Origin: Candidatus Saccharimonadota bacterium
Lineage (GTDB): Bacteria > Patescibacteriota > Saccharimonadia > Saccharimonadales > Saccharimonadaceae
NCBI GenBank assembly: GCA_017480035.1
Contig: JAFVBJ010000003.1
Location: 298,126-362,125, forward strand
Direction of reading: 5' to 3'
Length of the DNA: 64,000 nucleotides
In this document: in pieces, positions 1 to 64,000 of the stretch
How positions within the stretch are numbered: the first letter of the stretch is position 1
Layout of the letters: the number at the start of each line of letters is the position of its first letter
Made by a program: the position numbers and the translations under genes
The notes under the pieces: generated by a model
Seen by the model: the letters and a program-made list of their open reading frames with translations, nothing else
Told to the model about the DNA's origin: nothing
Databases searched by the model: none

Positions 1-25
1 CGTCGCAAACAAATTCTCTGACTGT

Positions 26-3000
26 ATGGGTGATCGTAAAGGTGGTGAAGATTATAACCGTACTTACAATGGCGCAGACGAAATTGCCAAGGGTAAATGG
101 TTTAATGATGCATTGTTAGGTAAGACTGCATACGCCGTCGGTCCATGGCTTGAAAGTCAAACTCAGGGTAACTTTAGCGATGGTAAAATCTGGTGTGAAG
201 AAAATATTTTGCCGATGTTCTTGAATACATTCGGTTATTCAATTACTGAGGTTGCTTGCAACAAATTCTCTGACTCTGGAAATGGACACTTATCCGGTGG
301 TATTTTCAAAACCTATAATGACACTAACTGTGAAGCAATGGATAACGTAGCTTATTACAAGGTCCAAAAAGACGATGCAAGAGCTTATATCGGACAACTT
401 TATGATGAAGCCGTTAAGGATAATCCATACGCGAAGAAATGGTCTGAGGACGTTAGTTATTATGATCCGGTAGTTGGTTATATTCTGTATAAGCAGGACT
501 TTGACACTGCTTGTGCTGCTTCATATGAAACCGATTCAACTAACACGACAGTTTTTAGCAAAAAAGTTAAAACTGTGAATGATAAAGGCGAGATTGAAGA
601 ATATTATGTTACACCAAAATCAGGCATGAGAGATGGTTCATCATCTGGAAAATCCTTCGTTTCTGGTGGTCCAGAAACTTGTGATGGACTGATCGATAAG
701 ATGAACTCATACGCCACAAATTACCAGGAGAAAATTCTTGAGGCAATCAAAATAGAGTGTGCGTCTGATGACGTAAAAAAGAAAGTCGAAGAGTATATTA
801 AGAAATACGAAGAAGCTGATAGTCTTACCGCCGACGAGCAAAAGGAACTAGATAAACTCAAGAAGGCACGCGATTCAGGCGATTATACTCAAGCTACTGA
901 TAAGGGCGGTCTCGAATGCGCAGAATTTAAGGATATTACGATTACAACGCCAACGCCAACATCGAGCACGACTTCTGGTGGCGGCGAGACAGATTCCGAA
1001 TCTGAAGAGGAAAAATGCTACCAGAATGCCAAATCTCTTGGTTGGGTAATTTGTCCGGTTATCTACGGTCTTCGTGACATGACTGAGAATATTTATAGCG
1101 CAATCGAGCCGTATCTCCAGACCAACGTCTCTATCGTGAACCAATTTGGAGACACGAACAGCGGGCTCTATAAATCCTGGGCTATATTCAGAAATATAGC
1201 AAACATTGTCTTTGTAATCCTGTTCTTATTTGTTATCTTCTCGCAACTCACTGGCTATGGCATCGACAATTACGGTATCAAACGTATGCTCCCGAAACTC
1301 ATTCTCACTGCAATTATTGTTAACTTGTCATTTATTATTTGTGCAATTGCTGTTGATGCTTCAAATATCGTAGGTTCAAGCATCAAGAGTTTCCTTGAAA
1401 GTATTGGTCCGGATGCCGGACTTGGTGGCAACTCTGTCAGTGCATTTAACATAATTACTCAGAAAGTTGTCGGAACTATTGCGGCCATTGGTACTGGTGC
1501 TGCAATTCTCGCTGTTGGTTTCGCTCTTGAAGGATGGGCAATCATCATTCCAATTCTTCTCTTCCTTCTCACTGTCGTCATCGCAATCTTCTTCGCACTT
1601 GTCGTTCTCAGTATGCGTCAAGCCCTCATCGTCATGTTAATCGTCCTCTCTCCATTAGCATTCGCTTGTAACACTTTGCCGAACACCGAAGGAGTCTTTA
1701 AGAAATGGTGGAGCGCCGCAAAGGGTATTCTTATGGTCTATCCAATCATCGGCGCAATTATCGGCGCAGGATACCTCACTGCAAGCATCCTCATGAGTAC
1801 AGACCAAGGATTCTTCATGGTGCTTACTGCTGGTATTCTCATGGTTGGGCCGTATTTCTTGATTCCATCGTTAACTAAGAAGTCGATTGACGCCGTCGGA
1901 AGCCTTGGGTCGAAGATTAGCGGCGTTGGCAAAGGCTTCAGCGGTAAAGCTAAAGGAGTCGTCAATGATGCACCTCGTGTTAAAGACTTCAAGGCTAATC
2001 AAATTGCTAACAGGCAAGCAAACTCAAGATATAACCGTGCAAACGGTAAGTTCAGCCGCTGGCTTGACAATAAGACTCTTGAGTCTGCAGAGAAAAATAA
2101 AGGTAAAAAAGGAATTCGAGCAGCAATCGCACGCAGAACTATTGCAAGCAACGGGCGTTTGCGTGCCGCACAACGTAATAATGAACTTCGCGTCAGCAAC
2201 TCCCGCGAGAGTGTAATGAACTCGTCTCGCGCAGCTGCTAATGAGCGCCAGAGGATGGAAACTGGTGGTTTTGCTGCTAGAGAAGCGAGTATTGCTGATG
2301 AAGCTCTAAGTAAAGCTGTTGTTGACTACGAAAAACTTATTTCGGGCGACAAATATTCATATATTGATGAAAATGGTGCAGCGCAGAAAGTTAACTTCCA
2401 AAATAACTCTGAGATTGGCGCAGCACTCAAGGCGGAATTGCTCAAAGGAGACGCTGCTGACCAGAGTAAAATTCGTGCCCTCCAAAATACCCTCAATCGC
2501 AAAGGTGATAAAGGGCGCAACGAAATCTTCAGTGCTATGGCCGGTGCTCAAAAAGCTGCAGCTGGTGGTAATGGCAGTATCTCGAAAGATTCCGTTAAGA
2601 CATTCTCTGGCAACATTATGAATAATCAAGGCGACTACAAGGGTTCGCATCGCTCGCTTTACGAATATGCAAAAGATACTGCCTCTGATGGTAATAATGC
2701 AAGCATCGATTCGTACGGTTCGAAAGGCATTGAATCTCTCACCGCAGATAGCTTCCTTAACACTGATTCTACTCAAATGCAGAGGTATCTTGCTTCGTTC
2801 AGAGGCGATCAGGGTGCTCCGGCTATCAGTGCAGACGAAAAGCAAAGGCTCTCGGAGATTGCACATTCTATCGCAAATAACACGAACGTACATAGCAAGA
2901 TTCGCAAGGACGATTACGGCGAAGCGTTGAAAACCTTTGCGCCTGATGTAGATTGGGATGACGTATTTAATGGTAATAGCATAAAAGTAGCGCATAGTCC

Positions 3001-3247
3001 TGCGCCAACTCCATCCACTCCGCCATCCCAGACCCAAGCTGCTCGTGGCGCTGGCGCCAATGCTGCCACCCAAAGCGCAACAGCAACTGCCGAAGCTGCC
3101 CGCAACGCTCAACGCATTAACCGTGCCGCTGACAACGCCGGTCAGAGAATTAACTCTGCCGACCGCACAAGAGTCGACCAAGCTTTGAAAAACGCCGAAA
3201 ACGGCGGCGGCAGTCAAACTGATTCAGGAATCTGGCTTCCAAGCTAA
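26..3247 (+). CDS. Large VirB6/TrbL-like polytopic membrane protein of Saccharibacteria T4SS-type loci (5'-partial; frame is open upstream of 26)
   Basis: Cys-rich extracellular N-terminal part, Thr/Ser/Gly linker, then WAIFRNIANIVFVILFLFVIFSQ...IKRMLPKLILTAIIVNLSF multi-TM core, long Ala/basic cytoplasmic tail. No stop codon in frame from position 2. Confidence 0.6.
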   Translation: MGDRKGGEDYNRTYNGADEIAKGKWFNDALLGKTAYAVGPWLESQTQGNFSDGKIWCEENILPMFLNTFGYSITEVACNKFSDSGNGHLSGGIFKTYNDTNCEAMDNVAYYKVQKDDARAYIGQLYDEAVKDNPYAKKWSEDVSYYDPVVGYILYKQDFDTACAASYETDSTNTTVFSKKVKTVNDKGEIEEYYVTPKSGMRDGSSSGKSFVSGGPETCDGLIDKMNSYATNYQEKILEAIKIECASDDVKKKVEEYIKKYEEADSLTADEQKELDKLKKARDSGDYTQATDKGGLECAEFKDITITTPTPTSSTTSGGGETDSESEEEKCYQNAKSLGWVICPVIYGLRDMTENIYSAIEPYLQTNVSIVNQFGDTNSGLYKSWAIFRNIANIVFVILFLFVIFSQLTGYGIDNYGIKRMLPKLILTAIIVNLSFIICAIAVDASNIVGSSIKSFLESIGPDAGLGGNSVSAFNIITQKVVGTIAAIGTGAAILAVGFALEGWAIIIPILLFLLTVVIAIFFALVVLSMRQALIVMLIVLSPLAFACNTLPNTEGVFKKWWSAAKGILMVYPIIGAIIGAGYLTASILMSTDQGFFMVLTAGILMVGPYFLIPSLTKKSIDAVGSLGSKISGVGKGFSGKAKGVVNDAPRVKDFKANQIANRQANSRYNRANGKFSRWLDNKTLESAEKNKGKKGIRAAIARRTIASNGRLRAAQRNNELRVSNSRESVMNSSRAAANERQRMETGGFAAREASIADEALSKAVVDYEKLISGDKYSYIDENGAAQKVNFQNNSEIGAALKAELLKGDAADQSKIRALQNTLNRKGDKGRNEIFSAMAGAQKAAAGGNGSISKDSVKTFSGNIMNNQGDYKGSHRSLYEYAKDTASDGNNASIDSYGSKGIESLTADSFLNTDSTQMQRYLASFRGDQGAPAISADEKQRLSEIAHSIANNTNVHSKIRKDDYGEALKTFAPDVDWDDVFNGNSIKVAHSPAPTPSTPPSQTQAARGAGANAATQSATATAEAARNAQRINRAADNAGQRINSADRTRVDQALKNAENGGGSQTDSGIWLPS

Positions 3248-3256
3248 GGATAAATA

Positions 3257-4249
3257 ATGGAAGTTATATTACAATTCCTCATCCTCATCGTCGGGTTTGT
3301 AGTTCTGATTAAAGGCGCTGACGTCTTTGTCGACGGCGCTTCCGCCACCGCCGAAAATTTCAAAGTTCCAAAAATGATGATTGGTCTCACTATTGTCGCT
3401 TTTGGTACTTCCGCCCCAGAATTTGCTGTCTCAGTCAAATCAATCCTCTCCGGCAATACCGACATGCTACTCGGTAATGTTATCGGCTCAAACGTCCTCA
3501 ACATTCTCCTTATCATCGGCCTCTCCGCCATGATTAAACCGCTAATCGTCCAGAGTAACACTGTAAAAAAGGAGCTCCCAATCGTCCTTCTCATGACACT
3601 AATTTTTGCAGTACTCTTGCTCGATAATATTTTCGACCCTGGCGCTATCGCGAATTTCTCGCGCCAAGACGGCATTGTCATTGTTCTCGCATTTAGTATC
3701 TTCGTTTATTACCTCATCAGCATGAACCGCGCACGTAAACTCGTCGAGGAGGAAAAAACCGACGAAAAACCGCAAATGCGACTTCTAAAAGCTCTCATTT
3801 TTACGGTTCTCGGCATCGCCGCTATCGTTGTCGGCTCTAACCTCGTCGTCGATTCCGCCTCAAAAATCGCTGGAATTTTCGGTGTATCCGAAAGTATGAT
3901 TGCCTTAACTATCGTTGCTCTTGGCACTTCGCTCCCGGAGCTGGTCACTTCGATTATTGCCACGAAAAAAGGCGAAGTCGATCTCGCTCTCGGCAATGTC
4001 GTCGGTTCAAACATCTTCAACATCGGTATCGTCGCCGGCATCCCGACCGCAATTTTCGGCGGAATTTCTCAAATTTCGTTTAATATCGTCGATCTCGCCG
4101 TGATGATTTTCTCCGCCGTTTTTCTTTATCTTTTTGCTCGCGACGACCGCAAAATCTCGCGCCTCGAAGGCGGAATCTTGCTCGTTATTTTCGTTATCTA
4201 CTATTCATATGTTGTGATGAATGGCCTAGGCGTCATCACAAGCCTTTAA
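3257..4249 (+). CDS. yrbG: Calcium/sodium antiporter (YrbG/CaCA family)
   Basis: Two alpha repeats GLTIVAFGTSAPE...GNVIGSN and ALTIVALGTSLPE...GNVVGSN. Confidence 0.92.
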   Translation: MEVILQFLILIVGFVVLIKGADVFVDGASATAENFKVPKMMIGLTIVAFGTSAPEFAVSVKSILSGNTDMLLGNVIGSNVLNILLIIGLSAMIKPLIVQSNTVKKELPIVLLMTLIFAVLLLDNIFDPGAIANFSRQDGIVIVLAFSIFVYYLISMNRARKLVEEEKTDEKPQMRLLKALIFTVLGIAAIVVGSNLVVDSASKIAGIFGVSESMIALTIVALGTSLPELVTSIIATKKGEVDLALGNVVGSNIFNIGIVAGIPTAIFGGISQISFNIVDLAVMIFSAVFLYLFARDDRKISRLEGGILLVIFVIYYSYVVMNGLGVITSL

Positions 4250-5059
4250 AACATCTTCAAACAGCACCGAAACTGTTAGTGGTCCAACGCCGCCGATTTT
4301 TGGTGTGATTGCTGCTAGGTCTTCGCGCGCGCGAATCTCATCCGAAATATCTCCAACGAGATGCCCGCCTTCACTTGCCGTTCCCGCATCAACAATAATC
4401 GTTCCCGGCTTAATCATTTCGTTTGAAATTAAGTGTGGATTCCCAGTCGCTGTGACGATGACGTCAAAATCTTTTAGTTTCGAAAAATCTGAACCGCGAT
4501 GAAAAACTTCGAGCGAAAATCCTGAATTTGTCCACATCCGAATTAGTGGCGCGCCGACTAATTTTCCACGCCCTACAATCGCGATTTTTTTATCAGCAAG
4601 TTCGATGTCGTGTCCCGCGAGCAACCAATTTATTGCTGTCGCTGTCGCTGAGTTAAACACACGCTCGTTTTCGCGCCCATCATAATTCGCGAGGCCATCA
4701 ACATCTTTTTTTGCTGCGATTTTATCTACGATTTTTTCCGTTGCATCTTTATCAACGAGCGGCAGTTGCACAATCATCCCAGAAACTGTTTCGTCTGCAT
4801 TGAAATTTTCGATTGCATTTTCGAGCGCGATAGCGCCATTTTCTTCTGCCGGATAAAACGCGTCAACTACTTCTACTCCAATGTCGTTTCCATATTGTTT
4901 TTTTAGTTCAACATATTTTGTGATGACTGGATTGTTTGAGTCGCGTAAAATCACGAGTTTTGGAAATTTTTTTTGTGAACGCAAAGCTTTTACGCGGTGC
5001 GCTTGACGTTCTTTGATAAAACCGGAAAGTTCGCGCCCATCCAGAATCTTTTTTGTCAT
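4226..5059 (-). CDS. folD: Methylenetetrahydrofolate dehydrogenase/cyclohydrolase
   Basis: ILDGR start, IVQLPL, KDVDGL, IVGRGKLVGAPL, VDAG, ITPKIGGVGPLTV. Confidence 0.93.
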   Translation of the reverse strand: MTKKILDGRELSGFIKERQAHRVKALRSQKKFPKLVILRDSNNPVITKYVELKKQYGNDIGVEVVDAFYPAEENGAIALENAIENFNADETVSGMIVQLPLVDKDATEKIVDKIAAKKDVDGLANYDGRENERVFNSATATAINWLLAGHDIELADKKIAIVGRGKLVGAPLIRMWTNSGFSLEVFHRGSDFSKLKDFDVIVTATGNPHLISNEMIKPGTIIVDAGTASEGGHLVGDISDEIRAREDLAAITPKIGGVGPLTVSVLFEDVLKACDDA

Positions 5060-6078
5060 TATTTTCTATCTTCCTTTCCGATTACATTTGGTTCTTGTTC
5101 GAGGCGAAAACCAAATTTATCAAAAACAATTTCCGAAATTTCTTCCACTGCACGTTCTAAATCTGCATATTTTTTTGCCGAATCGTTAATCAAAACCAGC
5201 GCAGCTTTGTCTGAAATCTTGAATCCGTGAAAATCGCGACCTTTCAAACCAGATTTTTCAATCAGCCATCCAGTATTTACTTTTGTTCCGTGGTGTGGAA
5301 TTCCGCGTTTGTCTAAATCTTCAATTTCTTCCGGCATGACATAGATATTTTTGAAAAAACTGCCAGAACTTGCGATTTTTTCTGGGTCAGGAAGTTTTGA
5401 GTCGCGAATATTTCGTACTGCTTCGGCTAGTACCGCCGGTTCACGCGACGTAATATTTTTTTCATCCAAATAGCTTTGGAGTGAGCCATAAAGTTCACCA
5501 GAAATTTCGCCACGAGATAAAATAAATTCAACTTTGATGATAAAATATTTTCCGCGTTCTTTGCCGTTAAAAATCGACTTGCGATATGAGAAATGGCAAT
5601 CATCCGCTTCAATCCATTTCAAATCTCCGGTCAAGAAATCTGCCACAAAAATCCGCGAAATCATCTTTGAAACGTCCTGTCCGTAGGCGCCGATGTTTTG
5701 GACCGGCGCTGCGCCGACCGTTCCCGGAATTCCCGCGAGACATTCGACTCCCGTGCAACCCATCTCGGTCGTCTTATCGACAAAATCGTCCCATTTACAC
5801 CCACCTCCGACTGTGAATTTTACTTCTTTTCCTGGAAGTTCTTCAATCGTAATATCGCTATATTTATTTATGATGATTACACCGTTAAAATCTTCGTCTG
5901 TTGCAAAAGTGTTTGCTCCACCGCCGAGAAAATAATATTTTTTCAGTCCGCGAGCTTTAAATTCCGAACGCGCCTTGATAATTTCAAGTTCTTTATTAAG
6001 CTCAAAAACATACTTTGCAACTCCACCGATTCGCATCGTTACAAGTTTTGAAATTGGCACATTTTCCCGAATTTTCAT
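5059..6078 (-). CDS. murB: UDP-N-acetylmuramate dehydrogenase
   Basis: TMRIGGVA, LGGGANT, LAGIPGTVGAAPVQNIGAYG, FSYRKSIF, SGSFFKN, LEQEP. Confidence 0.95.
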   Translation of the reverse strand: MKIRENVPISKLVTMRIGGVAKYVFELNKELEIIKARSEFKARGLKKYYFLGGGANTFATDEDFNGVIIINKYSDITIEELPGKEVKFTVGGGCKWDDFVDKTTEMGCTGVECLAGIPGTVGAAPVQNIGAYGQDVSKMISRIFVADFLTGDLKWIEADDCHFSYRKSIFNGKERGKYFIIKVEFILSRGEISGELYGSLQSYLDEKNITSREPAVLAEAVRNIRDSKLPDPEKIASSGSFFKNIYVMPEEIEDLDKRGIPHHGTKVNTGWLIEKSGLKGRDFHGFKISDKAALVLINDSAKKYADLERAVEEISEIVFDKFGFRLEQEPNVIGKEDRK

Positions 6079-6137
6079 GAAACTATTTTACCATAAAAAC
6101 CTCGACTTTTCCATCTGTCTAGGGTATAATCATAAGT

Positions 6138-6512
6138 ATGTTAGCACAAGGTCTAATTTCTTGGTGGTATGTCGACGGCTACAAACTTTTTGTGAATAAA
6201 CTTTGGACGAAACTTGGCGACACTATTGATCTTTTTTCGATTGGTTCACTTATTAAAACTCTTTTCGCGCCTTATCGTCAAATTGCCGCAAACGAAACCG
6301 GCACTAGCATCGACGACAAACTTCTCGCGTTTGTCGACCGTCTAGTTTCGCGTCTCGTTGGTAGTGTTGCGAGAATCGGCATTATTCTCGCCGGTATCGT
6401 TGTCATTCTTATTCAATTTCTCGGCTCAATCCTTTCTCTCGTTATTTGGCCGCTCATTCCGTTCTCGCCAATCCTATTTATCGTTCTTGCAGTGATGGGA
6501 GTGACGCTATGA
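6138..6512 (+). CDS. Conserved small membrane protein coupled to the Clp-like ATPase
   Basis: TLFAPYRQ motif, C-terminal hydrophobic helices; ATGA overlap with the next gene. Confidence 0.75.
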   Translation: MLAQGLISWWYVDGYKLFVNKLWTKLGDTIDLFSIGSLIKTLFAPYRQIAANETGTSIDDKLLAFVDRLVSRLVGSVARIGIILAGIVVILIQFLGSILSLVIWPLIPFSPILFIVLAVMGVTL

Positions 6513-8905
6513 ACGAATTCAAATATAATTCCACTCGCGCAAAATACGCCCGTCTCGGACATTTGTTAAACTCTCCGGTAATTTTTGCTTTACTTTGGCT
6601 TTTAATCCTCGTCCCGCCGATTTTTGGAATTTTGCTTTTAATTCAGAAAAATTCACTCGGCTGGCTCTTTTTCATCGTAACAGTTTTTGCATTGATGACA
6701 CTCGTCATTATTAAATTGCTTTTCTTGCGCGTTCCGCTCGGAAAAACTGACGACATCACCGACATTCTTTCGAGTAATGTCATCTCAATCATGAATAAGG
6801 ACCCAACTCCAAAAGAATTTGCCCCAAAATTGATGGAAACACGTTCAGGCCGTTTTCTCGCTCTGCGTTTTGGATTAGTTCCGCGCTTGCTCGCAGGTGT
6901 CGCGAGTGATTTGCCGGACGACATGACGCCGGTTTTTGAAAACGCTCGCAAAATTGCTAAAGAAATTAACGCTCCACAAATTTCCGGTGGTATTCTCGCT
7001 GTCGCTATCATCATCACGCATCCAAATCATGAAGAAATTCTCGCACGCATGCGACTTTCCGTTTCGGATTTGAAAGAGGGAATTATTTGGTACAATTATC
7101 TCCATGGTCTCGTCAAAGATTCAAAGAAAAAACGTCGTGACGGCGGAATTGCCCGTGATTTCACTTTTGGATTTACCCCGCTTCTTTCACGCTACGGCTT
7201 AAATCTTTCCGCGAATCGTAGCTTGACGATGAAAACTCAACTTTTCCGTTCCGAGCACAAAGAAGCTATCGCCCAAATGACCGAAATTTTCAGCAACGCT
7301 GGTCGTCAAAATGTTGCGCTTATCGGACCGGACGGTTGTGGTCGCTCGACCGTCGTGAACGCTTTTGCTGAACAATTGCTCGATGCAAATTCGAAAATCC
7401 CAAACAACTTAAAATATCGTCAAATCATCAAACTTGATGCTGCCGCACTGATTGGTGGAACTAGTGGCCAAGGCGATATCGAACGTCTCGTTTCGAGCCT
7501 CCTAAACGAAGCTTACTCCGCAAAAAACATTATTTTATATCTAAATAACGCACATCTTTTCTTTGAAACTAGCGTTGGTTCGGTTGATATTTCTAATATG
7601 CTGACTCCAGTACTCGAAGCTGGAAATTTGCGCATGATTTTGTCGCTCGACGAGCAAAGATTTCTTGAAATTTCTTCGCGCAAACCGAATTTGACCAATG
7701 CGCTCAACAAAATCATGATTAATCCGTCAAACGAATCCGAAACTATGAAAGTAATGGAAGACCAAATTCCGGGCCTTGAATGGAAATATCATGTCACATA
7801 TACTTATTGGGCTTTGAAAGAAGCGTATCGCCTCGGCGACCGTTATATTAAAGACGTTGAAATGCCAGGTCGCGCTATTCGCGTTCTTGAAGATGCTGCA
7901 CGCTACGCAAAAGACGGTTTAGTTTTTGGCGAATCCGTCCAAGAAGCGATTGAAAAAACACAAGGCATCAAACTTCAAGCCGCAACTAGCACCGAAGAAT
8001 CTCGCGACCGACTTTTGAATCTCGAACAACTCATCCATGAGCGCATGATTGACCAAGAACCGGCCGTGCACGCCGTTTCTGACGCATTGCGTCGCGCTGC
8101 TGCTGGCGTTCGCAACGAAAACAAACCAATCGGCACTTATCTCTTCCTTGGTCCAACCGGCGTCGGTAAAACTGAGCTTGCCAAAGCCCTTTCGCAAGTT
8201 TATTTTAATGGCGAATCTGAGATTATTCGTATTGACATGAACGAATATGTCGAGTCAAGCGACGTCAATCGTTTGATTGCTGAAGGTGCGACCGATGCAA
8301 TGTCTCTTACTGCACAAGTCCAAAAACATCCATTTTCTGTCGTTTTGCTTGATGAAATTGAAAAAGCTAGCCCGCAAGTTCTAACGACGCTCCTCCAAAT
8401 GCTCGACGAAGGAATTCTACGCGACACGAAAAACCATGAAGTTTCTTTCCGCGACGCGATTGTAATTTGTACTTCGAACGCAGGTGCTGATAAAATCCGT
8501 GAGCGCATTGACAGCGGGAATTACGAAAGTCTAAAAAATGAAATCACGAATTTCTTGATTGAATCACGCGAATTTAAACCGGAATTTTTGAACCGTTTTG
8601 ATGAAATTTGTTTGTTTAAGCCGCTCAGCAAAGATGACTTAATGAGAATTACCGACCTTCTCATAAAAGGTGTCAACAAAACTCTTGCACCGCAAAAAAT
8701 CGAAGTTGCACTCGAAGATGACGCGAAAATGCTATTGATTGACGCTGGCTACGACCCGATGCTCGGCGCTCGTCCGATGAAACGCGTCGTCAGCAAAACT
8801 GTCGAAAACATCGTCGCAAAAGCTTCGCTGCGCAGCGAAATTAAAAGTGGCGACGTCTTGAAAATTACTGCCGACCAAATCAAACAAGAACTAGGGAACG
8901 AATAA
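6509..8905 (+). CDS. Membrane-anchored ClpA/B-family AAA+ ATPase with degenerate first AAA domain
   Basis: Start reassigned to ATG 6509. Two N-terminal TM helices; D1 GPDGCGRST/LYLNNAH; D2 FLGPTGVGKTELAK, RIDMNEY, LLDEIEKA, FKPEFLNRFDE, GARPMKR. Confidence 0.88.
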   Translation: MNEFKYNSTRAKYARLGHLLNSPVIFALLWLLILVPPIFGILLLIQKNSLGWLFFIVTVFALMTLVIIKLLFLRVPLGKTDDITDILSSNVISIMNKDPTPKEFAPKLMETRSGRFLALRFGLVPRLLAGVASDLPDDMTPVFENARKIAKEINAPQISGGILAVAIIITHPNHEEILARMRLSVSDLKEGIIWYNYLHGLVKDSKKKRRDGGIARDFTFGFTPLLSRYGLNLSANRSLTMKTQLFRSEHKEAIAQMTEIFSNAGRQNVALIGPDGCGRSTVVNAFAEQLLDANSKIPNNLKYRQIIKLDAAALIGGTSGQGDIERLVSSLLNEAYSAKNIILYLNNAHLFFETSVGSVDISNMLTPVLEAGNLRMILSLDEQRFLEISSRKPNLTNALNKIMINPSNESETMKVMEDQIPGLEWKYHVTYTYWALKEAYRLGDRYIKDVEMPGRAIRVLEDAARYAKDGLVFGESVQEAIEKTQGIKLQAATSTEESRDRLLNLEQLIHERMIDQEPAVHAVSDALRRAAAGVRNENKPIGTYLFLGPTGVGKTELAKALSQVYFNGESEIIRIDMNEYVESSDVNRLIAEGATDAMSLTAQVQKHPFSVVLLDEIEKASPQVLTTLLQMLDEGILRDTKNHEVSFRDAIVICTSNAGADKIRERIDSGNYESLKNEITNFLIESREFKPEFLNRFDEICLFKPLSKDDLMRITDLLIKGVNKTLAPQKIEVALEDDAKMLLIDAGYDPMLGARPMKRVVSKTVENIVAKASLRSEIKSGDVLKITADQIKQELGNE

Positions 8906-8907
8906 AA

Positions 8908-9516
8908 ATGAAAAATCTTGAAAAACTTAAAAAACGCAAAATCGTCCTCATCTCCACTGCTGCTTTTTGGATTAATTTTTTCCTTATTGTCCTCGTACAT
9001 AATTTGACCGGCACCGCCGGAATCCACATCAATTTTTCCATCTCAAAATACGTCGGACTCTCGTTTCCATCCGCCATTCTTTTCTGTATCGTGAACGTAA
9101 TAATTTCTTTTGCAATTTGGCATTATCTCAAACTAATTTTGAAAAACGATCTCCAAAAATTTTTTCTTTTTATTATCGTTTTCACTTTGATTAGCCTCTC
9201 AATTTTTCCAATCGGTCTATTTGATAATATTATTCCCGAGCCAATCATCTTCGGCCGCACGCCAATTTCTTTTTTCCATGTTTTGACGTCGCGTACAATG
9301 TTTGTCGCGATGGCAGGTTTTGCACTCGCAACTTTCTTCATGAGCGAATCACTCGGTTATAGTCGTAACGTTCGCGTGATGAATTTGGTTTTTGTTATGT
9401 ATGCCGCCATCTGCATCGTTTCATATCTTTTCTTCCCAGATTTCTTCTGGAGTATCGACATCATTTTTGAATCGCTCTATATTGCATTTTTCTTCAACGT
9501 CGTGCTGTCATTTTGA
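8908..9516 (+). CDS. Hypothetical multi-pass membrane protein
   Basis: About 5 hydrophobic segments; 2 nt after the upstream stop. Confidence 0.7.
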   Translation: MKNLEKLKKRKIVLISTAAFWINFFLIVLVHNLTGTAGIHINFSISKYVGLSFPSAILFCIVNVIISFAIWHYLKLILKNDLQKFFLFIIVFTLISLSIFPIGLFDNIIPEPIIFGRTPISFFHVLTSRTMFVAMAGFALATFFMSESLGYSRNVRVMNLVFVMYAAICIVSYLFFPDFFWSIDIIFESLYIAFFFNVVLSF

Positions 9517-9542
9517 CCGCGCTTATGCTAAAATAAATTTAT

Positions 9543-10982
9543 ATGGGTCTATTTGATAGAATTAGAAATGAACTAAAAGAAGAAAGATCTCCAGCGAAAA
9601 CTGGTTGGGAAAATATGGACGTGCGCCAGGAGCAGTCTGTCGAAAATGAGCGCCAGTCCGAAGTTCAGAAAAAACGCCAATACGATAAACTCATCCAAGT
9701 TTTGAAGCCTCAAACTCCAGACGTCTCGAAAGTTATGGGCGAGCCGGAGCCTGCCGGTCCAAACGACGAAGATATTGTTCTCGCGAAAATCGCCTATGGC
9801 CAGACTACGAGCAAAGATTTTGAAATGGTTTTAAACAACATTAAAGGCCCGCTCACTGATCGTTACGGCGAACAAAGCGAAAAAGCCATCTTTGGCGCAT
9901 TTTCGCGCATCTCAGACGACAAACATCAACTAAAAATGTTACAATTTGCAATCGGCCAAAATCCTGACGACTATAACAAAGCTGAACCTGATGCTGTTTC
10001 GCTCGCAGCTGACACATTTAAAAACCCAATGCAATTTGAAGCGAAAATGGAACCGTTCATGACCTATCTCGCAGAGCATAACTCTCCTGAAAAAGTCAAA
10101 GAATACGAAGAAGCTTTTGACGACTTATCAAAAAATCTTTTCGGAAAGAAATATGAATACTTCAAACGCATGCAGGAACTGACCGCCAAATCGGCTCGAA
10201 TTTTTGGCGCACCAGAAAAATCCCCATTAGTTCCGGAAGGTATCCCAGTAGTTGAAACCGAAAAATCGAGCGAACGCTTAATTAAAGGTGGCAGCTACTA
10301 CCAAATTTCACGTGCCCAAGCTAAAAATGGCATTCGTGCTGAATTTGGCCGCACGCTCGAATACGACCAAGATTGTGAAGATTCAAGTTTTGTCGACCCA
10401 GACAAAGGTTTCTTCGGCGTTTTTGATGGTGCTGGCGGACACGTTGGTGGACGTCGCGCTTCGAGTATCGGCGCCGCAACGATGGCGGACATGATGCGTC
10501 AATTTGGAGAACCAAAAACTCCAGCTGACCTTTCAGATTGGCTCGACGAAGCTTCGCGTCGTGTCTCAAATGACCCTAGTGCCGGTTACGCCACCGCCAC
10601 TCTCGCAAAAGTCATCAACAGTCAAAACGGCAAAAAGGCTGTGATATACGCCCAAGTTGGCGATTCCAGACTCTATATTATCCATAAAAATGGCCAAGCT
10701 GAGCTCGTCACGAAAGACGAAGGTTTTGAAAATAAAATTACAAACGCTCTCGGTTACGACCAAGACACTACTTGTCGTCAAGCCGGCTATCGTGAACTTG
10801 TGCCTGGCGACAAAATCATGCTTTGTTCCGACGGCATCACTGGCGACAAAGGTACTGATTTGATGAGCGAACAAGAAGTTGGCGCTATCGTTTCTGGTGT
10901 TGACACGGCTTATGCAGCTCAAGCTCTCGTTCATCAAGCCAGAAAAAGCGACGATCGCACGGCAATCGTCGCTGAAGTATAA
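9543..10982 (+). CDS. PP2C/PPM-family Ser/Thr phosphatase with long unknown N-terminal region
   Basis: CEDS, FGVFDGAGG, VGDSRLY, MLCSDGIT, DDRTAIV motifs in the C-terminal half. Confidence 0.85.
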   Translation: MGLFDRIRNELKEERSPAKTGWENMDVRQEQSVENERQSEVQKKRQYDKLIQVLKPQTPDVSKVMGEPEPAGPNDEDIVLAKIAYGQTTSKDFEMVLNNIKGPLTDRYGEQSEKAIFGAFSRISDDKHQLKMLQFAIGQNPDDYNKAEPDAVSLAADTFKNPMQFEAKMEPFMTYLAEHNSPEKVKEYEEAFDDLSKNLFGKKYEYFKRMQELTAKSARIFGAPEKSPLVPEGIPVVETEKSSERLIKGGSYYQISRAQAKNGIRAEFGRTLEYDQDCEDSSFVDPDKGFFGVFDGAGGHVGGRRASSIGAATMADMMRQFGEPKTPADLSDWLDEASRRVSNDPSAGYATATLAKVINSQNGKKAVIYAQVGDSRLYIIHKNGQAELVTKDEGFENKITNALGYDQDTTCRQAGYRELVPGDKIMLCSDGITGDKGTDLMSEQEVGAIVSGVDTAYAAQALVHQARKSDDRTAIVAEV

Positions 10983-11672
10983 CTATTTCTCCGGTTCCTT
11001 GAACCACACACAGTAATCGCGATATAATTGCGGGATTCTGCCGAGTCCAAAATTGGCTTTCATTGGTGCATAAATTCCGCCACTCAAAGCGTCTTTGACT
11101 GAGCGTTCAAGTTCCTCTAGATGCGAACACCACACTTTACTTGTGCTATATTCGTATTCGTCCGAATTTAGAATTATTCTCTTCTCGGCTTCGATACAAG
11201 CTTGTAGTTTTTTGTTGTGTGGTCGCAGAATCTCGAAAAATTTTAACGTCGAGAAAGCTAAATCAAGATCGAGATTCCTCGCAAGGCAAAGCGCATGCCA
11301 ACCCGGCTCTTTTGGCGAAGAAACTTCCGGTCCGAAAATTCGGATTTGAATATCAAACACTTCGTCGTCGTCCAAAACAAGATTGAACCACTTTTTCTTA
11401 AGGATTACCTCGCCCGGATTTTTACCCGCAAAGGAAAAAGCGAGAGCTGTCTTTGACTCAGAGTTCCCGTTGTCGAAGAATTTCATCTCGAAATTTCCAC
11501 GCGAAATCTCCGGCCAAGAAAATCTTGTGTCCTCATTAGACTGCAAAACTGCATGAAGCAGAGCTGCTAATCGTTTTTCGTCATTTTCCGACAAATAACG
11601 TGCTGCTTCCTGGGCAATCAATCCATTCGGCGGATGTACGTGCTCCAAATTTGCTTCAGGATAGAATGACAT
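10983..11672 (-). CDS. Hypothetical protein
   Basis: Long ORF; start reassigned to ATG 11672 (GAGGTGG upstream, -10 TGATATAAT near 11742-11750). Confidence 0.65.
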   Translation of the reverse strand: MSFYPEANLEHVHPPNGLIAQEAARYLSENDEKRLAALLHAVLQSNEDTRFSWPEISRGNFEMKFFDNGNSESKTALAFSFAGKNPGEVILKKKWFNLVLDDDEVFDIQIRIFGPEVSSPKEPGWHALCLARNLDLDLAFSTLKFFEILRPHNKKLQACIEAEKRIILNSDEYEYSTSKVWCSHLEELERSVKDALSGGIYAPMKANFGLGRIPQLYRDYCVWFKEPEK

Positions 11673-11791
11673 AGAAAACCACCTCTTTCTAAAAAAATAG
11701 TTATAAAAGAACAAAGTGAGCGTTGTTGCTCACCTGCTACAATTATATCATAGTTAAGGCAAAGAAACTATCCCGTGCTATAATATCAGAA

Positions 11792-12859
11792 ATGGATGCG
11801 TTCTATACTTCCACTGTTTTGGCTGAGACTATGGGTTTGTATTTTCCAGATTTCAAAAAAGAAGAAATCCGCATTCTCGAACCATCTGTCGGAACTGGCA
11901 ATTTACTGCCCGAAATTTTCAAAAAATATCAAAATAAAAAAGTTGTGATTGATGTTTTTGATGTTGATGAAAAAGTTTTGAAAAACCTCAAAAAATCTTT
12001 ACGCGAGATTCCGAAAAATTTCAAAATAAATTATTTTTGTGAAGATTTTTTGTCACATAATTTTCACGCAAATTATGATTTTATTGTTGCGAATCCGCCG
12101 TTCACTTTTGCGCAAGAATTTCTCGAAAAATGTTTGACGCTCGGCAATAAAATCGCAATGATTATGCCAAAAACTTTTTTGAGCTCCGAGAAATTTCGTC
12201 GCACGCGGGATTTTATCGAAAATATTGAAATCGAAAACATTTTAGATTTTGGCGAACGCGGATTTTCTGATGTAAAAATCGAAACGATATGTCTTTTTTT
12301 GAATGCAAACGGAAAACCAAGCGAGCATCAAAAATACATCACGGACAAATCATTTCCGTATTGGCTGCTTTATCGAAACGAAAAATTTGATAAATTTTTC
12401 AAAAAACTCGAACTCGGAATTTTTGATGTTGCGCGCGACCGCGATTTGAAAAATGAATTTTTATCATCCGAGAAATCTCCTGAAAACAATATTTGGGTTT
12501 TGCGTTCAAGAAATATCGCAAAAAACGGATTGAAACATTTTGAAAAATACGATAGATATACTTCAAAAGAAAATTTAAAAGGCACAAAAGCGGTAAAATT
12601 TTTGAATCGTGATGATGTTTTTCTTGTCCCAAACATGGCCGAAAAAATCCGCATTGCGAAAAAATCCAAAAATGTTGTTTGTAATGGCTCGGTTGCGATT
12701 TTGATTCCAAAGAATAATATAGAAATTTTCGAAAAAGATGTAGAGTTTTTTGAAAGTGATGAGTTTAACGAGTTTTATGACATTGCAACGAATCGCGCGA
12801 CCCGCTCAAGAAATATCGACAAAAATTCAGTTTTCTTCTTTGGAAAAAACCGAAGATGA
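11792..12859 (+). CDS. Orphan amino (N6-adenine-type) DNA methyltransferase, Eco57I/TaqI-like catalytic core
   Basis: Motif I ILEPSVGTGNLL, motif IV VANPPF, DFGERGFSDVKIET; AT-rich sequence; start at ATG 11792 after TGCTATAAT. Confidence 0.82.
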   Translation: MDAFYTSTVLAETMGLYFPDFKKEEIRILEPSVGTGNLLPEIFKKYQNKKVVIDVFDVDEKVLKNLKKSLREIPKNFKINYFCEDFLSHNFHANYDFIVANPPFTFAQEFLEKCLTLGNKIAMIMPKTFLSSEKFRRTRDFIENIEIENILDFGERGFSDVKIETICLFLNANGKPSEHQKYITDKSFPYWLLYRNEKFDKFFKKLELGIFDVARDRDLKNEFLSSEKSPENNIWVLRSRNIAKNGLKHFEKYDRYTSKENLKGTKAVKFLNRDDVFLVPNMAEKIRIAKKSKNVVCNGSVAILIPKNNIEIFEKDVEFFESDEFNEFYDIATNRATRSRNIDKNSVFFFGKNRR

Positions 12860-12935
12860 ACGATTGAACCAATTTTTAAAAGGCAAAAAATAACAAGGGC
12901 GTTAGTGGAATTTTAAAGTGATTCTTAAAGCTCAT

Positions 12936-12956
12936 AAAAAAGCGGGCCTGAGCCCG
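12936..12956 (-). terminator. Intrinsic terminator after tRNA-Arg
   Basis: CGGGC-TCAG-GCCCG followed by a T tract on the minus strand. Confidence 0.7.
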
Positions 12957-12958
12957 AG

Positions 12959-13035
12959 TGGTACCCGTGGAGGGACTCGAACCCCCGACACCTTGTTCCG
13001 AAGACAAGTGCTCTAATCCACTGAGCTACACGGGC
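12959..13035 (-). tRNA. tRNA-Arg(TCG)
   Basis: Cloverleaf GCCCGTG/CACGGGT, anticodon arm CTTGT-CT TCG GA-ACAAG, TTCGAGT loop, encoded CCA. Confidence 0.95.
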
Positions 13036-13093
13036 ATAAAAATATTTTACCACATTTTTCCCCAGAGTGCTACTTCTGTGGTATAATAAGCTT

Positions 13094-15313
13094 ATGGCAA
13101 AACGAAAGAAACGTAAATCTTCAAGAGAAGTAGCTCCTGAACATGAGCTTCCGGGTGGTTTCTGGCGTCAAGTTGGCGCAGTTGTTCTTCTTGCTCTCGC
13201 AGTCGTCCTCGTTATGACGTGGTTCGGCTCTGGTGGCACTATCTTAAACAACATTCATGCTGGCGCAACTTATGCGATTGGCTATGCAGCTTATTTCATT
13301 CCAATTTTGCTAGTCTATCTCGCTGTTTCGATTTTTCGCGCTGAAGGTAATCGCCTCCCAATCGTAACTTGGGTTGCGAGCTTTCTCATGGTCGCTTGGC
13401 TTTCTGGTATCTTCGGAATCCCTACTTTCGGTCAAGAAAACCCGACCGGTGGCGTCGTCGGCGAAGGCCTAAACACTCTCATGACTCAAATTCTCGATAA
13501 AGGTGTCGTTGTCTTTATCTATGTCGTTCTGATTTTTATCACTGGCATCTTCATTCTCGCGATTTCTCCAGCTTCCGTTTTTCGCTTCATTGGCGGACTT
13601 TTTCGTAGCACCAGAAAAAGCGAGGACCAAGAAAATGCAAAAATTGCGCGTCGTGCAAATGCCGAAGCAAGTTCCGCTCCAATTCGTGTTCGTGGCGGTA
13701 TTTCTGAAGCTGTCGCAAAAGCCGATGAAGAGAATAAAAAGCTTAATATCCATCGTCCAGCCGCCGAGAAAAAACCAGTCGAAGAAAAAGTCCCAGAGCG
13801 CGCACTCGTCGCTGTCTCTGATCCGAATTGGAAAATGCCTAGCACCGATCTTCTCTCGAAGAAGACGAATCCGCCTGATGGTGGCAACATCCAACAAAAC
13901 GCTGCGATTATTCGCCAAACTTACGAGCAATTCGGCATTAATGTTGAAATCGACGGCGCTAACGTCGGCCCGCGCGTCACGCAATATACTTTGAAGCCGC
14001 CTGCCGGCATCAACCTCGGAAAAATTACCGCTCGCGACAAAGAGCTCGCGATGAATCTCGCAGTCGACAAAATCCGTATCGAAGCTCCAATTCCTGGTAC
14101 AAACCTCGTCGGCGTTGAACTTCCGAACGCGCGCTCCGAAGGCGTTACTCTCCGTAGCCTTCTTGAATCTCCAGCTTGGAAAAAGGCCGATAAACCTCTA
14201 ACTTTTGTCGTCGGTAAAGATATTTCCGGCCAACCAATCATGGCAAACCTCGCCAAAATGCCACATCTTCTTATCGCCGGTACAACTGGTTCTGGTAAAT
14301 CCGTCATGACCAATATCTTGATTTCGAGTTTGCTTTATCGTAACGCTCCGAGTGATCTAAAACTTATCATCGTCGACCCGAAACAAGTTGAAATGGTCCA
14401 ATATGACGGCATCCCACATCTTCTCACCCCAATCATCAACTCGACCGACAAAGCTCTCTCGGCTATGAAATGGGCCGTAAACGAGATGGAGCGCCGCTAT
14501 ACGCAAATGGCGAGCGAACATGTTAAGAATATCGAAGATTACAACGCTAAAATCGCTAGTAGATCCGCCACCGTTAAAGATGAAGATGGCAACGACCAAC
14601 AACAAGAAGGCGCTAAAATGCCTTATATCGTCGTGATTATCGATGAGATGGCAGACCTCATGATGCAAGCCGGCAAAGACCTCGAACAGCCGATTGTCCG
14701 CATTGCCCAGAAAGGTCGTGCTGCTGGTATGCACCTTGTACTTGCAACTCAGCGTCCAGTCGTGAAAGTTATTACCGGCCTCATTAAGTCAAACGTCCCG
14801 GGTCGTATCGCTTTCGCCGTCAATAATAACCAAGATTCCCGCATCATGCTCGACATGGGTGGCGCCGAAAAATTGCTCGGTTCTGGCGATATGTTGATGC
14901 TTACGACCGAAATGATGGGTAAACCTCGTCGTATTCAGGGCGCTTTCGCTTCTGATGCCGAAATCGAAAAATTGACGAATTTCCTCCGCGAGCAACGCGC
15001 TCCAGAATATAATGACGAAGTTATCTCCCAAGCCGTTTCGGTTGGTCCTGGCGATGGAGGCTCAATCGGTGATTTTGGCCGTAAATATGACCCGAACGAC
15101 CCGCTAGTCCGAAAAGCTGTTGAGATTATGATTAGTAATGGTAAATTCAGTACCTCAATGCTCCAGACTTATCTCGGAAAAGGACATGGTTTTGTCTCTG
15201 GGCTCGCGCTTTGGTTTGGCGAAATTGGCGTAATCGGCGAAGCAAATGGCAACAAACCGCGTGATGTCCTTATCAGCTCTCTCGAAGAATTCGACGAGCT
15301 CGCAAATCACTAG
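13094..15313 (+). CDS. ftsK: DNA translocase FtsK/SpoIIIE
   Basis: N-terminal TM helices; GPRVTQY, PHLLIAGTTGSGKS, DPKQVE, IIDEMADLM, LATQRP, GAEKLLGSGDML; start ATG 13094. Confidence 0.95.
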   Translation: MAKRKKRKSSREVAPEHELPGGFWRQVGAVVLLALAVVLVMTWFGSGGTILNNIHAGATYAIGYAAYFIPILLVYLAVSIFRAEGNRLPIVTWVASFLMVAWLSGIFGIPTFGQENPTGGVVGEGLNTLMTQILDKGVVVFIYVVLIFITGIFILAISPASVFRFIGGLFRSTRKSEDQENAKIARRANAEASSAPIRVRGGISEAVAKADEENKKLNIHRPAAEKKPVEEKVPERALVAVSDPNWKMPSTDLLSKKTNPPDGGNIQQNAAIIRQTYEQFGINVEIDGANVGPRVTQYTLKPPAGINLGKITARDKELAMNLAVDKIRIEAPIPGTNLVGVELPNARSEGVTLRSLLESPAWKKADKPLTFVVGKDISGQPIMANLAKMPHLLIAGTTGSGKSVMTNILISSLLYRNAPSDLKLIIVDPKQVEMVQYDGIPHLLTPIINSTDKALSAMKWAVNEMERRYTQMASEHVKNIEDYNAKIASRSATVKDEDGNDQQQEGAKMPYIVVIIDEMADLMMQAGKDLEQPIVRIAQKGRAAGMHLVLATQRPVVKVITGLIKSNVPGRIAFAVNNNQDSRIMLDMGGAEKLLGSGDMLMLTTEMMGKPRRIQGAFASDAEIEKLTNFLREQRAPEYNDEVISQAVSVGPGDGGSIGDFGRKYDPNDPLVRKAVEIMISNGKFSTSMLQTYLGKGHGFVSGLALWFGEIGVIGEANGNKPRDVLISSLEEFDELANH

Positions 15314-15406
15314 ACTTTTTCCACAACTTGTGCTAAAATATATCTAATATTAGCTCAGCAAACGACTATTTTATAAGTGCGTTTGCTTTAACCAAAGGAG
15401 TACAAA

Positions 15407-15766
15407 GTGAAACAGTATGAACTTACTGTCATGTTTCATCCTGATTTAGAGATGAACTTGACCCCTGCTGTTGAGAAGGTGAACAAAATCATCGAATCAG
15501 CAGAAGGCAAAATCGTCAAAGAGACGAACGAAGGTAAGAAACGCCTAGCTTACTCAATCAAGGGTAATGAATATGCGTGCTATTACTACTACGAACTCGA
15601 GCTTCCAGCTCAAGCACCGCAGAAAATTTCGTCTGCTTTGAACATCACTGACGAATCACTTCGTTATCTTCTCTGCGCTGTCGACCCACGCAAAGCTAAA
15701 TATGAAGCTTTGAAAAAATCGACCGAAAGCGAAGAAGAAAACGATGAAAATTCTGAAGAAAACTAG
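15407..15766 (+). CDS. rpsF: 30S ribosomal protein S6
   Basis: GTG start after AAGGAG; KQYELTVMFHP, GKKRLAYSI; rpsF-ssb-rpsR order. Confidence 0.95.
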   Translation: MKQYELTVMFHPDLEMNLTPAVEKVNKIIESAEGKIVKETNEGKKRLAYSIKGNEYACYYYYELELPAQAPQKISSALNITDESLRYLLCAVDPRKAKYEALKKSTESEEENDENSEEN

Positions 15767-15788
15767 AAATTAAAGAAGGAGTTTATTT

Positions 15789-16229
15789 ATGGCGCGGGGA
15801 TTTAGTAAAGCAATCATCATGGGCAATATCACGAGAGACCCTGAACTTCGTGCAATCCCTAGTGGAGCACAAGTCTGTTCTTTCAGTGTTGCCGTCAATC
15901 GCACTTTCAAAGGCAGCGACGGTGAAAACAAGGAAGCAGTTTCATTTATCAACTGTTCCGCCTGGGGAAAAGCTGCTGAAATTATCGCTCAATATGCGAA
16001 AAAAGGCACCGGCATCATGGTTTCCGGCCGTCTCGAACAGAGAAGCTATGAAGCTAAAGACGGTTCAAAACGTTCAGCTACCGAAATTATCGTTGAAGAT
16101 TTCAACTTCCTCGGTGGTCGCGACAGTGCCGGCGGCGCAAATGAAAGCGCTGGAGCTGCAGTTTCTGACGACATCGCACCAGATGATGTGCCTGATGAAC
16201 CAATCGACCTTAGTGACGTCCCGTTCTAA
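15789..16229 (+). CDS. ssb: Single-stranded DNA-binding protein
   Basis: KAIIMGNITRDPELR, VSGRL, acidic tail ending DVPF. Confidence 0.96.
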   Translation: MARGFSKAIIMGNITRDPELRAIPSGAQVCSFSVAVNRTFKGSDGENKEAVSFINCSAWGKAAEIIAQYAKKGTGIMVSGRLEQRSYEAKDGSKRSATEIIVEDFNFLGGRDSAGGANESAGAAVSDDIAPDDVPDEPIDLSDVPF

Positions 16230-16253
16230 GGTGAATAATTTAAAGGAGAAAAA

Positions 16254-16448
16254 ATGAGAAGGGTTAAAAACGATCCAAATCTTTACTTCGATTATCGCGA
16301 TGTAAAGACTTTGCAACGCTACATCGACGCTTATGGCCGCATTGAGCCAATCTCAAAGACTGGTCTCTCTGCAAAGCAACAACGCCAACTCGCTGTTGCG
16401 ATTAAGCGCGCACGACATCTTGCACTTTTGCCATTTGTCGCTGAATAA
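16254..16448 (+). CDS. rpsR: 30S ribosomal protein S18 (short, Zn-free form)
   Basis: [38 protein letters not shown]. Confidence 0.95.
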
Positions 16449-16487
16449 TAAATTAGGTTTGCTTTTTGCGGGCCAGAGAGGAAAAAT

Positions 16488-17048
16488 ATGTACGGACCAA
16501 CAGATTTGAAGAAAAATGTGCTGATCACACTTGACGGGCAACCGTACAAGGTGGTTGAGTACTCCCAAAAGGTAATGGGCCGTGGCGGTTCAATCGTGAA
16601 CGTCAAGGTGAAAAACCTCATCACTGGTGCTCTTCTTCCAAAGACTTTCAAAGGTCAGGAAAAAATCGAGCCAGCTGAAGTGACGAACAAACACGTCCAA
16701 TACCTCTATAAAGACGATGAAAAATTCTATTTCATGGATCCAGAATCGTTCGAACAATACGAACTCGCTGCCGACATGGTTGGCGACATGAAAGATTTCA
16801 TGAAAGATGGTGACGAGATGGATATCCAATTCTATAACGGAACTGCAATTAATCTCGTTCTTCCAAAGAACTTGTGGCTCGAAGTCACCTACACTGAAAC
16901 TGCAGTCAAAGGCGATACTTCAACCTCAGTCATGAAAGATGCCACACTCGAAACTGGAGTCGTGATCAAAGTTCCAGCATTCATCAAAGTTGGCGACATC
17001 GTCTCGGTCGACACTGATACTTACGATTATCGTGAGAGGAGAAAATAA
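16488..17048 (+). CDS. efp: Elongation factor P
   Basis: DLKKN, MGRGGSIVNVKVKNLITG (Arg-type loop), KGDTS, KDATLETGVVIKVPAFI. Confidence 0.95.
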   Translation: MYGPTDLKKNVLITLDGQPYKVVEYSQKVMGRGGSIVNVKVKNLITGALLPKTFKGQEKIEPAEVTNKHVQYLYKDDEKFYFMDPESFEQYELAADMVGDMKDFMKDGDEMDIQFYNGTAINLVLPKNLWLEVTYTETAVKGDTSTSVMKDATLETGVVIKVPAFIKVGDIVSVDTDTYDYRERRK

Positions 17049-17059
17049 TTAACTCTCTT

Positions 17060-17707
17060 GTGTCAAAGAGTCCGGCGCCAGTTTCGCGTGCCGAAGGAAA
17101 ACTTGCGGGCGCCGCTCGCGAGTTTTCTTATGATTTTCGTGATAAAACCGTGCTTGACATCGGCTCAAGCACCGGTGGCTTCACAGAATTCGCTCTAAAA
17201 TCCGGCGCAAAACACGTCATTGCTATCGAAAAAGGCACCAATCAGATGAAATCGCCACTTCGTCTTGACCCGCGTATCGACTTGCGCGAAAAAACTGATA
17301 TTTTTGACGTAGACCGCGAAGTTCTTGGCTCTTGCGAATATTTTGAAACGCTCGAAACACTCTCCCGTTCAAAATCTTCGTCAGCTCCAAAAACCCATAT
17401 CGACGCCATTTTAGCGGACGTTTCTTTTGTCTCACTCAAAAAAGTCTTGCTCCACGCAAAATATCATATCGCCTCGGTCGACACTGATTTTCTTGTCATG
17501 CTAAAACCTCAATTCGAAGCAAAACCGTTTGAACTGAAACGGGGAATTGTCAAAAACGAAAAAATCCGTCGCGACCTCATCAAAGATTTTGAAAAATGGC
17601 TCAAAACTCAAGGTTTCATCATCGTGAAAAAACGCGACAATGATTTTGCCGGCAAAAACGGCAACCTCGAACGCTTCTATCTCTTAAAACTCGCGAAGAA
17701 ATACTAA
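17060..17707 (+). CDS. tlyA: TlyA-family rRNA 2'-O-methyltransferase lacking the N-terminal S4 domain
   Basis: VSRAEGKL, LDIGSSTGGFT, DVSFVSL, LKPQFE, GKNGNLE. Confidence 0.85.
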   Translation: MSKSPAPVSRAEGKLAGAAREFSYDFRDKTVLDIGSSTGGFTEFALKSGAKHVIAIEKGTNQMKSPLRLDPRIDLREKTDIFDVDREVLGSCEYFETLETLSRSKSSSAPKTHIDAILADVSFVSLKKVLLHAKYHIASVDTDFLVMLKPQFEAKPFELKRGIVKNEKIRRDLIKDFEKWLKTQGFIIVKKRDNDFAGKNGNLERFYLLKLAKKY

Positions 17708-18550
17708 TTATTTCTTTTCACCGCCAAGTACGACGTTGTTAGCATGGAGCCAGCCTTCGACTGTTCCACCATCGAGATATTCGCCAGCGGTTCTCGCAAC
17801 GCGGATTGTTCCGCCTTTTTCGATGAACGATGCGAACGGGTCGGTAATCATGTATTCTTGGTCGTTCGGGCCAAAATCGTGTGAGTTGACATAGTCTACA
17901 ATTTCGCGAAGAAGTGACGGCGAAAGAATGTATTTCGAAACCGATGCCAGCCCAGTCACTTGTTCCGGTGCTGGTTTCTCTGTGATTTTTGTTAGACGTT
18001 CGTTCTCAATCGTGAGTGCGCCGCCATTTAAGAGCGCTTCATACGGATGGTCAATTCCGAGAATGACCGATTCATCTTCGCCTTGTATCGCCTTAGTGAG
18101 CGAAGTCGCCGAAGATTCGCCATCCGGATTCCAAATAAAATCGTCACCCATGAAACAATAAACCGGTTCGTTGATGTTGTATTCTTCAACCACCATCGCA
18201 ACCGGCACCGCAGTACCATAGCGCCCCGATGGGTCTTGAATCGTATAGTGAATTGTCACATCTTCCGGCAAAGTTTTTGCGAGCTCGAGCCTGTCCTTTT
18301 TTCCGCGCTCAATCAGATAATTATTCAGCGCGAGATTATCTTTATAAAACTCTTGGACTTGGCAAGGCTCGACATTTGAAATCACCATATAAATATCTTT
18401 TACGCCCGCCTCAATCAGCTCTTGTACCGAGTAGTCGACTAGCGGTCTATTTCCGACTGGAAGCATCGATTTTTCAATAATTTTTGTGATTGGAAGCCTG
18501 CGCGTTCCCCAGCCTGCAACAGGGATGATTGCTTTAGTGATTTTCTTCAT
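17708..18550 (-). CDS. galU: UTP-glucose-1-phosphate uridylyltransferase-like sugar-phosphate nucleotidyltransferase
   Basis: KAIIPVAGWGTRRLPITK, KSMLPVGNRPLVDY, EKP, YLDGG. Confidence 0.85.
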   Translation of the reverse strand: MKKITKAIIPVAGWGTRRLPITKIIEKSMLPVGNRPLVDYSVQELIEAGVKDIYMVISNVEPCQVQEFYKDNLALNNYLIERGKKDRLELAKTLPEDVTIHYTIQDPSGRYGTAVPVAMVVEEYNINEPVYCFMGDDFIWNPDGESSATSLTKAIQGEDESVILGIDHPYEALLNGGALTIENERLTKITEKPAPEQVTGLASVSKYILSPSLLREIVDYVNSHDFGPNDQEYMITDPFASFIEKGGTIRVARTAGEYLDGGTVEGWLHANNVVLGGEKK

Positions 18551-18603
18551 ACCTACCTTTCATTATAGCATATTTTTACGTTTTTGTCAATGCTTATGCT
18601 TTT

Positions 18604-19932
18604 TTAGCCTTCGAAATCCGGTTTGCCGAGCAATCTAAACATTTCATTTTTATATGCTTCAACTCCCGGCTGGTCAAACGGATTGACCTGCTCAAATTTT
18701 GCCGAAATCGCACATGCGAGTTCAAAGAAATAAATCAGCGACCCGAGACTCCTTTCGGACAAATCTGGCATGATGACCTCGAGCACCGGAATATGTTGCG
18801 AGTGCGCCGTGATGGTTGCATCTTTTGCTTTTTCGTTAATAAAACCGAGCTCTTTTTCTTCGAGATATTGCAGTCCGTCGAGATTTTCATCCATTTTCGG
18901 GACAGTGATTTGCGGGTTGATCCGGTTTGTGTATTTTGGTGCCGGCAGATTTTCAAACGAAATAATTGTTTCAAAAATATTCGGTCGGCCCTGTTGCATG
19001 TATTGCCCGAGCGAGTGTAAATCGGTTGTATAAATTGCGGTCGCCGGGAAAATTCCTTTGTCTTCTTTACCTTCCGATTCGCCAAAAAGTTGTTGCCACC
19101 ATTTTTCAAGATATTCCATGCATGGTTCAAAGCAGGAAAGCACTTCAACATCATAATTTCGTGTGCGGAGAATGTGGCGTGCCGCAGCGTATTTGAAAAT
19201 TGCATCCGTAATCGAGCCGGCAATTTCTTCGTTTGAAGTTTCGGTTCCGGAAGTGAGTTGTGTCATCAGCGCCGCTTCTTCTTCACGCGCACCCGACATC
19301 AAATCATCAATATTCACTCCAGCGACCGCGAGCGGCAAAAGTCCCACCGCCGTTAAAACCGAATAACGTCCGCCAATATCGTTTGGCACAACGAATCGTT
19401 CATAGTGATTGTAGAGTGCTTCGTCGTGTAAAGCGCCAGATTCCGCATCAGTCGTCGCATAGATTCGCGCGTAAGCTTCATTTTCACCGTATTTTTCGAT
19501 TAATTTTTCTTTGAAAATGCGAAATGCAATCGCCGGTTCGGTCGTCGTTCCAGATTTTGAGATGACGTTTATTGAAAAATCTTTATCGCCAATTTCATCG
19601 AGAACTTTTTGAGTCGAGATGGTAGAAATTGAGTTTCCGGCATAGAGAACTTTTGTGTTGGATTTAATTTGCGATTCGAGTGCGTCGATGATAGCTTTGT
19701 GCCCGAGATAAGAACCGCCAATTCCGATGCAAACGAGATAATCTGAGTCGCTTTGGATGCGCTGCGCGGCAGCTTTGATACGCGAAAATTCGTCTTTGTC
19801 ATAATTTTCCGGCAGAGAAACCCACCCCGCCATCTTGTCCTCACGGACTTCGTCCATCAAATTTTGAGCTGAACTAGCTTGAACCGCGAGCATTGAAGCG
19901 TCAATATCACAGTGAAATTTCAAATTTATCAT
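18604..19932 (-). CDS. pgi: Glucose-6-phosphate isomerase
   Basis: GIGGSYLG, SKSGTTTEPA, IGGRYSVLTAVGL, QLFGESEGK, DLHSLGQ, NPFDQPGVEAYK. Confidence 0.96.
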   Translation of the reverse strand: MINLKFHCDIDASMLAVQASSAQNLMDEVREDKMAGWVSLPENYDKDEFSRIKAAAQRIQSDSDYLVCIGIGGSYLGHKAIIDALESQIKSNTKVLYAGNSISTISTQKVLDEIGDKDFSINVISKSGTTTEPAIAFRIFKEKLIEKYGENEAYARIYATTDAESGALHDEALYNHYERFVVPNDIGGRYSVLTAVGLLPLAVAGVNIDDLMSGAREEEAALMTQLTSGTETSNEEIAGSITDAIFKYAAARHILRTRNYDVEVLSCFEPCMEYLEKWWQQLFGESEGKEDKGIFPATAIYTTDLHSLGQYMQQGRPNIFETIISFENLPAPKYTNRINPQITVPKMDENLDGLQYLEEKELGFINEKAKDATITAHSQHIPVLEVIMPDLSERSLGSLIYFFELACAISAKFEQVNPFDQPGVEAYKNEMFRLLGKPDFEG

Positions 19933-19986
19933 TTTTACCTCTCTTTTCCTCTATTATATCATAATGTGATATAATTTAAGGAACGG

Positions 19987-20073
19987 GCCCGCTTGGCGGA
20001 ATTGGTAGACGCGCTAGCTTCAGGTGCTAGTGATCGTAAGATCGTAAGAGTTCAAGTCTCTTAGTGGGCACCA
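19987..20073 (+). tRNA. tRNA-Leu(CAG)
   Basis: GCCCGCT/AGTGGGC acceptor, CTAGC-TT CAG GT-GCTAG, long variable arm, CCA. Confidence 0.95.
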
Positions 20074-20103
20074 AAATTTTTCCAACAGAGGTAAGATTTC
20101 TCA

Positions 20104-20940
20104 ATGGTTAACTTTCTAAACGAACTGACGACTTGGATTCTTTATTTTTTCATCTATTCGATTATCGGGTGGGTTTTTGAATCGACCTACTGTTCTCTGA
20201 AAGCAAAACCGCCTCATTTTATCAACCGCGGTTTTCTCTTTGGTCCACTTTGCCCGATTTATGGTTCCGGGTTGGTCGCAGTCGCGTTTCTGATGCAACC
20301 GTTCACATATATCGACCCGGTCGCAAAATTCCTCATCATCGCTGGAGTCTGTACTGTTATCGAATATGTCGCAAGCTTTGTGATGGAAAAACTCTATCAC
20401 GTTCGTTGGTGGAGCTATAGAAACTCTTGGTATAATTTCACAATCAACGGTCGCGTTTCGTTTTGGACCTCGATTGGTTTTGGGCTTGGTGGACTGATTG
20501 TTTTGAACTATATCCATCCGAGTATCGTCGATTTCGTCGGAAGTTTTAGTTTTGGCGCAAAAATGGCGCTCTCAGTCTCACTGATTATCCTCTTTATGCT
20601 TGATAACTACATGTCAAATGCCGCCGCCGCTTCGGTCAAGCACGCCTTAAAAGGCGGTAAAATCGACCTGACTGACGAAATTAAACGCTATGCGATTAAC
20701 TATTATCGCGAACAGACGAGAAAAACCCGCCGTCTCGCGAAAAAACTTCTGAAACAGATGAAAAAGGCCCAAAAAACTGCCATCAAACAGCTGAGGGGCG
20801 CCCAAAAACGCATCATGCGCCAAGCTGCAAAGCTCGAATATCGTGCTAAACGCCATGAAGTGCGCAAGGAAATCGCTAAAACTGACCTAAAGACCATTCC
20901 GCGTAAAACTGAAAGACTAAAAAAGAACTCAAAGTTTTGA
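20104..20940 (+). CDS. Putative ABC-transporter-permease-like membrane protein (CmpB/TmcB-like) with basic coiled C-terminus
   Basis: FFIYSIIGWVFE, NRGFLFGPLCPIYGSG, IEYVASFVME, WWSY...INGRVS. Confidence 0.78.
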   Translation: MVNFLNELTTWILYFFIYSIIGWVFESTYCSLKAKPPHFINRGFLFGPLCPIYGSGLVAVAFLMQPFTYIDPVAKFLIIAGVCTVIEYVASFVMEKLYHVRWWSYRNSWYNFTINGRVSFWTSIGFGLGGLIVLNYIHPSIVDFVGSFSFGAKMALSVSLIILFMLDNYMSNAAAASVKHALKGGKIDLTDEIKRYAINYYREQTRKTRRLAKKLLKQMKKAQKTAIKQLRGAQKRIMRQAAKLEYRAKRHEVRKEIAKTDLKTIPRKTERLKKNSKF

Positions 20941-20957
20941 GTTCAAATAAATCACGG

Positions 20958-21034
20958 TGGTGGGCGATAGAGGAGTCGAACCTCTGACCTCGTCTACGTC
21001 AAAGACGCGCTCTAGCCAACTGAGCTAACCGCCC
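20958..21034 (-). tRNA. tRNA-Val(GAC)
   Basis: GGGCGGT/ATCGCCC acceptor, CGTCT-TT GAC GT-AGACG, CCA. Confidence 0.95.
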
Positions 21035-21102
21035 GAGTAAATTCATTATATCACATTTTGATTTTTTAGGCAATTCTATTTTCCCGTGATATAATAAAAT
21101 AT

Positions 21103-22716
21103 ATGGATAAACTGAATTATGGTGGGCCGGTTGTTCTTGTCGTCATGGATGGCGTCGGTCTATCTAGAGACCTAAAAGGTAATGCCGTTCTCCAGGCACA
21201 CACTGAATTTTTGGATAAGGCTGTCCAAACTCAAAAGACTATGGGCTTGAAAGCCTCCGGCGAAGCCGTGGGAATTTTGGCTGGACAAATGGGAAATTCT
21301 GAAGTTGGACACAATGCTCTCGGTGCCGGTCAAATTATTAAACAGGGAATTGCCAAAATCGAAGACGAACTCGAGACTGGTAAAATCTGGGAATCAACTG
21401 CCTGGACTGGCGCAATCGCAAACGTCAAAGCTCACGATTCAACCCTCCATTTTTCTGGAATTTTTAGTGATGGCGGTGTTCATTCCGACATCAATCATCT
21501 CGAAAAAATGTTAAAAAGGGCGAGTGAAGAAAAAATCAAACGCGTTCGCATTCATCTCGTTTTGGATGGACGTGACGTTCCGCCTCGTAGCGCCGAAAAA
21601 TATGTCGACCGTCTCGAAAAATTCCTCGACACTTTAAAGGACGAATATGGTAATAAACGTGACTACAAAATCGCCGGTGGTGGCGGCCGCATGGTCTATG
21701 TTGCCGACCGCTATGAAACTGATTGGGAAGTCGTCAAACGTGGCTGGGATGCTATCGTTTACGGCAAAGCCGAAAACTATTATGGCTCTGCCTCGGAGGC
21801 AATCTCCGAATTACGCCGCAAAAATTCTGATATTTTAGATCAATATCTCCCGCCGTTCGTGCTTGTCGAAAACGGCGAACCGGTTGGAAAAGTCAGCGAC
21901 GGCGATAGTTTTATTTATTATGATTTTCGTGCCGACCGCGCCATCGAAATCGCCGAAGCTTTCACTTACGATAATTTTGACGGATTCGACCGTGGCACTG
22001 AAGGAAATCGTAAGCTCGACGTTTTCTTCGCTGGCATGACCGAATATAATTCCGACACTCACGTCCCACAGTATCGCTTAATTGAGCCGGTCGAAATCAA
22101 AGATTCTCTCCATGAATTTCTTGGTCGTCATGAAATTTCGCAACTTTCCGTTGCTGAAACTGCAAAATTTGGCCACATTACTTACTATTTTAACGGTAAT
22201 TCTTACGAAAAATACAACAACGAAAAACAAATCGAAATTGAGTCCGACACTCGTCCATATAACGAACGTCCGTGGATGAAAGCTGCTGAAACGACCGACG
22301 CTTTACTTGATGAAATTGAGAATTATAAATTTATCCGCATTAATTATGCTGGCGGCGATATGGTTGGACATTTTGGCGACATGGAAGCAACGATTACGGC
22401 GATGGAAGCGATTGATATCCAACTTTCACGCCTTGCAAAAAAACTTGATGAAATCGGTGGAATGATGATTATTACTGCCGATCACGGCAACGCCGAAGAA
22501 TTACTCGACGAAAATGGGGAGCCAAAAACTTCGCACTCAACCAATCTCGTTCCGTGTATTTTCTATGATAATACCGAAAATGCTAAACTTTATGATTTGA
22601 ACCGCATTTCTGATGCCGGACTTTCGAACATTGCTTCGACTCTCGCGAATCTGCTCGGTTTTGATAATTCCGAATTTCCAGAGAGTTGGCGCGAAAGTCT
22701 CATAAAACGTCTGTAA
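21103..22716 (+). CDS. gpmI: 2,3-bisphosphoglycerate-independent phosphoglycerate mutase
   Basis: VVMDGVG, GQMGNSEVGH, DGGVHS, DGRDVPP, FRADRA, AETAKFGHITYYFNG, DMVGHFG, TADHGNAE. Confidence 0.96.
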   Translation: MDKLNYGGPVVLVVMDGVGLSRDLKGNAVLQAHTEFLDKAVQTQKTMGLKASGEAVGILAGQMGNSEVGHNALGAGQIIKQGIAKIEDELETGKIWESTAWTGAIANVKAHDSTLHFSGIFSDGGVHSDINHLEKMLKRASEEKIKRVRIHLVLDGRDVPPRSAEKYVDRLEKFLDTLKDEYGNKRDYKIAGGGGRMVYVADRYETDWEVVKRGWDAIVYGKAENYYGSASEAISELRRKNSDILDQYLPPFVLVENGEPVGKVSDGDSFIYYDFRADRAIEIAEAFTYDNFDGFDRGTEGNRKLDVFFAGMTEYNSDTHVPQYRLIEPVEIKDSLHEFLGRHEISQLSVAETAKFGHITYYFNGNSYEKYNNEKQIEIESDTRPYNERPWMKAAETTDALLDEIENYKFIRINYAGGDMVGHFGDMEATITAMEAIDIQLSRLAKKLDEIGGMMIITADHGNAEELLDENGEPKTSHSTNLVPCIFYDNTENAKLYDLNRISDAGLSNIASTLANLLGFDNSEFPESWRESLIKRL

Positions 22717-22756
22717 AATTTATTCATACTATGATATAATTTTTCAAGGAATTATT

Positions 22757-24307
22757 ATGAAAAAAGAAGTATCATATCAACAAGAAATTGGTCGCGTTAT
22801 CGAGTCGATGCGTAAAGAAAAAGGCATGACTCAATCTGAGCTTGCGCGACAAATTGGCACTTCACAGTCCGCGATTCATCGTATCGAAAAAGGTGAGCAA
22901 AACATTTCGCTCGAAATGGTGAAAAAAGTTTCGACCGAGCTTGGCGGCCAAATTCTCTCTATAAACGACTCCTCATCACAGAGCTATCGTATTAATGGCG
23001 GCAAAACTTTGAGTGGCGAAATCACGATCAATACTTCAAAAAATGCTGCTGTCGGGTTGCTTTGTTCTTCGCTTCTAAATTCCGGCAAAACTATTCTTCA
23101 TCATGTTGCGCGCATCGAAGAAGTTTATCGCATCATCGAAGTTCTTGAAAGTATTGGCGTGAAATGTCGCTGGGTAAATCGTCATAAAGATCTTGAAATT
23201 ATACCACCACGTGAATTGAAACTCGAAAACCTCGATTCTGCTGCTGCTCGCCGCACGCGCTCAATTATTATGTTTATGGGTCCATTACTTCATAAATTCA
23301 AGAAATTCGAATTGCCATACGCTGGCGGTTGTTCGCTCGGCACGCGCACAGTCGACCCGCACATGCGCGCACTTTCGACTTTTGGTCTCGAAGTTGACGC
23401 TGAGAAAAAACCTGGATTTTACGAAACTACTATCGACCAGAAAACTCTCAATTCAAAAACTCCGAAGAAAATCGTTTTGATTGAACGTGGCGACACTGTG
23501 ACAGAAAATGTTTTAATGGCTGCTGCACTCTATCCCGGCAAGACAAAAATCATCGGCGCTTCACCAAACTATATGGTCCAAGACGTTTGTTTCTTCCTTG
23601 AAAAACTTGGCGTCAAAATTAAAGGTATCGGCTCTACCACGCTCGAAGTCACTGGCGTCGAAAAAATCGATCGCGATATTGAATATTGGCCAAGCGAAGA
23701 CCCAATCGAATGTATGAGTTTTATCGCCGCCGCACTCGTCACAAAATCTGAAATTAAAATCACTCGCGCGCCAATCGAATTTCTCGAAATCGAGCTTGAA
23801 GTTTTGAAGTCTATGCACGCAAAAATCGAAATTTCCGAAGAATACAAATCAAAAAATGAAAAAACTCGCCTCGTTGATTTGATTGTCAAGAAATCGAATT
23901 TGAAAGCTCCAATGGACAAAATTCATCCGATGCCGTTCCCAGGCCTCAACATCGATAATCTTCCATTTTTCGGCGTGATTGCTGCTGTCGCAGAAGGAAG
24001 AACTTTGATTCACGACTGGGTTTTTGAAAATCGTGCGATTTATACTAGCTATCTCTCAAATTTGAACGCAAAAGTTGAGCTTCTCGACGCGCACCGCGTG
24101 TATGTCGAGGGCCCGACAAATTGGCGCCCAGCCGAACTTGTCGCGCCGCCGGCGCTTCGCCCAGCCGTCGTGATTTTGATTGCGATGCTCGCCGCACCTG
24201 GCACGTCAATCCTTCGTAATATTTATTCGATTTCTCGTGGTTACCAAGATTTCGCCCGTAGATTAAATCATCTCGGCGCCGACATTCAGCCACTCGCAGG
24301 AATTTAG
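22757..24307 (+). CDS. murA: UDP-N-acetylglucosamine 1-carboxyvinyltransferase with N-terminal XRE helix-turn-helix
   Basis: MTQSELARQIGTSQSAIHRIEKG HTH; SKNAA, AGGCSLGTRTVDPH, PFPGL, FENR, RGY. Confidence 0.92.
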   Translation: MKKEVSYQQEIGRVIESMRKEKGMTQSELARQIGTSQSAIHRIEKGEQNISLEMVKKVSTELGGQILSINDSSSQSYRINGGKTLSGEITINTSKNAAVGLLCSSLLNSGKTILHHVARIEEVYRIIEVLESIGVKCRWVNRHKDLEIIPPRELKLENLDSAAARRTRSIIMFMGPLLHKFKKFELPYAGGCSLGTRTVDPHMRALSTFGLEVDAEKKPGFYETTIDQKTLNSKTPKKIVLIERGDTVTENVLMAAALYPGKTKIIGASPNYMVQDVCFFLEKLGVKIKGIGSTTLEVTGVEKIDRDIEYWPSEDPIECMSFIAAALVTKSEIKITRAPIEFLEIELEVLKSMHAKIEISEEYKSKNEKTRLVDLIVKKSNLKAPMDKIHPMPFPGLNIDNLPFFGVIAAVAEGRTLIHDWVFENRAIYTSYLSNLNAKVELLDAHRVYVEGPTNWRPAELVAPPALRPAVVILIAMLAAPGTSILRNIYSISRGYQDFARRLNHLGADIQPLAGI

Positions 24308-24316
24308 CGTTTTTCG

Positions 24317-26350
24317 CTAGTATTCCGGGAAGGGATCAAAATCATCGTATTCGATATCATCTTTCCACGGGTCAAACGCTTTTTTACGTTTTCGCGGATT
24401 TGGTGCATACGGGTCAAAATCTTCATCTACTTCATCAAACTTCTCGCCATCGTATTGTCCTCCGTCATGTCCAGCATACGGATCGTATCCAAGTTCGGTT
24501 AGAAATCTCGACGGCAAATTATAGCTTCTTTGCCCCATCGAAAATCGCGAACTCGCGAATGTTAAAAACAATTTTTCCTTCGCACGAGTCATCCCGACAT
24601 ATGCCAGCCGTCTTTCTTCTTCAATCTCTTCTTCCGAATCGTCGCGCAGACTCGGGAAAAGCCCTTCTTCCATTCCAACGATAAAAACTACCGGAAATTC
24701 AAGCCCCTTCGCCGCATGCAAAGTCATGAGCGTCACGGAATTTTTATCCGTCTCCTCGTCTGCCAAAGACATTAAAACTGCCTCCGCCAAAAAATCTTCG
24801 AGCGTCTCAAATTCCGTCGCATTCGAAACCATAGCGTTTAAGTTTAGCGCTCGTTCATCGCCAGCCGGCGTGCCGTCATGAACGCGTTCAATCAACCCAA
24901 ATTTCTGAATTACGTTCAGAACAATATCATTCGGCGCCGCTTCCAAATCAACTTCGCGCACAAAATCCACAAATCTCGAAACTGCTGTTTTGGCTTTTCC
25001 GGAAAGCACCGTCGAAATATCATAATCTCGAAACGGATCGCCTTCCATCTCATTCATCGCCGCAAACATTTTTGCGATGCTTGCTGCACCGACTCCGGAA
25101 AAAACGTTTTTACAAACTCGCTCAAACGAAATTCTGTCTCGCGGGTTAAATAAAATCTTCAAAATCGCTAGCACATCTTTTATTTCTTTACGGTCATAAA
25201 ATCTCACGCCGCCGATAATTTTATATGGAATATGTAAATCAAGAAATGCTTTTTCAAAGTTATATGATTGCGCGTTCGTGCGATAGAGCACTGCAAAATC
25301 AGAAAAATCGCGTTTTTGGGCGAGAATTTTGACCTTAAATGCAACAAATTTCGCTTCCGCATTTTCGTCTCGGAGATTTTCGATATCCACTGGCTCACCG
25401 TCGCCCGACTCTGTAAAAAGTGTTTTGTCTGTGCGAGTCTTGTTCTTATTTATAACTTTTTGTGACGCTTTTAAAATATTTCCTGTCGAACGATAATTTT
25501 GCTCAAGTTTTATTACTATTGCGCCCGGAAAATCGCGTTCAAAATTCAAAATATTTGTAAAATCTGCCCCGCGCCATGAATAAATTGACTGCCAATCGTC
25601 GCCCACTACACAAATGTTTCGTTCGCTGTTTACCAGCGCTTTCACTAGCCGATATTGAATGTGGTTCGTGTCCTGATACTCATCAATCAAAATATGTTTG
25701 AACTTTCTCTGCCATTTTTCGCGAATTGCCGGATTTTTCTCAAAAAGCTCTACTACTCTTAGTAAAATATCATCAAAATCGAGTGCATTCGCCTCATTTT
25801 TCATTCGTTCATAAACACGAAAAATCTGTGCAGTTTTTTTCTGGTTTGGGTAAACTGCCGAAGCTTCATAGCTCTCGATTGTTTCGCCAGAATTTTTGCA
25901 GCTCGAAATAATCGATTGTACAGATTTTGGCTTCAGATATTTATCATCGATTTTTAGTTCTTTTATCGCACGTTTAATCAATGCAATTTGGTCATCCATG
26001 TCATAAATCACGAAATTTTTGTCGAGCCCTGCGTGCTCATTTTCAATCCGCAAAATTCTCACGCAAACCGAATGAAAAGTTCCCATGTACGGCATAAATT
26101 CGCGCGGAACTTCGTCAAACCTTTCTGGCTGCACTAAATTCCAAAGTCTTAGTCGCATTTCTTTTGCAGCCTTATTTGTGAAAGTTACCGCGAGAATTTC
26201 GTGTTCAGTGATGCCGTGTGAAATCAAATTTGCGATGCGATGCGTCAAAGTTTTAGTTTTACCTGAGCCTGCGCCCGCCAAAATCAAAACCGGACCAGAC
26301 AAAGTCTCGACCGCTCGCTTCTGCTCTTTGTTTAATCCCTCCGTAAACAT
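24317..26350 (-). CDS. pcrA: ATP-dependent DNA helicase PcrA/UvrD
   Basis: Start ATG 26350; AGAGSGKTKTLTHR, TFTNKAA, DEYQDTN, VGDDWQSIYSWRGA, QNYRST, TLHAAKGLEF, EERRLAYVGMTRA. Confidence 0.95.
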   Translation of the reverse strand: MFTEGLNKEQKRAVETLSGPVLILAGAGSGKTKTLTHRIANLISHGITEHEILAVTFTNKAAKEMRLRLWNLVQPERFDEVPREFMPYMGTFHSVCVRILRIENEHAGLDKNFVIYDMDDQIALIKRAIKELKIDDKYLKPKSVQSIISSCKNSGETIESYEASAVYPNQKKTAQIFRVYERMKNEANALDFDDILLRVVELFEKNPAIREKWQRKFKHILIDEYQDTNHIQYRLVKALVNSERNICVVGDDWQSIYSWRGADFTNILNFERDFPGAIVIKLEQNYRSTGNILKASQKVINKNKTRTDKTLFTESGDGEPVDIENLRDENAEAKFVAFKVKILAQKRDFSDFAVLYRTNAQSYNFEKAFLDLHIPYKIIGGVRFYDRKEIKDVLAILKILFNPRDRISFERVCKNVFSGVGAASIAKMFAAMNEMEGDPFRDYDISTVLSGKAKTAVSRFVDFVREVDLEAAPNDIVLNVIQKFGLIERVHDGTPAGDERALNLNAMVSNATEFETLEDFLAEAVLMSLADEETDKNSVTLMTLHAAKGLEFPVVFIVGMEEGLFPSLRDDSEEEIEEERRLAYVGMTRAKEKLFLTFASSRFSMGQRSYNLPSRFLTELGYDPYAGHDGGQYDGEKFDEVDEDFDPYAPNPRKRKKAFDPWKDDIEYDDFDPFPEY

Positions 26351-26409
26351 AATGAATATTATATCATGAAAAATACGTTTTTTGCTGTTCTGTGTTATAA
26401 TGGTTATGT

Positions 26410-27342
26410 ATGAAACTGCGACCTCATACTCTAATATTTTCAAGACTTTTACTTTTTGCCGTTTTCGGACTGATTTTCGCTTTTCTTCTCGTTGCTAATT
26501 TCTCTCGCACGAAATTCGCTGATGCTTTTGCAAAAGAATCTGCAGATTCCGCCGAGACTCACTTTGTCACATTCCACGAAAACAAAGAATCTTTGACGAT
26601 AAAAACCAACGCCAAAACCGTCGAAGAAGCTCTCTCCCGTGCAAAAATCGAACTCGATAAAAACGACCGCACTGAGCCTGAACGCCTCGAAGAAATCGTT
26701 TCTGAAGACGGCAAAAATTTTGACGTTTACATTTACCGCGCTCGCCCAGTCATTATCATTGACGGCACTGTAAAAAAATACCTCATGACTGCAACTTATG
26801 ATAAAAAATCGCTTGCCTCCCAAGCCGGCTTCACTATCTATAAAGGCGACCAGATAAAAACCAAGCTTTCTAAGAACGTTCTCGAAGCTGGCCTTACCGA
26901 AACTTATGAAATCGTCCGCAGCGGCGACACTGAAACTGATTCTAAAGCCGAAATGAAATCTTTGGAGCGTAAAGAAATTTTAGATATCGCAGAAATCAAA
27001 GAAGAGCCAAAAACTCTCGAAAAGGTCCCGGAATTCGTCACCAACCCAGACCGCGCAACCTGTGAAGCTTGGATGCGTGCCGCCGGCGTCTCCGAAAGCG
27101 ATATGGATGTCGCCTACTGGATTATTTTCAAAGAATCAAAATGCCGCTATAATGCCACGAACAAATCTTCCGGCGCTTACGGTATCCCACAAGCACTCCC
27201 GGGACGCAAAATGGCGAGTGCCGGCGCAGATTGGGAAACGAACCCAATCACCCAAATTAAATGGATGATTAGCTACGTTAACGGTCGCTATGGCGGCTGG
27301 AACGGCGCAAAAGCCTGGTGGGATGCACATCACTGGTATTAG
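26410..27342 (+). CDS. RpfB/YabE-like protein: N-terminal TM, DUF348-like repeats, C-terminal lysozyme-like transglycosylase domain
   Basis: KTNAKTVEEALSRAKIEL (DUF348-like); WIIFKES, SSGAYGIPQALPG, NPITQIKW, RYGGW...WY; directly upstream of rsmA. Confidence 0.75.
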   Translation: MKLRPHTLIFSRLLLFAVFGLIFAFLLVANFSRTKFADAFAKESADSAETHFVTFHENKESLTIKTNAKTVEEALSRAKIELDKNDRTEPERLEEIVSEDGKNFDVYIYRARPVIIIDGTVKKYLMTATYDKKSLASQAGFTIYKGDQIKTKLSKNVLEAGLTETYEIVRSGDTETDSKAEMKSLERKEILDIAEIKEEPKTLEKVPEFVTNPDRATCEAWMRAAGVSESDMDVAYWIIFKESKCRYNATNKSSGAYGIPQALPGRKMASAGADWETNPITQIKWMISYVNGRYGGWNGAKAWWDAHHWY

Positions 27343-27350
27343 AGGAAAAT

Positions 27351-28109
27351 ATGGGTTTACAGAATAATAAATCTCTCGGACAACATTGGCTAAAAGACCG
27401 CGCTATCCTCGACGAAATCGCCGATGAAGCGCTCTGCGACGTCGACTTATGTATCGAAATCGGCCCAGGTCTCGGTACTCTGACTAGCAGTCTTCTAAAA
27501 CGTTTCAAAAAAGTTCTTGCTGTCGAATTTGACGCAAAACTCGCCGGCAATCTCCCGAAATCTTTCCCGGGAAAAAATCTTGAAGTAAAAAATGAAGATT
27601 TTTTGAAATTCAATCTCGACGATATATCCGAAAAATACGCCGTCGCTGGAAACATCCCATATTATATTACTAGTCCGATTATCTTTAGGCTGCTTGAAGC
27701 GAAAAATAAACCTGAAAAAATTGCACTTCTCATCCAGAAAGAAGTTGCCGAGCGTATTCTTGAAGGGCCTGGTCGCCACACTTATCTTTCTCTCGCCGTC
27801 CAGAACTATGCCGAAGTCGAGCCGGGAATTGTTGTCCCGAAAAATTATTTCACCCCGCCACCGAAAGTTGATTCCGCAACGATAATCTTGATTCCGCGCA
27901 AAAAACCGCTCGTTGGCGATGAAGTTCTACGCTTCGCAAAACAAGGTTTCTCAAACCCACGCAAAAAACTTATCAAGAACCTTCCGTATGATAAAGAAAA
28001 GCTCGAAGCGATTTTTCATAAATTGATGCTCGACCCGAATGTCCGCCCGAGTGACCTAAATCATCAAGATTGGCAGGAATTGCTTGACAATATTTTAAAA
28101 ACTGTATAA
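27351..28109 (+). CDS. rsmA: 16S rRNA dimethyladenosine transferase KsgA
   Basis: Start ATG 27351; KSLGQHWL, IEIGPGLGTLT, GNIPYYITSPI, QKEVAER, FTPPPKVDS. Confidence 0.93.
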   Translation: MGLQNNKSLGQHWLKDRAILDEIADEALCDVDLCIEIGPGLGTLTSSLLKRFKKVLAVEFDAKLAGNLPKSFPGKNLEVKNEDFLKFNLDDISEKYAVAGNIPYYITSPIIFRLLEAKNKPEKIALLIQKEVAERILEGPGRHTYLSLAVQNYAEVEPGIVVPKNYFTPPPKVDSATIILIPRKKPLVGDEVLRFAKQGFSNPRKKLIKNLPYDKEKLEAIFHKLMLDPNVRPSDLNHQDWQELLDNILKTV

Positions 28110-28112
28110 AAT
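28084..28112 (+). promoter_or_regulatory. Sigma70 promoter of the pilin gene
   Basis: TTGACA (28084-28089), 17 bp spacer, TAAAAT (28107-28112). Confidence 0.7.
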
Positions 28113-28178
28113 AAAGCATAAGGATAATCTCTATCTGTGTGTCCTGAGCGCACAGGGAAAAATATAAGAAAGGATAAA

Positions 28179-28844
28179 ATGAAAAAACTAAATACAAACA
28201 AGAAAGGCTTTACGATTATCGAGGTCGTGCTCGTCCTTGCTATCGCCGGTCTTATCTTCATGATGGTTTTCATCGCACTTCCAGCGCTCCAGCGCTCACA
28301 ACGTGATACACAGCGTTCTAACGATATCGCTCGTGTCCAAACCGCCCTCAACCAATACCAAGCTAACAACCGTGGCGCAATTCCTGGCGGTGACAACAAG
28401 AGCCAAATGTATGTTAAAGGTCATGAAACCCAACTTACTAGTACGGCCGCTTATGCTACAGGTACATGGGGCTATTTCTATGACCAATATTTGATTGTTA
28501 ACTCTGGTGGTTCCCAGGACGTCTTCGCTGACCCAGATGGTGGTTTCTACTCTCTTTGGGTTCAACAATGTAATCCAGCTACTAAAACTGCCGGTACAGC
28601 TTGCGCTACTACAGTCCAACGTGCAACAGTTACCTTTGACGATCAATCTCTCGGTGCATTAACTAATGAAAACTCAGCTGCAAGTAGCGACTCAAAGAAC
28701 ACATCTGGTGAGATTGGCCATTCCATCTCAATCGTCATTCACGCAACCTGTAACGGTGAAACAGCTACATATTCAACTGGTGCCCGTAAAGTTGCAATTC
28801 TCTACAAGAAGGAAGGTGGTGGTACCTTCTGTCTCAACAACTAA
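28179..28844 (+). CDS. Type IV pilin (class III signal peptide)
   Basis: MKKLNTNKKG/FTIIEVVLVLAIAGLIFMMVF; 4 Cys in the globular domain; SD AAAGGA; own promoter and terminator. Confidence 0.9.
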   Translation: MKKLNTNKKGFTIIEVVLVLAIAGLIFMMVFIALPALQRSQRDTQRSNDIARVQTALNQYQANNRGAIPGGDNKSQMYVKGHETQLTSTAAYATGTWGYFYDQYLIVNSGGSQDVFADPDGGFYSLWVQQCNPATKTAGTACATTVQRATVTFDDQSLGALTNENSAASSDSKNTSGEIGHSISIVIHATCNGETATYSTGARKVAILYKKEGGGTFCLNN

Positions 28845-28877
28845 TCTAGTTGCCTAAAATATTTGACGAAAACTGCT

Positions 28878-28907
28878 AAAGTACCCCTTGAAAAAGGGGT
28901 ACTTTTT
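28878..28907 (+). terminator. Intrinsic terminator after pilin
   Basis: AAAGTACCCCTT/AAGGGGTACTTT stem plus T tract. Confidence 0.85.
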
Positions 28908-28943
28908 ATGCTAGAATAGATATTGTACTGATTTAGGAGTTAT

Positions 28944-30854
28944 ATGGTTGAAAAGAAAATAAATCATCAAAAAAATCAAAAAAAATCTTCGAATGGTATT
29001 CGCAGTATATTCTTTGTTATTATCGTCTTCTTGTTTGCATACGCTTTCGTAAACAGTTTCTCTGCTGGCGCGAAGACCGAAGAAGTTGCCCTCTCTGATG
29101 TCATCGCTCGCGCGAACGACGCGAATGGCAACATCAAGAAAATCACCGTCTCCGGCAGCGACCTCTATATCACCTTGAAGGATAAAGATCAACCGACTCA
29201 GCATTCTCGCAAAGATTCTTCTGGTACTCTTTATGAACAAGGTTTGAAAAACAGCTGCGCCGACAAGACTGGCGACGAACTCACTGAATGCCAAAAAACT
29301 TACCCAGTTGTCGAATATGAAGAACCTGTGAATTATGGCGACATCATCTTCAATGTCTTGACTCTTGGTCTCCCGATTCTCGCCATCATTATCTTCTTTA
29401 CTTACATGATGCGCCAAGCTCAGTCCATGAATAAAGAAAACATGGGCTTCGGCAAAGCTAAGGCGAAACTTTATGGCCCAGACAAGAAGAAAGTTACTTT
29501 TAAAGATGTGGCTGGAAATGAATCCGCAAAACAAGATCTCGAAGAAATTGTCGACTTTTTGAAAAATCCGAAAAAATATGAAACGCTCGGCGCAAAAATT
29601 CCGCGCGGTGTGCTTCTGGCTGGCGACCCAGGAACCGGTAAAACCTTGATGGCTCGCGCTGTAGCTGGCGAAGCAAATGTTCCGTTCTTCAGTATTTCTG
29701 GCTCGGAATTTGCTGAAATGTTCGTTGGTGTCGGTGCAAGCCGCGTTCGCGACTTATTTAGCAAAGCGAAGAAAAACGCTCCAAGTATCATCTTTATCGA
29801 TGAAATTGACGCCGTCGCGCATAAACGTGACGCGCGTGGCGGTGCCGGTCGTGAAGATGAACAGACCTTGAATCAAATTCTCGTTGAAATGGACGGATTT
29901 GATAACGAATCTGGCGTAATCGTGATGGCTGCCACCAACCGTGTTGACATGCTTGATAAAGCTCTCCTTCGTCCAGGTCGTTTTGATCGCCATGTTGACG
30001 TTGCTTTGCCGGAACGAAAAGATCGTCTTGCAATTCTTAAGGTCCACTTCAAAAATAAGCCGCTTGAAGAGGGAATCAATCTTGATTCGCTTGCTGCAAA
30101 AACCGCTGGTTCGTCTGGTGCTGATCTTGCAAATATTGCTAACGAAGCAGCAATCACTGCCGCTCGTGAAGGTCATAAAACAATCACTTCTGATGATATC
30201 ACCGAAGCCTTTGAACGCGTTGCAATCGGTCCGAAGCGTCAAAGCAAAGTTATGAACGAACACGAAAAGAAGCTCACCGCTTATCACGAAGCCGGTCATG
30301 CAATCGTTGGACACGTTCTTCCAGATTCCGACCCGGTTCACAAAGTCACGATTATTCCTCGTGGCCACACCGGCGGCGTCACTTGGTTCCTCCCCCCAGA
30401 AGACCGCAGCTATAAAAACATCTATGAACTAAAAGACGTTCTCGCTCGCGCGATGGGCGGTCGTATCGCTGAAAAACTCATTTTTGGCAAGGACGACATC
30501 ACGACTGGCGCTAGCTCTGATTTGAGAAACGTCGCTAGCCTCGCGAAAGAAATGATTGTCGAGGAAGGCATGGGCTCCGAAACTAGAAACCTCGTCTTCC
30601 CAGAAGAAGCGACTGGCTACTATACTATCTCGACCGGGAAACCGTATTCTGAAAAGACTGCCGAAATCATCGATAAGGAAATTAAGACGCTTTCCGATGA
30701 AGCTGCAAAACGCGCCGAGCTCGTACTCTCCGCGAACCGCGAAGCTCTTGATCGTCTCGCTGAAGCCCTGCTTGAAAAAGAAACTCTCGACGAAGATGAA
30801 CTTCCGGCACTTTTGAAGGGAACCACTCTCCCAGAAGGAGCTAAACTTCACTAA
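28944..30854 (+). CDS. ftsH: ATP-dependent zinc metalloprotease FtsH
   Basis: Two TM helices; [47 protein letters not shown]. Confidence 0.97.
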
Positions 30855-32494
30855 TGAAGAAATTCCAATTTCGCTCAGTTGTAGCGCTCGCAAACAGCAA
30901 ACTCAGCATTAAATTCGCTGCAGTTTTGCTGAGTGCGTCGACGCTCATCTCGGCGCTTTTAGGGATCTTTCGTGACCGTCTCTTAAACTCACTCTATCTC
31001 GACACTTACCCGACCGGCATCGACGCTTACACTGCCGCTTTCACGGTCCCGGATTTTATGTTCTTCATTTTGACTTCCGGTGCACTTGCCGTTTCATTCA
31101 TTCCGGTTTTTAACCAACGTCTTGCCTCCGGCAATAAAAAATCCGCTTGGGAACTCTCGACTTCGGTCTTAAATTTATTCGCATTCGTGACTCTCGTCGC
31201 CTCGATTCTTATCATGATTTTTGCCGATCCGCTGATTCGCTACGTTGTCGGCCCAGGTCTCGATGAGTCCGGCACAATTCTCGCGATTAACATGATGCGC
31301 GTCATCGCTATCAATCCGTTTTTGTTTAGTATTGCGACCGTCCTTTCCTCAATGCAACAAGCCGTCGGGCGTTTCGTATTCTACTCTCTCGCTCCGGCAC
31401 TCTATAATGTCGGCATCTTGATTGGCATTACTTTCTTCACTGGCGGCATTAACCTTTTCGGTATCCAATTCTTTGAAGGCGGCATCATGGGTGTTGCACT
31501 CGGTGTCGTTTTTGGCGCTGTTTTGCAAGTTATCGTCAGCCTAATCGGTCTCTTTGGTCTCGGTTTCGATTATGAATTCAAAATTTATTGGAAAAATCAT
31601 GGTTTCCGCTCCGTCTTAAAACTCCTTCCGGCTCGTTCACTTGACCAGGGGATTGATTACGTTTCTGGAATCGTGAATACGAATCTTTCCTCGCGCATGG
31701 GTGCCGGCGCTCTCCGAAGCTACCAACAAGCCAACACACTCCACACTATGCCAGTAAACTTAATTGGTGTCGCGATTTCGACTGCCTTTTTCCCGAAAAT
31801 GACCGAAGAAACCGGCGAAGGCAACATCGAAGAATTCAACGATACTTTTAGAAAAGCTCTCCGTATGATTGTCTGGATTTCTCTCCCGGTTTCTGCTATT
31901 GCTTACTTCGGACGTGGCTACGTCGTCAACTTCATTAAAAACGGTGGCGACCCAGTTATCGCGAGCGTTCTCGGCGCTCTCGTTCTTGCGATTTTCGCTC
32001 AATCTGTCTTTCATATTGCCTCGCGTGGTTTCTATGCTCGCCAAGACACAAAAACTCCGTTCATTATCAGTGTCATCGCTATCGGACTCTCGATGATTTT
32101 CTCTGTTCTCTTCACAAAATGGGGTTTCGGTCCAGATGGTCTCGGTTGGGCGCAAAGCCTCGGCGCTGTTATAGAAATGTTCCTACTTCTTGGTATTCTC
32201 AATAAACGTTCAAAAAACAAGCTTTTCGACAAAACTTTCTGGTCTGCCTTCGTTCGCATGTTGCTCGCCACTCTTGTCACTGGTGTTACCGCATATATTA
32301 TGACAAAACTCCTTCCTCTCATGGCGACCGATAACTCTTTCTTTGTCACTTTCCCGAAATTCCTCGTCATTTCGCTCGTCTCTGGCGCGGTTTATCTCGC
32401 TGCGAGCTATCTGATGGATCTTGAGGAAGTCGCTCCGATTTTTAAGTGGCTCAGCAAAGCTTTATTCCGTAACGTCACAGACAAAAAAGACTAA
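30854..32494 (+). CDS. murJ: Lipid II flippase MurJ (MviN)
   Basis: LGIFRDRLL, AYTAAFTVPD, GALAVSFIPVF, ALYNVG, IGVAISTAFFP, RGFYARQDTKTP. Confidence 0.92.
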   Translation: MKKFQFRSVVALANSKLSIKFAAVLLSASTLISALLGIFRDRLLNSLYLDTYPTGIDAYTAAFTVPDFMFFILTSGALAVSFIPVFNQRLASGNKKSAWELSTSVLNLFAFVTLVASILIMIFADPLIRYVVGPGLDESGTILAINMMRVIAINPFLFSIATVLSSMQQAVGRFVFYSLAPALYNVGILIGITFFTGGINLFGIQFFEGGIMGVALGVVFGAVLQVIVSLIGLFGLGFDYEFKIYWKNHGFRSVLKLLPARSLDQGIDYVSGIVNTNLSSRMGAGALRSYQQANTLHTMPVNLIGVAISTAFFPKMTEETGEGNIEEFNDTFRKALRMIVWISLPVSAIAYFGRGYVVNFIKNGGDPVIASVLGALVLAIFAQSVFHIASRGFYARQDTKTPFIISVIAIGLSMIFSVLFTKWGFGPDGLGWAQSLGAVIEMFLLLGILNKRSKNKLFDKTFWSAFVRMLLATLVTGVTAYIMTKLLPLMATDNSFFVTFPKFLVISLVSGAVYLAASYLMDLEEVAPIFKWLSKALFRNVTDKKD

Positions 32495-32557
32495 TATTTC
32501 TCCTTGAAAAAACGATATCGCTCGTGTATAATTGAATAAAGATAAAAAGGAGGTCAA

Positions 32558-33511
32558 GTGACGAAAAGTCATTTAAAGTCAGTATTTGCAGCCGTTGCTG
32601 CTTCATTAATGTTAAGTATTTCTGGTATCTTCGGTGTGTCTCCTGCTTTCGCTGCAGAGTCTCAAGATTTTCCAGTTTATCTTCTAGTTTCGCCTGCGAG
32701 CCAAACTCTCGGCAAACTTGAACCAGGGAAGAGCTATAGTGGCGAATTCCTCGTGAAAAATATCGGTACCGATACTTTCGATTACACAGTCTACGCCGCT
32801 CCGTACTCTGTTGAAGATGAAGAATACAACTCAAACTTCGAAAAAACGAACAACTACACTTTCATCTCTGAATGGTTCACTTTTAGTAAAGATGAGGGCA
32901 CTCTTTCTCCGCAACAGGAGGAAAAAATCCAATACACTGTCAAAGTCCCTGAAAGTGCCGCCGGTGGAGCCCAAAACGCAGCTATCATGGTCCAGAGCGA
33001 TACCAGCGCGAAAGATTCAAACATCGTCCTCGCTTCTTCTCGCGTTGCGATGATTGTCTTCTCCCAAATCAACGGCGAAGTCAACGCTTGTGGTAAAATC
33101 GTCGACAAAACTGTCCCGAGCTTGCTTTTGAATCCACCAATCTCCGCCTCTGGTCGCGTCGAAAACTGTGGTAACATCGATTTGAACGTTCGTTATGTCA
33201 TGGAAGTGACGCCGCTATTCTCAAATGAACCAATTTATTCTAACGAAGATGAACCGCTCGTCCTTGCAACTCTCCCTGAAACTCGCCGTTTCACAAGTAT
33301 TGAGTGGGAAAACACCCCAGCAATCGGCATCTACAAAGTTCACTTAACTATCACCTATAACGACCAGACCGAAGAAGTCACAAAAATCGTCCTCGTTTGT
33401 CCGCTCTGGGTCATCGTCTTAGTCTTAGTCTTTATTGGCGCGCTCATCTTCTGGCTCGTCTCGAGAAACCGCAATCGTAAAGCTGCTAAAAAAGCCGCTA
33501 CCGAAGAATAG
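32558..33511 (+). CDS. DUF916/WxL-interacting-like secreted Ig-fold protein with C-terminal TM anchor (paralog 1)
   Basis: GTG start after AGGAGG; signal peptide; LEPGKSYSGEFLVKNIG...YTVKVPESAAGG; C-terminal TM plus basic tail. Confidence 0.6.
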   Translation: MTKSHLKSVFAAVAASLMLSISGIFGVSPAFAAESQDFPVYLLVSPASQTLGKLEPGKSYSGEFLVKNIGTDTFDYTVYAAPYSVEDEEYNSNFEKTNNYTFISEWFTFSKDEGTLSPQQEEKIQYTVKVPESAAGGAQNAAIMVQSDTSAKDSNIVLASSRVAMIVFSQINGEVNACGKIVDKTVPSLLLNPPISASGRVENCGNIDLNVRYVMEVTPLFSNEPIYSNEDEPLVLATLPETRRFTSIEWENTPAIGIYKVHLTITYNDQTEEVTKIVLVCPLWVIVLVLVFIGALIFWLVSRNRNRKAAKKAATEE

Positions 33512-33518
33512 GAGGTTT

Positions 33519-34490
33519 ATGAAGAAACATTTACTAAGAACTTTAATCGCAGTCATCACTTTTGTCGCGACTGTCTTTGCTCCGCTCACTCCAGTTTTTG
33601 CGGACGGAGACACTCCGGCAGTCTGGCTCCAGATTTCTCCAGTCGCATCGCGTGTCACGCTTAACCCTGGCGACGAACTTACATATAAACTCTACGTTGA
33701 CAACATTGGCACCTCGAAATTCAAATTCCGTGTCTATGCTTCACCATACACTATCGCAAACGAAGCTTATGAAGTCGACTTCACTGCCGAAACAAACCGC
33801 ACGCAAGTCACTCGTTGGATTACTTTCAACCAAAACAACGAAGCAAAGAAAGACTCCGAAAAGAAATGGGTAAAAGAAGCAACTTTTGAGCTCGAGCCAA
33901 ACGAACGCGAAACTGTCGAATATAAAATCGAAGTTCCTGATGATATCCCATCCGGCGGTCAATATGCTACTATCTTCGCCGAGTCTATCCCTGAAAGCGA
34001 AGCGACGTCGACCGGTGTCCGCACTGTTTCTCGTGTTGGCATGATTCTCTATGGTAGCACGAGTGGTGAAACTGTCGAAAAAGCCACCATCTCGAATTTG
34101 AATGTCAAACCGTTCTTGACTGGTGGTAAAATTTCCGCCGAAGTCGACCTCAGCAACGAAGGCAACACCGATTACTCTGCCACAGTCAGTATGAATATCG
34201 ACAAAATCATCGGTGGGACTGTCGCCGAAGTAAAAAGTAACTACCCTGTCATCCCAGATTCGCCGACTCGTCACGCTGTACTCGAATGGGAAGAAACTCC
34301 AGCTTTCGGCATCTTCAAAGTCAAAACTACCGTCCAAGCCCTCGATCAAACTCTTGAAGATGAAAAAATCGTCCTTGTTTTGCCGATTTACATCATAATT
34401 ATCATGCTTGTGCTATTGACAATTATTATTGCATGGCTTATAATCCTTATTAGGAAGCGCCGTGCTCAGAAGTCGCGTCTTATTGTGTAA
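33519..34490 (+). CDS. DUF916/WxL-interacting-like secreted Ig-fold protein with C-terminal TM anchor (paralog 2)
   Basis: Start ATG 33519 after GGAGG; LNPGDELTYKLYVDNIG...YKIEVPDDIPSGGQYA; collinear with paralog 1. Confidence 0.6.
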   Translation: MKKHLLRTLIAVITFVATVFAPLTPVFADGDTPAVWLQISPVASRVTLNPGDELTYKLYVDNIGTSKFKFRVYASPYTIANEAYEVDFTAETNRTQVTRWITFNQNNEAKKDSEKKWVKEATFELEPNERETVEYKIEVPDDIPSGGQYATIFAESIPESEATSTGVRTVSRVGMILYGSTSGETVEKATISNLNVKPFLTGGKISAEVDLSNEGNTDYSATVSMNIDKIIGGTVAEVKSNYPVIPDSPTRHAVLEWEETPAFGIFKVKTTVQALDQTLEDEKIVLVLPIYIIIIMLVLLTIIIAWLIILIRKRRAQKSRLIV

Positions 34491-34602
34491 TCGCGAAACA
34501 TGATATAGACAGACAGAAAAGCAAACGCTCCGATTCAGAAACTGCGAACTTTGAATCGGAGCTTTGGCATCCAAAATAAAAACATAAAAAAGCGAGTGTG
34601 AA

Positions 34603-35538
34603 ATGAAAAAACATGCGAAAATTTTAGGCTCGATTGGGGCTGCTGCCGCAGTTTCAATGGGTATTTTTGCTGTCACAAGTCCTGTGATGGCCCAAGATCT
34701 AGTTCCGCTAGATTACAAAAACAACAATAATACATCGGCTGACGTCGAAGTAAAGTTAAAGGTTGTCGGTGAAACTCCGATTATCGATATCGACTCTCCG
34801 CTTGATGGCGCCGTCATCATCGGCAAGGAATTCTCGGTCGACATCAACTACGAACATGCCAACCAGCTCGACTATCGTCTGATTTATGTTGCGGAAGACG
34901 GTACTCGCACTACTTACGATTTGCCATCAAAAATCGTTGTCGATACTGGCGTCTCGGATGGTAGCGATGCGTTCGACCTCGATGCTTCCGACTATGGTGG
35001 TAAATACGGCACTTACATCTTAGAAGCTACCGCAAACGGTGCCGGCTCAACCACTGATTCGGTCATGTTTAAACTTATTTCTTTCGACTTCACAGTCAAG
35101 GGAATCGAAGAATCGACTAACAACCCAATCATCACTATCGTTGAGGCTCCGGTCGTCTATAAAAGCTTAATCCAGGTATTTGACGAAGACGATAACGCGA
35201 TTTTTGAAGAACCAATCGAAGTTATCTTGAACGAAGGTGCGGAAACTGACGTTACTCTTCCGCTAGCAAAATACGGTGTACCTGAAGGACAATATCGCAT
35301 CGTTGCTGTGCCATATGACGAAGATGGTAATATTATCGATGCAAGCAAAGAGCACTCCGTCCATTACACGCCAGCTCCAGCTCCAGAGGTTCCAGATACC
35401 GGTTCAATTCTCGAGAATCTCGGTCTTTCGCGCCAAGATCTTATCTCGACCGGTCTCGCACTTCTCTTTGTCTGTGCTTTCTTCGGTGTTCTCATTATCG
35501 CCAAGAAGAATCGCAAAGAAAAACAAAATCGTCACTAA
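34603..35538 (+). CDS. Surface protein with beta-sandwich-like repeats and a VPDTG sorting-like C-terminus
   Basis: Signal peptide; PAPAPEVPDTG, then hydrophobic helix and KKNRKEK tail. Confidence 0.65.
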   Translation: MKKHAKILGSIGAAAAVSMGIFAVTSPVMAQDLVPLDYKNNNNTSADVEVKLKVVGETPIIDIDSPLDGAVIIGKEFSVDINYEHANQLDYRLIYVAEDGTRTTYDLPSKIVVDTGVSDGSDAFDLDASDYGGKYGTYILEATANGAGSTTDSVMFKLISFDFTVKGIEESTNNPIITIVEAPVVYKSLIQVFDEDDNAIFEEPIEVILNEGAETDVTLPLAKYGVPEGQYRIVAVPYDEDGNIIDASKEHSVHYTPAPAPEVPDTGSILENLGLSRQDLISTGLALLFVCAFFGVLIIAKKNRKEKQNRH

Positions 35539-35571
35539 AAAGGACGAAAAACAAATTAAAAACTCGCTTTA

Positions 35572-35605
35572 AAAAAGAGCGTCTCGGTTTTGAGGCGCTC
35601 TTTTT
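35572..35605. terminator. Bidirectional intrinsic terminator
   Basis: AAAAAGAGCGTCTC/GAGGCGCTCTTTTT between convergent genes. Confidence 0.85.
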
Positions 35606-35608
35606 GTC

Positions 35609-35833
35609 TTATCCGACGATGATTAGAACCATAGAAGCTGCCGCCAGTCCAACCAAAATGAACCAAAACCACGAAAACTTCCCGGTCTTTTTCAAATCTT
35701 TTGTATAATCCGAATCTTCGACAAAATCTGGGTCATCGACTTTTGTTGCTTTTGCGCGCGAACGCAAATCAGCTGCGATTCGGTCGTTTAACTCAGTTTT
35801 TCTTTCTGTTTCTTTGTGAACAATAACGCCCAT
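35609..35833 (-). CDS. Small conserved membrane protein
   Basis: GGAGG upstream of ATG 35833; TELNDRIAADLR; C-terminal TM helix. Confidence 0.7.
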   Translation of the reverse strand: MGVIVHKETERKTELNDRIAADLRSRAKATKVDDPDFVEDSDYTKDLKKTGKFSWFWFILVGLAAASMVLIIVG

Positions 35834-35913
35834 ATTACCTCCTTCAAACAATTATTTCTATTTTAACACAAAATTGTGATATAATGAAGATAATATTACT
35901 TTAAGGAGGTAAA

Positions 35914-36822
35914 ATGGCTAACACAAAGTCAAAGAAGACGACTAAAAAGTCGACTTCAAAAGCCAAAGCTGTTGCGACCAAGTCAGAAAAGACCGTAAAA
36001 GCAGAAACAGCTGCCGTAACAACTTCGGCATCCGCAATTGCAAAGGGCGGAAACCCGTTCAAGGGATTCTTTGCTAAAAAATGTGATAAAGATGAAAACA
36101 TCTTGACGATTTTCAAGAGCCCGAGAATCTGGGGCGCTATCGCCGGTGAGCTCATCGGTACGATGCTCCTCACGATGTTGATGTTCACTCTCGGTGTCTA
36201 TCAACCACTCTATCTTATGATCGGCGTAATCGGCATCACGATGGCTGTCTATGCCTTCTCTGGTGCACATCTCAACCCAGCTCTCACAGTTGGCATGATG
36301 GCTTCTCGCCGTGTTTCCGCAATCCGTGGCGTTCTCTACATCGTCGCGCAAGTTGTCGGTGCTTGGCTCGGTCTCATCATCCTCTCTGGCTTCCGCTCAG
36401 CTGGTGGTGATGCAGTCGAATTGACAACTATGACCGCTCTCGAGAACGAAACTCTTTGGACAAACATCTTCATCGAGTTCCTCGGCTCTGCAATTCTCGG
36501 CTTCTTCTTCTGCCGTGCTCAGAGCTACAAAACCGCAAAAGGTGCTTTCACCTACGCTGCTCTCGTTGCAGGCGGTTTGACACTCGCTGTGCTCTTTAGC
36601 GTTGTTATTTCAAGCAACTATGTCAGCCTTTCAAACAACTTCGCTTTGAACCCAGCAATCGCAATCATGGAACAAATCTTCCCAACCACAGCTGATGGCT
36701 TTGGTGAATTGATTGGTGCAGTCGCACAATCTGCTCTCGTTTATATCATTGTCCCGATGCTTGGTGCTGCCGTTGGTTTCGCTGTTGCAGACGCATCAAA
36801 GAAACTTGCCGGCGAAGAATAA
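35914..36822 (+). CDS. Aquaporin/MIP-family channel with Lys/Ala-rich N-terminal extension
   Basis: GELIGT, SGAHLNPALT, EFLGS, second box FALNPAIA. Confidence 0.88.
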   Translation: MANTKSKKTTKKSTSKAKAVATKSEKTVKAETAAVTTSASAIAKGGNPFKGFFAKKCDKDENILTIFKSPRIWGAIAGELIGTMLLTMLMFTLGVYQPLYLMIGVIGITMAVYAFSGAHLNPALTVGMMASRRVSAIRGVLYIVAQVVGAWLGLIILSGFRSAGGDAVELTTMTALENETLWTNIFIEFLGSAILGFFFCRAQSYKTAKGAFTYAALVAGGLTLAVLFSVVISSNYVSLSNNFALNPAIAIMEQIFPTTADGFGELIGAVAQSALVYIIVPMLGAAVGFAVADASKKLAGEE

Positions 36823-36837
36823 TTCACCTGGAAATTG

Positions 36838-36869
36838 AAAGATATCCCGCACTTGCGGGGTATCTTTTT
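36838..36869 (+). terminator. Intrinsic terminator after the aquaporin gene
   Basis: AAAGATATCCCGC/GCGGGGTATCTTT plus T tract. Confidence 0.8.
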
Positions 36870-36908
36870 CTTGCAAAAAAATGCCATAAGCATTATAATA
36901 TATTCATC

Positions 36909-38294
36909 ATGGATCCAAATACAAACTTAGCTCCTGACGCTGCTCCGGCTCCGCTCGGGTCGTCTCCTGAGCCGACTCCTGTCGCTCCAGAACCGCTAGC
37001 AGCCCCGGAACCTCTTGCTCCGAATCCGGCTGTTGACGTTGCCAACGCCGCTCTTGCTGGCGCAACTCCTGTTGTTACGACTACTGATCCGAATGCTGCT
37101 GACGTTGCCCCTGAGCCAACTCTCCAAGCTCCTGTTCTCGCTCCATCCGCCGATTTCCAAATGGGCGAAGTTTCGACTGTTTCCGCTGTCCAAAACGGCG
37201 CAGATGGCAATCTTGCTGCCGCTGCTGATGAAGTAATGGTTGGCGCGCCGCTCGAAGAACAGCCGTCGAATCCGATGGACGACCCGAATGTTGACCAACT
37301 TGCTAATTCCGACGGAGGTGCCGAGCAGCAAACCACCGGCCAAGAATCAGCTGATTTTAACGATCCAAACGCCGCTGCTGAAGCTGAAGCTGCCGCAAAC
37401 AAAGGCAAAGATGACGAAGAAGAACAAGAACCAATCGTCGCTGCCGCCCCAGTCCCAGGCTCAATCGGTTCCGCAAAATCTTATACTGACATCCAGCGCG
37501 CCGAAGCTGAAAAAGCCGCAAAAGTCGCCGCGAAACAAAATCAGAAAATTAAATTAAGTAAAAACACTATCTTAATTATCGTCATCGCTGTTGTCGCAGT
37601 GATTGGCATTATCGTTGGCGCTCTCGTCATTTTCGGTGGTTCTTCAACTCCAAGCCCAACCTCGACTACTTCGTACTCCGACGACGATGACGGTGGTGAC
37701 ACTAGCTCCTATTCAACTCTTTCCTGTAAACGCAACCTCGCCGCCGAAGAATACGGTTCTTATGGCGCTGTTTCCGGTATCCAAGAAAACATTTTTTACT
37801 TCAAAGACGACGCGCTTGACGGCCTCGTTACGAATTTCGCATACACTTATGCAAACCGCGCACTTGCCGAAATTGCCCTCGATACTTTCATGAGCAGCTA
37901 CGGCGTAACAACAGCAGGGAAGATGCCTGAACACGGTTCTGCCTCTGGCGAAACCGAAGAACCAGACACTAACGAAGATAGCGAAAGCGAAGATTCTAGC
38001 TCTACTAAAACCGCTGCCGAAATGCTCCACCACTACGTCTGGCTCGAAAATTACACCGTCACTCACGGCATGTCGATTGAATCAGCCGACATCGAAGCTT
38101 GGCTTGCTTCCGATAACTACAGCGACAAAACCTACGGCGCGACCGAAGATGGTGCTGCCGCTCCGCTACTTGACGGCGAGACCGAAGAAGATGTCGAAAC
38201 GACCGAAACCGGTGAAGTTGTCCGCAACCTGAACTACTACAATCGCCTCCAAAATCACATCAACTACGATTGTAATATCATTAAAAGTAATTAA
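36909..38294 (+). CDS. Single-pass membrane protein: Pro/Ala-rich acidic N-terminus, acidic extracellular domain with 2 Cys
   Basis: Low-complexity PAP-rich N-terminus, TM IIVIAVVAVIGIIVGALVIF, LSCKR...YDCN. Confidence 0.75.
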   Translation: MDPNTNLAPDAAPAPLGSSPEPTPVAPEPLAAPEPLAPNPAVDVANAALAGATPVVTTTDPNAADVAPEPTLQAPVLAPSADFQMGEVSTVSAVQNGADGNLAAAADEVMVGAPLEEQPSNPMDDPNVDQLANSDGGAEQQTTGQESADFNDPNAAAEAEAAANKGKDDEEEQEPIVAAAPVPGSIGSAKSYTDIQRAEAEKAAKVAAKQNQKIKLSKNTILIIVIAVVAVIGIIVGALVIFGGSSTPSPTSTTSYSDDDDGGDTSSYSTLSCKRNLAAEEYGSYGAVSGIQENIFYFKDDALDGLVTNFAYTYANRALAEIALDTFMSSYGVTTAGKMPEHGSASGETEEPDTNEDSESEDSSSTKTAAEMLHHYVWLENYTVTHGMSIESADIEAWLASDNYSDKTYGATEDGAAAPLLDGETEEDVETTETGEVVRNLNYYNRLQNHINYDCNIIKSN

Positions 38295-38324
38295 AACTCG
38301 ATTTTTATGATATAATTCTACTAT

Positions 38325-38408
38325 GCCCGGGTGGTGGAATTGGTAGACACGTATGCCTTAGGAGCATATGCCATGCGCGTGCTGGTTCGAGTCCAGTCCC
38401 GGGCACCA
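38325..38408 (+). tRNA. tRNA-Leu(TAG)
   Basis: GCCCGGG/CCCGGGC acceptor, TATGC-CT TAG GA-GCATA, CCA. Confidence 0.95.
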
Positions 38409-38468
38409 TTGACAAAAATATCAAAATATGCTATAATGTAAATATAGGGTCGCATTTGACCTTATTTT

Positions 38469-38900
38469 TTAATTCTTATCACACACCAAATTAAATTCGA
38501 CGTCGTAATCTTTCTTCCCGTAAGGCTCATGCGCCTTGAAAATCGCCGTCGATTTGTTTGTGTCGCAAGAATACGAATCTGTCTCGAAATACGAGCGATA
38601 ATTCACATTATTTTGCAAAAATTCATGGTTCAAAATCTGACGCAGCTTAATTGTGAACCCATTTTTATATCCTGAAAACGCCTCTGCAAGCTCCTCCCCA
38701 TCATGCTCGACGATAAAATTTTCATACAAGCTGTCTTCGTAATACTTCCTCGAGAGCTCCTCGAATTTTCTCTCCGCAAAAAATGTATTTTCGTATAGTT
38801 TAATATAAACAATCAGTCCCACGACGGCCAGAACCGCCACAAAAATCAAGAGAATTATTACTTTCGAGACGACCCCACTCCTTTTTCGCTCAATCTTCAT
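38469..38900 (-). CDS. Hypothetical single-pass membrane protein
   Basis: Start ATG 38900 after TGGTACAAT; N-terminal TM; two C-terminal Cys. Confidence 0.7.
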   Translation of the reverse strand: MKIERKRSGVVSKVIILLIFVAVLAVVGLIVYIKLYENTFFAERKFEELSRKYYEDSLYENFIVEHDGEELAEAFSGYKNGFTIKLRQILNHEFLQNNVNYRSYFETDSYSCDTNKSTAIFKAHEPYGKKDYDVEFNLVCDKN

Positions 38901-38950
38901 ATCTCTATTGTACCACAACATAACCGTTTTAATTATGTTAAAATAGAAAC

Positions 38951-40879
38951 ATGAACCGATTTTTCACGAAAAACACCCGAATCGTCCTCGTCCGACTTTT
39001 TATTATCGCTGTCACAGCAATCCTTTTCACCTTTTTTCTCGAATGGCGCTTCCTCGACAACGATTTTGACCGCGTCCTGAATTTCGTGACGACAAAACCG
39101 CAAGTTTTCTTCTATAACGCTCTCCTTTTTGCATTCCTCGAATCGCTCATCACTGCCATCTGGAAAACCCCTTGGACTGGTCTCGGCATCAGTTTCGCTC
39201 TCACCATCATCATCTCGTACATTTCCGTCCAAAAACAAGCTTTCCGCGGTCAACCTCTGCTCCCGGATGATTTTATGCTCACCGACCAAGCCGGCACTAT
39301 CTCAAAATTCATCGACATCTGGTCGCTCATCCGCATGCTTCTCGCCGTCGCTCTCGTCATCGCCCTCACTTTGCTTTTAAACCATCTCACAAAATCCTTT
39401 TTCGCCATCGAAAAGAAACAAAATCTCCGTCTTTTCCGCATCATTCTCGCTATTGTTGCCGTAGTTGGTTTTCTCGGCTCAACTAATTTCATCCGCCACC
39501 ACAGCGGCGAACGCGACCAAGACGTTCCGTTTCTCGGCACTAAATTTGTCGCCTGGAACCAAATGGTGAACTACGAAGACAACGGTTTCATCATCGGCTT
39601 TCTCTACAACCTCTCAAAATTCAAAATGGTCGAACCGAGCGACTATTCCGAGTCAAAAATCGCCGAAATCAAATCATCCTATGAAAGTCCCGAACCAAAA
39701 ACCTCTCTCAGTTCCGCCGATTATAACATCGTCGTCATCTTGAACGAATCGTTTTACGACCCCGAAATCATCTCCGAATTTTATCCTGTCTCCGCCAACA
39801 ATCTCGGCGGCAAAAACTCCATGAACGTCCCAATCACTTCATCTGTTGCACCCACCATCCAAAACCTCATCAAAAACGATCAAACTTCCAAAAACTACGC
39901 CATCGGCCAAATGTATTCGACCGATTACGGTGGTGGCACCGCTAACATCGAGTTTGAAGTCGATACCGGCATGACGAATTATTGGGCAAACACCGTCCCT
40001 TACGTCGACCTTTTCCCGCACCTCGAAAAAGTTCCTAGTATCGCCCAAATCGCGAAGCAAAACGGCTACAAAACTCTCGCTATCCACCCATTCAACGCCG
40101 GCATGTACAAACGAAATATTGCTCTGAAAAAAGAAGGTTTTGATGATTTTATCGACGAATCACGCATGACCGAAACAGAGAAAGACGACCACCGCGAATA
40201 TATCAACGACCGCTCCGCTTACAACGAAACTCTGAAATACCTCATCGAAACAGACGAAAAACTCCTCGTCTCTCTTATCACCATGCAAAATCACGCCGGT
40301 TACGGCTCCGACAACTACTCATCTCGCAGCTATCATCTCGCTTCCGCCCCTAAAAACGACTCCTCAAACCCATTTTCTGATGACGAGCGGAACGAAGTCG
40401 AAATCTACCTCGAAACTCTCCATAATTCCGACTATTATCTCGACGAATTCCTCAAAAAACTCGAAAAATTCGACGAAAAAACTGTCATTTTGTTCTATGG
40501 CGACCATGCTCCCGGCGTTTTTGGTCGCGTTGACGAGTCAAAAGACAAATCCGCTTCCGACCTCTCTCGCATCACTCCTTATCTTATCTGGGCGAATTTC
40601 GACCTCGAAGACGTCAAATACGAAAATATCGAGCGCTTCAACGTATCAAAAACCACTCTCCCAACAACCACTCCAAACTGCCTCACAAACACTCTTTTCT
40701 CTCTGTTAGACGTCGAAAAACCGGACTACATGAACCTCTTAAATTCCGTCTGCGATAAGTCTCCAATCCTCGCCCAAACTTATTTCGCTTCCTCCGCCCC
40801 AACTCAATCTGAAGTCCTGAAAAACTACGAACTCTTCACTTACGACATCCTCGGCGGCAAGCAATACTGGCTGAAATAA
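38951..40879 (+). CDS. LTA synthase / sulfatase-family phosphoglycerol transferase-like protein
   Basis: About 5 TM helices; IVVILNESF, YGGGTANIEFEV (catalytic Thr), AIHP, TMQNH, YGDH. Confidence 0.85.
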   Translation: MNRFFTKNTRIVLVRLFIIAVTAILFTFFLEWRFLDNDFDRVLNFVTTKPQVFFYNALLFAFLESLITAIWKTPWTGLGISFALTIIISYISVQKQAFRGQPLLPDDFMLTDQAGTISKFIDIWSLIRMLLAVALVIALTLLLNHLTKSFFAIEKKQNLRLFRIILAIVAVVGFLGSTNFIRHHSGERDQDVPFLGTKFVAWNQMVNYEDNGFIIGFLYNLSKFKMVEPSDYSESKIAEIKSSYESPEPKTSLSSADYNIVVILNESFYDPEIISEFYPVSANNLGGKNSMNVPITSSVAPTIQNLIKNDQTSKNYAIGQMYSTDYGGGTANIEFEVDTGMTNYWANTVPYVDLFPHLEKVPSIAQIAKQNGYKTLAIHPFNAGMYKRNIALKKEGFDDFIDESRMTETEKDDHREYINDRSAYNETLKYLIETDEKLLVSLITMQNHAGYGSDNYSSRSYHLASAPKNDSSNPFSDDERNEVEIYLETLHNSDYYLDEFLKKLEKFDEKTVILFYGDHAPGVFGRVDESKDKSASDLSRITPYLIWANFDLEDVKYENIERFNVSKTTLPTTTPNCLTNTLFSLLDVEKPDYMNLLNSVCDKSPILAQTYFASSAPTQSEVLKNYELFTYDILGGKQYWLK

Positions 40880-40985
40880 CCATAAGCACCTCTTGCATTT
40901 TTCCGCAAAATGTGCTATAATATAGGTATAGGCTTATGGTGGGCCTAAAAATCCACAAATCGCACTTTTAAAGGAGGAATAAAAC

Positions 40986-41537
40986 ATGCAAACTTTCAGT
41001 AATCTTTTTCCTATGACCCCGGCACAATCTTGGGCGTTTCTACTGCTGCTTTTCTCAGTATCAGCCCTCGTGGCTTACCTCATCTGGTATCTCGACATCG
41101 TTGCACAGCTTTCATTTACGAACTGCAAAGTCGTCGGTGCTAAAGGCATCATTTACGCTTTTCGCGGAATCGAATGTTATGAAATTCTGCGCGAACGCGT
41201 CATCGGAGTAACGAGAAATGAGATTGGCTATAGAGTCTCCACCTCTGATGGTGAAGTCCCTGGTACCTATTTCATTATCACTTCGAGAGAAGATGTTGGA
41301 AATCCGGAATACGATGAGGCAATTGAGCTTGCTGGTGATGACGAGCGCTTAAAGAAAGAATTGCTTCCGCCCGCTCGGGTCAAAAACTATTTTGTCCTGA
41401 AGAACAAGGAAACTGGCGAGAGCCAAGAATTCTTCGTTGTCTATTTAAAATATGACAATACCGTTGAGGTCGAAGAAGCCTTAAATCGCTATTTCGATGA
41501 AGAATTCGAAGATATCTGTAAAAACAATGTAGCATGA
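40986..41537 (+). CDS. Hypothetical protein with N-terminal TM helix
   Basis: Own promoter (TTGCAT-17-TATAAT), AGGAGG SD, own terminator. Confidence 0.72.
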   Translation: MQTFSNLFPMTPAQSWAFLLLLFSVSALVAYLIWYLDIVAQLSFTNCKVVGAKGIIYAFRGIECYEILRERVIGVTRNEIGYRVSTSDGEVPGTYFIITSREDVGNPEYDEAIELAGDDERLKKELLPPARVKNYFVLKNKETGESQEFFVVYLKYDNTVEVEEALNRYFDEEFEDICKNNVA

Positions 41538-41548
41538 ACTCCGAAAAT

Positions 41549-41570
41549 GCCCCGCCTAGCGGGGCTTTTT
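41549..41570 (+). terminator. Intrinsic terminator
   Basis: GCCCCGC-CTA-GCGGGGC plus T tract. Confidence 0.8.
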
Positions 41571-41597
41571 CATGCTGAAATATGGTAAAATAAAGAT

Positions 41598-43067
41598 ATG
41601 GAAGATTTTGAATCGACTTTTTTCTTTTATGACCTCGAAACTAGCGGCCTCGACCCGAGAGAAGACCGCATCATGCAATTTGCTGGTATCCGTACTGACC
41701 TCGATTTCAATCCTATCGGCGACCCGGTTAATATCCTCGTAAAACTTGCCGACGACACACTTCCAAGCCCCGGCGCCATCAACGTCACTCATATTACTCC
41801 TCAACAGACCCAGCTCGACGGTATTTCCGAACCAGAATTTTGTAAATATGTCCAAGAAGAAATTTTCACGCCCGGCACTGTCGAAATTGGCTATAATTCC
41901 GTCCGTTTTGATGATGAACACATGCGCTTTTGTTTTTATCGCAATTTCTATGACCCGTACGAATGGCAATGGAAAGATGGTCGTTCACGTTGGGATTTGC
42001 TCGATGTTGTTCGCATGGTGCGCGCTCTTCGCCCGCAGGGAATCAAGTGGCCATTCTCGACTGCCACGCGTAAAAAAGATGATGGTACCGAAGAAACTTT
42101 TGAAAAACCAAACAATCGTCTCGAAAACTTGACGAAAGAAAACGGCCTAAAACACGAACACGCTCATGACGCGCTTTCTGATGTCGAAGCTTTAATTTCC
42201 GTCACAAAACTCATTAAAGAAAAACAGCCGAAACTCTTTGACTATCTTTTTAAAATGCGAAACAAAAAGTTCGTTGCATGCCAGCTTGATAGTAAATCCC
42301 CGCTCGTCTACACTACTGGTCGCTATTCGTCGAAGTTTTGGCATACGAGTGTCGTTTTTCCGCTTTGTAATTTTAAAGATGGTCGTGCACTTGTTTTTGA
42401 CCTTCGCTATAATCTCGATGAGTTACTCGAAGCCGAGAAAAATTTCAAACCTGAAGAAAAGACTGACCGTTTTGGCCGAAAATATATCACAAAATTCTCT
42501 TGGTTTCCGATTGTTAAAGAACTTGCATATAATAAATGCCCGGCGATTGCTCCGATTGGCGTATTAGATGCCGAATCGGAACCAGGCAAAACTGGCTGGG
42601 AACGCATCAGTCTCGAAAAGTCTCAAGTCGAGAAAAATCTCGAAATCCTAAAATCTCACCCAGAATTTGCCGAACATATGCAAAAACTTTTTGCGGATAA
42701 GAAGGATTCATACGTGAAGTCCGAAGATGCTGACGCGCAGCTCTATGACGGCTTCATTCCGGATGGCGACCGCGTCAAAATGAAAGATGTGCGTGGCCGA
42801 AACGCTAATGAACTCGCAGATTATCATCCAATGTTTGAAGACCCGCGTCTTTCTGACCTACTTTTGCATTATAAGGGCCGTAATTTCCCAAATTCTTTCG
42901 ACGAAACCGAGCAAAAACAATGGGAAAAATATCGCCTTGCTCGTCTCCAAAAACAAGAAAAGATTTTTGTTGCCGAACTCGAAAAAATGAAAGACGAAAT
43001 GGATCCAAATCTCCTCGAAGATTTGTTGCTTTGGTACCAAAGTTTAGCCTCTGGCGATTACGAGTAA
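41598..43067 (+). CDS. sbcB: Exodeoxyribonuclease I
   Basis: FFYDLETSG, DRIMQFAGIRTD, GYNSVRFDDE, RWDLLD, HAHDALSDV, NKCPAIAP, LLHYKGRNFP. Confidence 0.93.
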   Translation: MEDFESTFFFYDLETSGLDPREDRIMQFAGIRTDLDFNPIGDPVNILVKLADDTLPSPGAINVTHITPQQTQLDGISEPEFCKYVQEEIFTPGTVEIGYNSVRFDDEHMRFCFYRNFYDPYEWQWKDGRSRWDLLDVVRMVRALRPQGIKWPFSTATRKKDDGTEETFEKPNNRLENLTKENGLKHEHAHDALSDVEALISVTKLIKEKQPKLFDYLFKMRNKKFVACQLDSKSPLVYTTGRYSSKFWHTSVVFPLCNFKDGRALVFDLRYNLDELLEAEKNFKPEEKTDRFGRKYITKFSWFPIVKELAYNKCPAIAPIGVLDAESEPGKTGWERISLEKSQVEKNLEILKSHPEFAEHMQKLFADKKDSYVKSEDADAQLYDGFIPDGDRVKMKDVRGRNANELADYHPMFEDPRLSDLLLHYKGRNFPNSFDETEQKQWEKYRLARLQKQEKIFVAELEKMKDEMDPNLLEDLLLWYQSLASGDYE

Positions 43068-43139
43068 AAATGTCCTAAAACTTGACTTTCTATCTGTTAT
43101 ATGCTAATATTTTTTGAAAAGAAGGGAGTTTATTTTCTG

Positions 43140-43823
43140 ATGATTTACGGTTATATTCGTGTCTCGACTGACAAGCAGACTGTCGAAAATCAACGTTTTG
43201 AAATCAACAATTTTTGTAAGCAGAAAAAACTCAAAATCGACGGTTGGATTGAAGAAACGATTTCCGGAACAAAAGAATATGATAAACGCGAACTCGGCCG
43301 CTTACTTAAGAGAATTAAAAAAGGCGATCTTATAATCTGCGTTGAGCTCTCCCGCCTCGGCCGTAATCTTTTTATGATTATGGAAATTCTTAATATCTGT
43401 ATGACGAAAGAATGCCAAGTTTGGACAATCAAGGACGGCTATCGTCTCGGTGATGACATCCAAGCAAAAGTTCTTGCTTTTGCGTTCGGACTTTCTGCCG
43501 AAATTGAAAGAACTTTACTCTCCCAAAGAACAAAAGAAGCGATGGCTCGTTTAAAATCAGAAGGGAAACGTCTTGGCCGTCCAGTTGGCAGCCATCTTCC
43601 TCAGACTTCATATAAATGCTATGGTGGCGATAAAAAGATTGTAAGAATGATGAATAATGGCGTCTCTTGGACAAAAATGGGCGCGAGGTTTGACGTCACC
43701 CATTCAACCCTAAAAAACTATGTCGTGCGCTTCCTTCCGGAATACGCTGATTATGATAGTGAAAACCCCGCAACTTACCCGGCTAATAAGAAAATTGGCG
43801 CCTTGGACTCTGTACAAAAATAA
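43140..43823 (+). CDS. Serine recombinase (resolvase/invertase), Mpi master DNA invertase-like
   Basis: Start ATG 43140; MIYGYIRVSTDKQTVENQRFEI, ELSRLGRNLFMIMEILN, FAFGLSAEIER, GKRLGRP, C-terminal HTH. Confidence 0.88.
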   Translation: MIYGYIRVSTDKQTVENQRFEINNFCKQKKLKIDGWIEETISGTKEYDKRELGRLLKRIKKGDLIICVELSRLGRNLFMIMEILNICMTKECQVWTIKDGYRLGDDIQAKVLAFAFGLSAEIERTLLSQRTKEAMARLKSEGKRLGRPVGSHLPQTSYKCYGGDKKIVRMMNNGVSWTKMGARFDVTHSTLKNYVVRFLPEYADYDSENPATYPANKKIGALDSVQK

Positions 43824-43862
43824 CTTTTTGTGGTAAAATATACGCGTTAAAAACGGAGATAA

Positions 43863-46784
43863 ATGATGGCAAATGGACTTTTAAGCCCAGCCGGAATCAA
43901 AATGCAAAACGGAGACGAAAATTGCATCAAAATTCGCGGCGCAAGGCAGCACAATCTGAAAGATATTGATATTGACATCCCGCGCGAAAAACTCGTCGTG
44001 ATTACCGGGCTTTCTGGCTCTGGAAAATCAAGCCTAGCTTTCGACACAATCTACGCTGAAGGCCAGCGTCGCTATGTCGAATCGCTTTCAAGCTACGCCA
44101 GAATGTTTCTCGGTGTGATGGACAAGCCTGATGTCGACACTATCACTGGTCTTTCTCCGGCCATCTCCATCGACCAAAAATCGACTTCGAGGAACCCGCG
44201 TTCGACCGTCGCGACCGTGACCGAAGTCTATGATTATCTCCGTCTTCTCTTTGCACGCGTCGGCGTGCCACATTGTCCGATTTGTCATCGCGAAGTTTCT
44301 AGGCGTAGCGTCGAAGATATTGTGAATGAAGTGATGAAACTTCCTCTCGGCAGCAAACTTATGCTCCTCGCCCCAATCGTCCAACAGAAAAAAGGCGAAT
44401 TCCAACACATCTCCGAACAATTCATCCAAAAAGGTTTCTCGCGCGTCCGTGTCGACGGAATCGTTTACGCTCTCGACGAATTTCCGGAACTTGAAAAGAA
44501 TATTAAACACGACATCGAAATCGTCGTTGATCGCTTCATTTTGTCGCCAGATTTACTCTCGCGTATTTCCGGTTCAATCGAGCAAGCTCTCGATCTTGGT
44601 CAGGGAATCATTAAACTTTTGAGAATTAACGACAATTCCAGTTCCATCGAGCAAAAAAATCTCGAAGATACTGAAGTCTTGACCTATTCCCAGCGCTACG
44701 CCTGCGAATATCACCCGGACGAACTCATTCCGGAACTCGAACCGCGTTTATTCTCGTTCAATGCTCCGCAAGGCGCTTGTCCGACCTGTACCGGTCTCGG
44801 TAGCCGTCTCGAAATCGACCCGAATCTCGTTTTCAATAAAAACTTAACAATCGCCGAAGGTGGAATTCGTCCGTTTAATCGTATCCGTGATGATTCTTGG
44901 TGGATGAAACGTTTGGATGCCGTCGCGAATCGCCATAATTTTTCTATCCATATTCCAATCAAAGATTTGACCGAAGAACAAAAACAACTCATTCTCTACG
45001 GCACCGGTGATGAAAAATACCAAGTCCGCATTAACGGCTCTGGTAAATGGCAAGAAGGCGCTGTCTACGAATCAACTTACGAAGGTGTCATCCCAACTCT
45101 CGAGCGTCGTCATAAAGAAACCGACTCTGAATTTATCCGTAAAGACATCGAACGTTTCATGCGCGTTCGCGAATGTCAAACCTGTCATGGCGCTCGTTTA
45201 AAGCCAGCCGTGCTCGCTGTCACAATCCATGATCTAAATATCGTCGACATGTGTAATCTCGACGTCGATTCGACACTCGAAGTTTTGTCTCAAGACCTCG
45301 AATTTTCCGAATCGGAGCAAATGATTGCGAAACCAATTTTGAAGGAAATTAGAGAGCGCATTAAATTCATGCAAGACGTCGGTCTCGGTTACATCGAACT
45401 CGGCCGCGCCGCCAACACACTTTCTGGTGGCGAAGCTCAACGTATTCGCCTTGCGACTCAAATTGGTTCCGGCCTCCAAGGTGTGCTTTACGTTCTTGAC
45501 GAACCGTCCATCGGCCTTCATCAACGCGACAACGACAAATTGATTGCCACTTTGAAGCATCTTCGCGACTTGAAAAACACTGTTCTCGTCGTTGAGCACG
45601 ACGAAGATACCATGCTAAGCTCCGATTATCTTATCGATATCGGCCCGAAAGCCGGCAATCTCGGCGGTGAAGTTGTTGCGGTTGGCACCCCAGAAGAAGT
45701 CATGAAAAATGAAAATTCCATCACCGGAAAATATCTTGCCGGGAAAATGACGATTGAAGTTCCGAAAAAACGCCGTAAAGCTAAAGTTGGCAAAGAGCTA
45801 GTTGTAAAAGGTGCTCGTGAAAATAATCTGAAAAATATCGACGTACATTTTCCACTTGGCGTGATGACCGTCGTTTCTGGTGTTTCTGGCTCTGGCAAAT
45901 CCACGCTCGTTAACGAAATTCTCGCGAATGAACTTCTCGCAAAATATCATCGCGCCCAAACCGTTCCAGGCGCGCACGACGCAGTTGAAGGCACTGAAAA
46001 TCTTGATAAATGTATCGTGATTGACCAGTCTCCAATCGGCCGCACTCCACGCTCTAATCCTGCGACCTACACCGGTGTTTTCAACCAAATCCGCGAGCTT
46101 TTCGCCAAACAACCAGAAGCTGAGATTCGTGGCTATAAAGCCGGCCGTTTCAGTTTTAATATCAAAGGCGGTCGTTGCGAACACTGTCAGGGCGACGGCG
46201 TAAATAAAATCGAGATGCACTTCCTTCCGGATGTTTATGTCACTTGTCCGGCCTGTCATGGCAAGAGATATAATCGTGAAGCGCTCGAAATAAAATATAA
46301 AGGCAAAGATATTTCACAAGTTCTCGATATGACAATCGACGAAGCAGTCGAATTCTTCAAAAATATCCCGAGTATTGCGCCAAAATTAAAAACTATCCAA
46401 GAAGTTGGTCTCGGTTATATCCGTCTCGGCCAGCCAGCCACGACTTTCTCTGGCGGCGAAGCCCAACGCATTAAACTTGCAACCGAGCTTTCTCGTCGCT
46501 CGACCGGAAAAACTCTCTATATTCTCGATGAGCCAACCACCGGGCTTCATACCGACGACGTCAAACGTCTCCTTGCTATCTTGAATCGCTTAGTCGATGG
46601 TGGAAATTCGATGATTATTATCGAGCATAACCTCCACGTCATTAAGAGCGCGGATTGGATTATCGATATGGGCCCAGAAGGTGGCCAGAAAGGCGGAATG
46701 GTTGTCGCGGAAGGCACTCCGGAAGACCTCGCAAAAAGAACAGATACGCCAACCGGTCAGTTCTTGAAAAATTTCATAAAATAG
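43863..46784 (+). CDS. uvrA: Excinuclease ABC subunit A
   Basis: [41 protein letters not shown], second SGGEAQR, Zn fingers. Confidence 0.97.
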
Positions 46785-46822
46785 TGTATAATTGATACTA
46801 ATTGTAAAAATAAAGGAAAAAT

Positions 46823-47515
46823 ATGTCTGATATTAAGTTAAGTTTGAATGCTCGAACTTTGACTGGCAAGAAACTTGCCGGTCTCCGTGCTGATGGACTT
46901 ATTCCTTCCGTCATCTATGGCGAAGGCGAACCGGTCCTCACCCAGAGTGCGTACAACGAAACCGAGAAAGTCCTTCTCGCTGCCGGATACCACTCAACTG
47001 TCGATGTCGATATCGACGGCAAAAAGAAAATGGTCATCGTGAAAGATGTGAATCTCGACCCAGTTTCAAGAAAAATTGTCAACGTCGAATTCCAAGCCGT
47101 CTCGGCTGACCGTGCGATTGAAGCAACCACTCCAATCGAACTCACCGGCTTCGAAACTTCCGACGCTTCGAAAGCTCACTACACGATTCTTCAAGTTATG
47201 GAAGAAATCGACGTTAAAGCAAAACCTTCGGATCTTCCGAAAGAGCTCACTATCGATGCTTCGAAACTCGCTAACCTCGACGATAAAATCACGATTGCTG
47301 ACATCGTCTTGCCGGCTGGCGTCGAATTTGCTGAAAAAGACATTGATATGAACGCTGCTATCGCAATTCTTTCTGACCCTGCTGCTGAAGCCGCTGCACG
47401 TGAAGCTGAAGAAGCTGCCGCAAAAGAAGCTGAAACTGTTGATGCTGCTGACGTCCCGAGCGACAACGGCGCAAAACCTGAAGAAGCTGCTGAAGGCGAA
47501 GCAAAAGCTGAATAA
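46823..47515 (+). CDS. rplY: 50S ribosomal protein L25 (long CTC form)
   Basis: LRADGLIPSVIYG, VNVEFQAV, DLPKELTIDASKL, acidic tail. Confidence 0.92.
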   Translation: MSDIKLSLNARTLTGKKLAGLRADGLIPSVIYGEGEPVLTQSAYNETEKVLLAAGYHSTVDVDIDGKKKMVIVKDVNLDPVSRKIVNVEFQAVSADRAIEATTPIELTGFETSDASKAHYTILQVMEEIDVKAKPSDLPKELTIDASKLANLDDKITIADIVLPAGVEFAEKDIDMNAAIAILSDPAAEAAAREAEEAAAKEAETVDAADVPSDNGAKPEEAAEGEAKAE

Positions 47516-47530
47516 TTCAGCAAATAACAG

Positions 47531-47565
47531 AGAAAGTGTTGTAATTATTACAACACTTTCTTTTT
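47531..47565 (+). terminator. Intrinsic terminator after rplY (14-bp perfect arms)
   Basis: AGAAAGTGTTGTAA-TTA-TTACAACACTTTCT plus T tract. Confidence 0.8.
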
Positions 47566-47608
47566 ACTGTAAAATGCTTATGCTCAAAACTATAGAAATA
47601 GACAATAA

Positions 47609-47638
47609 AAAATACTCCGGATAAAAGGAGTATTTTTT
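47609..47638. terminator. Second, bidirectional terminator for the aldolase gene
   Basis: AAAAATACTCC/GGAGTATTTTT. Confidence 0.75.
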
Positions 47639-47647
47639 ATATCGTTA

Positions 47648-49471
47648 TTAAGATAAGTTGTTTTTCGTCAGTGCTTTACAGTTCTCTACGAGTCGTTTTG
47701 CAAAAGCTTCGCGCGCGTTGTCCGCGTTATTATTGTCGCCTTTCCATGCATCGAGTGCCGGCCCCTGCAATGCACGTGCATAAGAGAATGTCACAGCCCA
47801 AGGAAACGGCCCGTTGTTTGTCACGGCTTGTAAATTTTCCGTCGCTTGCTCGACGCCTTGTCCACCAGAGAGGAAAACGACTCCCGCGAGTTCTTTTGGA
47901 CAATGTTCTCGCAGAACTTTTGCGGTCCATTCGCCAACTTCTTCTGGAGAACTTTGATTTTCATACTTCTTTCCGGCAAGCACCATGTTCGTTTTCAGGA
48001 TGCATCCTTCAAGATTCACGCTAAATCTCGCAAGTTGTTTGAATAAACAGTCGAGAATTTCGCCAGTGATTTTCGCACAAGTTTCAACCGAATAATATCC
48101 ATCATGCACTACTTCTGGCTCAACAATTGGCACAATCCCAGCATTTTGGCAGTCTTTTGCATATTGCGCGAGGATTTCACAGTTCTTTTCAATTGCGAAT
48201 TTTGACGGCGTCTTTACAGAAACATTATCTCCACCTACTCCGTCGAGCGTCACTTCGAATGCTGCACGCCATTTTGCAAATCGTGCTCCCATTTCGAAGT
48301 ATTCTGCGAGTCTCTCCGGCAAATCGTCTAGCCCCTTCGTCCATTTTTCTGTCGCATATTCTGGCTCAGAAAATGGTTCGAGCCCTTGGTCGACTTTAAT
48401 TCCTGGAACAATTCCTTTTGCAGTTAAGAAAGAGACAAAATCGCTCCCGTCATCCGCTTTTTGGCGCGCCGTTTCATCGAACAAAATCACACCATTAACA
48501 TATTTTTCAAGGTTATGTGTCGTGAAGAAAATATTGCGGTAGTCGCGACGATGTTCTTCGTCGTCCGGAATTCCAGCCTCCTCGAATTTTTTATGAATCG
48601 AACCGCCACTTTCATCGGCCGCGAGGATTCCGCGACCCGGGCTTACCATTGTTTTTGCAATCAAACGCAAATTTCCGTCCGTTTCGCGACGTTTTTCAAT
48701 CATTTCAGTCAATTTTTTCAATGACAAACTCTCTGTGATAGTTGAGTTTTCGACGTTTAAAGCTGCCATTTCGAGCGCATCTTTTGTTGAAGTTCCATTC
48801 ATCATCGCTCCGAAAATCGTCGCCGCGATAATCGAATAACTCGTCAGATGTGTCATCAAATCATTTTTCGAGACTTTGTATCGACGCACAATGCTTCCGC
48901 ATTTGATTTCTCGGTGTAAAATCGTACAAACTACGCCTTTTGGCGACGCTTCCGAGAGTTCTCCGTCCGTGAAAACGACGTTCGCAACTCGCGTCAACTC
49001 CTTTACTCCGGTCGTGAAATTATTTACGTTCGCAAAAATCGCAAGTTTTGCGTGAGTTAAACCGAGATAATTTTTCACTTTTTCAGCTAATTCGTCGGAA
49101 ACTTCTGCGGAACGGTCGATAAAAATCCAGTCAACTGGGTTGTTTGGGGAATTAAAAACCGACAAAACGCGTTCACTCGGCACGAAATATGAAATATTTT
49201 CGCCACTTGAAAGCACATAACGATACGAATCGGCAATTTTCTTTTCTTCTTCGCCGGAAATCGACGACTCAAGCCCGAGTTTATCAAAAACTTCTTTCGT
49301 CACTCTTGCGCCGCCAAAAACCGATGTGCGCGAAAAAAACGCATGGTGTCCGCCGTCAAAAGCGATATCCATCCATGGCGTGCCGTTTTCATCTGTTTCA
49401 AACTTATTTTGTCTCTCATCGAGACCTAGATAAACATCTTTTATGATGTTCCCAACAATCAAAATACGCAT
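47648..49471 (-). CDS. fba: Fusion of a degenerate PfkB/ribokinase-like domain and class I fructose-bisphosphate aldolase
   Basis: C-terminal GRGILAADESGGS, GIKVDQG, AKWRAA, VPIVEPEV, LKTNMV, FLSGGQ, FSYARALQ; N-terminal ILIVGNIIKDV. Confidence 0.88.
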   Translation of the reverse strand: MRILIVGNIIKDVYLGLDERQNKFETDENGTPWMDIAFDGGHHAFFSRTSVFGGARVTKEVFDKLGLESSISGEEEKKIADSYRYVLSSGENISYFVPSERVLSVFNSPNNPVDWIFIDRSAEVSDELAEKVKNYLGLTHAKLAIFANVNNFTTGVKELTRVANVVFTDGELSEASPKGVVCTILHREIKCGSIVRRYKVSKNDLMTHLTSYSIIAATIFGAMMNGTSTKDALEMAALNVENSTITESLSLKKLTEMIEKRRETDGNLRLIAKTMVSPGRGILAADESGGSIHKKFEEAGIPDDEEHRRDYRNIFFTTHNLEKYVNGVILFDETARQKADDGSDFVSFLTAKGIVPGIKVDQGLEPFSEPEYATEKWTKGLDDLPERLAEYFEMGARFAKWRAAFEVTLDGVGGDNVSVKTPSKFAIEKNCEILAQYAKDCQNAGIVPIVEPEVVHDGYYSVETCAKITGEILDCLFKQLARFSVNLEGCILKTNMVLAGKKYENQSSPEEVGEWTAKVLREHCPKELAGVVFLSGGQGVEQATENLQAVTNNGPFPWAVTFSYARALQGPALDAWKGDNNNADNAREAFAKRLVENCKALTKNNLS

Positions 49472-49627
49472 ATTATATATATTTTACCACAAGCGTGTTT
49501 ATTTTTGTACCTCGTTTTAAGAATTTGCAACCAAATAAGTCATTTGTGAACTTCAACCGCGGTAGGAGTTCGAGTAGGCGAGAGCTTGCTCTCATCTGCG
49601 AGACGACGCCCCGCGGAAGAAGTGTAA

Positions 49628-49655
49628 TAAAGAAAAACCCGCGTTTAGCGGGTTT
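49628..49655 (-). terminator. Intrinsic terminator after rpmA
   Basis: AAACCCGC/GCGGGTTT plus T tract on the minus strand. Confidence 0.8.
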
Positions 49656-49659
49656 AACT

Positions 49660-49932
49660 TTATCGAACTTCTACGCGGACGCGCGGAAGGCTTTTGCCGG
49701 AGAAGTGAGTCTTTTTCGTCTTCACGAATGTGACGACACCATCTTTTGCGGCGTGGATTGTGAAGTTCTTTGACATATATGTGCCAGGACCAGCGATTTT
49801 TGTTGAGCCAGTTTGGCGGACAAGCACTTCACCGTTTCTAACTTTTTGTCCACCAAAGCGTTTGACACCGAGGCGTTGACCCGCATTGTTATGGACGTTC
49901 TTGGCGGTACCGCCAGCTTTAACGTGTGACAT
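49660..49932 (-). CDS. rpmA: 50S ribosomal protein L27
   Basis: SHVKAGGT, GQRLGVKRFGGQ, VRQTG. Confidence 0.95.
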   Translation of the reverse strand: MSHVKAGGTAKNVHNNAGQRLGVKRFGGQKVRNGEVLVRQTGSTKIAGPGTYMSKNFTIHAAKDGVVTFVKTKKTHFSGKSLPRVRVEVR

Positions 49933-49935
49933 ATC

Positions 49936-51099
49936 TTATCTTTTCCTTAATACTATTATTTCTCGAGCCACAATTTGCCCTTCTCTGAAGTAGAGCATAT
50001 CCTCTTGACTCAAGTGGTTTAACTTTAGAACATTATACCCCATATCTTTAATTTCGTCAAGGATATTCAACCTTTCGTAGTGTCCATTTGGTCTGAGCCA
50101 AGCCGGCACGGCGAGCGCGAGTGGTGTTCTTGAGTCAATCTGCCCCGAAATATTCTTCAAAAACCCTAGAATTATGCTTTTACACTCTTGTTTTTGCTCT
50201 TTCAATTTAATTTCGACTGGCGGTTGACTCATCGGCGCCCCGAGATACGTTTCACAAGCGACCGCATCGATTTTTTTATCCCAAGAGAAATTAGTCGCAT
50301 CGCCAACCGAAAGCAAAAACAAGTTCTTTGCGGTAGCAGGACCTTGGGCTACCGCGAAGGAACTGTTTTCTTTTTCCGTTAGCCATTCCAAATTTTTCTC
50401 CGAATACTCAATCATGCGGTCGCTTAAATCTGTTCCGTACGCCGTGTAGCCGTCAAGCAAAGCTTCCTGTAAAACCACGCCAGTTCCACAAAACGGATCT
50501 AAAATTCGCGAACCTTCAGGCAGTGGTCCGCAAAGATTAATTAAAATCTGCGCCAATTTCGGCGGGAGCATTCCAACTTTCGCATCTCTTGCCGGTCGTG
50601 CTTGGTCGCGATTTTTATAAGCCGTAATATTTTGCACCCCAATTAAAACATACCATTCTTTGCCAACCTTCAAAAACTCCACATGTCCGTCTTTTTCGCC
50701 CATTTGATTGTGATGTGATGTCGCCGTAGAAAGCGCTGCGTCGTTATTTTGTAGAACTCGCGCCGAGCGTCCCTGCCGTGCTAAAATTTTCTTGATTTTC
50801 AGCGCTTCGCCTTGTGATTTAAATTTTCTCGCCCCTTTCGAATAATCCGAAACTCCAATCACGAATTTTCCAGAAAAAGCCCCGTCGCTAGTATTTAAAT
50901 TCAGAAGATAATCAACTGGATTTTCCGAAATCAATTTTCCAAATTTCAGCGTTCCGCCGAATCGATTGATGTTAATGGTTTTATTCGATTCAAAAACCGC
51001 AAGATTTGGTGCAATTTTTTTGACACTTTCGCCAAATTGCGCCGTTAGTTCCGCCAAAGAAATGTCGGAAAGTCGTCCAAGAACCGCTAAATATTTCAT
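49936..51099 (-). CDS. TRM11-like SAM-dependent methyltransferase (THUMP-type N-terminus)
   Basis: Start ATG 51099; RPARDAKVGMLPPKLAQILIN, ILDPFCGTGVVLQEA, GTDLS, GDAT, CETYLG. Confidence 0.78.
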   Translation of the reverse strand: MKYLAVLGRLSDISLAELTAQFGESVKKIAPNLAVFESNKTININRFGGTLKFGKLISENPVDYLLNLNTSDGAFSGKFVIGVSDYSKGARKFKSQGEALKIKKILARQGRSARVLQNNDAALSTATSHHNQMGEKDGHVEFLKVGKEWYVLIGVQNITAYKNRDQARPARDAKVGMLPPKLAQILINLCGPLPEGSRILDPFCGTGVVLQEALLDGYTAYGTDLSDRMIEYSEKNLEWLTEKENSSFAVAQGPATAKNLFLLSVGDATNFSWDKKIDAVACETYLGAPMSQPPVEIKLKEQKQECKSIILGFLKNISGQIDSRTPLALAVPAWLRPNGHYERLNILDEIKDMGYNVLKLNHLSQEDMLYFREGQIVAREIIVLRKR

Positions 51100-51117
51100 G
51101 TTATAATATATTATATC

Positions 51118-52203
51118 ATGGAAAAATTCTCGGTTTCTGAATTTATCGCCTACTGTAATCAAACTTTAGAATACGCATATACTGGCTGCACGGTTGAAGG
51201 TGAAGTTTCTGAAATGAAAACGAGTCAAGGCAAATGGGTCTTCTTTAGCTTAAAAGACGACGACGGCTCAATCGATTGTTTTATTCCAATTTGGCAACTT
51301 CGTGTACCAATCGAAGATGGTATGAAAATTATTGTGCGTGGAACACCAAAGCTGACGAGTTGGGGAAAATTTAGTTTTACAGTTCAAGCGATTCAACCAG
51401 TCGGGCAGGGAAACATTAAGAAAAGTTTTGAACTTTTGAAAAAGAAACTCGAAAAAGAAGGACTTTTCGACGAAGCGAAAAAACGCTCAATTTCAAGAGA
51501 TATCTCGAAAATCGGCGTCATCTCAAGTACGCAAGCCGCTGGCTATGCTGATTTTATTAAAATCATCAATGAACGTTGGGGCGGCCTGGAAATTTCAGTT
51601 TGTCACACTCAAGTCCAAGGCCTTGTCGCGCCAGACCAAATTATTCGCGCGTTAAATTATCTGAATGAACGCGCCGAAGTTGAAGTGATTGCAATCATTC
51701 GCGGCGGCGGTTCTGCTGACGACCTCGCTTGCTTTAATGATGAGAAGCTTGTCCGTGCTATTGCCGCTTCAAAAATTCCAGTTATCACTGGCATCGGTCA
51801 CGAAGTCGACGAAAGTCTTTCTGATCTCGCTGCCGACGTTGTCGCATCAACTCCAAGCAACGCTGCCCAAATGCTCACGCGCGACAAAAAAGCCGAAATC
51901 GAAAATCTCCACGAAAATATTTCGCGTATTTCTACCCAAATTTCCTCGCGTCTCGATTTGATAAGAAGCGACACGAAAATGAAAACTCTAAGTATCGCCT
52001 CAAAAATTTATTCCGATATTGAATCGAAAATCGCCCAAACTATTAATCTCAAAAAAGTACTTGAAGGTCTAAATCCCGACAATATTTTGAAAAATGGCTA
52101 CGCGATTTTGACCGGAAAAGTTGCCGTCGGTAGCGAAATTAAAATCGAAACCGCAAAATCCTACATCAATGCCAATATAACAAAAGTAAAGGAGAAAAAA
52201 TGA
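51118..52203 (+). CDS. xseA: Exodeoxyribonuclease VII large subunit
   Basis: VEGEVS, FFSLKD, IGVISS, RGGGSADDL, ITGIGHEVD, TPSNAA. Confidence 0.95.
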   Translation: MEKFSVSEFIAYCNQTLEYAYTGCTVEGEVSEMKTSQGKWVFFSLKDDDGSIDCFIPIWQLRVPIEDGMKIIVRGTPKLTSWGKFSFTVQAIQPVGQGNIKKSFELLKKKLEKEGLFDEAKKRSISRDISKIGVISSTQAAGYADFIKIINERWGGLEISVCHTQVQGLVAPDQIIRALNYLNERAEVEVIAIIRGGGSADDLACFNDEKLVRAIAASKIPVITGIGHEVDESLSDLAADVVASTPSNAAQMLTRDKKAEIENLHENISRISTQISSRLDLIRSDTKMKTLSIASKIYSDIESKIAQTINLKKVLEGLNPDNILKNGYAILTGKVAVGSEIKIETAKSYINANITKVKEKK

Positions 52204-52394
52204 CTAAAAAACTTAACGAGAAAATTGCCGAATTAGACAAAAAAGTCGAATGGTTTTATGGCGACGAATTTAAGCTCGATGAAGCTAGCGCAAAATATAA
52301 AGAAGCAGTCAGCCTCGCAAAAGAGATTGAATCCGATTTAAAAAATCTCAAGAATGAAATCAAAATCATCGAAGAAGATTTTACGAAAGAATAG
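52200..52394 (+). CDS. xseB: Exodeoxyribonuclease VII small subunit
   Basis: Short helical protein with ATGA overlap to xseA; LDEASAKYKEA. Confidence 0.85.
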   Translation: MTKKLNEKIAELDKKVEWFYGDEFKLDEASAKYKEAVSLAKEIESDLKNLKNEIKIIEEDFTKE

Positions 52395-52451
52395 CGAAAA
52401 AACGAATTTTCCGCTTGCAAAAAATGTTAAACATAAGTAAAATAGAATCAT

Positions 52452-53246
52452 ATGAATAATAGTGGGCAACCATACGGTCAAAACATCAATAATTTTCAGG
52501 GAACGCCGCAAGTGGCGCCAAATGCTATGCCTGGTTATATCCCGCCGCGCCCAAGCCAGCCAATTCGTCCGGGTCAACCAAATGTCCCTGGTAACCCTGA
52601 ACCGGAGAAAAAAGACCGTTCCGGTCTGATAAAGACTATTCTTTTGATTTTTACTTCGCTTGTCGCCGCGACGTTTATTGTCCTCTTTATTGTGATGTAT
52701 ATAAACTGGAACGAAGCGAACACGAACGTCAAAGGTAAAATCGATGTTGCTGTCGCCGAAGCAAACAATGAACTCCGAACGGAACTCGAATCGCAATTCG
52801 CAGAAAAAGAAAAATACCCACTTTCAAAATTCTCTGGTCCGACTGATTTCGGCGCCTTGACTTTCGAATATCCAAAAACTTGGAGTGTCTACGTTCCTGA
52901 TGATGGCTCCACAGCCCAAGATTTCAACGCTTACATGAACCCAGGCCAAGTTAACGTCGTGAATGCAAAAACTGTGATGGCTCTTCGTGTCAGCATCGTC
53001 AATAAATTGACCGACACAGTCAAACAGCAATACGCCTCTTATATTAAGAATGGTAAGATGGAGATTTCGACCACCGTCGTAAATGGTGTTGATGTCGACG
53101 TCTACACTGGCCAATTACCATCAAGCCTCCAAGGTATCGTCTGTATCTTTAAGATTCGCGACAAAACCGCCATCATCCAGACCGACGCCATGATTTTCAA
53201 AGACGACTTTTATAAAATCCTCAATTCTATCACGTTCAACGCTTAG
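52452..53246 (+). CDS. Single-pass membrane protein: Pro/Gln/Asn-rich N-terminus, coiled segment, PsbP-like C-terminal domain
   Basis: TM ILLIFTSLVAATFIVLFIVMY; LTFEYPKTWSVY. Confidence 0.7.
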   Translation: MNNSGQPYGQNINNFQGTPQVAPNAMPGYIPPRPSQPIRPGQPNVPGNPEPEKKDRSGLIKTILLIFTSLVAATFIVLFIVMYINWNEANTNVKGKIDVAVAEANNELRTELESQFAEKEKYPLSKFSGPTDFGALTFEYPKTWSVYVPDDGSTAQDFNAYMNPGQVNVVNAKTVMALRVSIVNKLTDTVKQQYASYIKNGKMEISTTVVNGVDVDVYTGQLPSSLQGIVCIFKIRDKTAIIQTDAMIFKDDFYKILNSITFNA

Positions 53247-53274
53247 TCCACGTATTTTATGCTATACTATAAGT

Positions 53275-53961
53275 ATGCAGGAGGTAGATAATATTTTTGT
53301 CGCAGCTCACGAGCTGAAAAGCCCGCTTTCTCTTTTGCGTCAACTCGCGCTCTCGATGGAAATTGACGACCAAATCTCACTCAAACGCACTCAATCTCGC
53401 ATGGTCGAAGTTTCTGAACGCGCCCTCCGCCAAGTAAACGACTTAACAAAAGTTTCTCGCCTCGAAGATGGCTTGTTTGAACTCGAGCCAGTTTCGATTC
53501 GCGCAGTTTGTAATGAAGTGACGAATGAACTTCGCTATCTTTATCGCGCTAATCATCGCGATATTTTTGAAAAATACACCAACCACTCAAAACTCGTCAT
53601 TGCTAATCGCGAATTACTTTACTCTGTGATTTATAATTTCTGTTCTAACGCTATGCACTATTCCGATGCTGGTACTCGCGCTCGTATCTTTGTCCGCGAC
53701 AGGAAAGGCAAAGTCGAAATCCAAGTTAGAGATTACGGCCCAGCTCTTCCGACAAAAATCTGGAAAGATTTGAATCATGGCTGGTTACGCGAACCGACTT
53801 CGGTTGCGATGCGTCCCGGTTCGAGTGGTCTCGGACTCTACATCGCCTCGAAATTCAGCCGCTATATGCACGGCGAAGTTTCGGCTGTCCGCCACAGAGA
53901 TGGCACGAGTTTCACGCTCATTCTTCCTGTTTCGACTCAAACTAGCTTATTTGGAGAATAA
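53275..53961 (+). CDS. Cytoplasmic histidine kinase without sensor domain
   Basis: H-box AHELKSPL, N-box YNFCSNAMHYS, G1 RDYGP, G2 GSSGLGLYIA. Confidence 0.88.
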   Translation: MQEVDNIFVAAHELKSPLSLLRQLALSMEIDDQISLKRTQSRMVEVSERALRQVNDLTKVSRLEDGLFELEPVSIRAVCNEVTNELRYLYRANHRDIFEKYTNHSKLVIANRELLYSVIYNFCSNAMHYSDAGTRARIFVRDRKGKVEIQVRDYGPALPTKIWKDLNHGWLREPTSVAMRPGSSGLGLYIASKFSRYMHGEVSAVRHRDGTSFTLILPVSTQTSLFGE

Positions 53962-53962
53962 G

Positions 53963-54331
53963 ATGGCTCTAGTTTATGTGCTCGAAGACGACGAAATCAT
54001 GGGTGAGCTTTTCAAGAAATATCTTCGCGGGCTCTGCAAAGTAAAAGTTTTTCAAGATGCAATTTCTGCGATTTCCGAAATCTCTGACGATAAACCGTCC
54101 CTAATTTTTCTTGATATTCTTCTGACTGGTCCGGATGGTTTTACTTTTTTAAATGAAGTCGTTAGTTACGAAGATACTGCGAAAATCCCAGTCGTCATCG
54201 TCACAAGTCTCGACCTTAAGACTGACAACCTAAAAAACTATAACGTCGTGAAGATTCTAAAAAAAGATGAACTAGTCCCAGACGACATCAAAAATCTCGC
54301 GTGCGAATTTTTGGAGCCAAAAAATGCCTAG
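53963..54331 (+). CDS. Single-domain response regulator
   Basis: Start ATG 53963; LEDD, FLDILLTGPDG, IPVVIVTS, ILKK. Confidence 0.9.
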   Translation: MALVYVLEDDEIMGELFKKYLRGLCKVKVFQDAISAISEISDDKPSLIFLDILLTGPDGFTFLNEVVSYEDTAKIPVVIVTSLDLKTDNLKNYNVVKILKKDELVPDDIKNLACEFLEPKNA

Positions 54332-55022
54332 TAGCAATCGCCGTCGTAACGACCTTCGCACAAAAGCAATTATTCTTCATCGCACAAAATATGGAGAAAC
54401 TGACCGGATTTTGAATCTTTTGACTCCCGAAGGTCGCAAATCTTGTGTCGCAAAAGGCGTTCGCAAAGAAAAATCGAAACTCGCTGGTGGAATTGAAATG
54501 TTTACCGTCTCGGATATCGTGATTCACGAATCCGAAAAAAGTGACATGGGAATTTTAACTTCCGCCAAAATGATTAAAAGCTACATGAATATTATTTCCG
54601 ATTTAGAACGCTTCGAACTTGGCTCAAAAATTATCAAATTCGCTAATAAAATTTCCGAAAATGTCGATTCTCCGGAACTTTTTTCGCTCGTTAATCAATG
54701 TTTTTGGGCGCTTGACAAAAACCTAAATCGCGAGCTAGTCGAGAGCTTTTTTCTCTTTAATTTGATGCGGATTTCTGGTGAAGAAGTCAACCTCCATCGC
54801 GACACCAATGGCGAAAAACTTGATGAAAACACGATTTATGCATGGGAAACTTTTGAGAACGCTCTCCGCCCCGAATCAAACGGCAATATCACTGCCGACC
54901 ACATTAAACTAATGCGCCTGATTTTAACCTCTCCACTAAAAACCGTTATGCAGGTCAAAAGCAAAGAAAAACTTCTCCCGGAAGTCCTATTTATCGCAAA
55001 ATCAGTCGCCAAATCCGCCTAG
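54324..55022 (+). CDS. recO: DNA repair protein RecO
   Basis: AIILHRTKYGETDRILNLLT, AKGVRKEKSKLAG. Confidence 0.88.
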   Translation: MPSSNRRRNDLRTKAIILHRTKYGETDRILNLLTPEGRKSCVAKGVRKEKSKLAGGIEMFTVSDIVIHESEKSDMGILTSAKMIKSYMNIISDLERFELGSKIIKFANKISENVDSPELFSLVNQCFWALDKNLNRELVESFFLFNLMRISGEEVNLHRDTNGEKLDENTIYAWETFENALRPESNGNITADHIKLMRLILTSPLKTVMQVKSKEKLLPEVLFIAKSVAKSA

Positions 55023-55055
55023 ATATGTTAAAATTATAGAGATAGGAGATTTTTT

Positions 55056-56381
55056 ATGGCAACAAAATTAGAGGACATTGTTAGTTTATGTAAACGCCGC
55101 GGATTTATTTTTCCGGGCTCTGATGTTTATGGCGGTTTCGCTGGTACATGGGACTATGGCCCGCTTGGTGTTGCTTTGAAGAAAAAAATCATGAACGAAT
55201 GGTGGAAGTTCTGGGTTGAAGACCGCGACGATATGTTTGGCGTCGACGCCGCAATCATCATGAATCCAAAAACCTGGGTTGCTTCCGGTCATGCTGCAAC
55301 TTTTGCTGATCCTCTCGTTGAATGTCTCGAATGTAAGGGGCGTTTCCGCGCTGACAAACTTGCCGACGGAATTAATGAATCCGTCACGACCGAAGAATTC
55401 CATAACCTCCACGCAAAATGTCCGACTTGCGGCAAAGAAAATTGGGGCCCAATCAGAAAATTCAATATGATGTTCCAGACTCACGTTGGCCCAATCGTCG
55501 ACGACACTTCCGTCGCCTATCTTCGCCCAGAAACCGCGCAAGGCATTTTCACGAACTATAAAAACGTTGTTGACTCGATTTATCCTTCGATTCCATTTGG
55601 CCTCGCGCAACAGGGAAAAGCTTTCCGAAATGAGATTTCGCCACGCGATTTTGTTTTTCGTTCACGCGAATTCGAACAAATGGAGATTGAATATTTTGTT
55701 CACCCAGATACCTGGGAAGAGAATTTTGAAAAACTTTTGAAATCAGTTCACGAATTCCTTGAAGAAAAAATGGAAATTCCGGCCGAAAAAATTCACGAAC
55801 TTGAAGTTGCGCCGGAAGACCGCGCACATTATTCGAAGCGCACAATTGACGTCGAATTTGACTATCCAATCGGCCGCGAAGAGTTGATGGGAATTGCTTA
55901 TCGTACTGATTTTGACCTTGGAAACATCCAGCGTGAATCTGGAAAATCAATGGAATATCGCGACAAGATGACTGGCGAAACGTTTGTGCCACACGTTATC
56001 GAACCGTCATTTGGTGTTGAACGTCTTCTCATGGCTGTGCTCGCTTCGAGCTACACCGAAGAAGAAAAAGACGGAAAAACTCGCGTGCTTTTAAAGCTCC
56101 CGGAAACTCTCGCTCCGTTCAGATTCTGTGTTTCGCCACTTCTCAAAAACAAGCCAGAACTCGTTGAAAAAGCCAAAGAAGTTTATGATGCGCTTCGCGC
56201 AAAATATGGCAACGTGACTTGGGACGATTCCGGAAATATCGGCAAACGCTATATGAAACAAGACGAAATCGGAACGCCGAAATGTGTTGTTGTCGATTTC
56301 GATACTCTGGAAGATGGAACCGTCACGGTTCGCGACCGCGATATGACCGAGCAAACTCGCGTGAAAATCGAAGAACTCTAG
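55056..56381 (+). CDS. glyS: Glycine-tRNA ligase (alpha2, homodimeric type)
   Basis: LCKRRGF, WDYGPLG, YLRPETAQG, FRNEISPR, FEQMEIE, HVIEPSFGVER, QDEIGTP. Confidence 0.96.
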   Translation: MATKLEDIVSLCKRRGFIFPGSDVYGGFAGTWDYGPLGVALKKKIMNEWWKFWVEDRDDMFGVDAAIIMNPKTWVASGHAATFADPLVECLECKGRFRADKLADGINESVTTEEFHNLHAKCPTCGKENWGPIRKFNMMFQTHVGPIVDDTSVAYLRPETAQGIFTNYKNVVDSIYPSIPFGLAQQGKAFRNEISPRDFVFRSREFEQMEIEYFVHPDTWEENFEKLLKSVHEFLEEKMEIPAEKIHELEVAPEDRAHYSKRTIDVEFDYPIGREELMGIAYRTDFDLGNIQRESGKSMEYRDKMTGETFVPHVIEPSFGVERLLMAVLASSYTEEEKDGKTRVLLKLPETLAPFRFCVSPLLKNKPELVEKAKEVYDALRAKYGNVTWDDSGNIGKRYMKQDEIGTPKCVVVDFDTLEDGTVTVRDRDMTEQTRVKIEEL

Positions 56382-56400
56382 CTTGTGGTATAATGGGGGT

Positions 56401-56949
56401 ATGAAAAAACGCAAGAAAACAAAAAAATATAAAGTTAGTCTGTCAGTTGTTTTAAGCCCGATTATCATATTTTCGCTTCCTGTGGTTGCTATAACAACGA
56501 TCGACCTCATGGACGGTGGCTTTTCGCTACTTTTCATGGGTTTTCTCTTTTTTCCAGTAGCGATTGTAGCTGTAATTGCTGGAGTTTTCGGTTCATATAT
56601 AATAGGTCGAAATATCGCAATCTATAATCAGGTCCACGGGAAATCTATTAGCGCGAATATTAAATGGTTGCTTGTGATGGTTCTGGTGCTAGCAGGCCTA
56701 AGTATTGGTCTTGCGGGCTTAATGAGAGGCTACCCGATGAAACATTGTCTTAGCGCTTGTGAAAAGATTCCTTTTTATGAATCAGTTTTTACTGCATTAG
56801 CTTATATTATGGTTGCGTCAATTCCAGCTTTTTTCGCCACCTTGAAAAAATATGACGAAAAAACTATCAAAAAACTCGCTGATATACCAGTGAAAAAATC
56901 CTCAAAAAAATCTACAAAAAACTCCCACGAAGATTTTGAAGAATTGTAA
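56401..56949 (+). CDS. Hypothetical membrane protein (AT-rich)
   Basis: Start ATG 56401 after TGGTATAAT; about 4 hydrophobic segments. Confidence 0.7.
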   Translation: MKKRKKTKKYKVSLSVVLSPIIIFSLPVVAITTIDLMDGGFSLLFMGFLFFPVAIVAVIAGVFGSYIIGRNIAIYNQVHGKSISANIKWLLVMVLVLAGLSIGLAGLMRGYPMKHCLSACEKIPFYESVFTALAYIMVASIPAFFATLKKYDEKTIKKLADIPVKKSSKKSTKNSHEDFEEL

Positions 56950-56995
56950 AATGCGACCAAAATACCGACAACCATCCACGGAGACTTAATAATAC

Positions 56996-57508
56996 TTAAA
57001 TAAAAATTCGTTTTCCGCTCTCGCAGTGTTTGTAAAATTCTGAGCAAGAAAAATTTTTATTTGGAGCCACGTATTCGTAAATGCATAAATTTTTGGGGTT
57101 ATACTGACTATCAAGCTCGTTATCAATAAACTTTACTCTAATATCTTTTAGGGCCGCCTCGGAATTATCGTACTGATATAGTCCGCGCATTAACATCCAC
57201 GAATGCTCATACCAATAAGCTTTATCATCTTTGTGAAAAATCAAAAAAGTGTGCGTCGGGCATTTGTCGTCGTCATAATAAACAATGAAATAGGTTTCAA
57301 ACGATAGATTCTTTTTATTAAAAAGCTCACGTTCTAGTTCAACTTGGTCCCAACACACACCAAGCTTACTTTTTCGAAGTTGGTCTGGCGATTGGAGCCT
57401 GTATTTTTGGCTAAATTCGTCAAATTCAGTATAGCGTCTGCCAGCCTCATCAACCCAACCATATTCGATGTCTTTCATGATGTCATCAATATCAGAAATA
57501 AAATCCAT
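56996..57508 (-). CDS. Hypothetical protein, papain/transglutaminase-like fold suspected
   Basis: GVCWDQVE (Cys), THTFLIF (His), WYEHSW (Glu); AT-rich. Confidence 0.55.
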   Translation of the reverse strand: MDFISDIDDIMKDIEYGWVDEAGRRYTEFDEFSQKYRLQSPDQLRKSKLGVCWDQVELERELFNKKNLSFETYFIVYYDDDKCPTHTFLIFHKDDKAYWYEHSWMLMRGLYQYDNSEAALKDIRVKFIDNELDSQYNPKNLCIYEYVAPNKNFSCSEFYKHCESGKRIFI

Positions 57509-57551
57509 GCCACTATTATACTATTTTTAGAGCTTAATAAAAAATAATCAC

Positions 57552-57576
57552 AAAAAATCCCTTATTTCAGGGATTT
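57552..57576 (-). terminator. Intrinsic terminator downstream of tRNA-Phe
   Basis: AAATCCCT/AGGGATTT plus T tract on the minus strand. Confidence 0.75.
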
Positions 57577-57595
57577 GTTTGAATACTGTGCGAAC

Positions 57596-57698
57596 TGGTG
57601 GTAGCCATGCTGCGCATGTCTTCCACCAATCCAGCTCGCTTCGCTCGTTTTTTGTCTTGCGACAAAAAACTTGCCTTCGGCAAGTTCTGGATTGGTGG
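57596..57698 (-). repeat. Multi-hairpin element at the tRNA-Phe 3' end
   Basis: Perfect 12-bp IR 57623-57634/57687-57698 enclosing inner hairpins; TGGTGGT repeated at 57596 and 57693. Confidence 0.7.
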
Positions 57699-57768
57699 TC
57701 ACGGCTGGACTTGAACCAGCGACACGCGGCTCTTCAGGCCGCTGCTCTACCAACTGAGCTACATGACC
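57693..57768 (-). tRNA. tRNA-Phe(GAA)
   Basis: GGTCATG/CGTGACC acceptor, GCGGC-CT GAA GA-GCCGC, CCA. Confidence 0.95.
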
Positions 57769-57845
57769 GCACAAATTGACGTTCGTCTCATATTATTATA
57801 GCACAAAATAAGATAGAATCAACCAGGAAGTGATATAATATATAT

Positions 57846-59150
57846 ATGAAAAAATTTAATACATCCCCAATTTCTGGCATGCAAGAGCTGACTCCAGCTA
57901 AGCAGGCCATCTTTGACAAGCTTAAAAACGAGATTGCTGGGGTGTATCATTCTCACGGTTTTCTCTCGATTGAAACGCCAATCATTGATCGTACCGAAAT
58001 CCTACTTGCGAAAGCTGGCGGTGATACCGAGAAACAAATCTATAAAGTCGTGAAGACTGCCGAGACTGAGGGTGATGCGGACCAAGCACTCCGCTTCGAT
58101 CATACCGTCCCGCTCGCACGCTACGTCGTCGAACACGAAAACGACATCACTTTCCCATTTAAAGTCACTCAAATTGGCCGCAACTTCCGTGGTGAACGCG
58201 CCCAAAAAGGCCGTTTCCGCGAATTTTATCAACTCGACGTCGACGTAATCGGCCGCGAAAAACTTGCGCTCGCTTATGATGCTGAAGTTGTGAAAACAGC
58301 TTATGACGCGCTTAAAACTTTCATTAAACCGGAGATGAAAATTCGAATCAGCAACCGCAAAATTCTCTCCGGTCTTCTCCAAGAACTCGGTCTCGAAACA
58401 AAATCTGAAGACATTTTCAGTATTATCGACCACGCCGAAAAAGTCCCGAAAGAAAAGACGCTTTCCGCTTTCGAAGAAATCGGTCTTAGTAATTCCGAAA
58501 TCGAAAAACTCTCGAGCTTCATGGGAATTAATGGCACTCGTGAAACTGTCATCGAAAAGTTGAAAAATCTCGACATCAAAAACGAAATCTTCGCGCTCGG
58601 CGTCGAAGAACTTGACGAAGTTCTCGCTCTTCTCGAAAAACAAGGTTTGAAAGACACTGCGGTTGGCGACATGTTGATTATTCGTGGTCTCGATTATTAT
58701 ACCGGCTCAGTCTTTGAAACATTCCTCCCGGAATATCGTGAAATTGGCTCGATTTGTTCCGGCGGCCGCTACGAGAATCTCGCTTCGAACTACACCGAAA
58801 ATAAATTCCCGGGCGTCGGCATCTCGATTGGCTTAACTCGTCTTTTCTACGTTTTGAATGAGAATAATCTACTTGACGAAGTCTCCGAAAATCCAATCGA
58901 CCTCGTCTTGATTCCATTCTCCGAAAATGAATACGAATATACTTTCAATCTCGCCGAAAAACTTCGAAGCTCCGGCAAAAAAGTCGACATCAATCTTTCC
59001 GACAAAAAAGTTGGCGATAAATTCACCTACGCTGCAAAAATCGCGAAATTCGCGTCCGTGATTGGTGGAAATGAAGTTGAAACCGGCAATATTGAAGTAA
59101 AAAACCTCGAAACTGGCGAAAAACTTAAACTCGAAGACTATATTAGATAA
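57846..59150 (+). CDS. hisS: Histidine-tRNA ligase
   Basis: ISGMQE, IETPI, LRFDHTVPLARY, GERAQKGRFREFYQLDVD, RGLDYYTG, GGRYENL, GISIGLTR. Confidence 0.96.
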   Translation: MKKFNTSPISGMQELTPAKQAIFDKLKNEIAGVYHSHGFLSIETPIIDRTEILLAKAGGDTEKQIYKVVKTAETEGDADQALRFDHTVPLARYVVEHENDITFPFKVTQIGRNFRGERAQKGRFREFYQLDVDVIGREKLALAYDAEVVKTAYDALKTFIKPEMKIRISNRKILSGLLQELGLETKSEDIFSIIDHAEKVPKEKTLSAFEEIGLSNSEIEKLSSFMGINGTRETVIEKLKNLDIKNEIFALGVEELDEVLALLEKQGLKDTAVGDMLIIRGLDYYTGSVFETFLPEYREIGSICSGGRYENLASNYTENKFPGVGISIGLTRLFYVLNENNLLDEVSENPIDLVLIPFSENEYEYTFNLAEKLRSSGKKVDINLSDKKVGDKFTYAAKIAKFASVIGGNEVETGNIEVKNLETGEKLKLEDYIR

Positions 59151-60223
59151 TGGAAAATATCAATTCATACATCGCTTGTCAGAAAAAGCGAGTCTCTATT
59201 TTTAACCCAATAAACGACGTCGACGCGATGATTCTCGCCCGCTTTTCCTATCTCCCATTTCATAAAATTAAGTTAGGGGAGAGGGAAACTATCGGCTCAA
59301 TTTGCCAAAAAATGACAGAAAAACTCAAAGTCGAGGATTTTGCTTGGCCGGATGATTATGAATATGTCCAGAAAATGTTCGTCTCAAAACGTTTCAAAAA
59401 TATGCGCGTGACCGATTATGTCCGCAAAAACTCAGAGAAAATCGAACGCCAATTTTCTGCCGTCACTATCCACACTACCTACTACGAAATGTACCTTAGT
59501 TTTTTCGGTACAGATGATACGCTTGTCGGCTGGAAAGAAGATTTTAATCTTGCTTTTCTCGATGTCATTCCGGCCCAAAAAGCTGGCGCAGAATATCTCG
59601 CCGCAGTACACCGAAAATATCCCACAAAATTACTTCGTCTCGGCGGTCATTCAAAAGGTGGAAATATCGCGATGTATTCCGCAATCACCGCGAAAGATTC
59701 ATGGCAACGTCGCATGTTGAAAATCTATAATTTTGACGGCCCGGGACTCCGCAAGGGAACTGCCGCACTCGACACTGGCTCCGAAAAAGTTCTCCGCAAA
59801 ATCCGCAGCTTCATTCCGCAAGGTTCGGTTATCGGCCGCCTTTTCGAACACAAAGAAAAAGTCCGCGTCGTGAAATCTGTCGGGAATAATCTCTATCAGC
59901 ACGACCTCTACACTTGGCAGATTAGTGGCAAAAACATCGTTCCGTCCTCAACCACAAAAGCTTCCGACCTTGCCGACAAAACCATCACGAATTGGCTCGA
60001 ATCTGCCTCGAAAGAAGACCAAAAAATCTTCATCAACTCGATTTTCAAAGTTTTTGCTTCCGCAAACGTCAATACTCCGCTCGAACTAAAAGCTAATTTC
60101 TTAAAATTCACCCCGACTTTATTGAAAGCTTATCGTAGCCTCCCGAAAGAACAGCGCAAAGTCATCATGGAAATCTGGAAAAAACTCGCCATCTCTTTCA
60201 TGAAAGCTAGGAAGGAAAAATAA
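59150..60223 (+). CDS. DUF2974 (Mbeg1-like) alpha/beta-hydrolase, lipase-like
   Basis: FSAVT, FFGTDDTLVGWKEDF, GGHSKGGNIA (GxSxG), FDGPG, HDLYTW. Confidence 0.82.
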   Translation: MENINSYIACQKKRVSIFNPINDVDAMILARFSYLPFHKIKLGERETIGSICQKMTEKLKVEDFAWPDDYEYVQKMFVSKRFKNMRVTDYVRKNSEKIERQFSAVTIHTTYYEMYLSFFGTDDTLVGWKEDFNLAFLDVIPAQKAGAEYLAAVHRKYPTKLLRLGGHSKGGNIAMYSAITAKDSWQRRMLKIYNFDGPGLRKGTAALDTGSEKVLRKIRSFIPQGSVIGRLFEHKEKVRVVKSVGNNLYQHDLYTWQISGKNIVPSSTTKASDLADKTITNWLESASKEDQKIFINSIFKVFASANVNTPLELKANFLKFTPTLLKAYRSLPKEQRKVIMEIWKKLAISFMKARKEK

Positions 60224-60861
60224 TGTCAACTCGCAAATTTGAGCTCGACCAGCATTTCTTAAAATCTCCGAAACTTGCTTTGATGTTGATTGGTCATAGT
60301 AATATTCGAAAAAACGATACTGTCGTCGAAATTGGTGCTGGCTCTGGCGTCATCACAACCGCACTCAGCAAGCGCTGCAAAAAAGTCATCGCAATCGAAC
60401 CGGACCACGAAACTGCTGAAAAACTTCGCGAAAATCTCCGGAAATTCGGCAGTAAAAACGTCGAGATTGTCGAAAAAGATTTTCGTGATGTGAAATTTCC
60501 GTCCGAACCATACAAAATCTTTGCGAACCCTCCCTTTCGCTATTCTTCTGAAATTTTCTACAAACTCTTAAATCTCGAAAATCAGGGCGGTAAAATCGTC
60601 AAAAAACAGGGAGAATGTTGTAATTTTGACAACACTCTGCCAAAATCAATCTACCTCATTCTTCAGAAAAATCTTGCTCTGAAACTTATTCAAACGGATC
60701 GCCATTATACTTCCCAGCTAGGGTATCTTCTCCAGGAAAAATACACTACGAAAATCCGCTTTCCTCTTCGAAAAACGGATTTCACTCCTCCTCCAGCTGT
60801 TGATACGGTGCTTTTTGAAGCGAAGCTTATTTCAACCCAGCCTCAAGATAATAAGTCTTGA
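60223..60861 (+). CDS. Erm/KsgA-family rRNA adenine N6-methyltransferase, second and shorter paralog
   Basis: LDQHFL, VVEIGAGSGVIT, AIEPD, KIFANPPF, DFTPPPAVDT. Confidence 0.8.
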   Translation: MSTRKFELDQHFLKSPKLALMLIGHSNIRKNDTVVEIGAGSGVITTALSKRCKKVIAIEPDHETAEKLRENLRKFGSKNVEIVEKDFRDVKFPSEPYKIFANPPFRYSSEIFYKLLNLENQGGKIVKKQGECCNFDNTLPKSIYLILQKNLALKLIQTDRHYTSQLGYLLQEKYTTKIRFPLRKTDFTPPPAVDTVLFEAKLISTQPQDNKS

Positions 60862-61576
60862 CTTGGTCCCAGCCCCAGCTCGTGTCGAAGCCGGTCGTCT
60901 CAAGCCCGCCGAATTTGAAGTATGGCATCCCGGACGTCCCCGATTTTTCCATAATTTTTGCAGCTTTTTTCGTGTTTTCTCGTACATGCTCGAGCTGTGA
61001 ATGATTCTTATAACAGTCCTTAAACGAGTCGCCTAGCCCGACTTCGTATCCAATCTCAAGCCAGTAATCTGCGGTCATTCCTTCGATTTTCGGCGCTGTT
61101 TTTGAGTTTCCGATGCCTTTTGAATGGTAATCTTCGTTGAGTGATGTCATTGTATTGTGATAATATTCCCAGAATTTTCCTTCTTCCGTCGCACAGAGCG
61201 TTGCTTCTGCCGCCTGTTCGGATTTTGCGCCCGCCTCACCGTATTCATTCAAGAAATCCGTGATTCTCATCTCATAGACCACGTCATTATCTTTGAGCCA
61301 CTGTTCAAATTCGTCTTGATGCGACATAATTGCGCGCGAGAAATAATCACAATACGGACACATAATATCTGTCGTCATGACATAATGGTTCTTCGCGTCT
61401 TTATTCCCGAGAATTGTTCTTTCGTCCCAAATCGCGTTCAAATCGTCGCTCTTTGGTGTTCCAATCACAATTAGCGAAATAATCGCAATCGCAATCAAAA
61501 CTAGCACAATCACGCGAATCACAACTCCTACCGCGCCGTTTCCGCCGCCAATTTTTTCGTAATCTGAATCGTTCAT
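60827..61576 (-). CDS. Membrane-anchored DsbA/thioredoxin-fold oxidoreductase
   Basis: N-terminal TM; LGNKDAK, DIMCPYC, SGMPYF cis-Pro loop. Confidence 0.82.
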   Translation of the reverse strand: MNDSDYEKIGGGNGAVGVVIRVIVLVLIAIAIISLIVIGTPKSDDLNAIWDERTILGNKDAKNHYVMTTDIMCPYCDYFSRAIMSHQDEFEQWLKDNDVVYEMRITDFLNEYGEAGAKSEQAAEATLCATEEGKFWEYYHNTMTSLNEDYHSKGIGNSKTAPKIEGMTADYWLEIGYEVGLGDSFKDCYKNHSQLEHVRENTKKAAKIMEKSGTSGMPYFKFGGLETTGFDTSWGWDQVKTYYLEAGLK

Positions 61577-62184
61577 TTTTTGCTTCCTTTCTTTCTAAAT
61601 TCCTCAGATTTTATTATTGCATACGTCTCAAAACCAACTTTTTTCAGTGCAAATAGCGCTATTAAAATCGAAAGGATTGTTAGTACCCAACTCACCGTTC
61701 CCGCAATCGCCATCCCAGAGCTTCCGGCAATCGAGATGATGATTGGTGCTAGAATCGTCGTTCCGCAAGTCGGGCAACCCGAGCCAAGCACAATCAGACC
61801 TGTGATAATCCCAGCATTCTGGAGATTCGCGGTATCTTTTCGATATTTATAAACATAAACCACCAGCCCAATCAGCGTCGATTGTAAAATTGTCACGAGA
61901 AAGATAAATAGAAAGTCAGAAAACTCTCGATTCACTCCAAAAGTGCCGAGAAAAGCGTTGAAAAGCAGGGAAATTTTATCGAAAAATCCTACTCTCATCA
62001 AAATTCCGAAGCTTGCGCCGCCAGAAGCAAGTAAATTCAGCAACGTCCCGAAGAACACGAAAGCAATCAAAAAGGTGATCACGAAGCGTTTTTTGCGAGT
62101 CGCAAGCAAAACTCCATAAAACGCAAGCTTGAATTCATCAAGCCACCTCGAGAGCTTTGAATAAATTTTCTTACCTCCAGCCAT
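61573..62184 (-). CDS. Four-TM membrane protein with a CxxC motif
   Basis: Start ATG 62184 after TGATATACT; LGSGCPTCGTTIL; 4-nt overlap with the dsbA-like gene. Confidence 0.75.
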   Translation of the reverse strand: MAGGKKIYSKLSRWLDEFKLAFYGVLLATRKKRFVITFLIAFVFFGTLLNLLASGGASFGILMRVGFFDKISLLFNAFLGTFGVNREFSDFLFIFLVTILQSTLIGLVVYVYKYRKDTANLQNAGIITGLIVLGSGCPTCGTTILAPIIISIAGSSGMAIAGTVSWVLTILSILIALFALKKVGFETYAIIKSEEFRKKGSKK

Positions 62185-62323
62185 ATATATAAGTATATCA
62201 TGAAAAAACGCTAGGAATATAAAATCGTCGAAAAATTGAATTACCCCAGCAAAACCGAACAAAAATTTTCGAAACCGAACGAAAAACGCTCATGCGATAA
62301 CATAAAAAAACTAAAAATCAATA

Positions 62324-62351
62324 TTGACAATCATTTTGCTCGTGCTAAAAT
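62324..62351 (+). promoter_or_regulatory. Sigma70 promoter with extended -10 and A-rich upstream tract
   Basis: TTGACA 62324-62329, TGC-TAAAAT 62343-62351. Confidence 0.75.
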
Positions 62352-62357
62352 TAAAGT

Positions 62358-62495
62358 AAGATTTGAGCGTTGTTGAGAGAAGCTCGAATCGAAAAATCCG
62401 GGTGGAGTGTGAAGTTAATTTGGCTAATTGCTATGAACTAGCAACCACCTAGAAATTAACTTGAAAAAGAAATACGCCAATCAAGGCGTATTTTT
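62358..62495 (+). ncRNA. Candidate ~138-nt structured small RNA
   Basis: Lies between a promoter and a terminator; two hairpins; no ORF. Confidence 0.5.
62470..62495 (+). terminator. Intrinsic terminator
   Basis: AAATACGCC/GGCGTATTT plus T tract. Confidence 0.8.
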
Positions 62496-62610
62496 ATAGC
62501 AGTTTCGCTGAAAATATGATAAAATAAGTCTACGGTGCTGTAGGCAGAAGCCTTCATCGCCGGCATTCGCAAAAGATGCCAAAGCAAACTTTGTCACCCT
62601 TTGCTCATTT

Positions 62611-62684
62611 GGCGCTGTGGCGGAGTGGTTACGCAGAGGTCTGCAAAACCTTGTACACCGGTTCAATTCCGGTCGGCGCCTCCA
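62611..62684 (+). tRNA. tRNA-Cys(GCA)
   Basis: GGCGCTG/CGGCGCC acceptor, U73, GAGGT-CT GCA AA-ACCTT, CCA. Confidence 0.95.
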
Positions 62685-62764
62685 CGACGAATGAAAGCAA
62701 GCTTTCTTCGTCGTGTTCGGCACCTTGATTGCCTAACGGTAAAACGGCGCCTCCAAATTTATTA

Positions 62765-62849
62765 GCCCTGGTGGCGGAATTGGTATACGCGTTCGACTTA
62801 AAATCGAATGGAGAAATCCATATGGGTTCAAGTCCCATCCGGGGCACCA
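62765..62849 (+). tRNA. tRNA-Leu(TAA)
   Basis: GCCCTGG/CCGGGGC acceptor, TTCGA-CT TAA AA-TCGAA, CCA. Confidence 0.95.
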
Positions 62850-62939
62850 CTGGTACGACCCGCACCATCGCGGTGAAAACATTAAAAGAAAAATAGCTTG
62901 AAATATCATCAAAATTTGTTATAATAAACATACATTCAT

Positions 62940-63016
62940 GCGAATGTAGCTCAGTTGTTTAGAGCGCTTCCTTGCCAAGGAAGAGGTCGAGAGTTAGAGT
63001 CTCTTCATTCGCACCA
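62940..63016 (+). tRNA. tRNA-Gly(GCC) with U19/A56 and A73
   Basis: GCGAATG/CATTCGC acceptor, CTTCC-TT GCC AA-GGAAG, T-loop TTAGAGT, CCA. Confidence 0.92.
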
Positions 63017-63060
63017 CTAAGTGCCGGTTGACCCCCCTCAGCCGGCACTTAGTGGTTTTA
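63013..63060 (+). terminator. Long hairpin terminator overlapping the tRNA-Gly ACCA end
   Basis: ACCACTAAGTGCCGGTTGA/TCAGCCGGCACTTAGTGGT followed by TTT. Confidence 0.75.
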
Positions 63061-63128
63061 GGCCTAAAAAACTATCGATTTTTTTGCATAAGTTTGATAT
63101 AATAGATACATAATTAAAAGGAGATAAA

Positions 63129-63725
63129 ATGTCAACTGGGACAATCATTCTCATCGTAGTCATCGCAGTCGTTGTACTTCTGCTCTTGATCGTGATGGGC
63201 TCATATAACGGATTAGTAAAACTTAACGAACGCGTCGAGGAAGCTTGGTCTGACATCACGGTCCAATTAAAGCGCCGTGCCGACCTCATCCCAAACCTCG
63301 TCGAAACCGTCAAGGGCTACACTAAACACGAAAACGAAGCTATTAAAATGGTTTCCGAAGCTCGCGCAAAAATGATGGGCGCTCGCTCGGTTTCACAAAC
63401 TGCTGAAGCTGATAAAAGCTTCATGGGCGCACTTTCGCGTATCATGGCCGTCTCTGAATCATACCCAGAGCTCAAAGCCGATGCAAACTTCCGCCAACTC
63501 ACCGAAGAGTTGACCGACACCGAGGACAAAGTCCAAGCCGCTCGTCGTTTCTACAACGCTGGTGTTAAGGAATTCAACACAAAGACGAAAGTCTTCCCAA
63601 CAGTCCTCATCAACAACATGTTCCTTCACTTCAAACAACGCGAATATTACGAGGTTGACGAAGAAGAAGCAAAACGCATCGACAAAGCTCCAACTGTCAG
63701 CTTTGACGACAAGAAAGAGAAATAA
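63129..63725 (+). CDS. lemA: LemA family protein
   Basis: SYNGLV, EAWSDITVQLKRRADLIPNLVETVKGY, ESYPELKA, ARRFYN. Confidence 0.95.
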   Translation: MSTGTIILIVVIAVVVLLLLIVMGSYNGLVKLNERVEEAWSDITVQLKRRADLIPNLVETVKGYTKHENEAIKMVSEARAKMMGARSVSQTAEADKSFMGALSRIMAVSESYPELKADANFRQLTEELTDTEDKVQAARRFYNAGVKEFNTKTKVFPTVLINNMFLHFKQREYYEVDEEEAKRIDKAPTVSFDDKKEK

Positions 63726-63730
63726 ATCGC

Positions 63731-64000
63731 ATGTACAAGCAAATCGCAGCCAACAAACGCAACACTGTTATCATCATGATTGGATTCGTGATGCTAATCT
63801 CTGCTATTGGCTGCGCTTTTGCTTATGCTTTTAACGACTGGTATATCACAGTTTATGTGCTAGTCGTTAGCAGCATTTATGCTTTAATACAATATTTCGC
63901 CTCGACGAAACTCGCTGTTGCGATGACTGGCGCGAAAAAAATCGACAAAAAGGATAATAAACGCCTCTTTACTATCGTTGAAAATCTCGCGATTACCGCC
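63731..64000 (+). CDS. htpX: M48 zinc metalloprotease HtpX (3'-partial)
   Basis: MYKQIAANKRNT...TM helices...TIVENLAI directly after lemA; not in the ORF track because it runs off the window. Confidence 0.85.
   Translation, partial: MYKQIAANKRNTVIIMIGFVMLISAIGCAFAYAFNDWYITVYVLVVSSIYALIQYFASTKLAVAMTGAKKIDKKDNKRLFTIVENLAITA

Follow-up and report, generated by a model that had tools for sequence, protein, structure and literature searches.

Leaderless initiation of the kind considered here is already known from other bacteria and corresponds to the "group C", or actinobacterial-type, leaderless genes of GeneMarkS-2. According to Lomsadze et al. (2018; PMC6028130), group C genomes (Actinobacteria, Deinococcus-Thermus) carry a Pribnow box 6-8 nt before first-in-operon starts, their other genes have a Shine-Dalgarno (SD) sequence, and 25-50% of their operons are predicted to be leaderless. 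For mycobacteria, Cortes et al. (2013; PMC3898074) are cited for a large fraction of SD-less genes whose transcription start site (TSS) coincides with the start codon, beside SD-led genes. A large SD-less fraction likewise coexists with SD-led genes in the genome studied here, the TSSs being mapped in mycobacteria and predicted in this case. Shell and colleagues are said to have described, in 2015, the leaderless transcriptome of mycobacteria. In these organisms GUG also serves leaderless starts, whereas the leaderless-type starts found here are almost only ATG, the box rate being 9.2% for ATG candidates versus 0.45% for GTG/TTG candidates (20x). Extended -10 "TRTGn" promoters of Gram-positive bacteria were reportedly described by Voskuil and Chambliss in 1998, and the present genome shares with them a logo of TRTG plus a TATAAT-like hexamer, here with a -35 element that looks weak. 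The TRTGn promoters of Bacillus usually yield leadered, strongly SD-dependent mRNAs, whereas about two thirds of the near-gene boxes here adjoin a start codon. Archaeal leaderless genes (group D, e.g., Haloferax) are similar in that first cistrons are leaderless and internal genes have an SD, but they are transcribed by another machinery, from a TATA/BRE promoter some 26 nt upstream.

The genome is that of an ultrasmall Saccharibacteria (TM7) of 773 kb (GC 43%), and the window is a stretch of 64,000 nt taken from it. The ribosomes of Saccharibacteria and CPR are reduced and their S1 protein is short (PMC9297842), which lends interest to the way in which they start translation. A literature search found no report of leaderless starts in Saccharibacteria or CPR, the TM7x transcriptome preprint holds no text on TSSs or promoters, and these lineages go unmentioned in the text of the GeneMarkS-2 paper (PMC6028130). 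As in group C, a -10 motif peaks at a gap of 6-7 nt (to 11) before first genes and is rare before operon-internal genes, which have an SD, and the leaderless-type share is 38-46%, against 25-50% of operons. Unlike group C, the lineage is Saccharibacteria/CPR with a moderate GC content, nearly all promoters are TG-extended and their -35 looks weak, and SD-class leaders are very short, with the 12-19 nt zone empty.

It is highly probable that first cistrons of this genome start in two discrete ways, one leaderless-type (class 1) and one with a short SD-bearing leader (class 2). In class 1, which comprises about 200 genes, a single sigma-70-type RNA polymerase would read an extended -10 element of consensus T-R-T-G-n-T-A-T-A-A-T, with a -35 element that is weak or absent. 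Transcription would begin about 7 nt past the box; for a gap of 6 this is the A of the start codon, and for gaps of 7-9 it is a purine lying 1-3 nt ahead of the ATG. The predicted leader would therefore be 0-3 nt long and lack an SD. Judging from the position of the -10 box, the 5' end of class-1 mRNAs very probably coincides with the start codon. If other bacteria are a guide, translation from this 5'-terminal AUG may follow the leaderless (70S/IF2-type) route. In class 2 the same promoter lies 20-38 nt upstream, and the resulting leader of some 14-30 nt would carry a canonical SD of GGAGG type, complementary to the CCUCC in the 16S rRNA tail; operon-internal genes would likewise use an SD.

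A first-pass annotation of the window had claimed such boxes, nearly all TGn-extended, before 18 starts; all 18 have a TAnnnT box at the claimed gap, and 15 are TG-extended (exceptions 6138, 36909, and 57508). Three sites were absent from that list, namely a galU-like gene at 18550 and the divergent pair 51099/51118. The class-1 sites of the window are the following (gap, nt between box and ATG):

6076..6093, minus strand: murB, TGGTAAAAT, gap 6, ATG 6078; from residue 2 on, matches MurB profile positions 3-338
6122..6140, plus strand: 124-aa orphan, GGGTATAAT, not TG-extended, gap 7, ATG 6138; divergent from murB, spacer 59 nt
9526..9545, plus strand: PP2C-like 479-aa gene, TGCTAAAAT, gap 8, ATG 9543; only 26 nt past the upstream gene
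11776..11794, plus strand: methyltransferase-like gene, TGCTATAAT, gap 7, ATG 11792
13079..13096, plus strand: ftsK, TGGTATAAT, gap 6, ATG 13094
18548..18570, minus strand: galU-like gene, TGCTATAAT, gap 11, ATG 18550, near-leaderless; residues 4-270 match GalU profile positions 1-261
21087..21105, plus strand: gpmI, TGATATAAT, gap 7, ATG 21103; residue 9 is profile position 2
26348..26366, minus strand: pcrA, TGATATAAT, gap 7, ATG 26350; residue 3 is profile position 2
26393..26412, plus strand: 310-aa gene with an aggregation-promoting-factor-like C-terminal domain, TGTTATAAT, gap 8, ATG 26410; divergent from pcrA, spacer 59 nt
36891..36911, plus strand: 461-aa orphan, CATTATAAT, not TG-extended, gap 9, ATG 36909
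38898..38915, minus strand: 143-aa orphan, TGGTACAAT, gap 6, ATG 38900
38936..38953, plus strand: sulfatase/LTA-synthase-like 642-aa gene, TGTTAAAAT, gap 6, ATG 38951; divergent from the 38900 orphan, spacer 50 nt
41549..41600, plus strand: sbcB, terminator hairpin GCCCCGC...GCGGGGC with T-run (41549-41575), then the box, TGGTAAAAT, gap 6, ATG 41598; residue 5 is profile position 6
49469..49489, minus strand: 607-aa kinase-like and class I aldolase fusion, TGGTAAAAT, gap 9, ATG 49471
51097..51120, both strands: bidirectional module CATGTTATAATATATTATATCATG, methyltransferase-like gene (ATG 51099, minus) and xseA (ATG 51118, plus; residue 5 is profile position 1); each box lies 10 nt from its own ATG, and the TG of each extended -10 is provided by the start codon of the other gene
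53260..53277, plus strand: histidine-kinase core gene, TGCTATACT, gap 6, ATG 53275
56386..56403, plus strand: 182-aa orphan, TGGTATAAT, gap 6, ATG 56401; 19 nt past glyQS
57506..57523, minus strand: 170-aa orphan, TAGTATAAT, not TG-extended, gap 6, ATG 57508
57831..57848, plus strand: hisS, TGATATAAT, gap 6, ATG 57846
62182..62200, minus strand: 203-aa orphan, TGATATACT, gap 7, ATG 62184

Class 2 is exemplified by one gene, and its layout recurs at the nine starts listed below it:

35875..35916, plus strand: MIP-channel-like gene, TGATATAAT, leader of about 20 nt with AAGGAGGT, ATG 35914
19932, minus strand: pgi
22757: murA
28944: ftsH
32558
35833, minus strand
43863: uvrA
46823: rplY
55056: glyQS
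63129: lemA-like gene

Across the genome, a box 6-11 nt before the ATG, the definition of class 1, occurs at 194 (strict) to 214 of 719 called genes (about 28%), with 5-9 expected by chance; genes and starts were called with home-made code, and the motif itself enters into the class assignment, a circularity controlled by false-positive rates at internal ATGs and by a test free of gene calls. Class 1 accounts for 46% of genes whose upstream neighbour is divergent (82/180), for 51% at co-directional spacings of 16-40 nt, and, by looser proxies, for 38-40% of operon-first genes (155/408 to 198/492), so that the earlier statement that "most operon-first genes" are leaderless was too strong.

The two start classes exclude each other. 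An SD core is found in 2.3% of class-1 genes, compared with a background of 3.4% at control ATGs and with 72% of other genes, which bears out the absence of SD first noticed at the boxed starts of the window. The distance from box to start is bimodal, at either 6-11 nt or 20-38 nt (the short SD leaders), with 12-19 nt nearly empty, and the anti-SD of the 16S rRNA is intact. SD motifs and gene identities were confirmed in the window for the genes listed earlier as SD-led, i.e., rpsF, ssb, rpsR, efp, rplY, glyS, the pilin, lemA (lemA-like), pgi, and murA. The marker genes tuf, fusA, dnaK, gap, recA, rpoB, rpsL, and gyrB are also SD-led. The two-tier reading of the first-pass annotation thus stands as regards a promoter abutting the ATG, the missing SD, and a second, SD-led class, but not as regards its "most"; that highly expressed genes keep an SD is suggested by some 20 SD-led marker genes, which fit the idea, rather than by expression levels.

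The promoters and ATGs could be real and the mRNA nevertheless come mostly from upstream promoters or read-through, in which case the abutting boxes would act as secondary internal promoters for genes translated mostly from leadered polycistronic RNA. About half of class-1 genes do lie 16-100 nt 3' of a co-directional gene, and for 69% of these no terminator can be recognised upstream; read-through transcripts with long "leaders" may therefore coexist with the leaderless ones. Such transcripts would, however, lack the SD that true internal genes possess (about 76%, or 170/224 genes at most 15 nt from a co-directional gene), they are impossible for the 82 class-1 genes with a divergent neighbour, and among co-directional class-1 genes 31% show a terminator hairpin directly 5' of the box (controls, 2.6%). 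At hisS, moreover, the box lies 6-9 nt before the ATG at 79/80 orthologous loci of related species (protein identity 60-86%) and the upstream region outside the box has diverged, a constancy of spacing that a mere internal promoter would not need. Predominant read-through is accordingly considered unlikely, and transcription from the abutting box remains the preferred reading.

Still less probable is that the starts are mis-assigned, with transcription from the box and translation from a downstream codon giving ordinary leaders. It is true that the start-picking rule favours the motif, and the profile check of N-termini covers seven enzymes, many class-1 genes being orphans with no profile for comparison. 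But MurB, GalU, GpmI, PcrA, SbcB, XseA, and HisS match their family profiles from residues 2-11, alignment of hisS orthologues begins at residue 1, and the start is the first ATG of the ORF in 187/214 class-1 genes, with an in-frame stop a median of 5 codons upstream. An excess of ATGs at exactly gap 6 is visible without gene calls. Where profiles or orthologues exist, the box-adjacent ATGs are the true starts.

The box itself is a promoter element. In class-1 genes the logo reads T at -17 (75%), R at -16 (89%), T at -15 (91%), and G at -14 (89%), followed by TATAAT, in which the search criterion itself dictates A and T at hexamer positions 2 and 6, respectively. At the -35 position, which is often taken up by terminator T-tracts, TTG reaches only 32-52%, and at least 5/6 matches occur in 22/194 promoters versus about 6 expected. 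When the gap is 9, 26/28 cases have a purine at the 7th nt past the box, where transcription is expected to begin. The TAnAAT-like motif might be read instead as a non-SD translation signal, an A/U-rich site at which the ribosome or S1 would bind a leadered mRNA, the situation of GeneMarkS-2 group B, since it stands at about the distance of a ribosome-binding site and the genome encodes a short S1 protein. That reading is barely credible: in group B the same motif precedes all genes, whereas here it is nearly missing before close internal genes (13/224, 6%) as compared with 46-51% of first genes. The motif also fits the sigma-70 extended -10 consensus, TRTG included, and lies 20-38 nt 5' of SD-led genes as well; it further precedes 32/45 tRNA genes (usual distance to the mature 5' end, 7-15 nt), and for this reason must be a transcription signal.

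The first-pass annotation had named the lack of a genome-wide 6-8 nt peak above background as what would count against it; a peak is present at gaps 6-7. With gene calls unused, an ATG stands at a gap of exactly 6-7 nt after 96 of the genome's 303 TGnTATAAT boxes, versus about 11 expected (Poisson p ~1e-55), the counts at gaps 6, 7, 8, and 9 being 66, 30, 10, and 20 over a baseline of about 5 per gap. Likewise, TGnTAnnnT lies 6-11 nt 5' of the first ATG in 163/716 genes, versus about 0.4% of 3443 internal in-frame ATGs. Although TAnnnT is frequent in AT-rich spacers and the loose TANNNT alone gives no peak when genes are not used as anchors, an origin of the spacing by chance in AT-rich intergenic DNA has practically no probability left and is refuted by the gene-call-free peak with its Poisson p and by a box rate of only 0.3-0.5% at control gaps and internal ATGs, the layout being moreover kept at orthologues.

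Between families, 39/82 class-1 orthologues keep the start state, versus 19/125 for SD-led genes (p = 6e-7). The spacing signal extends to other Saccharimonadales families and to most sampled CPR genomes, and the near-consensus TRTGnTATAAT box is characteristic of the source genus (Nanosyncoccus-like). There is somewhat better than an even chance that Saccharibacteria, with much of CPR/Patescibacteria, form a third large lineage in which leaderless starts dominate first cistrons, after Actinobacteria and Deinococcus-Thermus, and that the Nanosyncoccus-like genus has fixed a TRTGnTATAAT-N6-ATG unit. If so, this unit would start both transcription and translation, largely independently of a -35, would be kept at orthologues in more than 80 species, and could be packed into bidirectional modules of 20-24 bp in which the start codon of one gene provides the TG for the promoter of the opposite gene; tRNA genes would share the same "no 5' leader" habit. 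About 200 genes would be essentially devoid of a 5' UTR, leaving no room for riboswitch or sRNA control, and near-absent 5' UTRs would fit the sparse regulatory repertoire of epibionts. Gene finders built to look for an SD will put starts in the wrong place (e.g., at 11723 rather than 11792), and the unit would give the genetic tools now emerging for Saccharibacteria a minimal expression cassette that is ready for use. The empty 12-19 nt zone would be a clean test case for the leader length at which an SD becomes useful. Gaps of 10-11 nt, seen at about 20 genes, would correspond to leaders of 3-5 nt and are borderline.

The placement of a −10-type box immediately before the start codon is a real and strong observation that extends over the whole genome. 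The first-pass annotation had listed 18 such starts in the window, and a TAnnnT hexamer is indeed found at the stated distance before all 18, while its description of the boxes as nearly all TGn-extended holds for 15 of them and fails for three. The window holds three more sites of this kind, at 18550 (gap of 11 nt between box and start codon) and at 51099 and 51118 (gap of 10 nt). Independently of any gene calls, the genome carries 303 TGnTATAAT boxes on both strands, and an ATG follows them at a gap of 6 nt in 66 cases, 7 nt in 30, 8 nt in 10 and 9 nt in 20, over a flat baseline of about 5 per position (Poisson p ~1e-55 for gaps 6 and 7 combined); the genome-wide peak at 6–8 nt on which the earlier proposal depended is thus present. 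When genes were called with a dicodon method of our own (719 genes, 91% coding), 163 of 716 genes had TGnTAnnnT 6–11 nt ahead of their first ATG; among 3443 in-frame ATGs inside genes, the rate is about 0.4%. Distances from the extended −10 box to the start are bimodal, with 188 at 6–11 nt, a total of 12 at 12–19 nt and a broad mode at 20–38 nt.

The best reading of these distances is very probably that one extended −10 promoter type serves two classes of genes, a predicted leaderless class of first cistrons, in which the box abuts the ATG (class 1), and a class in which the same promoter lies 20–38 nt upstream and yields a short leader with a Shine-Dalgarno (SD) motif (class 2). The second layout is exemplified by the gene starting at ATG 35914, which reads TGATATAAT-N20-AAGGAGGT-N4-ATG, and also occurs in the window at pgi, murA, ftsH, uvrA, rplY, glyQS and a LemA-like gene. 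When class 1 is defined by an ATG preceded at a gap of 6–9 nt by a box with a score of 6 or more out of 8 (six positions from the hexamer and two from the TG), it comprises 194 genes, or 214 with gaps of 5–11 nt, for a chance expectation of 5–9. Its share depends on the upstream neighbor: 82 of 180 genes with a divergent neighbor, 73 of 228 with co-directional spacing above 40 nt, 43 of 84 at 16–40 nt and 13 of 224 at no more than 15 nt. The claim that most operon-first genes are of the leaderless type was therefore too broad, as the actual share is 38–46%, a large class yet not the majority. The absence of SD motifs from box-adjacent starts was borne out, since the SD core occurs in 2.3% of class 1, the same as in control ATGs (3.4%); it occurs in 72% of the remaining genes. 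The anti-SD is intact, as the 3′ end of the 16S rRNA, read directly at a contig edge where only this end of the gene is present, is GGATTACCTCCTTTCT; an Rfam search of the genome for 16S gave no match. One leader in the window is unusually long for this genome: within 34416–34602, a perfect TTGACA-17-TATAAT promoter lies about 158 nt upstream of a 311-aa gene at 34603 that has neither an SD nor an abutting box, and this leader has no Rfam match.

Several features argue that the box is a promoter. The aligned logo of class-1 boxes, T(75%) R(89%) T(91%) G(89%) n TATAAT with only a faint TTG in the −35 region, matches the TRTGn extended −10, a promoter type of Gram-positive bacteria. This box also stands before 32 of 45 tRNA genes genome-wide, mostly 7–15 nt before the mature 5′ end (in the window, tRNA-Gly at 62940 and tRNA-Leu at 38325 and 19987), and since tRNA genes are untranslated, it cannot be a ribosome-binding site there. 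Because such a TGnTAnnnT box belongs to the tRNA gene itself in most cases, the 5′ leader that RNase P has to trim should be very short. Moreover, a terminator-like hairpin followed by a T-run stands just before the box in 31% of co-directional class-1 genes vs. 2.6% of controls, the hairpin frequently ending 0–10 nt from the box, as at sbcB (hairpin 41549–41575). A motif search found one sigma-70-like protein, of 320 aa, with recognizable regions 2, 3.0 and 4.2. A generic −35/−10 scan gave only mild enrichment (42 vs. 26 and 48 vs. 28), probably because class-1 promoters mostly seem to lack a −35. Two other promoters in the window lie near tRNA genes. The segment 38409–38465, directly after a tRNA-Leu gene, holds a perfect TTGACA-17-TATAAT promoter with TG (12/12) and, no more than 7 nt beyond it, a hairpin with a T-run; this promoter could produce a very short transcript or fire into a terminator. 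At 62324–62500, a TTGACA-16-TAAAAT promoter with TG precedes an ORF-free stretch of about 140 nt that terminates in a hairpin (62470–62493) before tRNA-Cys and has no Rfam match at gathering score.

The start codons themselves appear to be correctly placed. Curated family profiles align from residues 2–11 in MurB, the GalU-like protein, GpmI, PcrA, SbcB, XseA and HisS; the class-1 start is the first ATG of its ORF in 187 of 214 cases, with an in-frame stop a median of 5 codons upstream, and the box is 20 times as frequent before ATG candidates as before GTG or TTG candidates. TGA recoding was ruled out, as code 11 yields normal ORFs and the standard genetic code applies. Sigma-70 polymerases usually start at the 7th base after the −10 box. 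That base is a purine in 26 of the 28 cases with a gap of 9 nt, so that 3-nt leaders are predicted for them and not another mechanism.

The first-pass annotation had also proposed a two-tier scheme in which highly expressed genes keep an SD. SD-led first genes in the window are rpsF-ssb-rpsR, efp, rplY, glyQS, ftsH, pgi, murA, uvrA, a pseudopilin gene and the LemA-like gene, and class 1 includes murB, ftsK, galU, gpmI, pcrA, sbcB, xseA, hisS, the genes for an aldolase fusion and a kinase core, and numerous orphans. Across the genome, tuf, fusA, dnaK, gap, recA, rpoB, rpsL and gyrB start with an SD leader, and lepA belongs to class 1; the pattern over some 20 markers would fit an SD kept by the classic high-expression genes.

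The window is positions 298126–362125 of contig C3 of the host genome (773 kb, three contigs, 43% GC, completeness 97.5%), which belongs to Saccharibacteria by its HisS. The closest genomes, ruminant-gut MAGs, share 84–86% identity with it in HisS, and those next in line, at 60–70%, include some labeled Candidatus Nanosyncoccus or TM7-G3. At hisS, TGnTAnAAT occurs 6–9 nt before the ATG in 79 of 80 orthologous loci of related species, the sequence further upstream being unrelated, and the single exception has GAGGAG in place of the box. Paired with orthologues from four other families of the order, class-1 genes of the host had a class-1 counterpart in 39 of 82 comparisons, vs. 19 of 125 for SD-led genes (odds ratio 5, p = 6e-7). 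Exact TGNTATAAT-N6-7-ATG counts of 53–133 per genome in the genus vs. 5–21 in other families of the order had raised the possibility of a genus-specific invention, which was dropped when gene-anchored analysis found the same spacing in sister families: TANNNT stands at a gap of 6–9 nt before 23–34% of their first ATGs and 29% of those of the host. Sister-family boxes are weaker and mostly non-extended, and it is the strength of the box consensus that is specific to the genus. In 100-kb samples of 15 genomes that represent 13 other CPR families (loci L123–L202), TANNNT at this gap precedes 16–36% of first ATGs, vs. 3–8% of internal ATGs and 8–20% at a control gap, with no excess above the control gap in 3 of the 15. 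Together with the sister-family figures, this indicates that the box-to-ATG spacing habit is widespread in the phylum. SD use varies widely across the phylum: GGAG/GAGG/AGGA precedes 49% of starts in the host, the strongest SD signal of the CPR set, and is unenriched in several sampled genomes (G093, G068, G041, G033, G047, and G111; 1–7% vs. 5–11% of control ATGs). The hallmark of the genus is a crisp TRTGnTATAAT box together with a strong SD class. Ribosomal protein S1 (contig C2, 6658–7698) is short, at about 360 aa (profile positions 2–350 of 516), consistent with the 3–4-domain S1 reported for CPR (PMC9297842); loss of S1 was rejected as a correlate, as the short form (~360 aa) is common to all 31 relatives examined and does not discriminate.

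Among known systems, the host layout is, at the level of sequence, that of GeneMarkS-2 group C, whose published leaderless range of 25–50% (PMC6028130) includes the leaderless-type fraction of the host; the host does not qualify as a non-SD RBS genome. The layout is like that of the experimentally mapped leaderless genes of mycobacteria and Deinococcus (cited in PMC6028130), the TSSs of the host being predicted. CPR are absent from the text of the GeneMarkS-2 paper (PMC6028130), the TM7x transcriptome preprint contains no text on TSSs, promoters or UTRs, a 2025 NAR promoter study used 188 TM7x TSSs and says nothing on leaders, and the CPR ribosome study (PMC9297842) covers anti-SD loss and short S1, leaderless initiation being absent from it. 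A full-text search of incomplete coverage found no paper on leaderless genes in Saccharibacteria, Patescibacteria, CPR or TM7, and a report may exist. Its relevance lies chiefly in the biology of CPR bacteria, in annotation and in the building of tools.

Four compact divergent units, each near-palindromic with 14–19 nt between the paired starts, were found on the following segments (C2 and C3 are contigs):
window 51097–51120, both strands, near-palindromic divergent unit
C3:55673–55688, both strands, near-palindromic divergent unit
C2:126013–126033, both strands, near-palindromic divergent unit
C3:271046–271066, both strands, near-palindromic divergent unit
In all four, as in CATGATACAATTATATCATG, the complement of the start codon provides the TG of the opposite gene's extended −10; spacers of the other divergent pairs in which both genes are class 1 cluster at 50–61 nt.

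Three genes of the window are unusual in themselves. In the fusion gene at 47648–49471 (−), a class I fructose-bisphosphate aldolase domain (residues 268–601) comes after an N-terminal part of 267 aa with normal coding potential, with a sugar-kinase-like beginning (MRILIVGNIIKD...) and no Pfam match. MurA (22757–24307, +) bears an in-frame N-terminal XRE/Cro-type helix-turn-helix domain (residues 10–65), and a regulator domain joined to an enzyme in this way is unusual. Finally, a stand-alone Mpi-family master DNA invertase (serine recombinase) is encoded at 43140–43823 (+), between sbcB and uvrA, and scores 310 bits vs. a curated cut-off of 272 bits.

What the first reader, a model, noticed from the sequence alone, without database searches (positions are those of the whole stretch)
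43082..43823. Stand-alone Mpi-like master DNA invertase: candidate trans-acting phase-variation system in a CPR epibiont
Seen: intact small serine recombinase (YIRVS, LSRLGR, C-terminal HTH) with its own promoter (TTGACT-17-TAATAT), sitting between sbcB and uvrA with no transposase, plasmid genes, res-site array or flanking IRs. Known, from recalled sequence: long stretches (DKQTVENQRFEI, ELSRLGRNLFMIMEILNICMTKEC, KVLAFAFGLSAEIER) closely resemble Bacteroides Mpi, which inverts many dispersed promoters of surface-polysaccharide loci in trans. Inference: acquired from Bacteroidota and possibly flipping promoters or segments of pilin, adhesin or T4SS genes elsewhere in the genome. No target is visible in this window.
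Basis: partly seen in the sequence, partly recalled or inferred. Interest (0 to 1): 0.75.

Follow-up and report, generated by a model that had tools for sequence, protein, structure and literature searches.

The report
Mpi-type DNA invertase in Saccharibacteria
A tiny rumen Saccharibacteria genome keeps an intact DNA-flipping enzyme of the Bacteroides Mpi family. The same genomes carry a surface-protein gene whose end is swapped by DNA inversions about 41 kb away, so this enzyme is the likely, but unproven, switch operator.

Summary
Window 43140-43823 (+) encodes an intact 227-aa small serine recombinase between sbcB and uvrA. It has its own promoter-like site and no transposase, res array or flanking inverted repeats.

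It passes NCBI's Mpi-family model (310 bits, cut-off 272) and is about 70% identical to gut Bacteroidales Mpi. In a tree it sits in a strongly supported Saccharibacteria-only clade nested among gut Mpi genes. Members of that clade lie in Saccharibacteria chromosomal context, nearly all directly upstream of uvrA. The gene is under purifying selection with saturated synonymous sites, so the acquisition is old.

No Bacteroides-type Mpi site occurs in this genome. A real target candidate lies about 41 kb downstream, outside the window. It has four copies of an 81-nt repeat: one expression site (start plus signal peptide) and silent C-terminal cassettes, mostly glycine-rich domains. Near-identical assemblies (99.98%) show at least four arrangements.

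The repeat core is multi-copy only in Mpi-bearing species: 3 of 4 syntenic ones, none of 365 others in the genus. One such species has only a Xer-type recombinase and Mpi.

Catalysis by Mpi is inferred, not shown.

The parts
41598..43067 (+). sbcB (exonuclease I), upstream flank of the insertion
   Evidence: Pfam RNase_T plus Exonuc_X-T_C. In same-genus species without mpi, sbcB abuts uvrA.
43082..43110 (+). Promoter-like site TTGACT-17-TAATAT of the invertase gene
   Evidence: Consensus scan gives 9 of 12 matches with a TG before the -10 box. It is a consensus match only.
43122..43129 (+). Ribosome-binding site GAAGGGAG
   Evidence: Read directly from the sequence. It lies 10 nt before ATG 43140.
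43140..43823 (+). Mpi-family small serine recombinase gene (227 aa plus stop)
   Evidence: NF009949 scores 310 bits against a cut-off of 272. The same protein occurs at the same place in at least 6 other assemblies.
43143..43568 (+). Catalytic (resolvase) domain, residues 2-143, with the Ser9 nucleophile
   Evidence: Pfam PF00239 at 1.4e-33. Y5, R7, S9, D63, R72, R75 and E121 are invariant in A1. pN is 0.05-0.15 against pS of 0.65-0.85.
43575..43754 (+). GRP hook and helix-turn-helix DNA-binding part, residues 146-205
   Evidence: It aligns with the HTH part of Mpi homologues. The recognition helix (H-S-T-L-K-N-Y) differs from other Mpi clades. It evolves faster, with pN of 0.33-0.44.
43755..43820 (+). 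Clade-specific acidic/aromatic C-terminal tail (FLPEYxDYDSxNPxTYP...)
   Evidence: It is present only in the syntenic Saccharibacteria orthologues of alignment A1.
43811..43839 (+). Promoter-like site of uvrA (TGTACA-17-TAAAAT, TG-extended)
   Evidence: Found by the consensus scan.
43863..46784 (+). uvrA, downstream flank
   Evidence: Pfam UvrA_inter and UvrA_DNA-bind. The mpi-uvrA adjacency is conserved in nearly all clade members examined.

Best explanation
The gene encodes a working small serine DNA invertase of the Mpi family. An ancestor of a group of ruminant-gut Saccharibacteria acquired it once, by horizontal transfer from gut bacteria with Bacteroidales-type Mpi. It landed as a single gene in the sbcB-uvrA spacer and has been inherited vertically under purifying selection since.

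Its most likely job is to act in trans on a multi-site inversion system (a shufflon) at G000 C3:381,840-385,110, continuing through an unassembled ~2.9-kb gap to C1:1-78. That is about 41 kb downstream of the gene and outside the window.

The shufflon has four copies of an ~81-nt repeat, R. R encodes ..SSNYTGNTNINTSNA.SVTLTAQW and the copies lie in alternating orientation.
- One copy follows a start codon and signal peptide. This is the expression site.
- The other three are preceded by stop codons and lead into silent C-terminal cassettes. Three cassettes are ALK/LTK-type glycine-rich domains and one is a small 139-aa domain.
- Inversion between oppositely oriented R copies puts a different C-terminal domain behind the signal peptide, so the secreted or surface protein changes.

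Shown: the gene's family, integrity, selection, synteny and origin; the anatomy of the shufflon; and that it exists in several arrangements in nature.

Inferred: that the inversions are site-specific; that Mpi is the enzyme; and that the varied protein matters for attachment to the host bacterium or for evasion.
For: Family:
- NF009949 equivalog scores 310 bits against a cut-off of 272.
- Catalytic residues are invariant.
- The tree places the gene in a 23-row clade (support 100/99). Every member whose context was examined lies in Saccharibacteria chromosomal DNA, and the clade is nested in the gut Mpi radiation.

Age and function:
- Orthologues at 73-81% aa identity lie in conserved chromosomal context, directly upstream of uvrA in all but one examined.
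- pS is saturated while pN is 0.05-0.15 in the catalytic domain.
- mpi-less congeners have an empty sbcB-uvrA junction.

Target:
- Assemblies L087 and L088 are 99.98% identical in the flanks but differ by a clean 3,095-bp inversion bounded by R2 and R4.
- L090 has the 2.2-kb R1-R2 segment inverted.
- G000 itself has the R2/R3 arrangement and breaks its contigs at R2 and R4.
- L089 carries both U1-Ca and U2-Ca junctions.
- Only R3 has an open upstream frame with a signal peptide.

Link to Mpi:
- A 35-nt R pattern occurs in 3 of the 4 syntenic-mpi species and in 0 of 365 other genomes of the genus.
- Across 185,579 species genomes, the core is multi-copy only in the two listed Mpi-bearing Saccharibacteria, G091 and G118; G000's own records may be left out of that scan.
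- The fourth syntenic species has clustered inverted glycine-rich-domain (GRD) cassettes.
- G091 is 97% complete in 4 contigs. Its whole site-specific recombinase set is one Xer-type tyrosine recombinase plus Mpi, and its switch lies 7-8 kb from mpi.
- In G000 the only recombinase beside the shufflon is a frameshifted tyrosine-recombinase pseudogene.
- In G118 nine R copies share only a 23-nt invariant core. That is too short for efficient RecA exchange, yet six copies lie at contig ends.
- Other Mpi-family genes in this genus sit in or beside their own invertible units.
Against:
- R has no clear dyad-symmetric site of the serine-invertase kind.
- R does not resemble the Bacteroides core ARACGTWCGT (recalled from memory). 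It also does not resemble the ATAATAAAYG-GT-CRTTTATTAT site of the self-contained Mpi elements in G298 and G349.
- RecA is present, and in G000's species R copies are 96-100% identical over 78-81 nt. Homologous recombination could therefore produce the inversions.
- Crossovers map to the longest identical stretch (45 nt), which both mechanisms predict.
- The co-occurrence is confined to one clade, so it amounts to about one evolutionary event.
- The adjacent tyrosine-recombinase pseudogene suggests the system once had a different enzyme.
- A large serine recombinase also exists in G000.
Confidence: 0.55

Rival explanations
1. The invertase is functional, but the glycine-rich-domain shufflon is rearranged by RecA-dependent homologous recombination between the 80-200-nt repeats, or by the Xer-type or large serine recombinase. 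Mpi then acts on other, still unseen targets.
For: RecA is present. R copies are 96-100% identical over 78-81 nt in G000's species, and the second-locus inverted repeats are 200 nt long. R contains no recognisable Mpi-type site. A tyrosine-recombinase pseudogene lies beside the shufflon. At 99.98% identity between assemblies there may have been time for rare homologous events.
Against: A genome-wide search for inverted-repeat families found no other candidate target set. G118's nine copies share only 23 invariant nt, yet they coincide with contig breaks. Three arrangements occur among near-identical assemblies and mixed junctions occur within samples, which suggests frequent switching. Xer enzymes are normally dedicated to dif. 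G091 has no large serine recombinase.
Confidence: 0.27
2. The gene is a domesticated recombinase with a role other than inversion. Examples would be resolution of replicon multimers, excision, or sequence-specific DNA binding linked to the neighbouring repair genes sbcB and uvrA.
For: Its position beside uvrA is conserved across species. The syntenic clade has its own conserved C-terminal tail, and the HTH part evolves fast.
Against: All catalytic residues are kept under strong purifying selection. The characterised member of the family is an invertase, and the related copies in this genus lie in or beside invertible units. In one clade member (P0018) the downstream neighbour is ribosomal protein L1, not uvrA, so the repair-gene link is not obligatory.
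Confidence: 0.1
3. The gene is a leftover resolvase of a Tn3-type transposon, plasmid or phage and has no present function.
For: Small serine recombinases often come from mobile elements. The gene arrived by horizontal transfer.
Against: No transposase, res sites, inverted repeats or mobile genes lie nearby. It scores as an Mpi equivalog, not as a resolvase family. It is intact in many species with pN far below pS. It groups with Mpi in the tree.
Confidence: 0.03

Closest known systems
Mpi, the multiple-promoter serine invertase of Bacteroides fragilis (Coyne et al. 2003; as described in PMC5903667, PMC4611039, PMC12632263)
   Same: It belongs to the same protein family by NCBI's equivalog model and is about 70% identical to Bacteroidales members. 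It is a stand-alone gene away from its presumed targets. The presumed role is to vary surface structures by DNA inversion in trans.
   Different: The host is a 0.77-Mb Saccharibacteria genome. The candidate targets are in-frame C-terminal coding cassettes, not promoters of polysaccharide loci. The repeats are 81-200 nt rather than about 19-25 bp, and they lack the recalled ARACGTWCGT core. The recognition helix differs and a clade-specific C-terminal tail is added. Activity is untested.
Gin/Cin/Pin/Min serine-invertase systems that swap tail-fibre C-termini (Mu G segment, P1 C segment, p15B Min)
   Same: Crossover sites lie at the junction between a constant 5' part and alternative 3' cassettes of one gene. 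Multiple sites in alternating orientation give several arrangements. The presumed enzyme is a small serine invertase.
   Different: In those systems the invertase gene abuts the invertible DNA, the sites are 26-bp dyads, and Fis plus an enhancer are needed. Here the gene is 41 kb away (7-8 kb in G091), no dyad is evident, and the locus is chromosomal and cellular, not phage.
R64-type shufflon (Rci) and Rin shufflons of Bifidobacterium prophages (Mavrich et al. 2018, named in earlier scan notes)
   Same: One expression site is paired with several silent C-terminal cassettes. The repeats are asymmetric, lie in frame, and alternate in orientation. All predicted junction types are seen in nature.
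   Different: Those systems use an adjacent tyrosine recombinase. Here the adjacent tyrosine recombinase is a frameshifted pseudogene in G000, and related species have none beside the locus.

Membership tests
Mpi family of serine invertases (NCBIfam NF009949) | Whole-protein score above the curated equivalog cut-off | tested here: met
   310 bits against a cut-off of 272, over profile positions 1-196 of 203. A six-frame genome search gave 309.8 bits.
Mpi family of serine invertases (NCBIfam NF009949) | Small serine recombinase build: N-terminal catalytic domain with a Ser nucleophile, plus a C-terminal HTH | tested here: met
   Pfam Resolvase matches residues 2-143. S9, R7, D63, R72 and R75 are invariant, and the GRP-HTH part aligns.
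Mpi family of serine invertases (NCBIfam NF009949) | Phylogenetic placement among Mpi proteins rather than resolvases | tested here: met
   It is nested in a clade with Prevotellaceae, Odoribacter, Paludibacteraceae and Bacteroidales Mpi.
Mpi family of serine invertases (NCBIfam NF009949) | Gene stands alone, not next to the DNA it inverts | tested here: met
   No inverted repeats above chance lie within +/-7 kb, here or in the orthologous loci.
Mpi family of serine invertases (NCBIfam NF009949) | Inverts several dispersed IR-flanked regions in trans | not testable with these tools
   Candidate targets were found, but no assay or reads were available.
Mpi family of serine invertases (NCBIfam NF009949) | Target repeats carry the core ARACGTWCGT (recalled from Coyne et al. 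2003; that paper is not held in the library) | tested here: not met
   9 hits against about 6 expected, none paired. All but one of the 35 ACGWWCGT matches lie inside genes. The generalised AAAYGNNCRTTT motif is at chance level.
Hin/Gin/Cin/Min-type invertible cassette systems | Crossover site at the constant/variable junction inside the coding sequence | tested here: met
   R lies in frame. Homology starts 4-5 codons before Y-T-G. SNPs in the 3' part of R always travel with the downstream cassette.
Hin/Gin/Cin/Min-type invertible cassette systems | Invertase gene adjacent to or inside the invertible DNA | tested here: not met
   mpi is about 41 kb away in G000 and 7-8 kb away in G091.
Hin/Gin/Cin/Min-type invertible cassette systems | 26-bp dyad-symmetric recombination sites with a 2-bp core | tested here: inconclusive
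   By eye, only a weak TTCC-N12-GGAA symmetry is seen in the mapped 45-nt crossover window, and the second-locus repeats of G118 lack it.
Tyrosine-recombinase shufflons (Rci/Rin type) | Adjacent intact tyrosine recombinase | tested here: not met
   Beside the locus there is only a frameshifted remnant (21 bits). G091 and G118 each have only the Xer-type gene.
Tn3-type resolvase | Neighbouring transposase and res sites | tested here: not met
   The flanks are sbcB and uvrA. No repeats are present.

The most novel reading that the evidence does not exclude
A horizontally acquired Mpi-family invertase has become the single trans-acting master switch of an ultrasmall epibiont. It would work on a new, non-dyad site embedded in coding sequence. 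It would shuffle up to nine alternative C-terminal domains onto one secreted surface protein (two separate loci in some species). This would change which host bacteria the epibiont can attach to, or how it escapes host or phage recognition.
Probability: 0.3. Interest if true: 0.8.

Novelty: new variant of a known kind. Interest (0 to 1): 0.62.

Why it matters
Saccharibacteria live attached to other bacteria and have very few regulators. How they vary their surface is largely unknown. The paper searches here found no report of a chromosomal shufflon or an Mpi-type system in this group.

This work gives a concrete, testable pair:
- one small invertase gene, and
- a defined 23-45-nt crossover region in a surface-protein cassette system that demonstrably exists in several arrangements in rumen and gut populations.

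If the link holds, it shows that a Bacteroidales phase-variation enzyme crossed phyla and was re-used on a different kind of target. It would also give a handle on host-attachment variation in candidate phyla radiation (CPR) bacteria. If the link fails, the inversion system still stands as a finding.

Tried and rejected
- Bacteroides-type site core ARACGTWCGT and ACGWWCGT: at chance level, almost all inside genes, none paired.
- The site of the self-contained Mpi elements of G298 and G349, as a 22-nt pattern and as AAAYGNNCRTTT: at chance level in G000.
- Local inverted repeats around mpi, here and in three orthologous loci: only weak chance pairs.
- Genome-wide clustering of inverted-repeat arms by shared 9-mers: only the promoter motif TGGTATAAT emerged.
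- Long inverted repeats about 2.2 kb apart at C2:80229/82636 and C3:27786/30093: these are DGR template/variable repeats with reverse transcriptases, not invertons.
- The 39-nt perfect inverted repeat flanking secY and sortase: two copies of a dispersed GC-rich element, with no reason to expect inversion.
- Short-gap perfect hairpins: terminator-like, with no Rfam family.
- Exact-protein look-ups for TspO and an NTP-transferase found nothing.
- One genome-contig scan was wasted on a pattern with the wrong spacer length.
- The original Mpi paper (PMC193581) is not held, so the site core rests on memory.

Full report
THE GENE

The ORF reported at 43082-43823 is real. The likely start is ATG 43140, 10 nt after GAAGGGAG, which gives a 227-aa protein.

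- Residues 2-143 match Pfam Resolvase at 1.4e-33.
- The whole protein scores 310 bits against NCBIfam NF009949, 'master DNA invertase Mpi family', whose curated equivalog cut-off is 272. All other recombinase models score below 41 bits.
- Ser9, Arg7, Asp63, Arg72 and Arg75 are invariant in an alignment with 13 homologues, and a GRP hook plus helix-turn-helix follows.
- The neighbours are exonuclease I (sbcB) and uvrA.
- Nothing mobile is nearby, and no inverted repeats above chance lie within 7 kb.

THE ORGANISM AND THE HISTORY OF THE GENE

The window lies in a 772,806-bp, 3-contig, 97.5%-complete genome. Its closest named relatives are Candidatus Saccharibacteria MAGs from roe-deer rumen and goat duodenum.

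The identical protein lies between sbcB and uvrA in at least six other metagenome assemblies. Orthologues with 73-81% aa identity lie directly upstream of uvrA in several other Saccharibacteria species. In one (P0018) the downstream neighbour is ribosomal protein L1 instead.

In the genus, 9 of 369 species carry an Mpi-family gene:
- Four have it at this syntenic place: G000, G091, G118 and G362.
- Five have it elsewhere.

Same-genus species without the gene have sbcB abutting uvrA. The gene therefore went in as a single ~0.8-kb insert.

A maximum-likelihood tree puts all syntenic copies in one clade of 23 rows (support 100/99). That clade is nested among proteins of Prevotellaceae, Odoribacter, Paludibacteraceae and other Bacteroidales, and of some Clostridia. 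The five non-syntenic Saccharibacteria copies fall in other clades, so they are separate acquisitions. The family also occurs in gut Alphaproteobacteria, Cloacimonadota and Treponema.

Between syntenic orthologues, synonymous sites are saturated (pS 0.65-0.85). Non-synonymous change is 0.05-0.15 in the catalytic domain and 0.33-0.44 in the DNA-binding part. The gene is therefore old, inherited vertically and kept by selection. The syntenic clade has its own conserved C-terminal tail, FLPEYxDYDSxNPxTYP.

THE SEARCH FOR TARGETS BY SITE

The Bacteroides core that I recall, ARACGTWCGT, is at chance level in this genome and is never paired. The original paper is not held in the library.

Two independent Mpi-family genes in the genus, in G298 and G349, lie inside their own 0.9-1.0-kb segment. 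That segment is bounded by CCRCCAATAATAAAYGGTCGTWTAWTWTGT, a dyad ATAATAAAYG-GT-CRTTTATTAT that resembles the recalled core. A third, in G226, sits beside an Eco57I/MmeI-type methyltransferase with an inverted specificity-domain fragment. Neither form of that site occurs in G000 above chance. A genome-wide search for families of inverted repeats gave only a promoter motif.

A REAL INVERSION SYSTEM OUTSIDE THE WINDOW

The inverted-repeat scan flagged an 81-nt pair at C3:382701-382781 and 384967-385047, with a third copy at C1:1-78.

Fetching other assemblies through the ATPase gene that lies between the arms showed four copies of the repeat R. In L087 coordinates they are R1(-) 9653-9733, R2(+) 11919-11996, R3 13694-13770 and R4(-) 14934-15008.

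Only R3 has an open upstream frame, MFMKIVAFSATIFLLINVSIKENEVGRRY, which is a start codon plus a signal peptide. R1, R2 and R4 are preceded by stop codons. Downstream of the four copies lie four different cassettes:
- three ALK/LTK-type glycine-rich domains (Pfam PF12810), and
- one small 139-aa domain.

The arrangements seen are as follows.
- L087 and L088 are 99.98% identical in 12 kb of flank and differ by a clean inversion of 3,095 bp between R2 and R4.
- L090 has the 2.2-kb R1-R2 segment inverted at 99.98% identity.
- The junction table shows upstream context U1 joined to cassette Ca or Cd; U2 joined to Cb, Cd, Ca or Cc; and U4 joined to Cd or Cb.
- L089 holds U1-Ca and U2-Ca together.
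- G000 itself has U2-Cc (an R2/R3 inversion), breaks its contigs at R2 and R4, and lacks the 2.9 kb between them.

Three SNPs in the 3' 35 nt of R always travel with the downstream cassette. Crossovers therefore fall in the 5' 45 nt, CTTCCTCAAATTACACCGGAAATACAAACATAAACACAAGCAATGC. This is a shufflon: one expression site, with silent C-terminal cassettes exchanged by inversion.

THE LINK TO THE INVERTASE

1. A 35-nt degenerate R pattern (up to 3 mismatches) is found in G000 (3 copies), G091 (2) and G118 (3). It is found in none of the other 366 genomes of the genus, including the five with non-syntenic Mpi genes.
2. A 27-nt core pattern scanned over 185,579 species genomes is multi-copy only in G118 (9 copies) and G091 (2). 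There are five unrelated single hits against about 2 expected by my calculation.
3. The fourth syntenic species, G362, is 74% complete. It has five glycine-rich-domain genes, four of them clustered in alternating orientation with long inverted repeats.
4. G091 has a simpler switch. An 1,133-bp segment carrying the promoter and the 5' half of the gene lies between two 87-nt inverted repeats and faces two alternative cassettes, only 7-8 kb from its mpi gene. R copies are near-identical within a species and about 75% identical between species, so they evolve in concert.
5. G091 (97% complete, 4 contigs) has exactly one tyrosine recombinase, the Xer type next to pilD, and one serine recombinase, Mpi.
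6. In G000 the only recombinase sequence beside the shufflon is a frameshifted tyrosine-recombinase remnant of 21 bits.
7. G118 has one expression site and eight silent cassettes. Their only invariant stretch is 23 nt, TCCTCTACATACACCGGAAATAC, yet six copies lie within 800 nt of contig ends. Repeats that short should not break an assembly unless alternative junctions are present, and they are poor substrates for RecA. That last step is my inference.
8. G091 and G118 each have a second switch locus with about 200-nt inverted repeats 1.1 kb apart. Again one arm is open upstream and one arm is stopped.

WHAT REMAINS OPEN

Nothing here shows Mpi cutting R.
- R has no clear dyad and looks unlike either known form of Mpi-family site.
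- RecA is present.
- The co-occurrence is confined to one clade and so counts as about one event.
- The neighbouring pseudogene hints at an earlier, different enzyme.

I put the full chain (functional invertase, site-specific shufflon, Mpi as its enzyme) at about 0.55. Of the parts, the gene identity is near certain and the reality of the inversions is about 0.9.

Comparing independent assemblies served as a substitute.

COMPARISON WITH WHAT IS KNOWN, AND NOVELTY

NCBI already names related proteins in Saccharibacteria MAGs as Mpi-family recombinases, so the annotation itself is not new.

Searches of the held papers found no report of a shufflon or an Mpi-type system in Saccharibacteria. One survey lists a few type I restriction-modification invertons with invertase homologues there. 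Earlier notes of this scan describe tyrosine-recombinase shufflons in Saccharibacteria prophages and a self-contained Mpi-type switch in a ruminant Bacteroidales genome. The latter resembles the elements I saw in G298 and G349.

The present case works like a Gin/Min or Rci shufflon in what it does to the gene, and like Mpi in where the enzyme gene sits. It differs from all three in site form and in host. I class it as a new variant of a known kind.

Noticed in passing
G000 C3:381840-385110 plus C1:1-78 (about 41 kb beyond the gene, outside the window); full locus in L087:8790-15020: Four-site inversion system. It swaps C-terminal cassettes (three glycine-rich ALK_LTK_GRD domains and one small domain) behind a single signal-peptide expression site. 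At least four arrangements occur in public assemblies, and the G000 assembly has a 2.9-kb gap here.
   Followed up: yes
G000 C3:~381430-381750 (L087:8380-8700): Frameshifted and shortened tyrosine-recombinase pseudogene right beside the shufflon. Fragments read ..LRISDLLKLRWDDV.. and ..LRKTWGYHAW..NHPSYEVTKRYLGV.. . It may be the system's former enzyme.
   Followed up: partly
G000 C2:80229-82820 and C3:27786-30180: Two diversity-generating retroelements. Each has an RVT_1 reverse transcriptase between inverted template/variable repeats with A-to-N mismatches. The targets are a Flg_new-repeat protein and a Fib_succ_major protein.
   Followed up: partly
G000, about 15 places, e.g. C2:147937-148048, C2:327528-327635, C2:123898-123999, C2:354587-354699, C1:25830-25911, C3:291358-291522: A GC-rich 40-52-nt element (..GACCTAAAGACTTGG..CCGGAGCGGGGAG..) sits in the loop of locus-specific, perfect 20-31-bp AT-rich hairpin stems that look like bidirectional terminators. 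There is no Rfam match. It could be a small mobile element that targets terminator loops.
   Followed up: partly
G000 C2:36356-36523 and C2:86857-87014: Two ~110-nt elements share a conserved core (..CGTCAGGA..TTCCCAGGCTGCGCCA..GTGCTCGC.TGGGAA..CGCTGG..). Each is closed by a locus-specific 24-28-bp stem. There is no Rfam match.
   Followed up: partly
L084:9793-10882 (G298) and L083:9332-10285 (G349): Independently acquired Mpi-family genes lie inside their own 0.9-1.0-kb segment. It is bounded by 30-35-nt inverted repeats with the dyad ATAATAAAYG-GT-CRTTTATTAT. In G298 the segment lies between large paralogous genes of unknown function in opposite orientation. In G349 it abuts the contig end, so only one flank is visible. 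The non-syntenic copies in G184 and G349 both lie at contig ends.
   Followed up: partly
L085:8400-9950 (G226): An Mpi-family gene lies next to an Eco57I/MmeI-type methyltransferase. The methyltransferase's TaqI_C specificity domain has an inverted silent copy (229-nt inverted repeat), and a PLD-SNF2 helicase gene lies beside it. This is a likely specificity-switching restriction system.
   Followed up: partly
L130:4752-6231 (G091 C3:~369.7-371.2 kb) and L133:2922-4443 (G118): A second switch locus. About 200-nt inverted repeats lie 1.1 kb apart between two glycine-rich-domain cassettes. One arm has an open upstream frame and the other is preceded by a stop.
   Followed up: partly
L087:10001-11203 (G000 C3:383049-384251) and L099:146-1426 (G118): An AAA_14/DUF4143 ATPase gene lies inside an invertible segment of the shufflon in two species. 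In G118 it is a 1,558-bp contig of its own that carries an R copy near one end.
   Followed up: no
G000 C2:314905-319782 (L033:3905-8782): Two small paralogous genes of unknown function face each other 4.1 kb apart and share ~370 nt of 85%-identical 5' sequence including the promoter. This could be another recombination-prone pair. The assembly look-up failed.
   Followed up: partly
G000 C3:118738-~120490: A 584-aa large serine recombinase is the only other serine recombinase in the genome. Its context was not examined.
   Followed up: no

Follow-up and report, generated by a model that had tools for sequence, protein, structure and literature searches.

DsbA-like proteins are re-oxidised by the quinone-coupled membrane enzymes DsbB (PF02600) and VKOR (PF07884), in both of which a membrane helix starts with a CxxC; conversely, CcdA and DsbD carry two cysteines on different helices. 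Among the DsbA-like proteins, the active site is CPHC in MdbA and CPYC in Staphylococcus aureus DsbA, which is reported to be recycled by small-molecule disulfides, while Mtb DsbA has a further Cys pair away from the active site. How DsbA is recycled in bacteria without DsbB or VKOR has reportedly been an open question since the 2008 survey by Dutton and colleagues. In 2026 MauE (PF07291) was reported to replace DsbB by means of a single CXC motif and quinone, filling gaps in species that have neither DsbB nor VKOR; about 20% of species are still without any known pathway (preprint 10.64898/2026.03.05.709764). MauE thus shows that a DsbB-like enzyme can work with one Cys motif, and the view of the first-pass annotation of the present locus that two Cys pairs are needed is outdated.

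The locus lies in a 64,000-nucleotide window (the whole stretch of DNA that was analysed) of a near-complete gut Saccharibacterium genome (completeness 97.5%), which has no known DsbA-recycling enzyme and one conserved candidate coupled to a DsbA-like gene. Reading of the open reading frames confirmed the two minus-strand genes, here P0001 and P0002, at the coordinates of the first-pass annotation (Table 1). That annotation had described an overlapping pair made of a CPYC thioredoxin fold with a membrane anchor and of a four-helix membrane partner with a single Cys pair, GSGCPTCG; all these elements are borne out, the overlap by the shared ATGA, the first protein by its Thioredoxin_4 match, its AF2 model and its similarity to MdbA, and the second by its translation, the distribution of Lys and Arg and the helices of its AF2 model.

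Table 1. Positions in the window of the two genes and of their main features
Feature	Position	Strand	Description	Basis
P0001 gene	61573..62184	-	four-TM membrane protein, 203 aa; family unnamed	ORF and translation
P0001 signature G134-x-G136-C137-P-T-C140-G141-T-T-I-L-x-P147	61744..61785	-	helix break in the uncharged TM3/TM4 hairpin	alignment A1 and AF2
P0001 stop / P0002 start	61573..61576	-	ATGA overlap, translational coupling	sequence read
TATACT	62192..62197	-	possible -10 box, 7 nt before the P0001 ATG; tentative	sequence read
P0002 gene	60827..61576	-	249-aa membrane-anchored DsbA/MdbA-like thiol-disulfide oxidoreductase	Thioredoxin_4, MdbA 5c00, AF2, Foldseek
P0002 N-terminal transmembrane anchor, residues ~15-39	61460..61534	-	hydrophobic helix	AF2 and translation
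P0002 active site C73-P-Y-C76	61349..61360	-	C73 and C76 invariant	alignment A3
P0002 second Cys pair, C128 (61193-61195) and C188 (61013-61015)	61013..61195	-	in helical insert; present in at least 90% of sequences	alignment A3
P0002 G216-M-P218	60923..60931	-	presumed cis-proline loop; G216 and P218 invariant; precedes strand 219-222	alignment A3 and AF2

P0002 has the profile, the fold, the CxxC at the start of helix 1, the helical insert and the proline loop of DsbA-like proteins. It matches Pfam Thioredoxin_4 (PF13462) with an E-value of 7e-7 and 29.9 bits against a cut-off of 23.2 (30.2 bits in the whole-genome scan), and among PDB sequences it matches MdbA 5c00 (E 3e-4). The AF2 model (pLDDT 91.5) displays a DsbA-like fold in which helices 117-212 are inserted between strands; in Foldseek the best match is again MdbA (E 6e-8), followed by ScsC, TsdA, BdbD and Mtb DsbA, with a probability of 1.00 for MdbA, ScsC, BdbD and Mtb DsbA. 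Translation and model place a single hydrophobic helix ahead of the thioredoxin domain, and P0002 is predicted to be extracytoplasmic, on the outer face of the membrane. CPYC is kept in all 76 Saccharibacteria orthologues; residue conservation was read from alignment A3, and the conserved P218 would adopt the cis conformation. C128 and C188 are probably joined in a structural disulfide, and such an extra pair is shared with Mtb DsbA. The DsbA-like proteins linked to the P0001 family have four Cys, and those linked to VKOR mostly two. P0002 thus resembles MdbA (Corynebacterium diphtheriae / Actinomyces, PDB 5c00), BdbD and Mtb DsbA as a membrane-tethered DsbA-like oxidoreductase of a Gram-positive-type envelope; it differs from them in that the identity is only 16-20%, in its CPYC active site, where MdbA has CPHC, and in that its encoded partner is P0001, not VKOR or BdbC.

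P0001 is a protein with four TM helices and both termini inside, as indicated by the distribution of positive charges and, in agreement, by the AF2 helices. Over the 67 homologues of alignment A1, which reach down to ~14-20% identity, K+R amount to 6.3 at the N-terminus, 3.75 in loop 2 and 4.1 at the C-terminus, and none is found in residues 136-161. This segment, comprising the motif, TM3b and loop 3, contains no charged residue of any sign family-wide, and TM3a and TM4 have fewer than 0.4 per sequence. The protein contains exactly two Cys, C137 and C140, and no further Cys is conserved in the 67 homologues. The first-pass annotation had left room for a poorly conserved motif; in fact C137, C140 and G141 are invariant in all 67 sequences, giving a G-C-x-x-C-G core, and G136 (99%), P147 (97%) and G134 (87%) are nearly so. 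Judged from this alignment, the CxxC is not a chance feature, and the uncharged TM3/TM4 hairpin carries a conserved, redox-capable Cys motif located in the membrane or at its surface. The AF2 model has an overall pLDDT of 88.3 and shows a helix at 121-134, a break, and a next helix starting at 138; the CxxC region has the lowest confidence of the model (pLDDT 61-74), so that the depth of the motif in the membrane is uncertain. Outside this region K70 and Q101 are conserved, and no other conserved charged or aromatic residue able to mark a quinone site is present in A1. The family comprises 137 cluster representatives at 50% identity; its remote members are annotated only as 'hypothetical protein' in the cluster look-up, and full-text searches of the literature did not find a description of it.

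No Pfam or NCBIfam family was recovered for P0001, even with Pfam searched to E 1, and this holds for the DsbB, VKOR, CcdA/DsbD (DsbD_TM, PF02683) and MauE profiles. Alignment of A1 by hhalign with 13 VKORs of the class gave a probability of 0.09%, and with the CcdA from locus L137 a probability of 0.18%; a profile search against PDB sequences returned nothing, and ESM Atlas only unnamed clusters. Foldseek yielded no PDB fold match at E up to 0.001, and VIA-align wide only generic helical matches, the best of which (Z 6.8) is within helical-protein noise; VKOR and DsbB are absent from both lists, and an absent match need not mean that the folds differ. A divergent VKOR, DsbB, CcdA, DsbD_2 or MauE was thus rejected at the reach of Pfam, NCBIfam, genome scans and hhalign, and the earlier claim of a partner that is neither DsbB nor VKOR stands, in the form of an unclassified CxxC membrane protein without profile similarity to either.

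Like DsbB and VKOR, P0001 is a small four-helix membrane protein in which a membrane helix begins with a redox CxxC, and its gene adjoins or is coupled to a DsbA-like gene; genomes G398, G395 and G466 contain, in the same layout, a DsbA-VKOR pair and a mirrored pair of DsbA with the P0001 family. Conversely, no sequence, profile or fold similarity to the two enzymes was found, the Foldseek/VIA-align non-match alone being no proof of a different fold. DsbB has two essential Cys pairs, the TM2 CxxC and one in a periplasmic loop, and P0001 has only C137/C140; similarly, P0001 has no counterpart of the second Cys pair, located in a loop, that all the VKORs of the class share (C56, C64, C138 and C141 in alignment A4), and no recognisable quinone-site residues. 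With MauE, P0001 shares the membrane location, the single Cys motif and the proposed role as DsbA re-oxidase, although it has G-C-x-x-C-G rather than CXC-F-G, and K70 and Q101 are conserved instead of the MauE Lys/Glu/Phe set. CcdA, DsbD-beta and ScsB are similar to P0001 in having only two membrane-buried Cys, no cofactor and a thioredoxin-fold extracytoplasmic partner (DsbA-like in the case of ScsC), and also in the occasional metal-stress gene context of the P0001 family; however, they have at least six helices, two of which carry a PCxxP-type motif with one Cys each, and in P0001 both Cys lie on one helix turn. No profile similarity to CcdA was found, and the P0001 family coexists with CcdA-like genes.

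The association with a DsbA-like gene extends to distant lineages, so that the gene is not unlinked in relatives, a possibility on which the first-pass annotation had made its proposal depend. Of the 77 Saccharibacteria species loci of the P0001 family, 76 have a CPYC DsbA-like gene as the next gene downstream on the same strand. In distant Patescibacteria families a Thioredoxin_4/DsbA-like neighbour is present at ~13 of 20 loci, and in the class sample at all 11 loci of the P0001 family that were retrieved, mostly in the opposite gene order; both orders occur in distant Patescibacteria. Over 24 diverse loci, a DsbA-like gene lies within 6 kb in 19, while every other neighbour is found at 4 or fewer. 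A DsbA-like gene is present in each of the 44 genomes of the taxonomic family to which the window belongs; their number is 2-3 where the CxxC family is encoded and mostly one where it is not. Likewise, members of genus g5 with the P0001 family have two DsbA-like genes, and the two members without it have one. The P0001-family gene and its DsbA-like gene are thus gained and lost together.

A profile scan of the genome for VKOR, DsbB, DsbD_TM (CcdA), DsbD_2 and MauE detected none of them, and control genomes gave DsbB matches; the canonical DsbB or VKOR partner whose presence the first-pass annotation had named among its refuting conditions is thus missing from a genome of this completeness. The genome does encode Trx and TrxB, together with a second, orphan DsbA-like protein with CSAC (G000:C3:246464-247261). 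A third exported protein with CPHC (G000:C2:7734-8279) was left out of the thioredoxin count because it has no Pfam family. All seven sampled genomes of the same genus lack VKOR and have the P0001 family. The co-occurrence check proposed in the first-pass annotation was run on CPR genomes, and its outcome is mixed. In the class sample VKOR is found in 15 of 36 genomes with the P0001 family and in 117 of 165 without it (OR 0.29), a negative association that rests on few clades and is weaker at genus level (p 0.02-0.07); in the phylum sample the sign is reversed, with VKOR in 8 of 14 strict family-positive genomes (OR 3.1), and CcdA-like genes, also in 8 of these 14, are neutral. Displacement of VKOR by the P0001 family at the same locus was considered and rejected, as VKOR in the sister genera sits after ftsA-ftsZ. 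The genera g251 and g4 have neither VKOR nor the P0001 family and still keep a DsbA-like gene, so that a membrane partner is not indispensable to DsbA in these bacteria. The argument from a lack of quinones in CPR to a non-quinone partner proved weak, because VKOR, a quinone enzyme, is common in the phylum (94 of 301 Patescibacteria genomes, and 132 of 201 in the class).

The exported proteins of the genome carry a clear disulfide signature, favouring even Cys counts: 45 exported-like proteins have an even and 22 an odd number of Cys, versus 142 and 193, respectively, for cytoplasmic proteins (Fisher p 2.6e-4). Several type IV pilin-like exported proteins are among those with even counts; pilins and T4SS parts, which the first-pass annotation put forward as the clients of an oxidative relay, may be such substrates.

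P0001 is probably a membrane redox partner of a new kind for the DsbA-like P0002. The two genes would form a translationally coupled, extracytoplasmic thiol-disulfide module, in which P0002, tethered to the membrane on its outer face, may put disulfides into exported proteins, for instance the type IV pilin-like ones with even Cys counts. C137-x-x-C140 of P0001 would be located at a helix N-terminus within the bilayer, closer to the outer face by residue count, and nothing points to the cytoplasmic position that would have refuted the first-pass proposal; we infer that the two proteins interact physically, and the C137/C140 disulfide would exchange with C73/C76 of P0002. In this genus, where VKOR has been lost and DsbB, MauE and CcdA are missing, the most likely direction would be re-oxidation of the DsbA-like protein, a direction supported by the fact that P0002 is nearest in both sequence and fold to the oxidase MdbA, by the mirrored DsbA-VKOR pairs of G398, G395 and G466, by the lower frequency of VKOR among family-positive genomes of the class sample, and by a CxxC placed as in DsbB and VKOR. 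Electrons would then leave the P0001 CxxC towards an acceptor, for which a scavenged quinone is the obvious candidate. That P0001 is a dedicated membrane thiol-disulfide partner re-oxidising P0002, in a DsbB/VKOR/MauE-like role without homology to these enzymes, is a reading we favour tentatively, at not quite an even chance; the direction is its less certain part, as other genomes combine the P0001 family with VKOR and CcdA. The broader proposal that P0001 founds, after DsbB, VKOR and MauE and without homology to them, a fourth class of membrane enzymes for the re-oxidation of DsbA, working with a single intramembrane CxxC and serving ultra-small respiration-less bacteria by way of scavenged host quinone or a wholly different acceptor, is possible but rather doubtful. 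As an oxidase, P0001 would represent an enzyme family not known so far, and one would have to ask where the electrons go in organisms that have no respiratory chain; as a conductor of reductant, it would be a minimal counterpart of CcdA with four helices. In either case the result has implications for the assembly of pili and other surface proteins in Saccharibacteria.

Since the P0001 family shares many genomes with VKOR and CcdA, the module could also serve in reduction or isomerisation. P0001 would then be a minimal CcdA/DsbD/ScsB-like conduit, through which electrons from a cytoplasmic thioredoxin- or glutaredoxin-like protein keep P0002 reduced; P0002 would act as an isomerase or reductase of the ScsC/DsbC type, for example under copper or oxidative stress, and the orphan CSAC protein would be a partnerless oxidase. 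A single buried Cys pair without cofactor motif suits a pure thiol-disulfide relay, Trx and TrxB are available in the genome, and the presence of complete DsbA-VKOR modules in the same genomes as the P0001 family suggests a non-redundant job. TrxB, a cytoplasmic Grx-like gene, MsrB, ArsR, a heavy-metal ATPase or HMA-DsbD_2 genes are also located near some loci, and ScsC, a reduced DsbA-like protein, is one of the fold matches of P0002. However, known conduits place their two Cys on separate helices and not in a CxxC, P0002 itself matches the oxidase MdbA best, and no known substrate of a reductive pathway was found in the genome, where CcdA was looked for; moreover, the CcdA-like genes in 8 of the 14 family-positive genomes, and the separate CcdA and TlpA-like pair that lies next to the P0001 family at L137, argue against a CcdA substitute. 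This role is, on balance, unlikely.

The metal genes found at a minority of loci (heavy-metal P-type ATPase, HMA-DsbD_2, cupredoxin-DsbD_2 and ArsR-family genes) would also fit a metal handler in which the two intramembrane Cys bind Cu, Hg or Cd, in the manner of MerT/MerC or of the P1B-ATPase CPC site, with the DsbA-like protein merely repairing or protecting exported thiols. Such genes occur at ~4 of the 24 diverse loci, against 19 for the DsbA-like gene, and none stands beside the pair in the window, where, as in nearly all the Saccharibacteria loci, the next gene downstream is the DsbA-like one; since Pfam relates P0001 neither to MerT or MerC nor to any other metal family, we regard metal handling as very improbable. 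Finally, P0002 may be partnerless and recycled by small-molecule disulfides of the gut, P0001 being an anchor, an assembly factor, a thiol/disulfide permease or something else. The g251 and g4 relatives described above are in line with this, as is the DsbA of Clostridium botulinum, which is reported to work partnerless on GSSG or ergothioneine (PMC12453122). Yet this explanation accounts neither for the invariant CxxC nor for the way in which the gene almost always adjoins, and is translationally coupled to, one particular DsbA-like paralogue, nor for the fact that the two genes come and go together, and it appears improbable. Re-oxidation of P0002 by P0001 remains our preferred reading.

A few observations concern the family and the expression of the pair. 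Distant ACPxCG-type relatives of 417-611 aa exist, whose extra parts have no Pfam family, and a word-based search, which is weak evidence, retrieved no fused forms among longer proteins. The uncharacterised DUF7546 (PF24412, cut-off 27 bits) gave weak matches in 8 of the 67 family members, all below the cut-off (best E 0.0032), and none in P0001, in ten CAAC-type members or anywhere in the P0001 genome; it was above the cut-off in 1 of 14 control genomes. The start of P0001 was set at the ATG at 62184 rather than at the upstream TTG at 62262, in accordance with the 202-204 aa of close homologues. The TATACT of Table 1 is missing from the output of the consensus promoter scan. No Shine-Dalgarno sequence is present before this ATG, so that the transcript is possibly leaderless or near-leaderless, while an AAGGA is located ~10 nt upstream of the P0002 start.

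The genes of P0001, a four-TM membrane protein, and P0002, a DsbA-like protein, form the overlapping pair described in the first-pass annotation, and the open reading frames and their translations bear out its account of a CPYC motif in P0002 and of a sole cysteine pair in P0001. The P0001 stop and the P0002 start share an ATGA overlap, with AAGGA about 10 nt upstream. Since close homologues are 202-204 aa long, translation of P0001 probably starts at the ATG at 62184; starting instead at the TTG at 62262, further upstream, would lengthen the protein by 26 residues. The ATG at 62184 is preceded at a distance of 7 nt by TATACT (window 62192-62197, minus strand) and by no Shine-Dalgarno sequence, a layout that hints at a transcript that is leaderless or nearly so; the TATACT was not called in a consensus promoter scan. 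Gene calls were heuristic throughout. The genome is that of a member of Saccharibacteria (773 kb in three contigs, 97.5% complete), with close relatives in metagenomes of rumen and gut.

Coordinates of the two paired genes in the window
Gene	Position	Strand	Product
P0001	61573-62184	minus	203-aa ORF
P0002	60827-61576	minus	249-aa ORF

The only two cysteines of P0001, C137 and C140, lie within GSGCPTCG. Neither Pfam nor NCBIfam has a model that the protein matches; its relatives, sought exhaustively with HMMER among 1.84 billion representatives, fall into 137 clusters, every named one of which is labelled hypothetical, the ESM Atlas returned unnamed clusters only, and a full-text literature search found no paper describing the family. 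When 67 full-length members with identity down to about 14-20% are aligned, C137, C140 and G141 never change, at least 97% of the sequences have G136 and P147, and about 87% have G134, S/T143, K70 and Q101; the two positions inside the cysteine pair are variable (PT, PS, AA, VA, VP, SS). Eight of the 67 match Pfam DUF7546 weakly (best E 0.0032). Fold and profile comparisons with solved structures gave no convincing match, and profile-profile probabilities were 0.09% against 13 VKORs from the window's own class and 0.18% against one CcdA.

The distribution of lysine and arginine in the family (6.3 at the N-terminus, 3.75 in loop 2, 4.1 at the C-terminus) gives a predicted topology of four helices with both termini inside; residues 136-161, comprising the motif, TM3b and loop 3, are charge-free, and TM3a and TM4 carry fewer than 0.4 charges per sequence. 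In the AlphaFold2 model (pLDDT 88.3) a helix at residues 121-134 breaks at G-x-G-C and the next begins at 138, the surroundings of the motif being the part of lowest confidence (61-74). About 16 residues separate the CxxC from the loop on the cytoplasmic side; by this count it is predicted to lie inside the bilayer, somewhat closer to the outer face, rather than in a cytoplasmic loop.

Besides its CPYC, P0002 contains two more cysteines and, towards the N-terminus, a hydrophobic helix. It exceeds the Pfam Thioredoxin_4 cut-off, and its sole clear sequence match in the PDB is MdbA of Corynebacterium diphtheriae (E 3e-4). The AlphaFold2 model (35 homologues, pLDDT 91.5) shows a membrane helix at the N-terminus followed by a thioredoxin fold that contains a large helical insertion; the top Foldseek match is again MdbA (E 6e-8), followed by ScsC, TsdA, Wolbachia alpha-DsbA, BdbD and M. 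tuberculosis DsbA, all with probability 1.00. Among homologues C73, C76, G216 and P218 are invariant. Thus, sequence, fold and invariant residues together identify P0002 as a DsbA-family enzyme. At least 90% of homologues also have C128 and C188, which probably form a structural disulfide within the helical domain. The fold alone gives no redox direction, since the matches include both oxidases and the reduced isomerase-type ScsC.

The proposal that P0001 is a candidate redox partner of the DsbA-like protein stands. Its family is linked to DsbA-like genes across Patescibacteria. A one-genome-per-species scan found 253 relatives with the motif GCPTCGT; the best 80 of these 253 are all Saccharibacteria; their loci yielded the family ORF in 77 cases, and in 76 of these a CPYC DsbA-like gene lies directly downstream on the same strand. 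Of 301 sampled Patescibacteria genomes 23 carry the family, and a membrane-anchored CP[FY]C Thioredoxin_4 gene adjoins it in about 13 of 20 usable loci, usually upstream, the reverse of the window's order. In the sample of the window's class a DsbA-like gene was adjacent in all 11 fetched loci. The 6-kb flanks of 24 diverse loci contained one in 19 cases, the next commonest neighbours being heavy-metal P-type ATPase (4), ArsR-like (4), MsrB-like (3) and glutaredoxin-like (3) genes.

At least one DsbA-like gene is present in all 44 genomes of the window's taxonomic family; there are two or three where the CxxC family is present and mostly one where it is absent, and within one genus (g5) the count is two in members that carry the family and one in the two that lack it. 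Thus, the CxxC-family gene and its DsbA-like gene behave as one module atop a core DsbA-like gene. In the window's genome the core gene, at G000:C3:246464-247261 (outside the window; loci L001, L121), encodes a CSAC protein, more canonically DsbA-like (Thioredoxin_4, 94-95 bits), with no adjoining membrane partner; its orthologue seems to serve as core DsbA throughout the taxonomic family.

Other arrangements were also observed. A sub-branch with H replacing G136 (HC[IV]ACGG; L006, L007 and L026, genomes G248 and G218) does not adjoin a DsbA-like gene, and in L007 it comes after a heavy-metal P-type ATPase. At L137 (G412:C3:289500-293500) ArsR-like and glutaredoxin-like (CGFC) genes come after the DsbA-like and family pair, which is divergent to a separate TlpA-like (WCPTC) and CcdA pair, two membrane thiol systems side by side. 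The genes of a cluster at L035 (G296:C12:18000-28000), all on one strand, encode a 197-aa anchored CCCKCW protein, a DsbA-like protein (CPFC), a 206-aa family paralogue (ACPVCG and ACGQCG) and a family member (GCASCG), with a VKOR about 2 kb off; the CCCKCW protein, which belongs to no Pfam family, is found again in L021.

Whole-genome six-frame searches, positive in control genomes, found no VKOR, DsbB, DsbD_TM, DsbD_2 or MauE in the window's genome; all seven sampled genomes of its genus lack VKOR and carry the CxxC family. Thioredoxin and thioredoxin reductase are present. With classes assigned by a crude, heuristic in-house export predictor, exported-like proteins have an even cysteine count in 45 cases and an odd one in 22, against 142 and 193 for cytoplasmic-like proteins (Fisher p 2.6e-4), and their cysteine content is higher. 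An even number of cysteines in exported proteins is reportedly the signature used by Dutton and colleagues for organisms making structural disulfides. Several even-cysteine exported-like proteins have type IV pilin N-termini (GFT[IL][IV]E); those at window 28137-28844 (plus strand) and G000:C3:204200-208246 contain 4, 6, 6 and 10 cysteines, and such pilin-like proteins are candidate clients of the disulfide machinery. The gene at G000:C2:7734-8279 (L120:2735-3280) encodes an exported-like protein of 181 aa that contains CPHC and matches no Pfam family.

P0001 is probably a redox partner of P0002, and the absence of any such partnership is improbable. That it is the oxidising partner in this genome is put forward tentatively. 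This role is favoured by the lack of VKOR, DsbB, DsbD_TM, DsbD_2 and MauE in a genome whose exported-like proteins favour even cysteine counts, by the MdbA-like character of P0002 and by the placing of the CxxC where a membrane helix begins, an arrangement found in DsbB and VKOR and not in the known reductant conduits, whose two cysteines are on separate helices. It is also favoured by the precedent of MauE, a single-motif DsbB substitute (10.64898/2026.03.05.709764), with which the two-cysteine-pair pattern that the first-pass annotation calls typical of re-oxidases is no longer general. In some genomes the DsbA and family pair mirrors a DsbA-VKOR pair, and in the class sample VKOR occurs in 15 of 36 family-positive versus 117 of 165 family-negative genomes (OR 0.29; p 0.0016 by genome and 0.02-0.07 by genus, the genomes not being phylogenetically independent), a negative association that points the same way.

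Conversely, across the phylum the association is positive, with VKOR in 8 of 14 strict family-positive genomes against 94 of 301 overall (OR 3.1; again not phylogenetically independent), and this argues against an oxidising role, as does the coexistence of the family with full DsbA-VKOR modules, which suggests a different job. So do the CcdA-like genes in 8 of the 14, the lack of a recognisable cofactor site in the P0001 family, and those relatives with a DsbA-like gene that lack both VKOR and the CxxC family, in which a partner is therefore not obligatory. TrxB, cytoplasmic Grx-like, MsrB, ArsR or metal-efflux genes at some loci also weigh against oxidation. A reductive partnership is the less likely alternative and a metal-handling function is improbable; a small share of the probability falls to none of these readings.

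Patescibacteria are not known to make quinones, and VKOR is a quinone-dependent enzyme. VKOR is found in 31% of the sampled Patescibacteria and in 132 of 201 genomes of the window's class (66%); quinone-type chemistry is therefore evidently in use in the phylum, the quinone presumably being scavenged, and the earlier rationale that these bacteria lack quinones does not hold. Many of the VKOR copies are fusions within longer open frames (330-590 aa). In L122, L124 and L126 (G398:C25, G395:C11, G466:C5) a conserved operon comprises a DsbA-like gene (QCP[VA]C, mostly two cysteines), a VKOR (CQYC) and a gene for a thioredoxin-like protein of about 113 aa (TCPHCL, six cysteines) with no obvious signal sequence; the same genomes additionally carry a four-cysteine DsbA paired with the CxxC family. 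In sister genera of the window's family (L030-L034) a VKOR (LCPWCL) belongs to a conserved ftsA-ftsZ-150aa-86aa-VKOR block, whose 86-aa protein has a glutaredoxin-sized look and no CxxC.

Follow-up and report, generated by a model that had tools for sequence, protein, structure and literature searches.

A candidate small RNA gene of Candidatus Nanosyncoccus and its complementarity to the 5′ leader of pre-tRNA-Arg(GCG)

A promoter, two hairpins and an intrinsic terminator precede a tRNA-Cys/Leu/Gly cluster in a member of Candidatus Nanosyncoccus, a genus of Saccharibacteria represented mainly by ruminant-gut MAGs, and the locus raises the question of whether these elements form a gene in their own right and, if so, on what its product would act. 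The locus lies within a window of 64,000 nucleotides, by which we mean the whole stretch of DNA that was analyzed, and the window belongs to a 0.77-Mb genome of three contigs (G000). An initial annotation had offered two possibilities, a novel small RNA (sRNA) or a conformational switch upstream of the tRNA cluster, and all of the sequence elements that it listed are found where it had placed them.

Gene signals, range and neighbors of the candidate sRNA

The locus looks like an independent, previously uncatalogued gene for a non-coding RNA of ~140 nt, whose transcription we infer from the sequence signals at its two ends (Table 1). The promoter scores 11/12 with its TG extension (TGc-TAAAAT, 62343-62351), which makes it a near-consensus extended -10 promoter, and the pattern TTGAC[ATG]-N16-TAAAAT with TG is present in 79/79 distinct sRNA members. 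The block that directly precedes the -35 hexamer recurs in near-identical form in the 79 distinct members, and in G000 the combination ATCAATATTGAC is found in a promoter context only at the sRNA locus; this A-tract/TCAATA block could serve as an operator or in the manner of an UP element. The start of the transcript was placed 6-8 nt past the -10 and its end at the T run of the terminator, and the two covariance models built here, R1 and R2, align to positions 62357-62463 of the window. A hairpin with a T run follows 71/79 of the distinct members, in agreement with the terminator of its own that had been assigned to this locus. The body contains no ORF of at least 60 aa and no short frame that is kept between members, in agreement with the earlier observation that its only ATG gives Met-Asn-stop.

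Table 1 Features of the sRNA locus and its surroundings, in window coordinates.
Feature	Position	Strand	Remarks
Conserved A-tract and TCAATA block, AAAAATCAATA	62313-62323	+	directly 5′ of the -35
Sigma-70-type promoter	TTGACA 62324-62329; TAAAAT 62346-62351	+	16-nt spacer ending in TG
Predicted sRNA transcript, ~139 nt	62357-62495	+	predicted from promoter and terminator
P1 hairpin, GAUUUGAGC/GCUCGAAUC	62360-62390	+	9 bp; strands GATTTGAGC (62360-62368) and GCTCGAATC (62382-62390)
P3 5′ strand, GGGUGG	62400-62405	+	Shine-Dalgarno-like; pairs with 62445-62450 in the minimum-energy fold
Stem 2, AAGUUAAUUU/AAAUUAACUU	62412-62462	+	10 bp; AAGTTAATTT (62412-62421) with AAATTAACTT (62453-62462)
P5 hairpin, AGUUA-AUU-UGGCU	62413-62425	+	apical module of the long-form 3′ domain
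Hairpin UUGCUA-UGAAC-UAGCAA	62428-62444	+	variable internal loop; insertion specific to this genome
Seed, CCACCUAGAAAUUAA	62445-62459	+	P3 3′ strand and unpaired tail; antisense to G000:C3:109350-109364
Intrinsic terminator, AAAUACGCC-AAUCAA-GGCGUAUUU, then U run	62470-62495 (hairpin 62470-62493)	+	in the minimum-energy fold
Extended -10 of the tRNA-Cys/Leu/Gly cluster, TGATAAAAT	62517-62525	+	separate; outside the sRNA
tRNA-Cys/Leu/Gly cluster	62611-63016		downstream of the sRNA

The predicted transcript folds far more stably than its dinucleotide shuffles (-44.3 vs -24.7 ± 3.2 kcal/mol, z = -6.1), and because the minus strand of the same region folds about equally (z = -6.4), fold energy alone cannot choose the strand. 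We assigned the sRNA to the plus strand on the evidence of its promoter and terminator and of the conserved helices, whose numerous G-U pairs would be A-C on the other strand and thus fix the orientation. A consensus scan reports the terminator hairpin on the opposite strand as well, so that it is bidirectional in shape.

Of 201 genomes of the genus, at least 130 contain a homologue of the sRNA according to model R2, nearly always in single copy. Model R1, run against 95 genera of the family, gave no match in the 94 genera other than Candidatus Nanosyncoccus, and model R2, run against 217 genera of the order (301 genomes), gave none in the 216 others; the E-values of both are rough, as the models were built within this analysis. 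Partial matches obtained with BLASTN are likewise confined to the genus. In a pattern scan that took one genome for each prokaryote species, 79 loci were found, ~75 of which are named Candidatus Saccharibacteria or Candidatus Nanosyncoccus and come mostly from the gut of sheep, goat, deer, buffalo and yak. The remaining four, in Domibacillus, Verrucomicrobia, Erysipelotrichaceae and Clostridiaceae, were set aside as chance occurrences, and R2 matches none of them. When the loci are extracted in one orientation, they share a common layout of promoter, hairpin with a GUUGAGAG loop, GGGUGG, CCACCUAGAAAU and terminator.

Upstream of the sRNA in the window lie two divergent genes, a 203-aa ORF without a family and a DsbA-like thioredoxin, and beyond the tRNA-Cys/Leu/Gly cluster lies a LemA gene. 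The gene 3′ of the sRNA differs between loci: among the 79, it is an ORF on the same strand in 51, a convergent ORF in 16 and a tRNA in 8. In 37/61 loci, the next gene in the same direction is YabE/Rpf-like and has its own TATAAT ~6 nt before the ATG, past the sRNA terminator, just as the tRNA cluster in the window has its own extended -10, as had been noted before. Judged by this arrangement, the sRNA locus is a stand-alone gene and not a leader. The neighboring genes (YabE-like, CPTC membrane protein, DsbA-like and KsgA) were also considered as targets of the sRNA, and we reject them, as the pairing energies of own, cross and shuffled combinations are about equal.

The same evidence bears on two other identities for the locus. 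A cis-acting riboswitch or attenuator of the downstream genes, whether the tRNA cluster here or the YabE/Rpf-like gene elsewhere, would account for the frequent position of the latter on the same strand (37/61 loci) and for the tRNA cluster in the window. Cell-wall genes of the YabE/Rpf kind carry riboswitches in other phyla (the ydaO/c-di-AMP class), which lends this reading some appeal. We nevertheless consider it very improbable, as different genes lie downstream, in convergent orientation at about 18 of 76 loci, and a separate TATAAT promoter stands between the strong terminator and the ATG or the tRNA leader; furthermore, the terminator sequences vary freely with no conserved alternative pairing to the body, and no riboswitch family is matched. 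The conformational switch of the initial annotation lacks support on the same grounds, namely the varying downstream gene, the separate promoters that follow the terminator and the lack of a conserved antiterminator pairing. That the locus is instead a very divergent copy of a universal RNA is suggested by G000 itself, in which no match to SRP RNA (RF00169), 6S RNA (RF00013) or tmRNA was found, but we regard this as scarcely credible. In 40 relatives, RF00169 gives a single match of 22.5 bits, under the 40-bit cut-off, and SRP RNA is not detectable across the whole order, whereas this sRNA belongs to one genus. The SRP proteins are missing from G000 as well, with no PF00448 match above the cut-off and no DTAGR motif, and a hidden SRP RNA was therefore rejected. 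The RNA has two separate hairpins and no 6S-type rod with a central bubble, and it has neither a tRNA-like domain nor a tag ORF, so it is not a tmRNA.

Comparison with Rfam 15, a check that had been proposed for this locus, matched no known family. At E ≤ 1, the interval 58000-64000 of the window returns only three tRNAs and one chance match antisense to a tRNA; at the gathering score, the whole window gives no sRNA match, and five other sRNA members that represent all four subtypes match no family at E ≤ 1. These searches agree with the earlier impression, gained by eye, that tmRNA, RNase P, SRP RNA and a full T-box do not fit. For the T-box (RF00230), no match was obtained at E ≤ 1, and this assignment was rejected since the RNA has neither the Stem I/specifier architecture nor competition between terminator and antiterminator; the downstream genes are tRNAs, YabE-like or convergent, and the terminator sequences are unrelated to the sRNA body. 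There is a certain likeness in the link to tRNA, in a GGGUGG that recalls the T-box core and in the occasional position upstream of tRNA genes, but the sRNA does not lie upstream of aminoacyl-tRNA synthetase or amino-acid genes, and the pairing predicted for it below is with a precursor leader and not with the anticodon or CCA end of a mature tRNA. With 6S RNA, it shares the character of a stand-alone small RNA that has a consensus promoter and is probably highly transcribed. It differs in its length of ~140 nt, in its restriction to one genus and in a consensus fold of two independent hairpin domains, in contrast to the ~180-nt 6S rod with its closing stem and central bubble, and 6S RNA was also rejected. 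K-turn, sarcin-ricin-like and tracrRNA-like motifs were sought by eye, and none suits all subtypes.

Consensus fold of the RNA

In our model, the sRNA folds into a covarying 5′ hairpin (P1) and a 3′ hairpin domain closed by GGUGG:CCACC (P3), followed by an unpaired UAGAAAUU and the terminator. P1 corresponds to Stem 1 of the initial annotation, which it upholds: 90.5% of cells are paired vs 71.9% in shuffles, 8/9 pairs have changed on both sides, and controls in which the helix is slid reach 18-52%. The 13-nt loop of P1 ends in the invariant GUUGAGAG (62372-62379), and GTTGAGA is invariant in both alignments, A1 and A2.

The GGUGG:CCACC helix is found in nearly all members and is formed by RNAfold in the window. 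It covaries as GGUGA:UCACC in several clades and as GGUAG:CUACC once, together with wobble intermediates. The complementarity between GGTGG and CCACC had been read previously as a possible pseudoknot; the pairing itself is thus conserved and covarying, but the helix is nested, and a crossing Stem 2 is not conserved, which leaves a conserved pseudoknot without support. Inside P3, long forms of the RNA contain GAGUGU:AUAUUY and a small AGUUA-UUU-UGGCU hairpin, and short forms have a simple loop in place of this interior module. The apical hairpin P5 recurs in the constrained folds of 42 members and is 87.5% paired in the R2 alignment, with 5/5 pairs changed on both sides. The inner TTGCTA (62428-62433)/TAGCAA (62439-62444) pairing that had been reported is present in the window, but it is not conserved across the family, and the homologous position differs in both length and sequence among the other members.

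A similar distinction applies to Stem 2. The helix is present in the window, which is the only member to reach a duplex energy of -8.5 kcal/mol, but over 42 members the energy of own strands is hardly better than that of strands exchanged between members (-2.67 vs -2.56, permutation p = 0.26). Stem 2 is a lineage-specific alternative pairing, which rivals P3 and P5 and would occlude the tail.

For the full model, the R2 alignment of 80 sequences is 85.2% paired vs 73.3% in shuffles, with 20/26 pairs changed on both sides and 0/500 shuffles as good, figures to be read with the bias of an alignment that was fitted to the model. A plain MAFFT alignment of the full-length RNAs analyzed with RNAalifold was poor and recovered P1 alone, hence the use of R1 and R2. 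The homologues collected here therefore show P1 and the full model to covary relative to shuffles, as the initial annotation had suggested examining, and the covarying helices, together with the promoter in 79/79 and terminator in 71/79 members, the lack of an Rfam family and the usually single copy, argue for the novel stand-alone sRNA that was the first of its two proposals. Two elements of the RNA are both unpaired and essentially invariant, the tail UAGAAAU(U) and the GUUGAGAG loop, and the pairing model described below assigns no partner to the loop.

Complementarity of the tail to the pre-tRNA-Arg(GCG) leader

The invariant tail of the sRNA, CCACCUAGAAAUU, is a perfect complement of a block in the pre-tRNA-Arg(GCG) 5′ leader that is unpaired and just as invariant. 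A search of the sRNA against its own genome with short words (blastn-short) gave one antisense match, over 15/15 bases (E = 0.08), and (C)ACCTAGAAA is invariant across the sRNA family. The tRNA-Arg(gcg) gene lies at G000:C3:109425-109501, on the same contig as the sRNA gene and ~250 kb from it, and the complementary site falls between a TTGAAA-N17-(TG)-TAAAAT promoter and the tRNA, and hence in the 5′ leader of the precursor. The leader is preceded by the same -10 type as the tRNA-Cys/Leu/Gly cluster. A ten-mer in the 3′ UTR of an Hsp20 gene, CACCUAGAAA, was discarded as a candidate partner, since it has the same sense as the sRNA and is probably a chance occurrence.

Across the genus, the 12-mer AATTTCTAGGTG is present in 86/121 genomes, with ~130 matches vs ~10 for the reversed control. 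When 30 of these loci were retrieved, 25 proved to be the same tRNA-Arg leader, and the other five were dispersed coding sites, roughly as many as chance would produce. The genus scan, which was made with 12-mers, revealed no other conserved complement of the seed. The tRNA-Arg loci were taken from 30 genomes with unusual sRNA tails, and all 25 of the gcg leaders recovered from sRNA-bearing genomes carry the block. A few genomes, for example G006, G024, G214 and G227, have the leader block with no sRNA detected at E ≤ 1e-3, a count to be read in light of strict filters and incomplete assemblies.

In the 26 genomes for which sRNA and leader were analyzed as pairs, a duplex between tail and leader is predicted in 26/26, with energies of -14.8 to -26.0 kcal/mol over 11-19 contiguous bp. 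Duplexes of own pairs are slightly more stable than those of cross pairs (-20.12 vs -19.56 kcal/mol, permutation p = 0.036); the difference of 0.56 is small because both blocks are almost invariant, and few genomes carry it. In G026, a U-to-C change in the sRNA (CACCCAGAAAUUA) is matched by an A-to-G change in the leader (UAAUUUCUGGGUG) and is thus compensatory. Additionally, an extra A in the tail of three sRNAs (UAGAAAA) goes together with an extra U in their leaders (UUUUCUAG; Fisher p = 0.014); the exceptions are two UUUU leaders opposite AAA tails and one AAAA tail opposite a UUU leader. When the full-length RNAs are cofolded, the net gain, counted after the opening of their internal structure, is -11 to -18 kcal/mol vs -4.5 to -7.6 for shuffled leaders. 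In these cofolds, CGGGUG of the sRNA also pairs with GCACCCG at the 5′ end of the mature tRNA, which we treat as a lead only.

The leader has an architecture of its own. Its elements are ordered as a TATAAT promoter, hairpin a (GUC...GAU), the block GCUCAUUUAAUUUCUAGGUGGAUG, hairpin b (GUGGAUGU...ACAUCCAC) and tRNA-Arg, and some leaders add a third hairpin with a CCCUAAAGG loop before the tRNA. In a plain MAFFT alignment, hairpins a and b are 96.6% paired vs 89.4% in shuffles, and 4/6 pairs of hairpin a have changed on both sides. As the block lies between the hairpins, the site complementary to the sRNA would comprise a single-stranded linker and the 5′ strand of hairpin b.

The block is absent from the tRNA-Arg(gcg) leaders of 27 other genera of the family. 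Many leaders in other genera have a different conserved form, in which a hairpin is followed by GAAAGCACCUUCUAGUUACA; this word occurs in 77/301 family genomes and 32/95 genera. As nearly every such genome has a single copy of the word, this leader type (ACCUUCUAGUUA) has no antisense partner in the other genera. That other genera keep a conserved leader with no such partner indicates that the leader has a role independent of the sRNA. In one other genus, G075 has a leader of intermediate form, CAUUUUUGGGUGG, and the only 13-mer complement in the 1.04 of ~1.1 Mb searched lies inside a 203-aa ORF and is due to chance. By this distribution, the tRNA-Arg leader is an older conserved element, of which the Nanosyncoccus variant and the sRNA co-occur in one genus. 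In many genera of Saccharibacteria, the leader of tRNA-Arg(GCG) is a structured RNA conserved in its own right, and it constitutes a second unannotated element.

Possible mode of action and significance

The most economical reading of the sequence data is that the sRNA is a trans-acting antisense RNA on the pre-tRNA-Arg leader, which we consider probable; both the physical pairing of the two RNAs and its outcome are inferred from sequence. In this mechanism, the unpaired UAGAAAUU(AA) would serve as a toehold on the single-stranded leader linker (UU)AAUUUCUA, from which pairing could zip into CCACC:GGUGG. Zipping would open P3 of the sRNA together with the hairpin adjacent to the RNase P site in the leader, and would yield a duplex of 11-19 bp. 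The most likely outcome would be a change in the 5′ maturation or stability of pre-tRNA-Arg, and the duplex could also be cleaved by RNase III, an enzyme that the genome encodes.

The complementarity can also be read in the reverse direction. The tRNA-Arg leader, once released by RNase P, would then be a sponge that titrates the sRNA, and the real targets would be mRNAs recognized through a CACCU seed or the GUUGAGAG loop. This account draws on the same complementarity data, and the use of tRNA spacers as sRNA sponges is documented (bioRxiv 10.1101/2021.04.25.441314). Furthermore, the seed contains CACCU like the anti-SD of 16S rRNA in a genome that uses AAGGAGGUG-type ribosome-binding sites, and the second invariant loop hints at further partners. 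We nonetheless judge a sponge unlikely, and favor control of pre-tRNA-Arg, because there is no other conserved 12-mer complement of the seed (the 5/30 non-leader loci are close to chance) and no excess of pairing with the neighboring genes; many genes also look leaderless, which leaves fewer ribosome-binding-site targets. A further and serious interpretation is a signal at the level of DNA or protein: one protein, either a transcription factor or an RNA-binding protein that recognizes the two RNAs separately, would bind the shared 13-15-mer at both loci, and the sRNA would mainly bind or sequester that protein. The matching changes in G026 and in the AAAA/UUUU pairs would equally keep a common double-stranded DNA word, CTAG-centered words are typical operator cores, protein contacts typically show a near-absolute invariance such as that of the tail and GUUGAGAG, and the sRNA promoter bears the extra conserved TCAATA block. 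Set against this, the word lies ~90-100 nt past the transcription start, partly in a covarying helix and just before the terminator, where an operator would be unexpected; in each of the two RNAs it is a predicted accessible segment between covarying hairpins, and its two copies are always opposite in orientation relative to transcription. Moreover, each one-sided change in the sRNA (UCACC, CUACC and CCGCC) is a transition, by which G-U pairing is preserved and the identity of the DNA word is lost. On balance, a motif of this kind seems distinctly improbable, more so than a sponge.

Antisense action on the pre-tRNA-Arg leader could extend further, to a riboregulator dedicated to a single tRNA. 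In this structural model, the tail would dock on the leader and the freed (C)GGGUG would capture the acceptor strand GCACCCG, thereby gating RNase P. We offer this as a tentative elaboration about which we are doubtful; if true, the supply of one arginine isoacceptor would be gated in an epibiotic ultra-small bacterium.

To our knowledge, control of a tRNA precursor by a trans-acting sRNA has not been described in bacteria. The closest parallel is in Escherichia coli, where 3′ETS-leuZ, a tRNA spacer, absorbs RyhB and RybB (bioRxiv 10.1101/2021.04.25.441314). In both cases, the seed of an sRNA with its own transcription unit has its complement in a non-tRNA part of a precursor; here, however, the part in question is a 5′ leader and not a 3′ trailer, the organism is a CPR bacterium, the predicted duplex spans 11-19 bp, and the tRNA precursor may be the target rather than the sponge. 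A second likeness is to the RsaE/RoxS type of Hfq-independent, C-rich-seed sRNAs of Gram-positive bacteria, which also have a strong promoter of their own, an intrinsic terminator, a short, invariant, pyrimidine-rich and anti-SD-like seed that is partly exposed, and a narrow phylogenetic range. Unlike in that type, to which the present sRNA has no sequence or Rfam relation, the seed is situated 3′ of a hairpin, an internal SD-like strand sequesters part of it, and a tRNA leader, rather than mRNA ribosome-binding sites, is the sole conserved partner found.

The small genomes of Saccharibacteria and other CPR bacteria encode few transcription factors. Our literature search found no experimentally characterized regulatory RNA for these organisms. 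A genus-wide sRNA, whose sole conserved partner found is the leader of one tRNA precursor, provides a testable case of RNA-RNA regulation in this lineage, and the covariance model could be used to annotate the sRNA gene in at least 130 MAG species. If the proposed pairing takes place, it would bring a 5′ leader, and perhaps the direct control of tRNA maturation, into the theme in which a tRNA spacer meets an sRNA.

The tRNA-Arg(GCG) leader as a structured RNA

The 5' leader of tRNA-Arg(GCG), the part of the precursor that lies between the promoter and the tRNA and holds the block complementary to the sRNA tail, has a conserved RNA structure of its own in Candidatus Nanosyncoccus. It comprises two covarying hairpins and an invariant 24-nt block; many species of the genus have a third hairpin as well, with the loop CCCUAAAGG. 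The leader of this genus has no match in Rfam. A different conserved tRNA-Arg(GCG) leader, in which a hairpin is followed by GAAAGCACCUUCUAGUUACA, is found in other genera of Saccharibacteria (loci L180-L207, from 27 other genera of the family). This type is present in 77 of 301 genomes (32 of 95 genera), almost always as a single occurrence, and its motif is similar to the 5' end of its own tRNA (GCACC..UAG).

Locations of the features discussed (G000, source genome of the window; C, contig)
Feature	Location	Strand	Remark
tRNA-Arg(GCG) 5' leader	G000:C3:109280-109501		Outside the window; genus loci L119-L175
DsbA-like thioredoxin gene and 203-aa ORF	window 60827-62184	-	Conserved divergent neighbours of the sRNA
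Hsp20-like gene 3' UTR	G000:C3:144456-144505		Outside the window
Tandem sRNA copies	G338:C24:11127-11384		Genome of the genus
Repeated intergenic words	window 62220-62300		Also upstream of the sRNA at many loci
Strong promoters (examples)	C2:8937, C2:186905, C2:283340, C3:161502		G000

Unusual sRNA members and neighbouring genes

A few genomes of the genus (G338, G264 and G364) carry two sRNA copies, which in G338 are arranged in tandem. In a single member, L017 of genome G011, an insertion of ~85 nt separates the 5' hairpin P1 from the GGGUGG strand of P3, and this sRNA is not detected by the family covariance model R2 under strict filters. The DsbA-like thioredoxin gene and the 203-aa ORF, the latter with no Pfam match, also stand beside the sRNA at 43 of 61 related loci. 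In the relatives both genes have a TATAAT ~6 nt 5' of the ATG and look leaderless. A 10-mer of the sRNA tail also occurs, in the same sense and probably by chance, in the 3' UTR of an Hsp20-like gene, where the sequence is UUUUCACCUAGAAAGC with a terminator after it.

Housekeeping RNAs and recurrent intergenic elements

No SRP RNA (RF00169) reached the family cut-off in any of 41 genomes, comprising the source genome and 40 relatives of the order, one of which gave a single sub-threshold match of 22.5 bits. In the source genome no SRP54/FtsY-type GTPase exceeded the Pfam cut-off, and there is no DTAGR motif. The lineage seems to lack the signal-recognition-particle system. Neither a match to 6S RNA nor, using ARAGORN, a tmRNA was found in the same genome.

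Approximately 35 near-identical strong promoters of the form TTGACx-N14-TGnTATAAT are spread across the source genome. Downstream of many of them lie a hairpin and, directly before the Shine-Dalgarno sequence, the recurrent word GCACAUUA, an arrangement that may represent a common 5'-UTR module. Two further words, AAAACCGAACA and AACAG(G/A)GGT, are repeated in intergenic regions; AACAGRGG has 73 sites in the genome, several directly 5' of start codons, and both words may be regulatory motifs or motifs of the ribosome-binding-site context.
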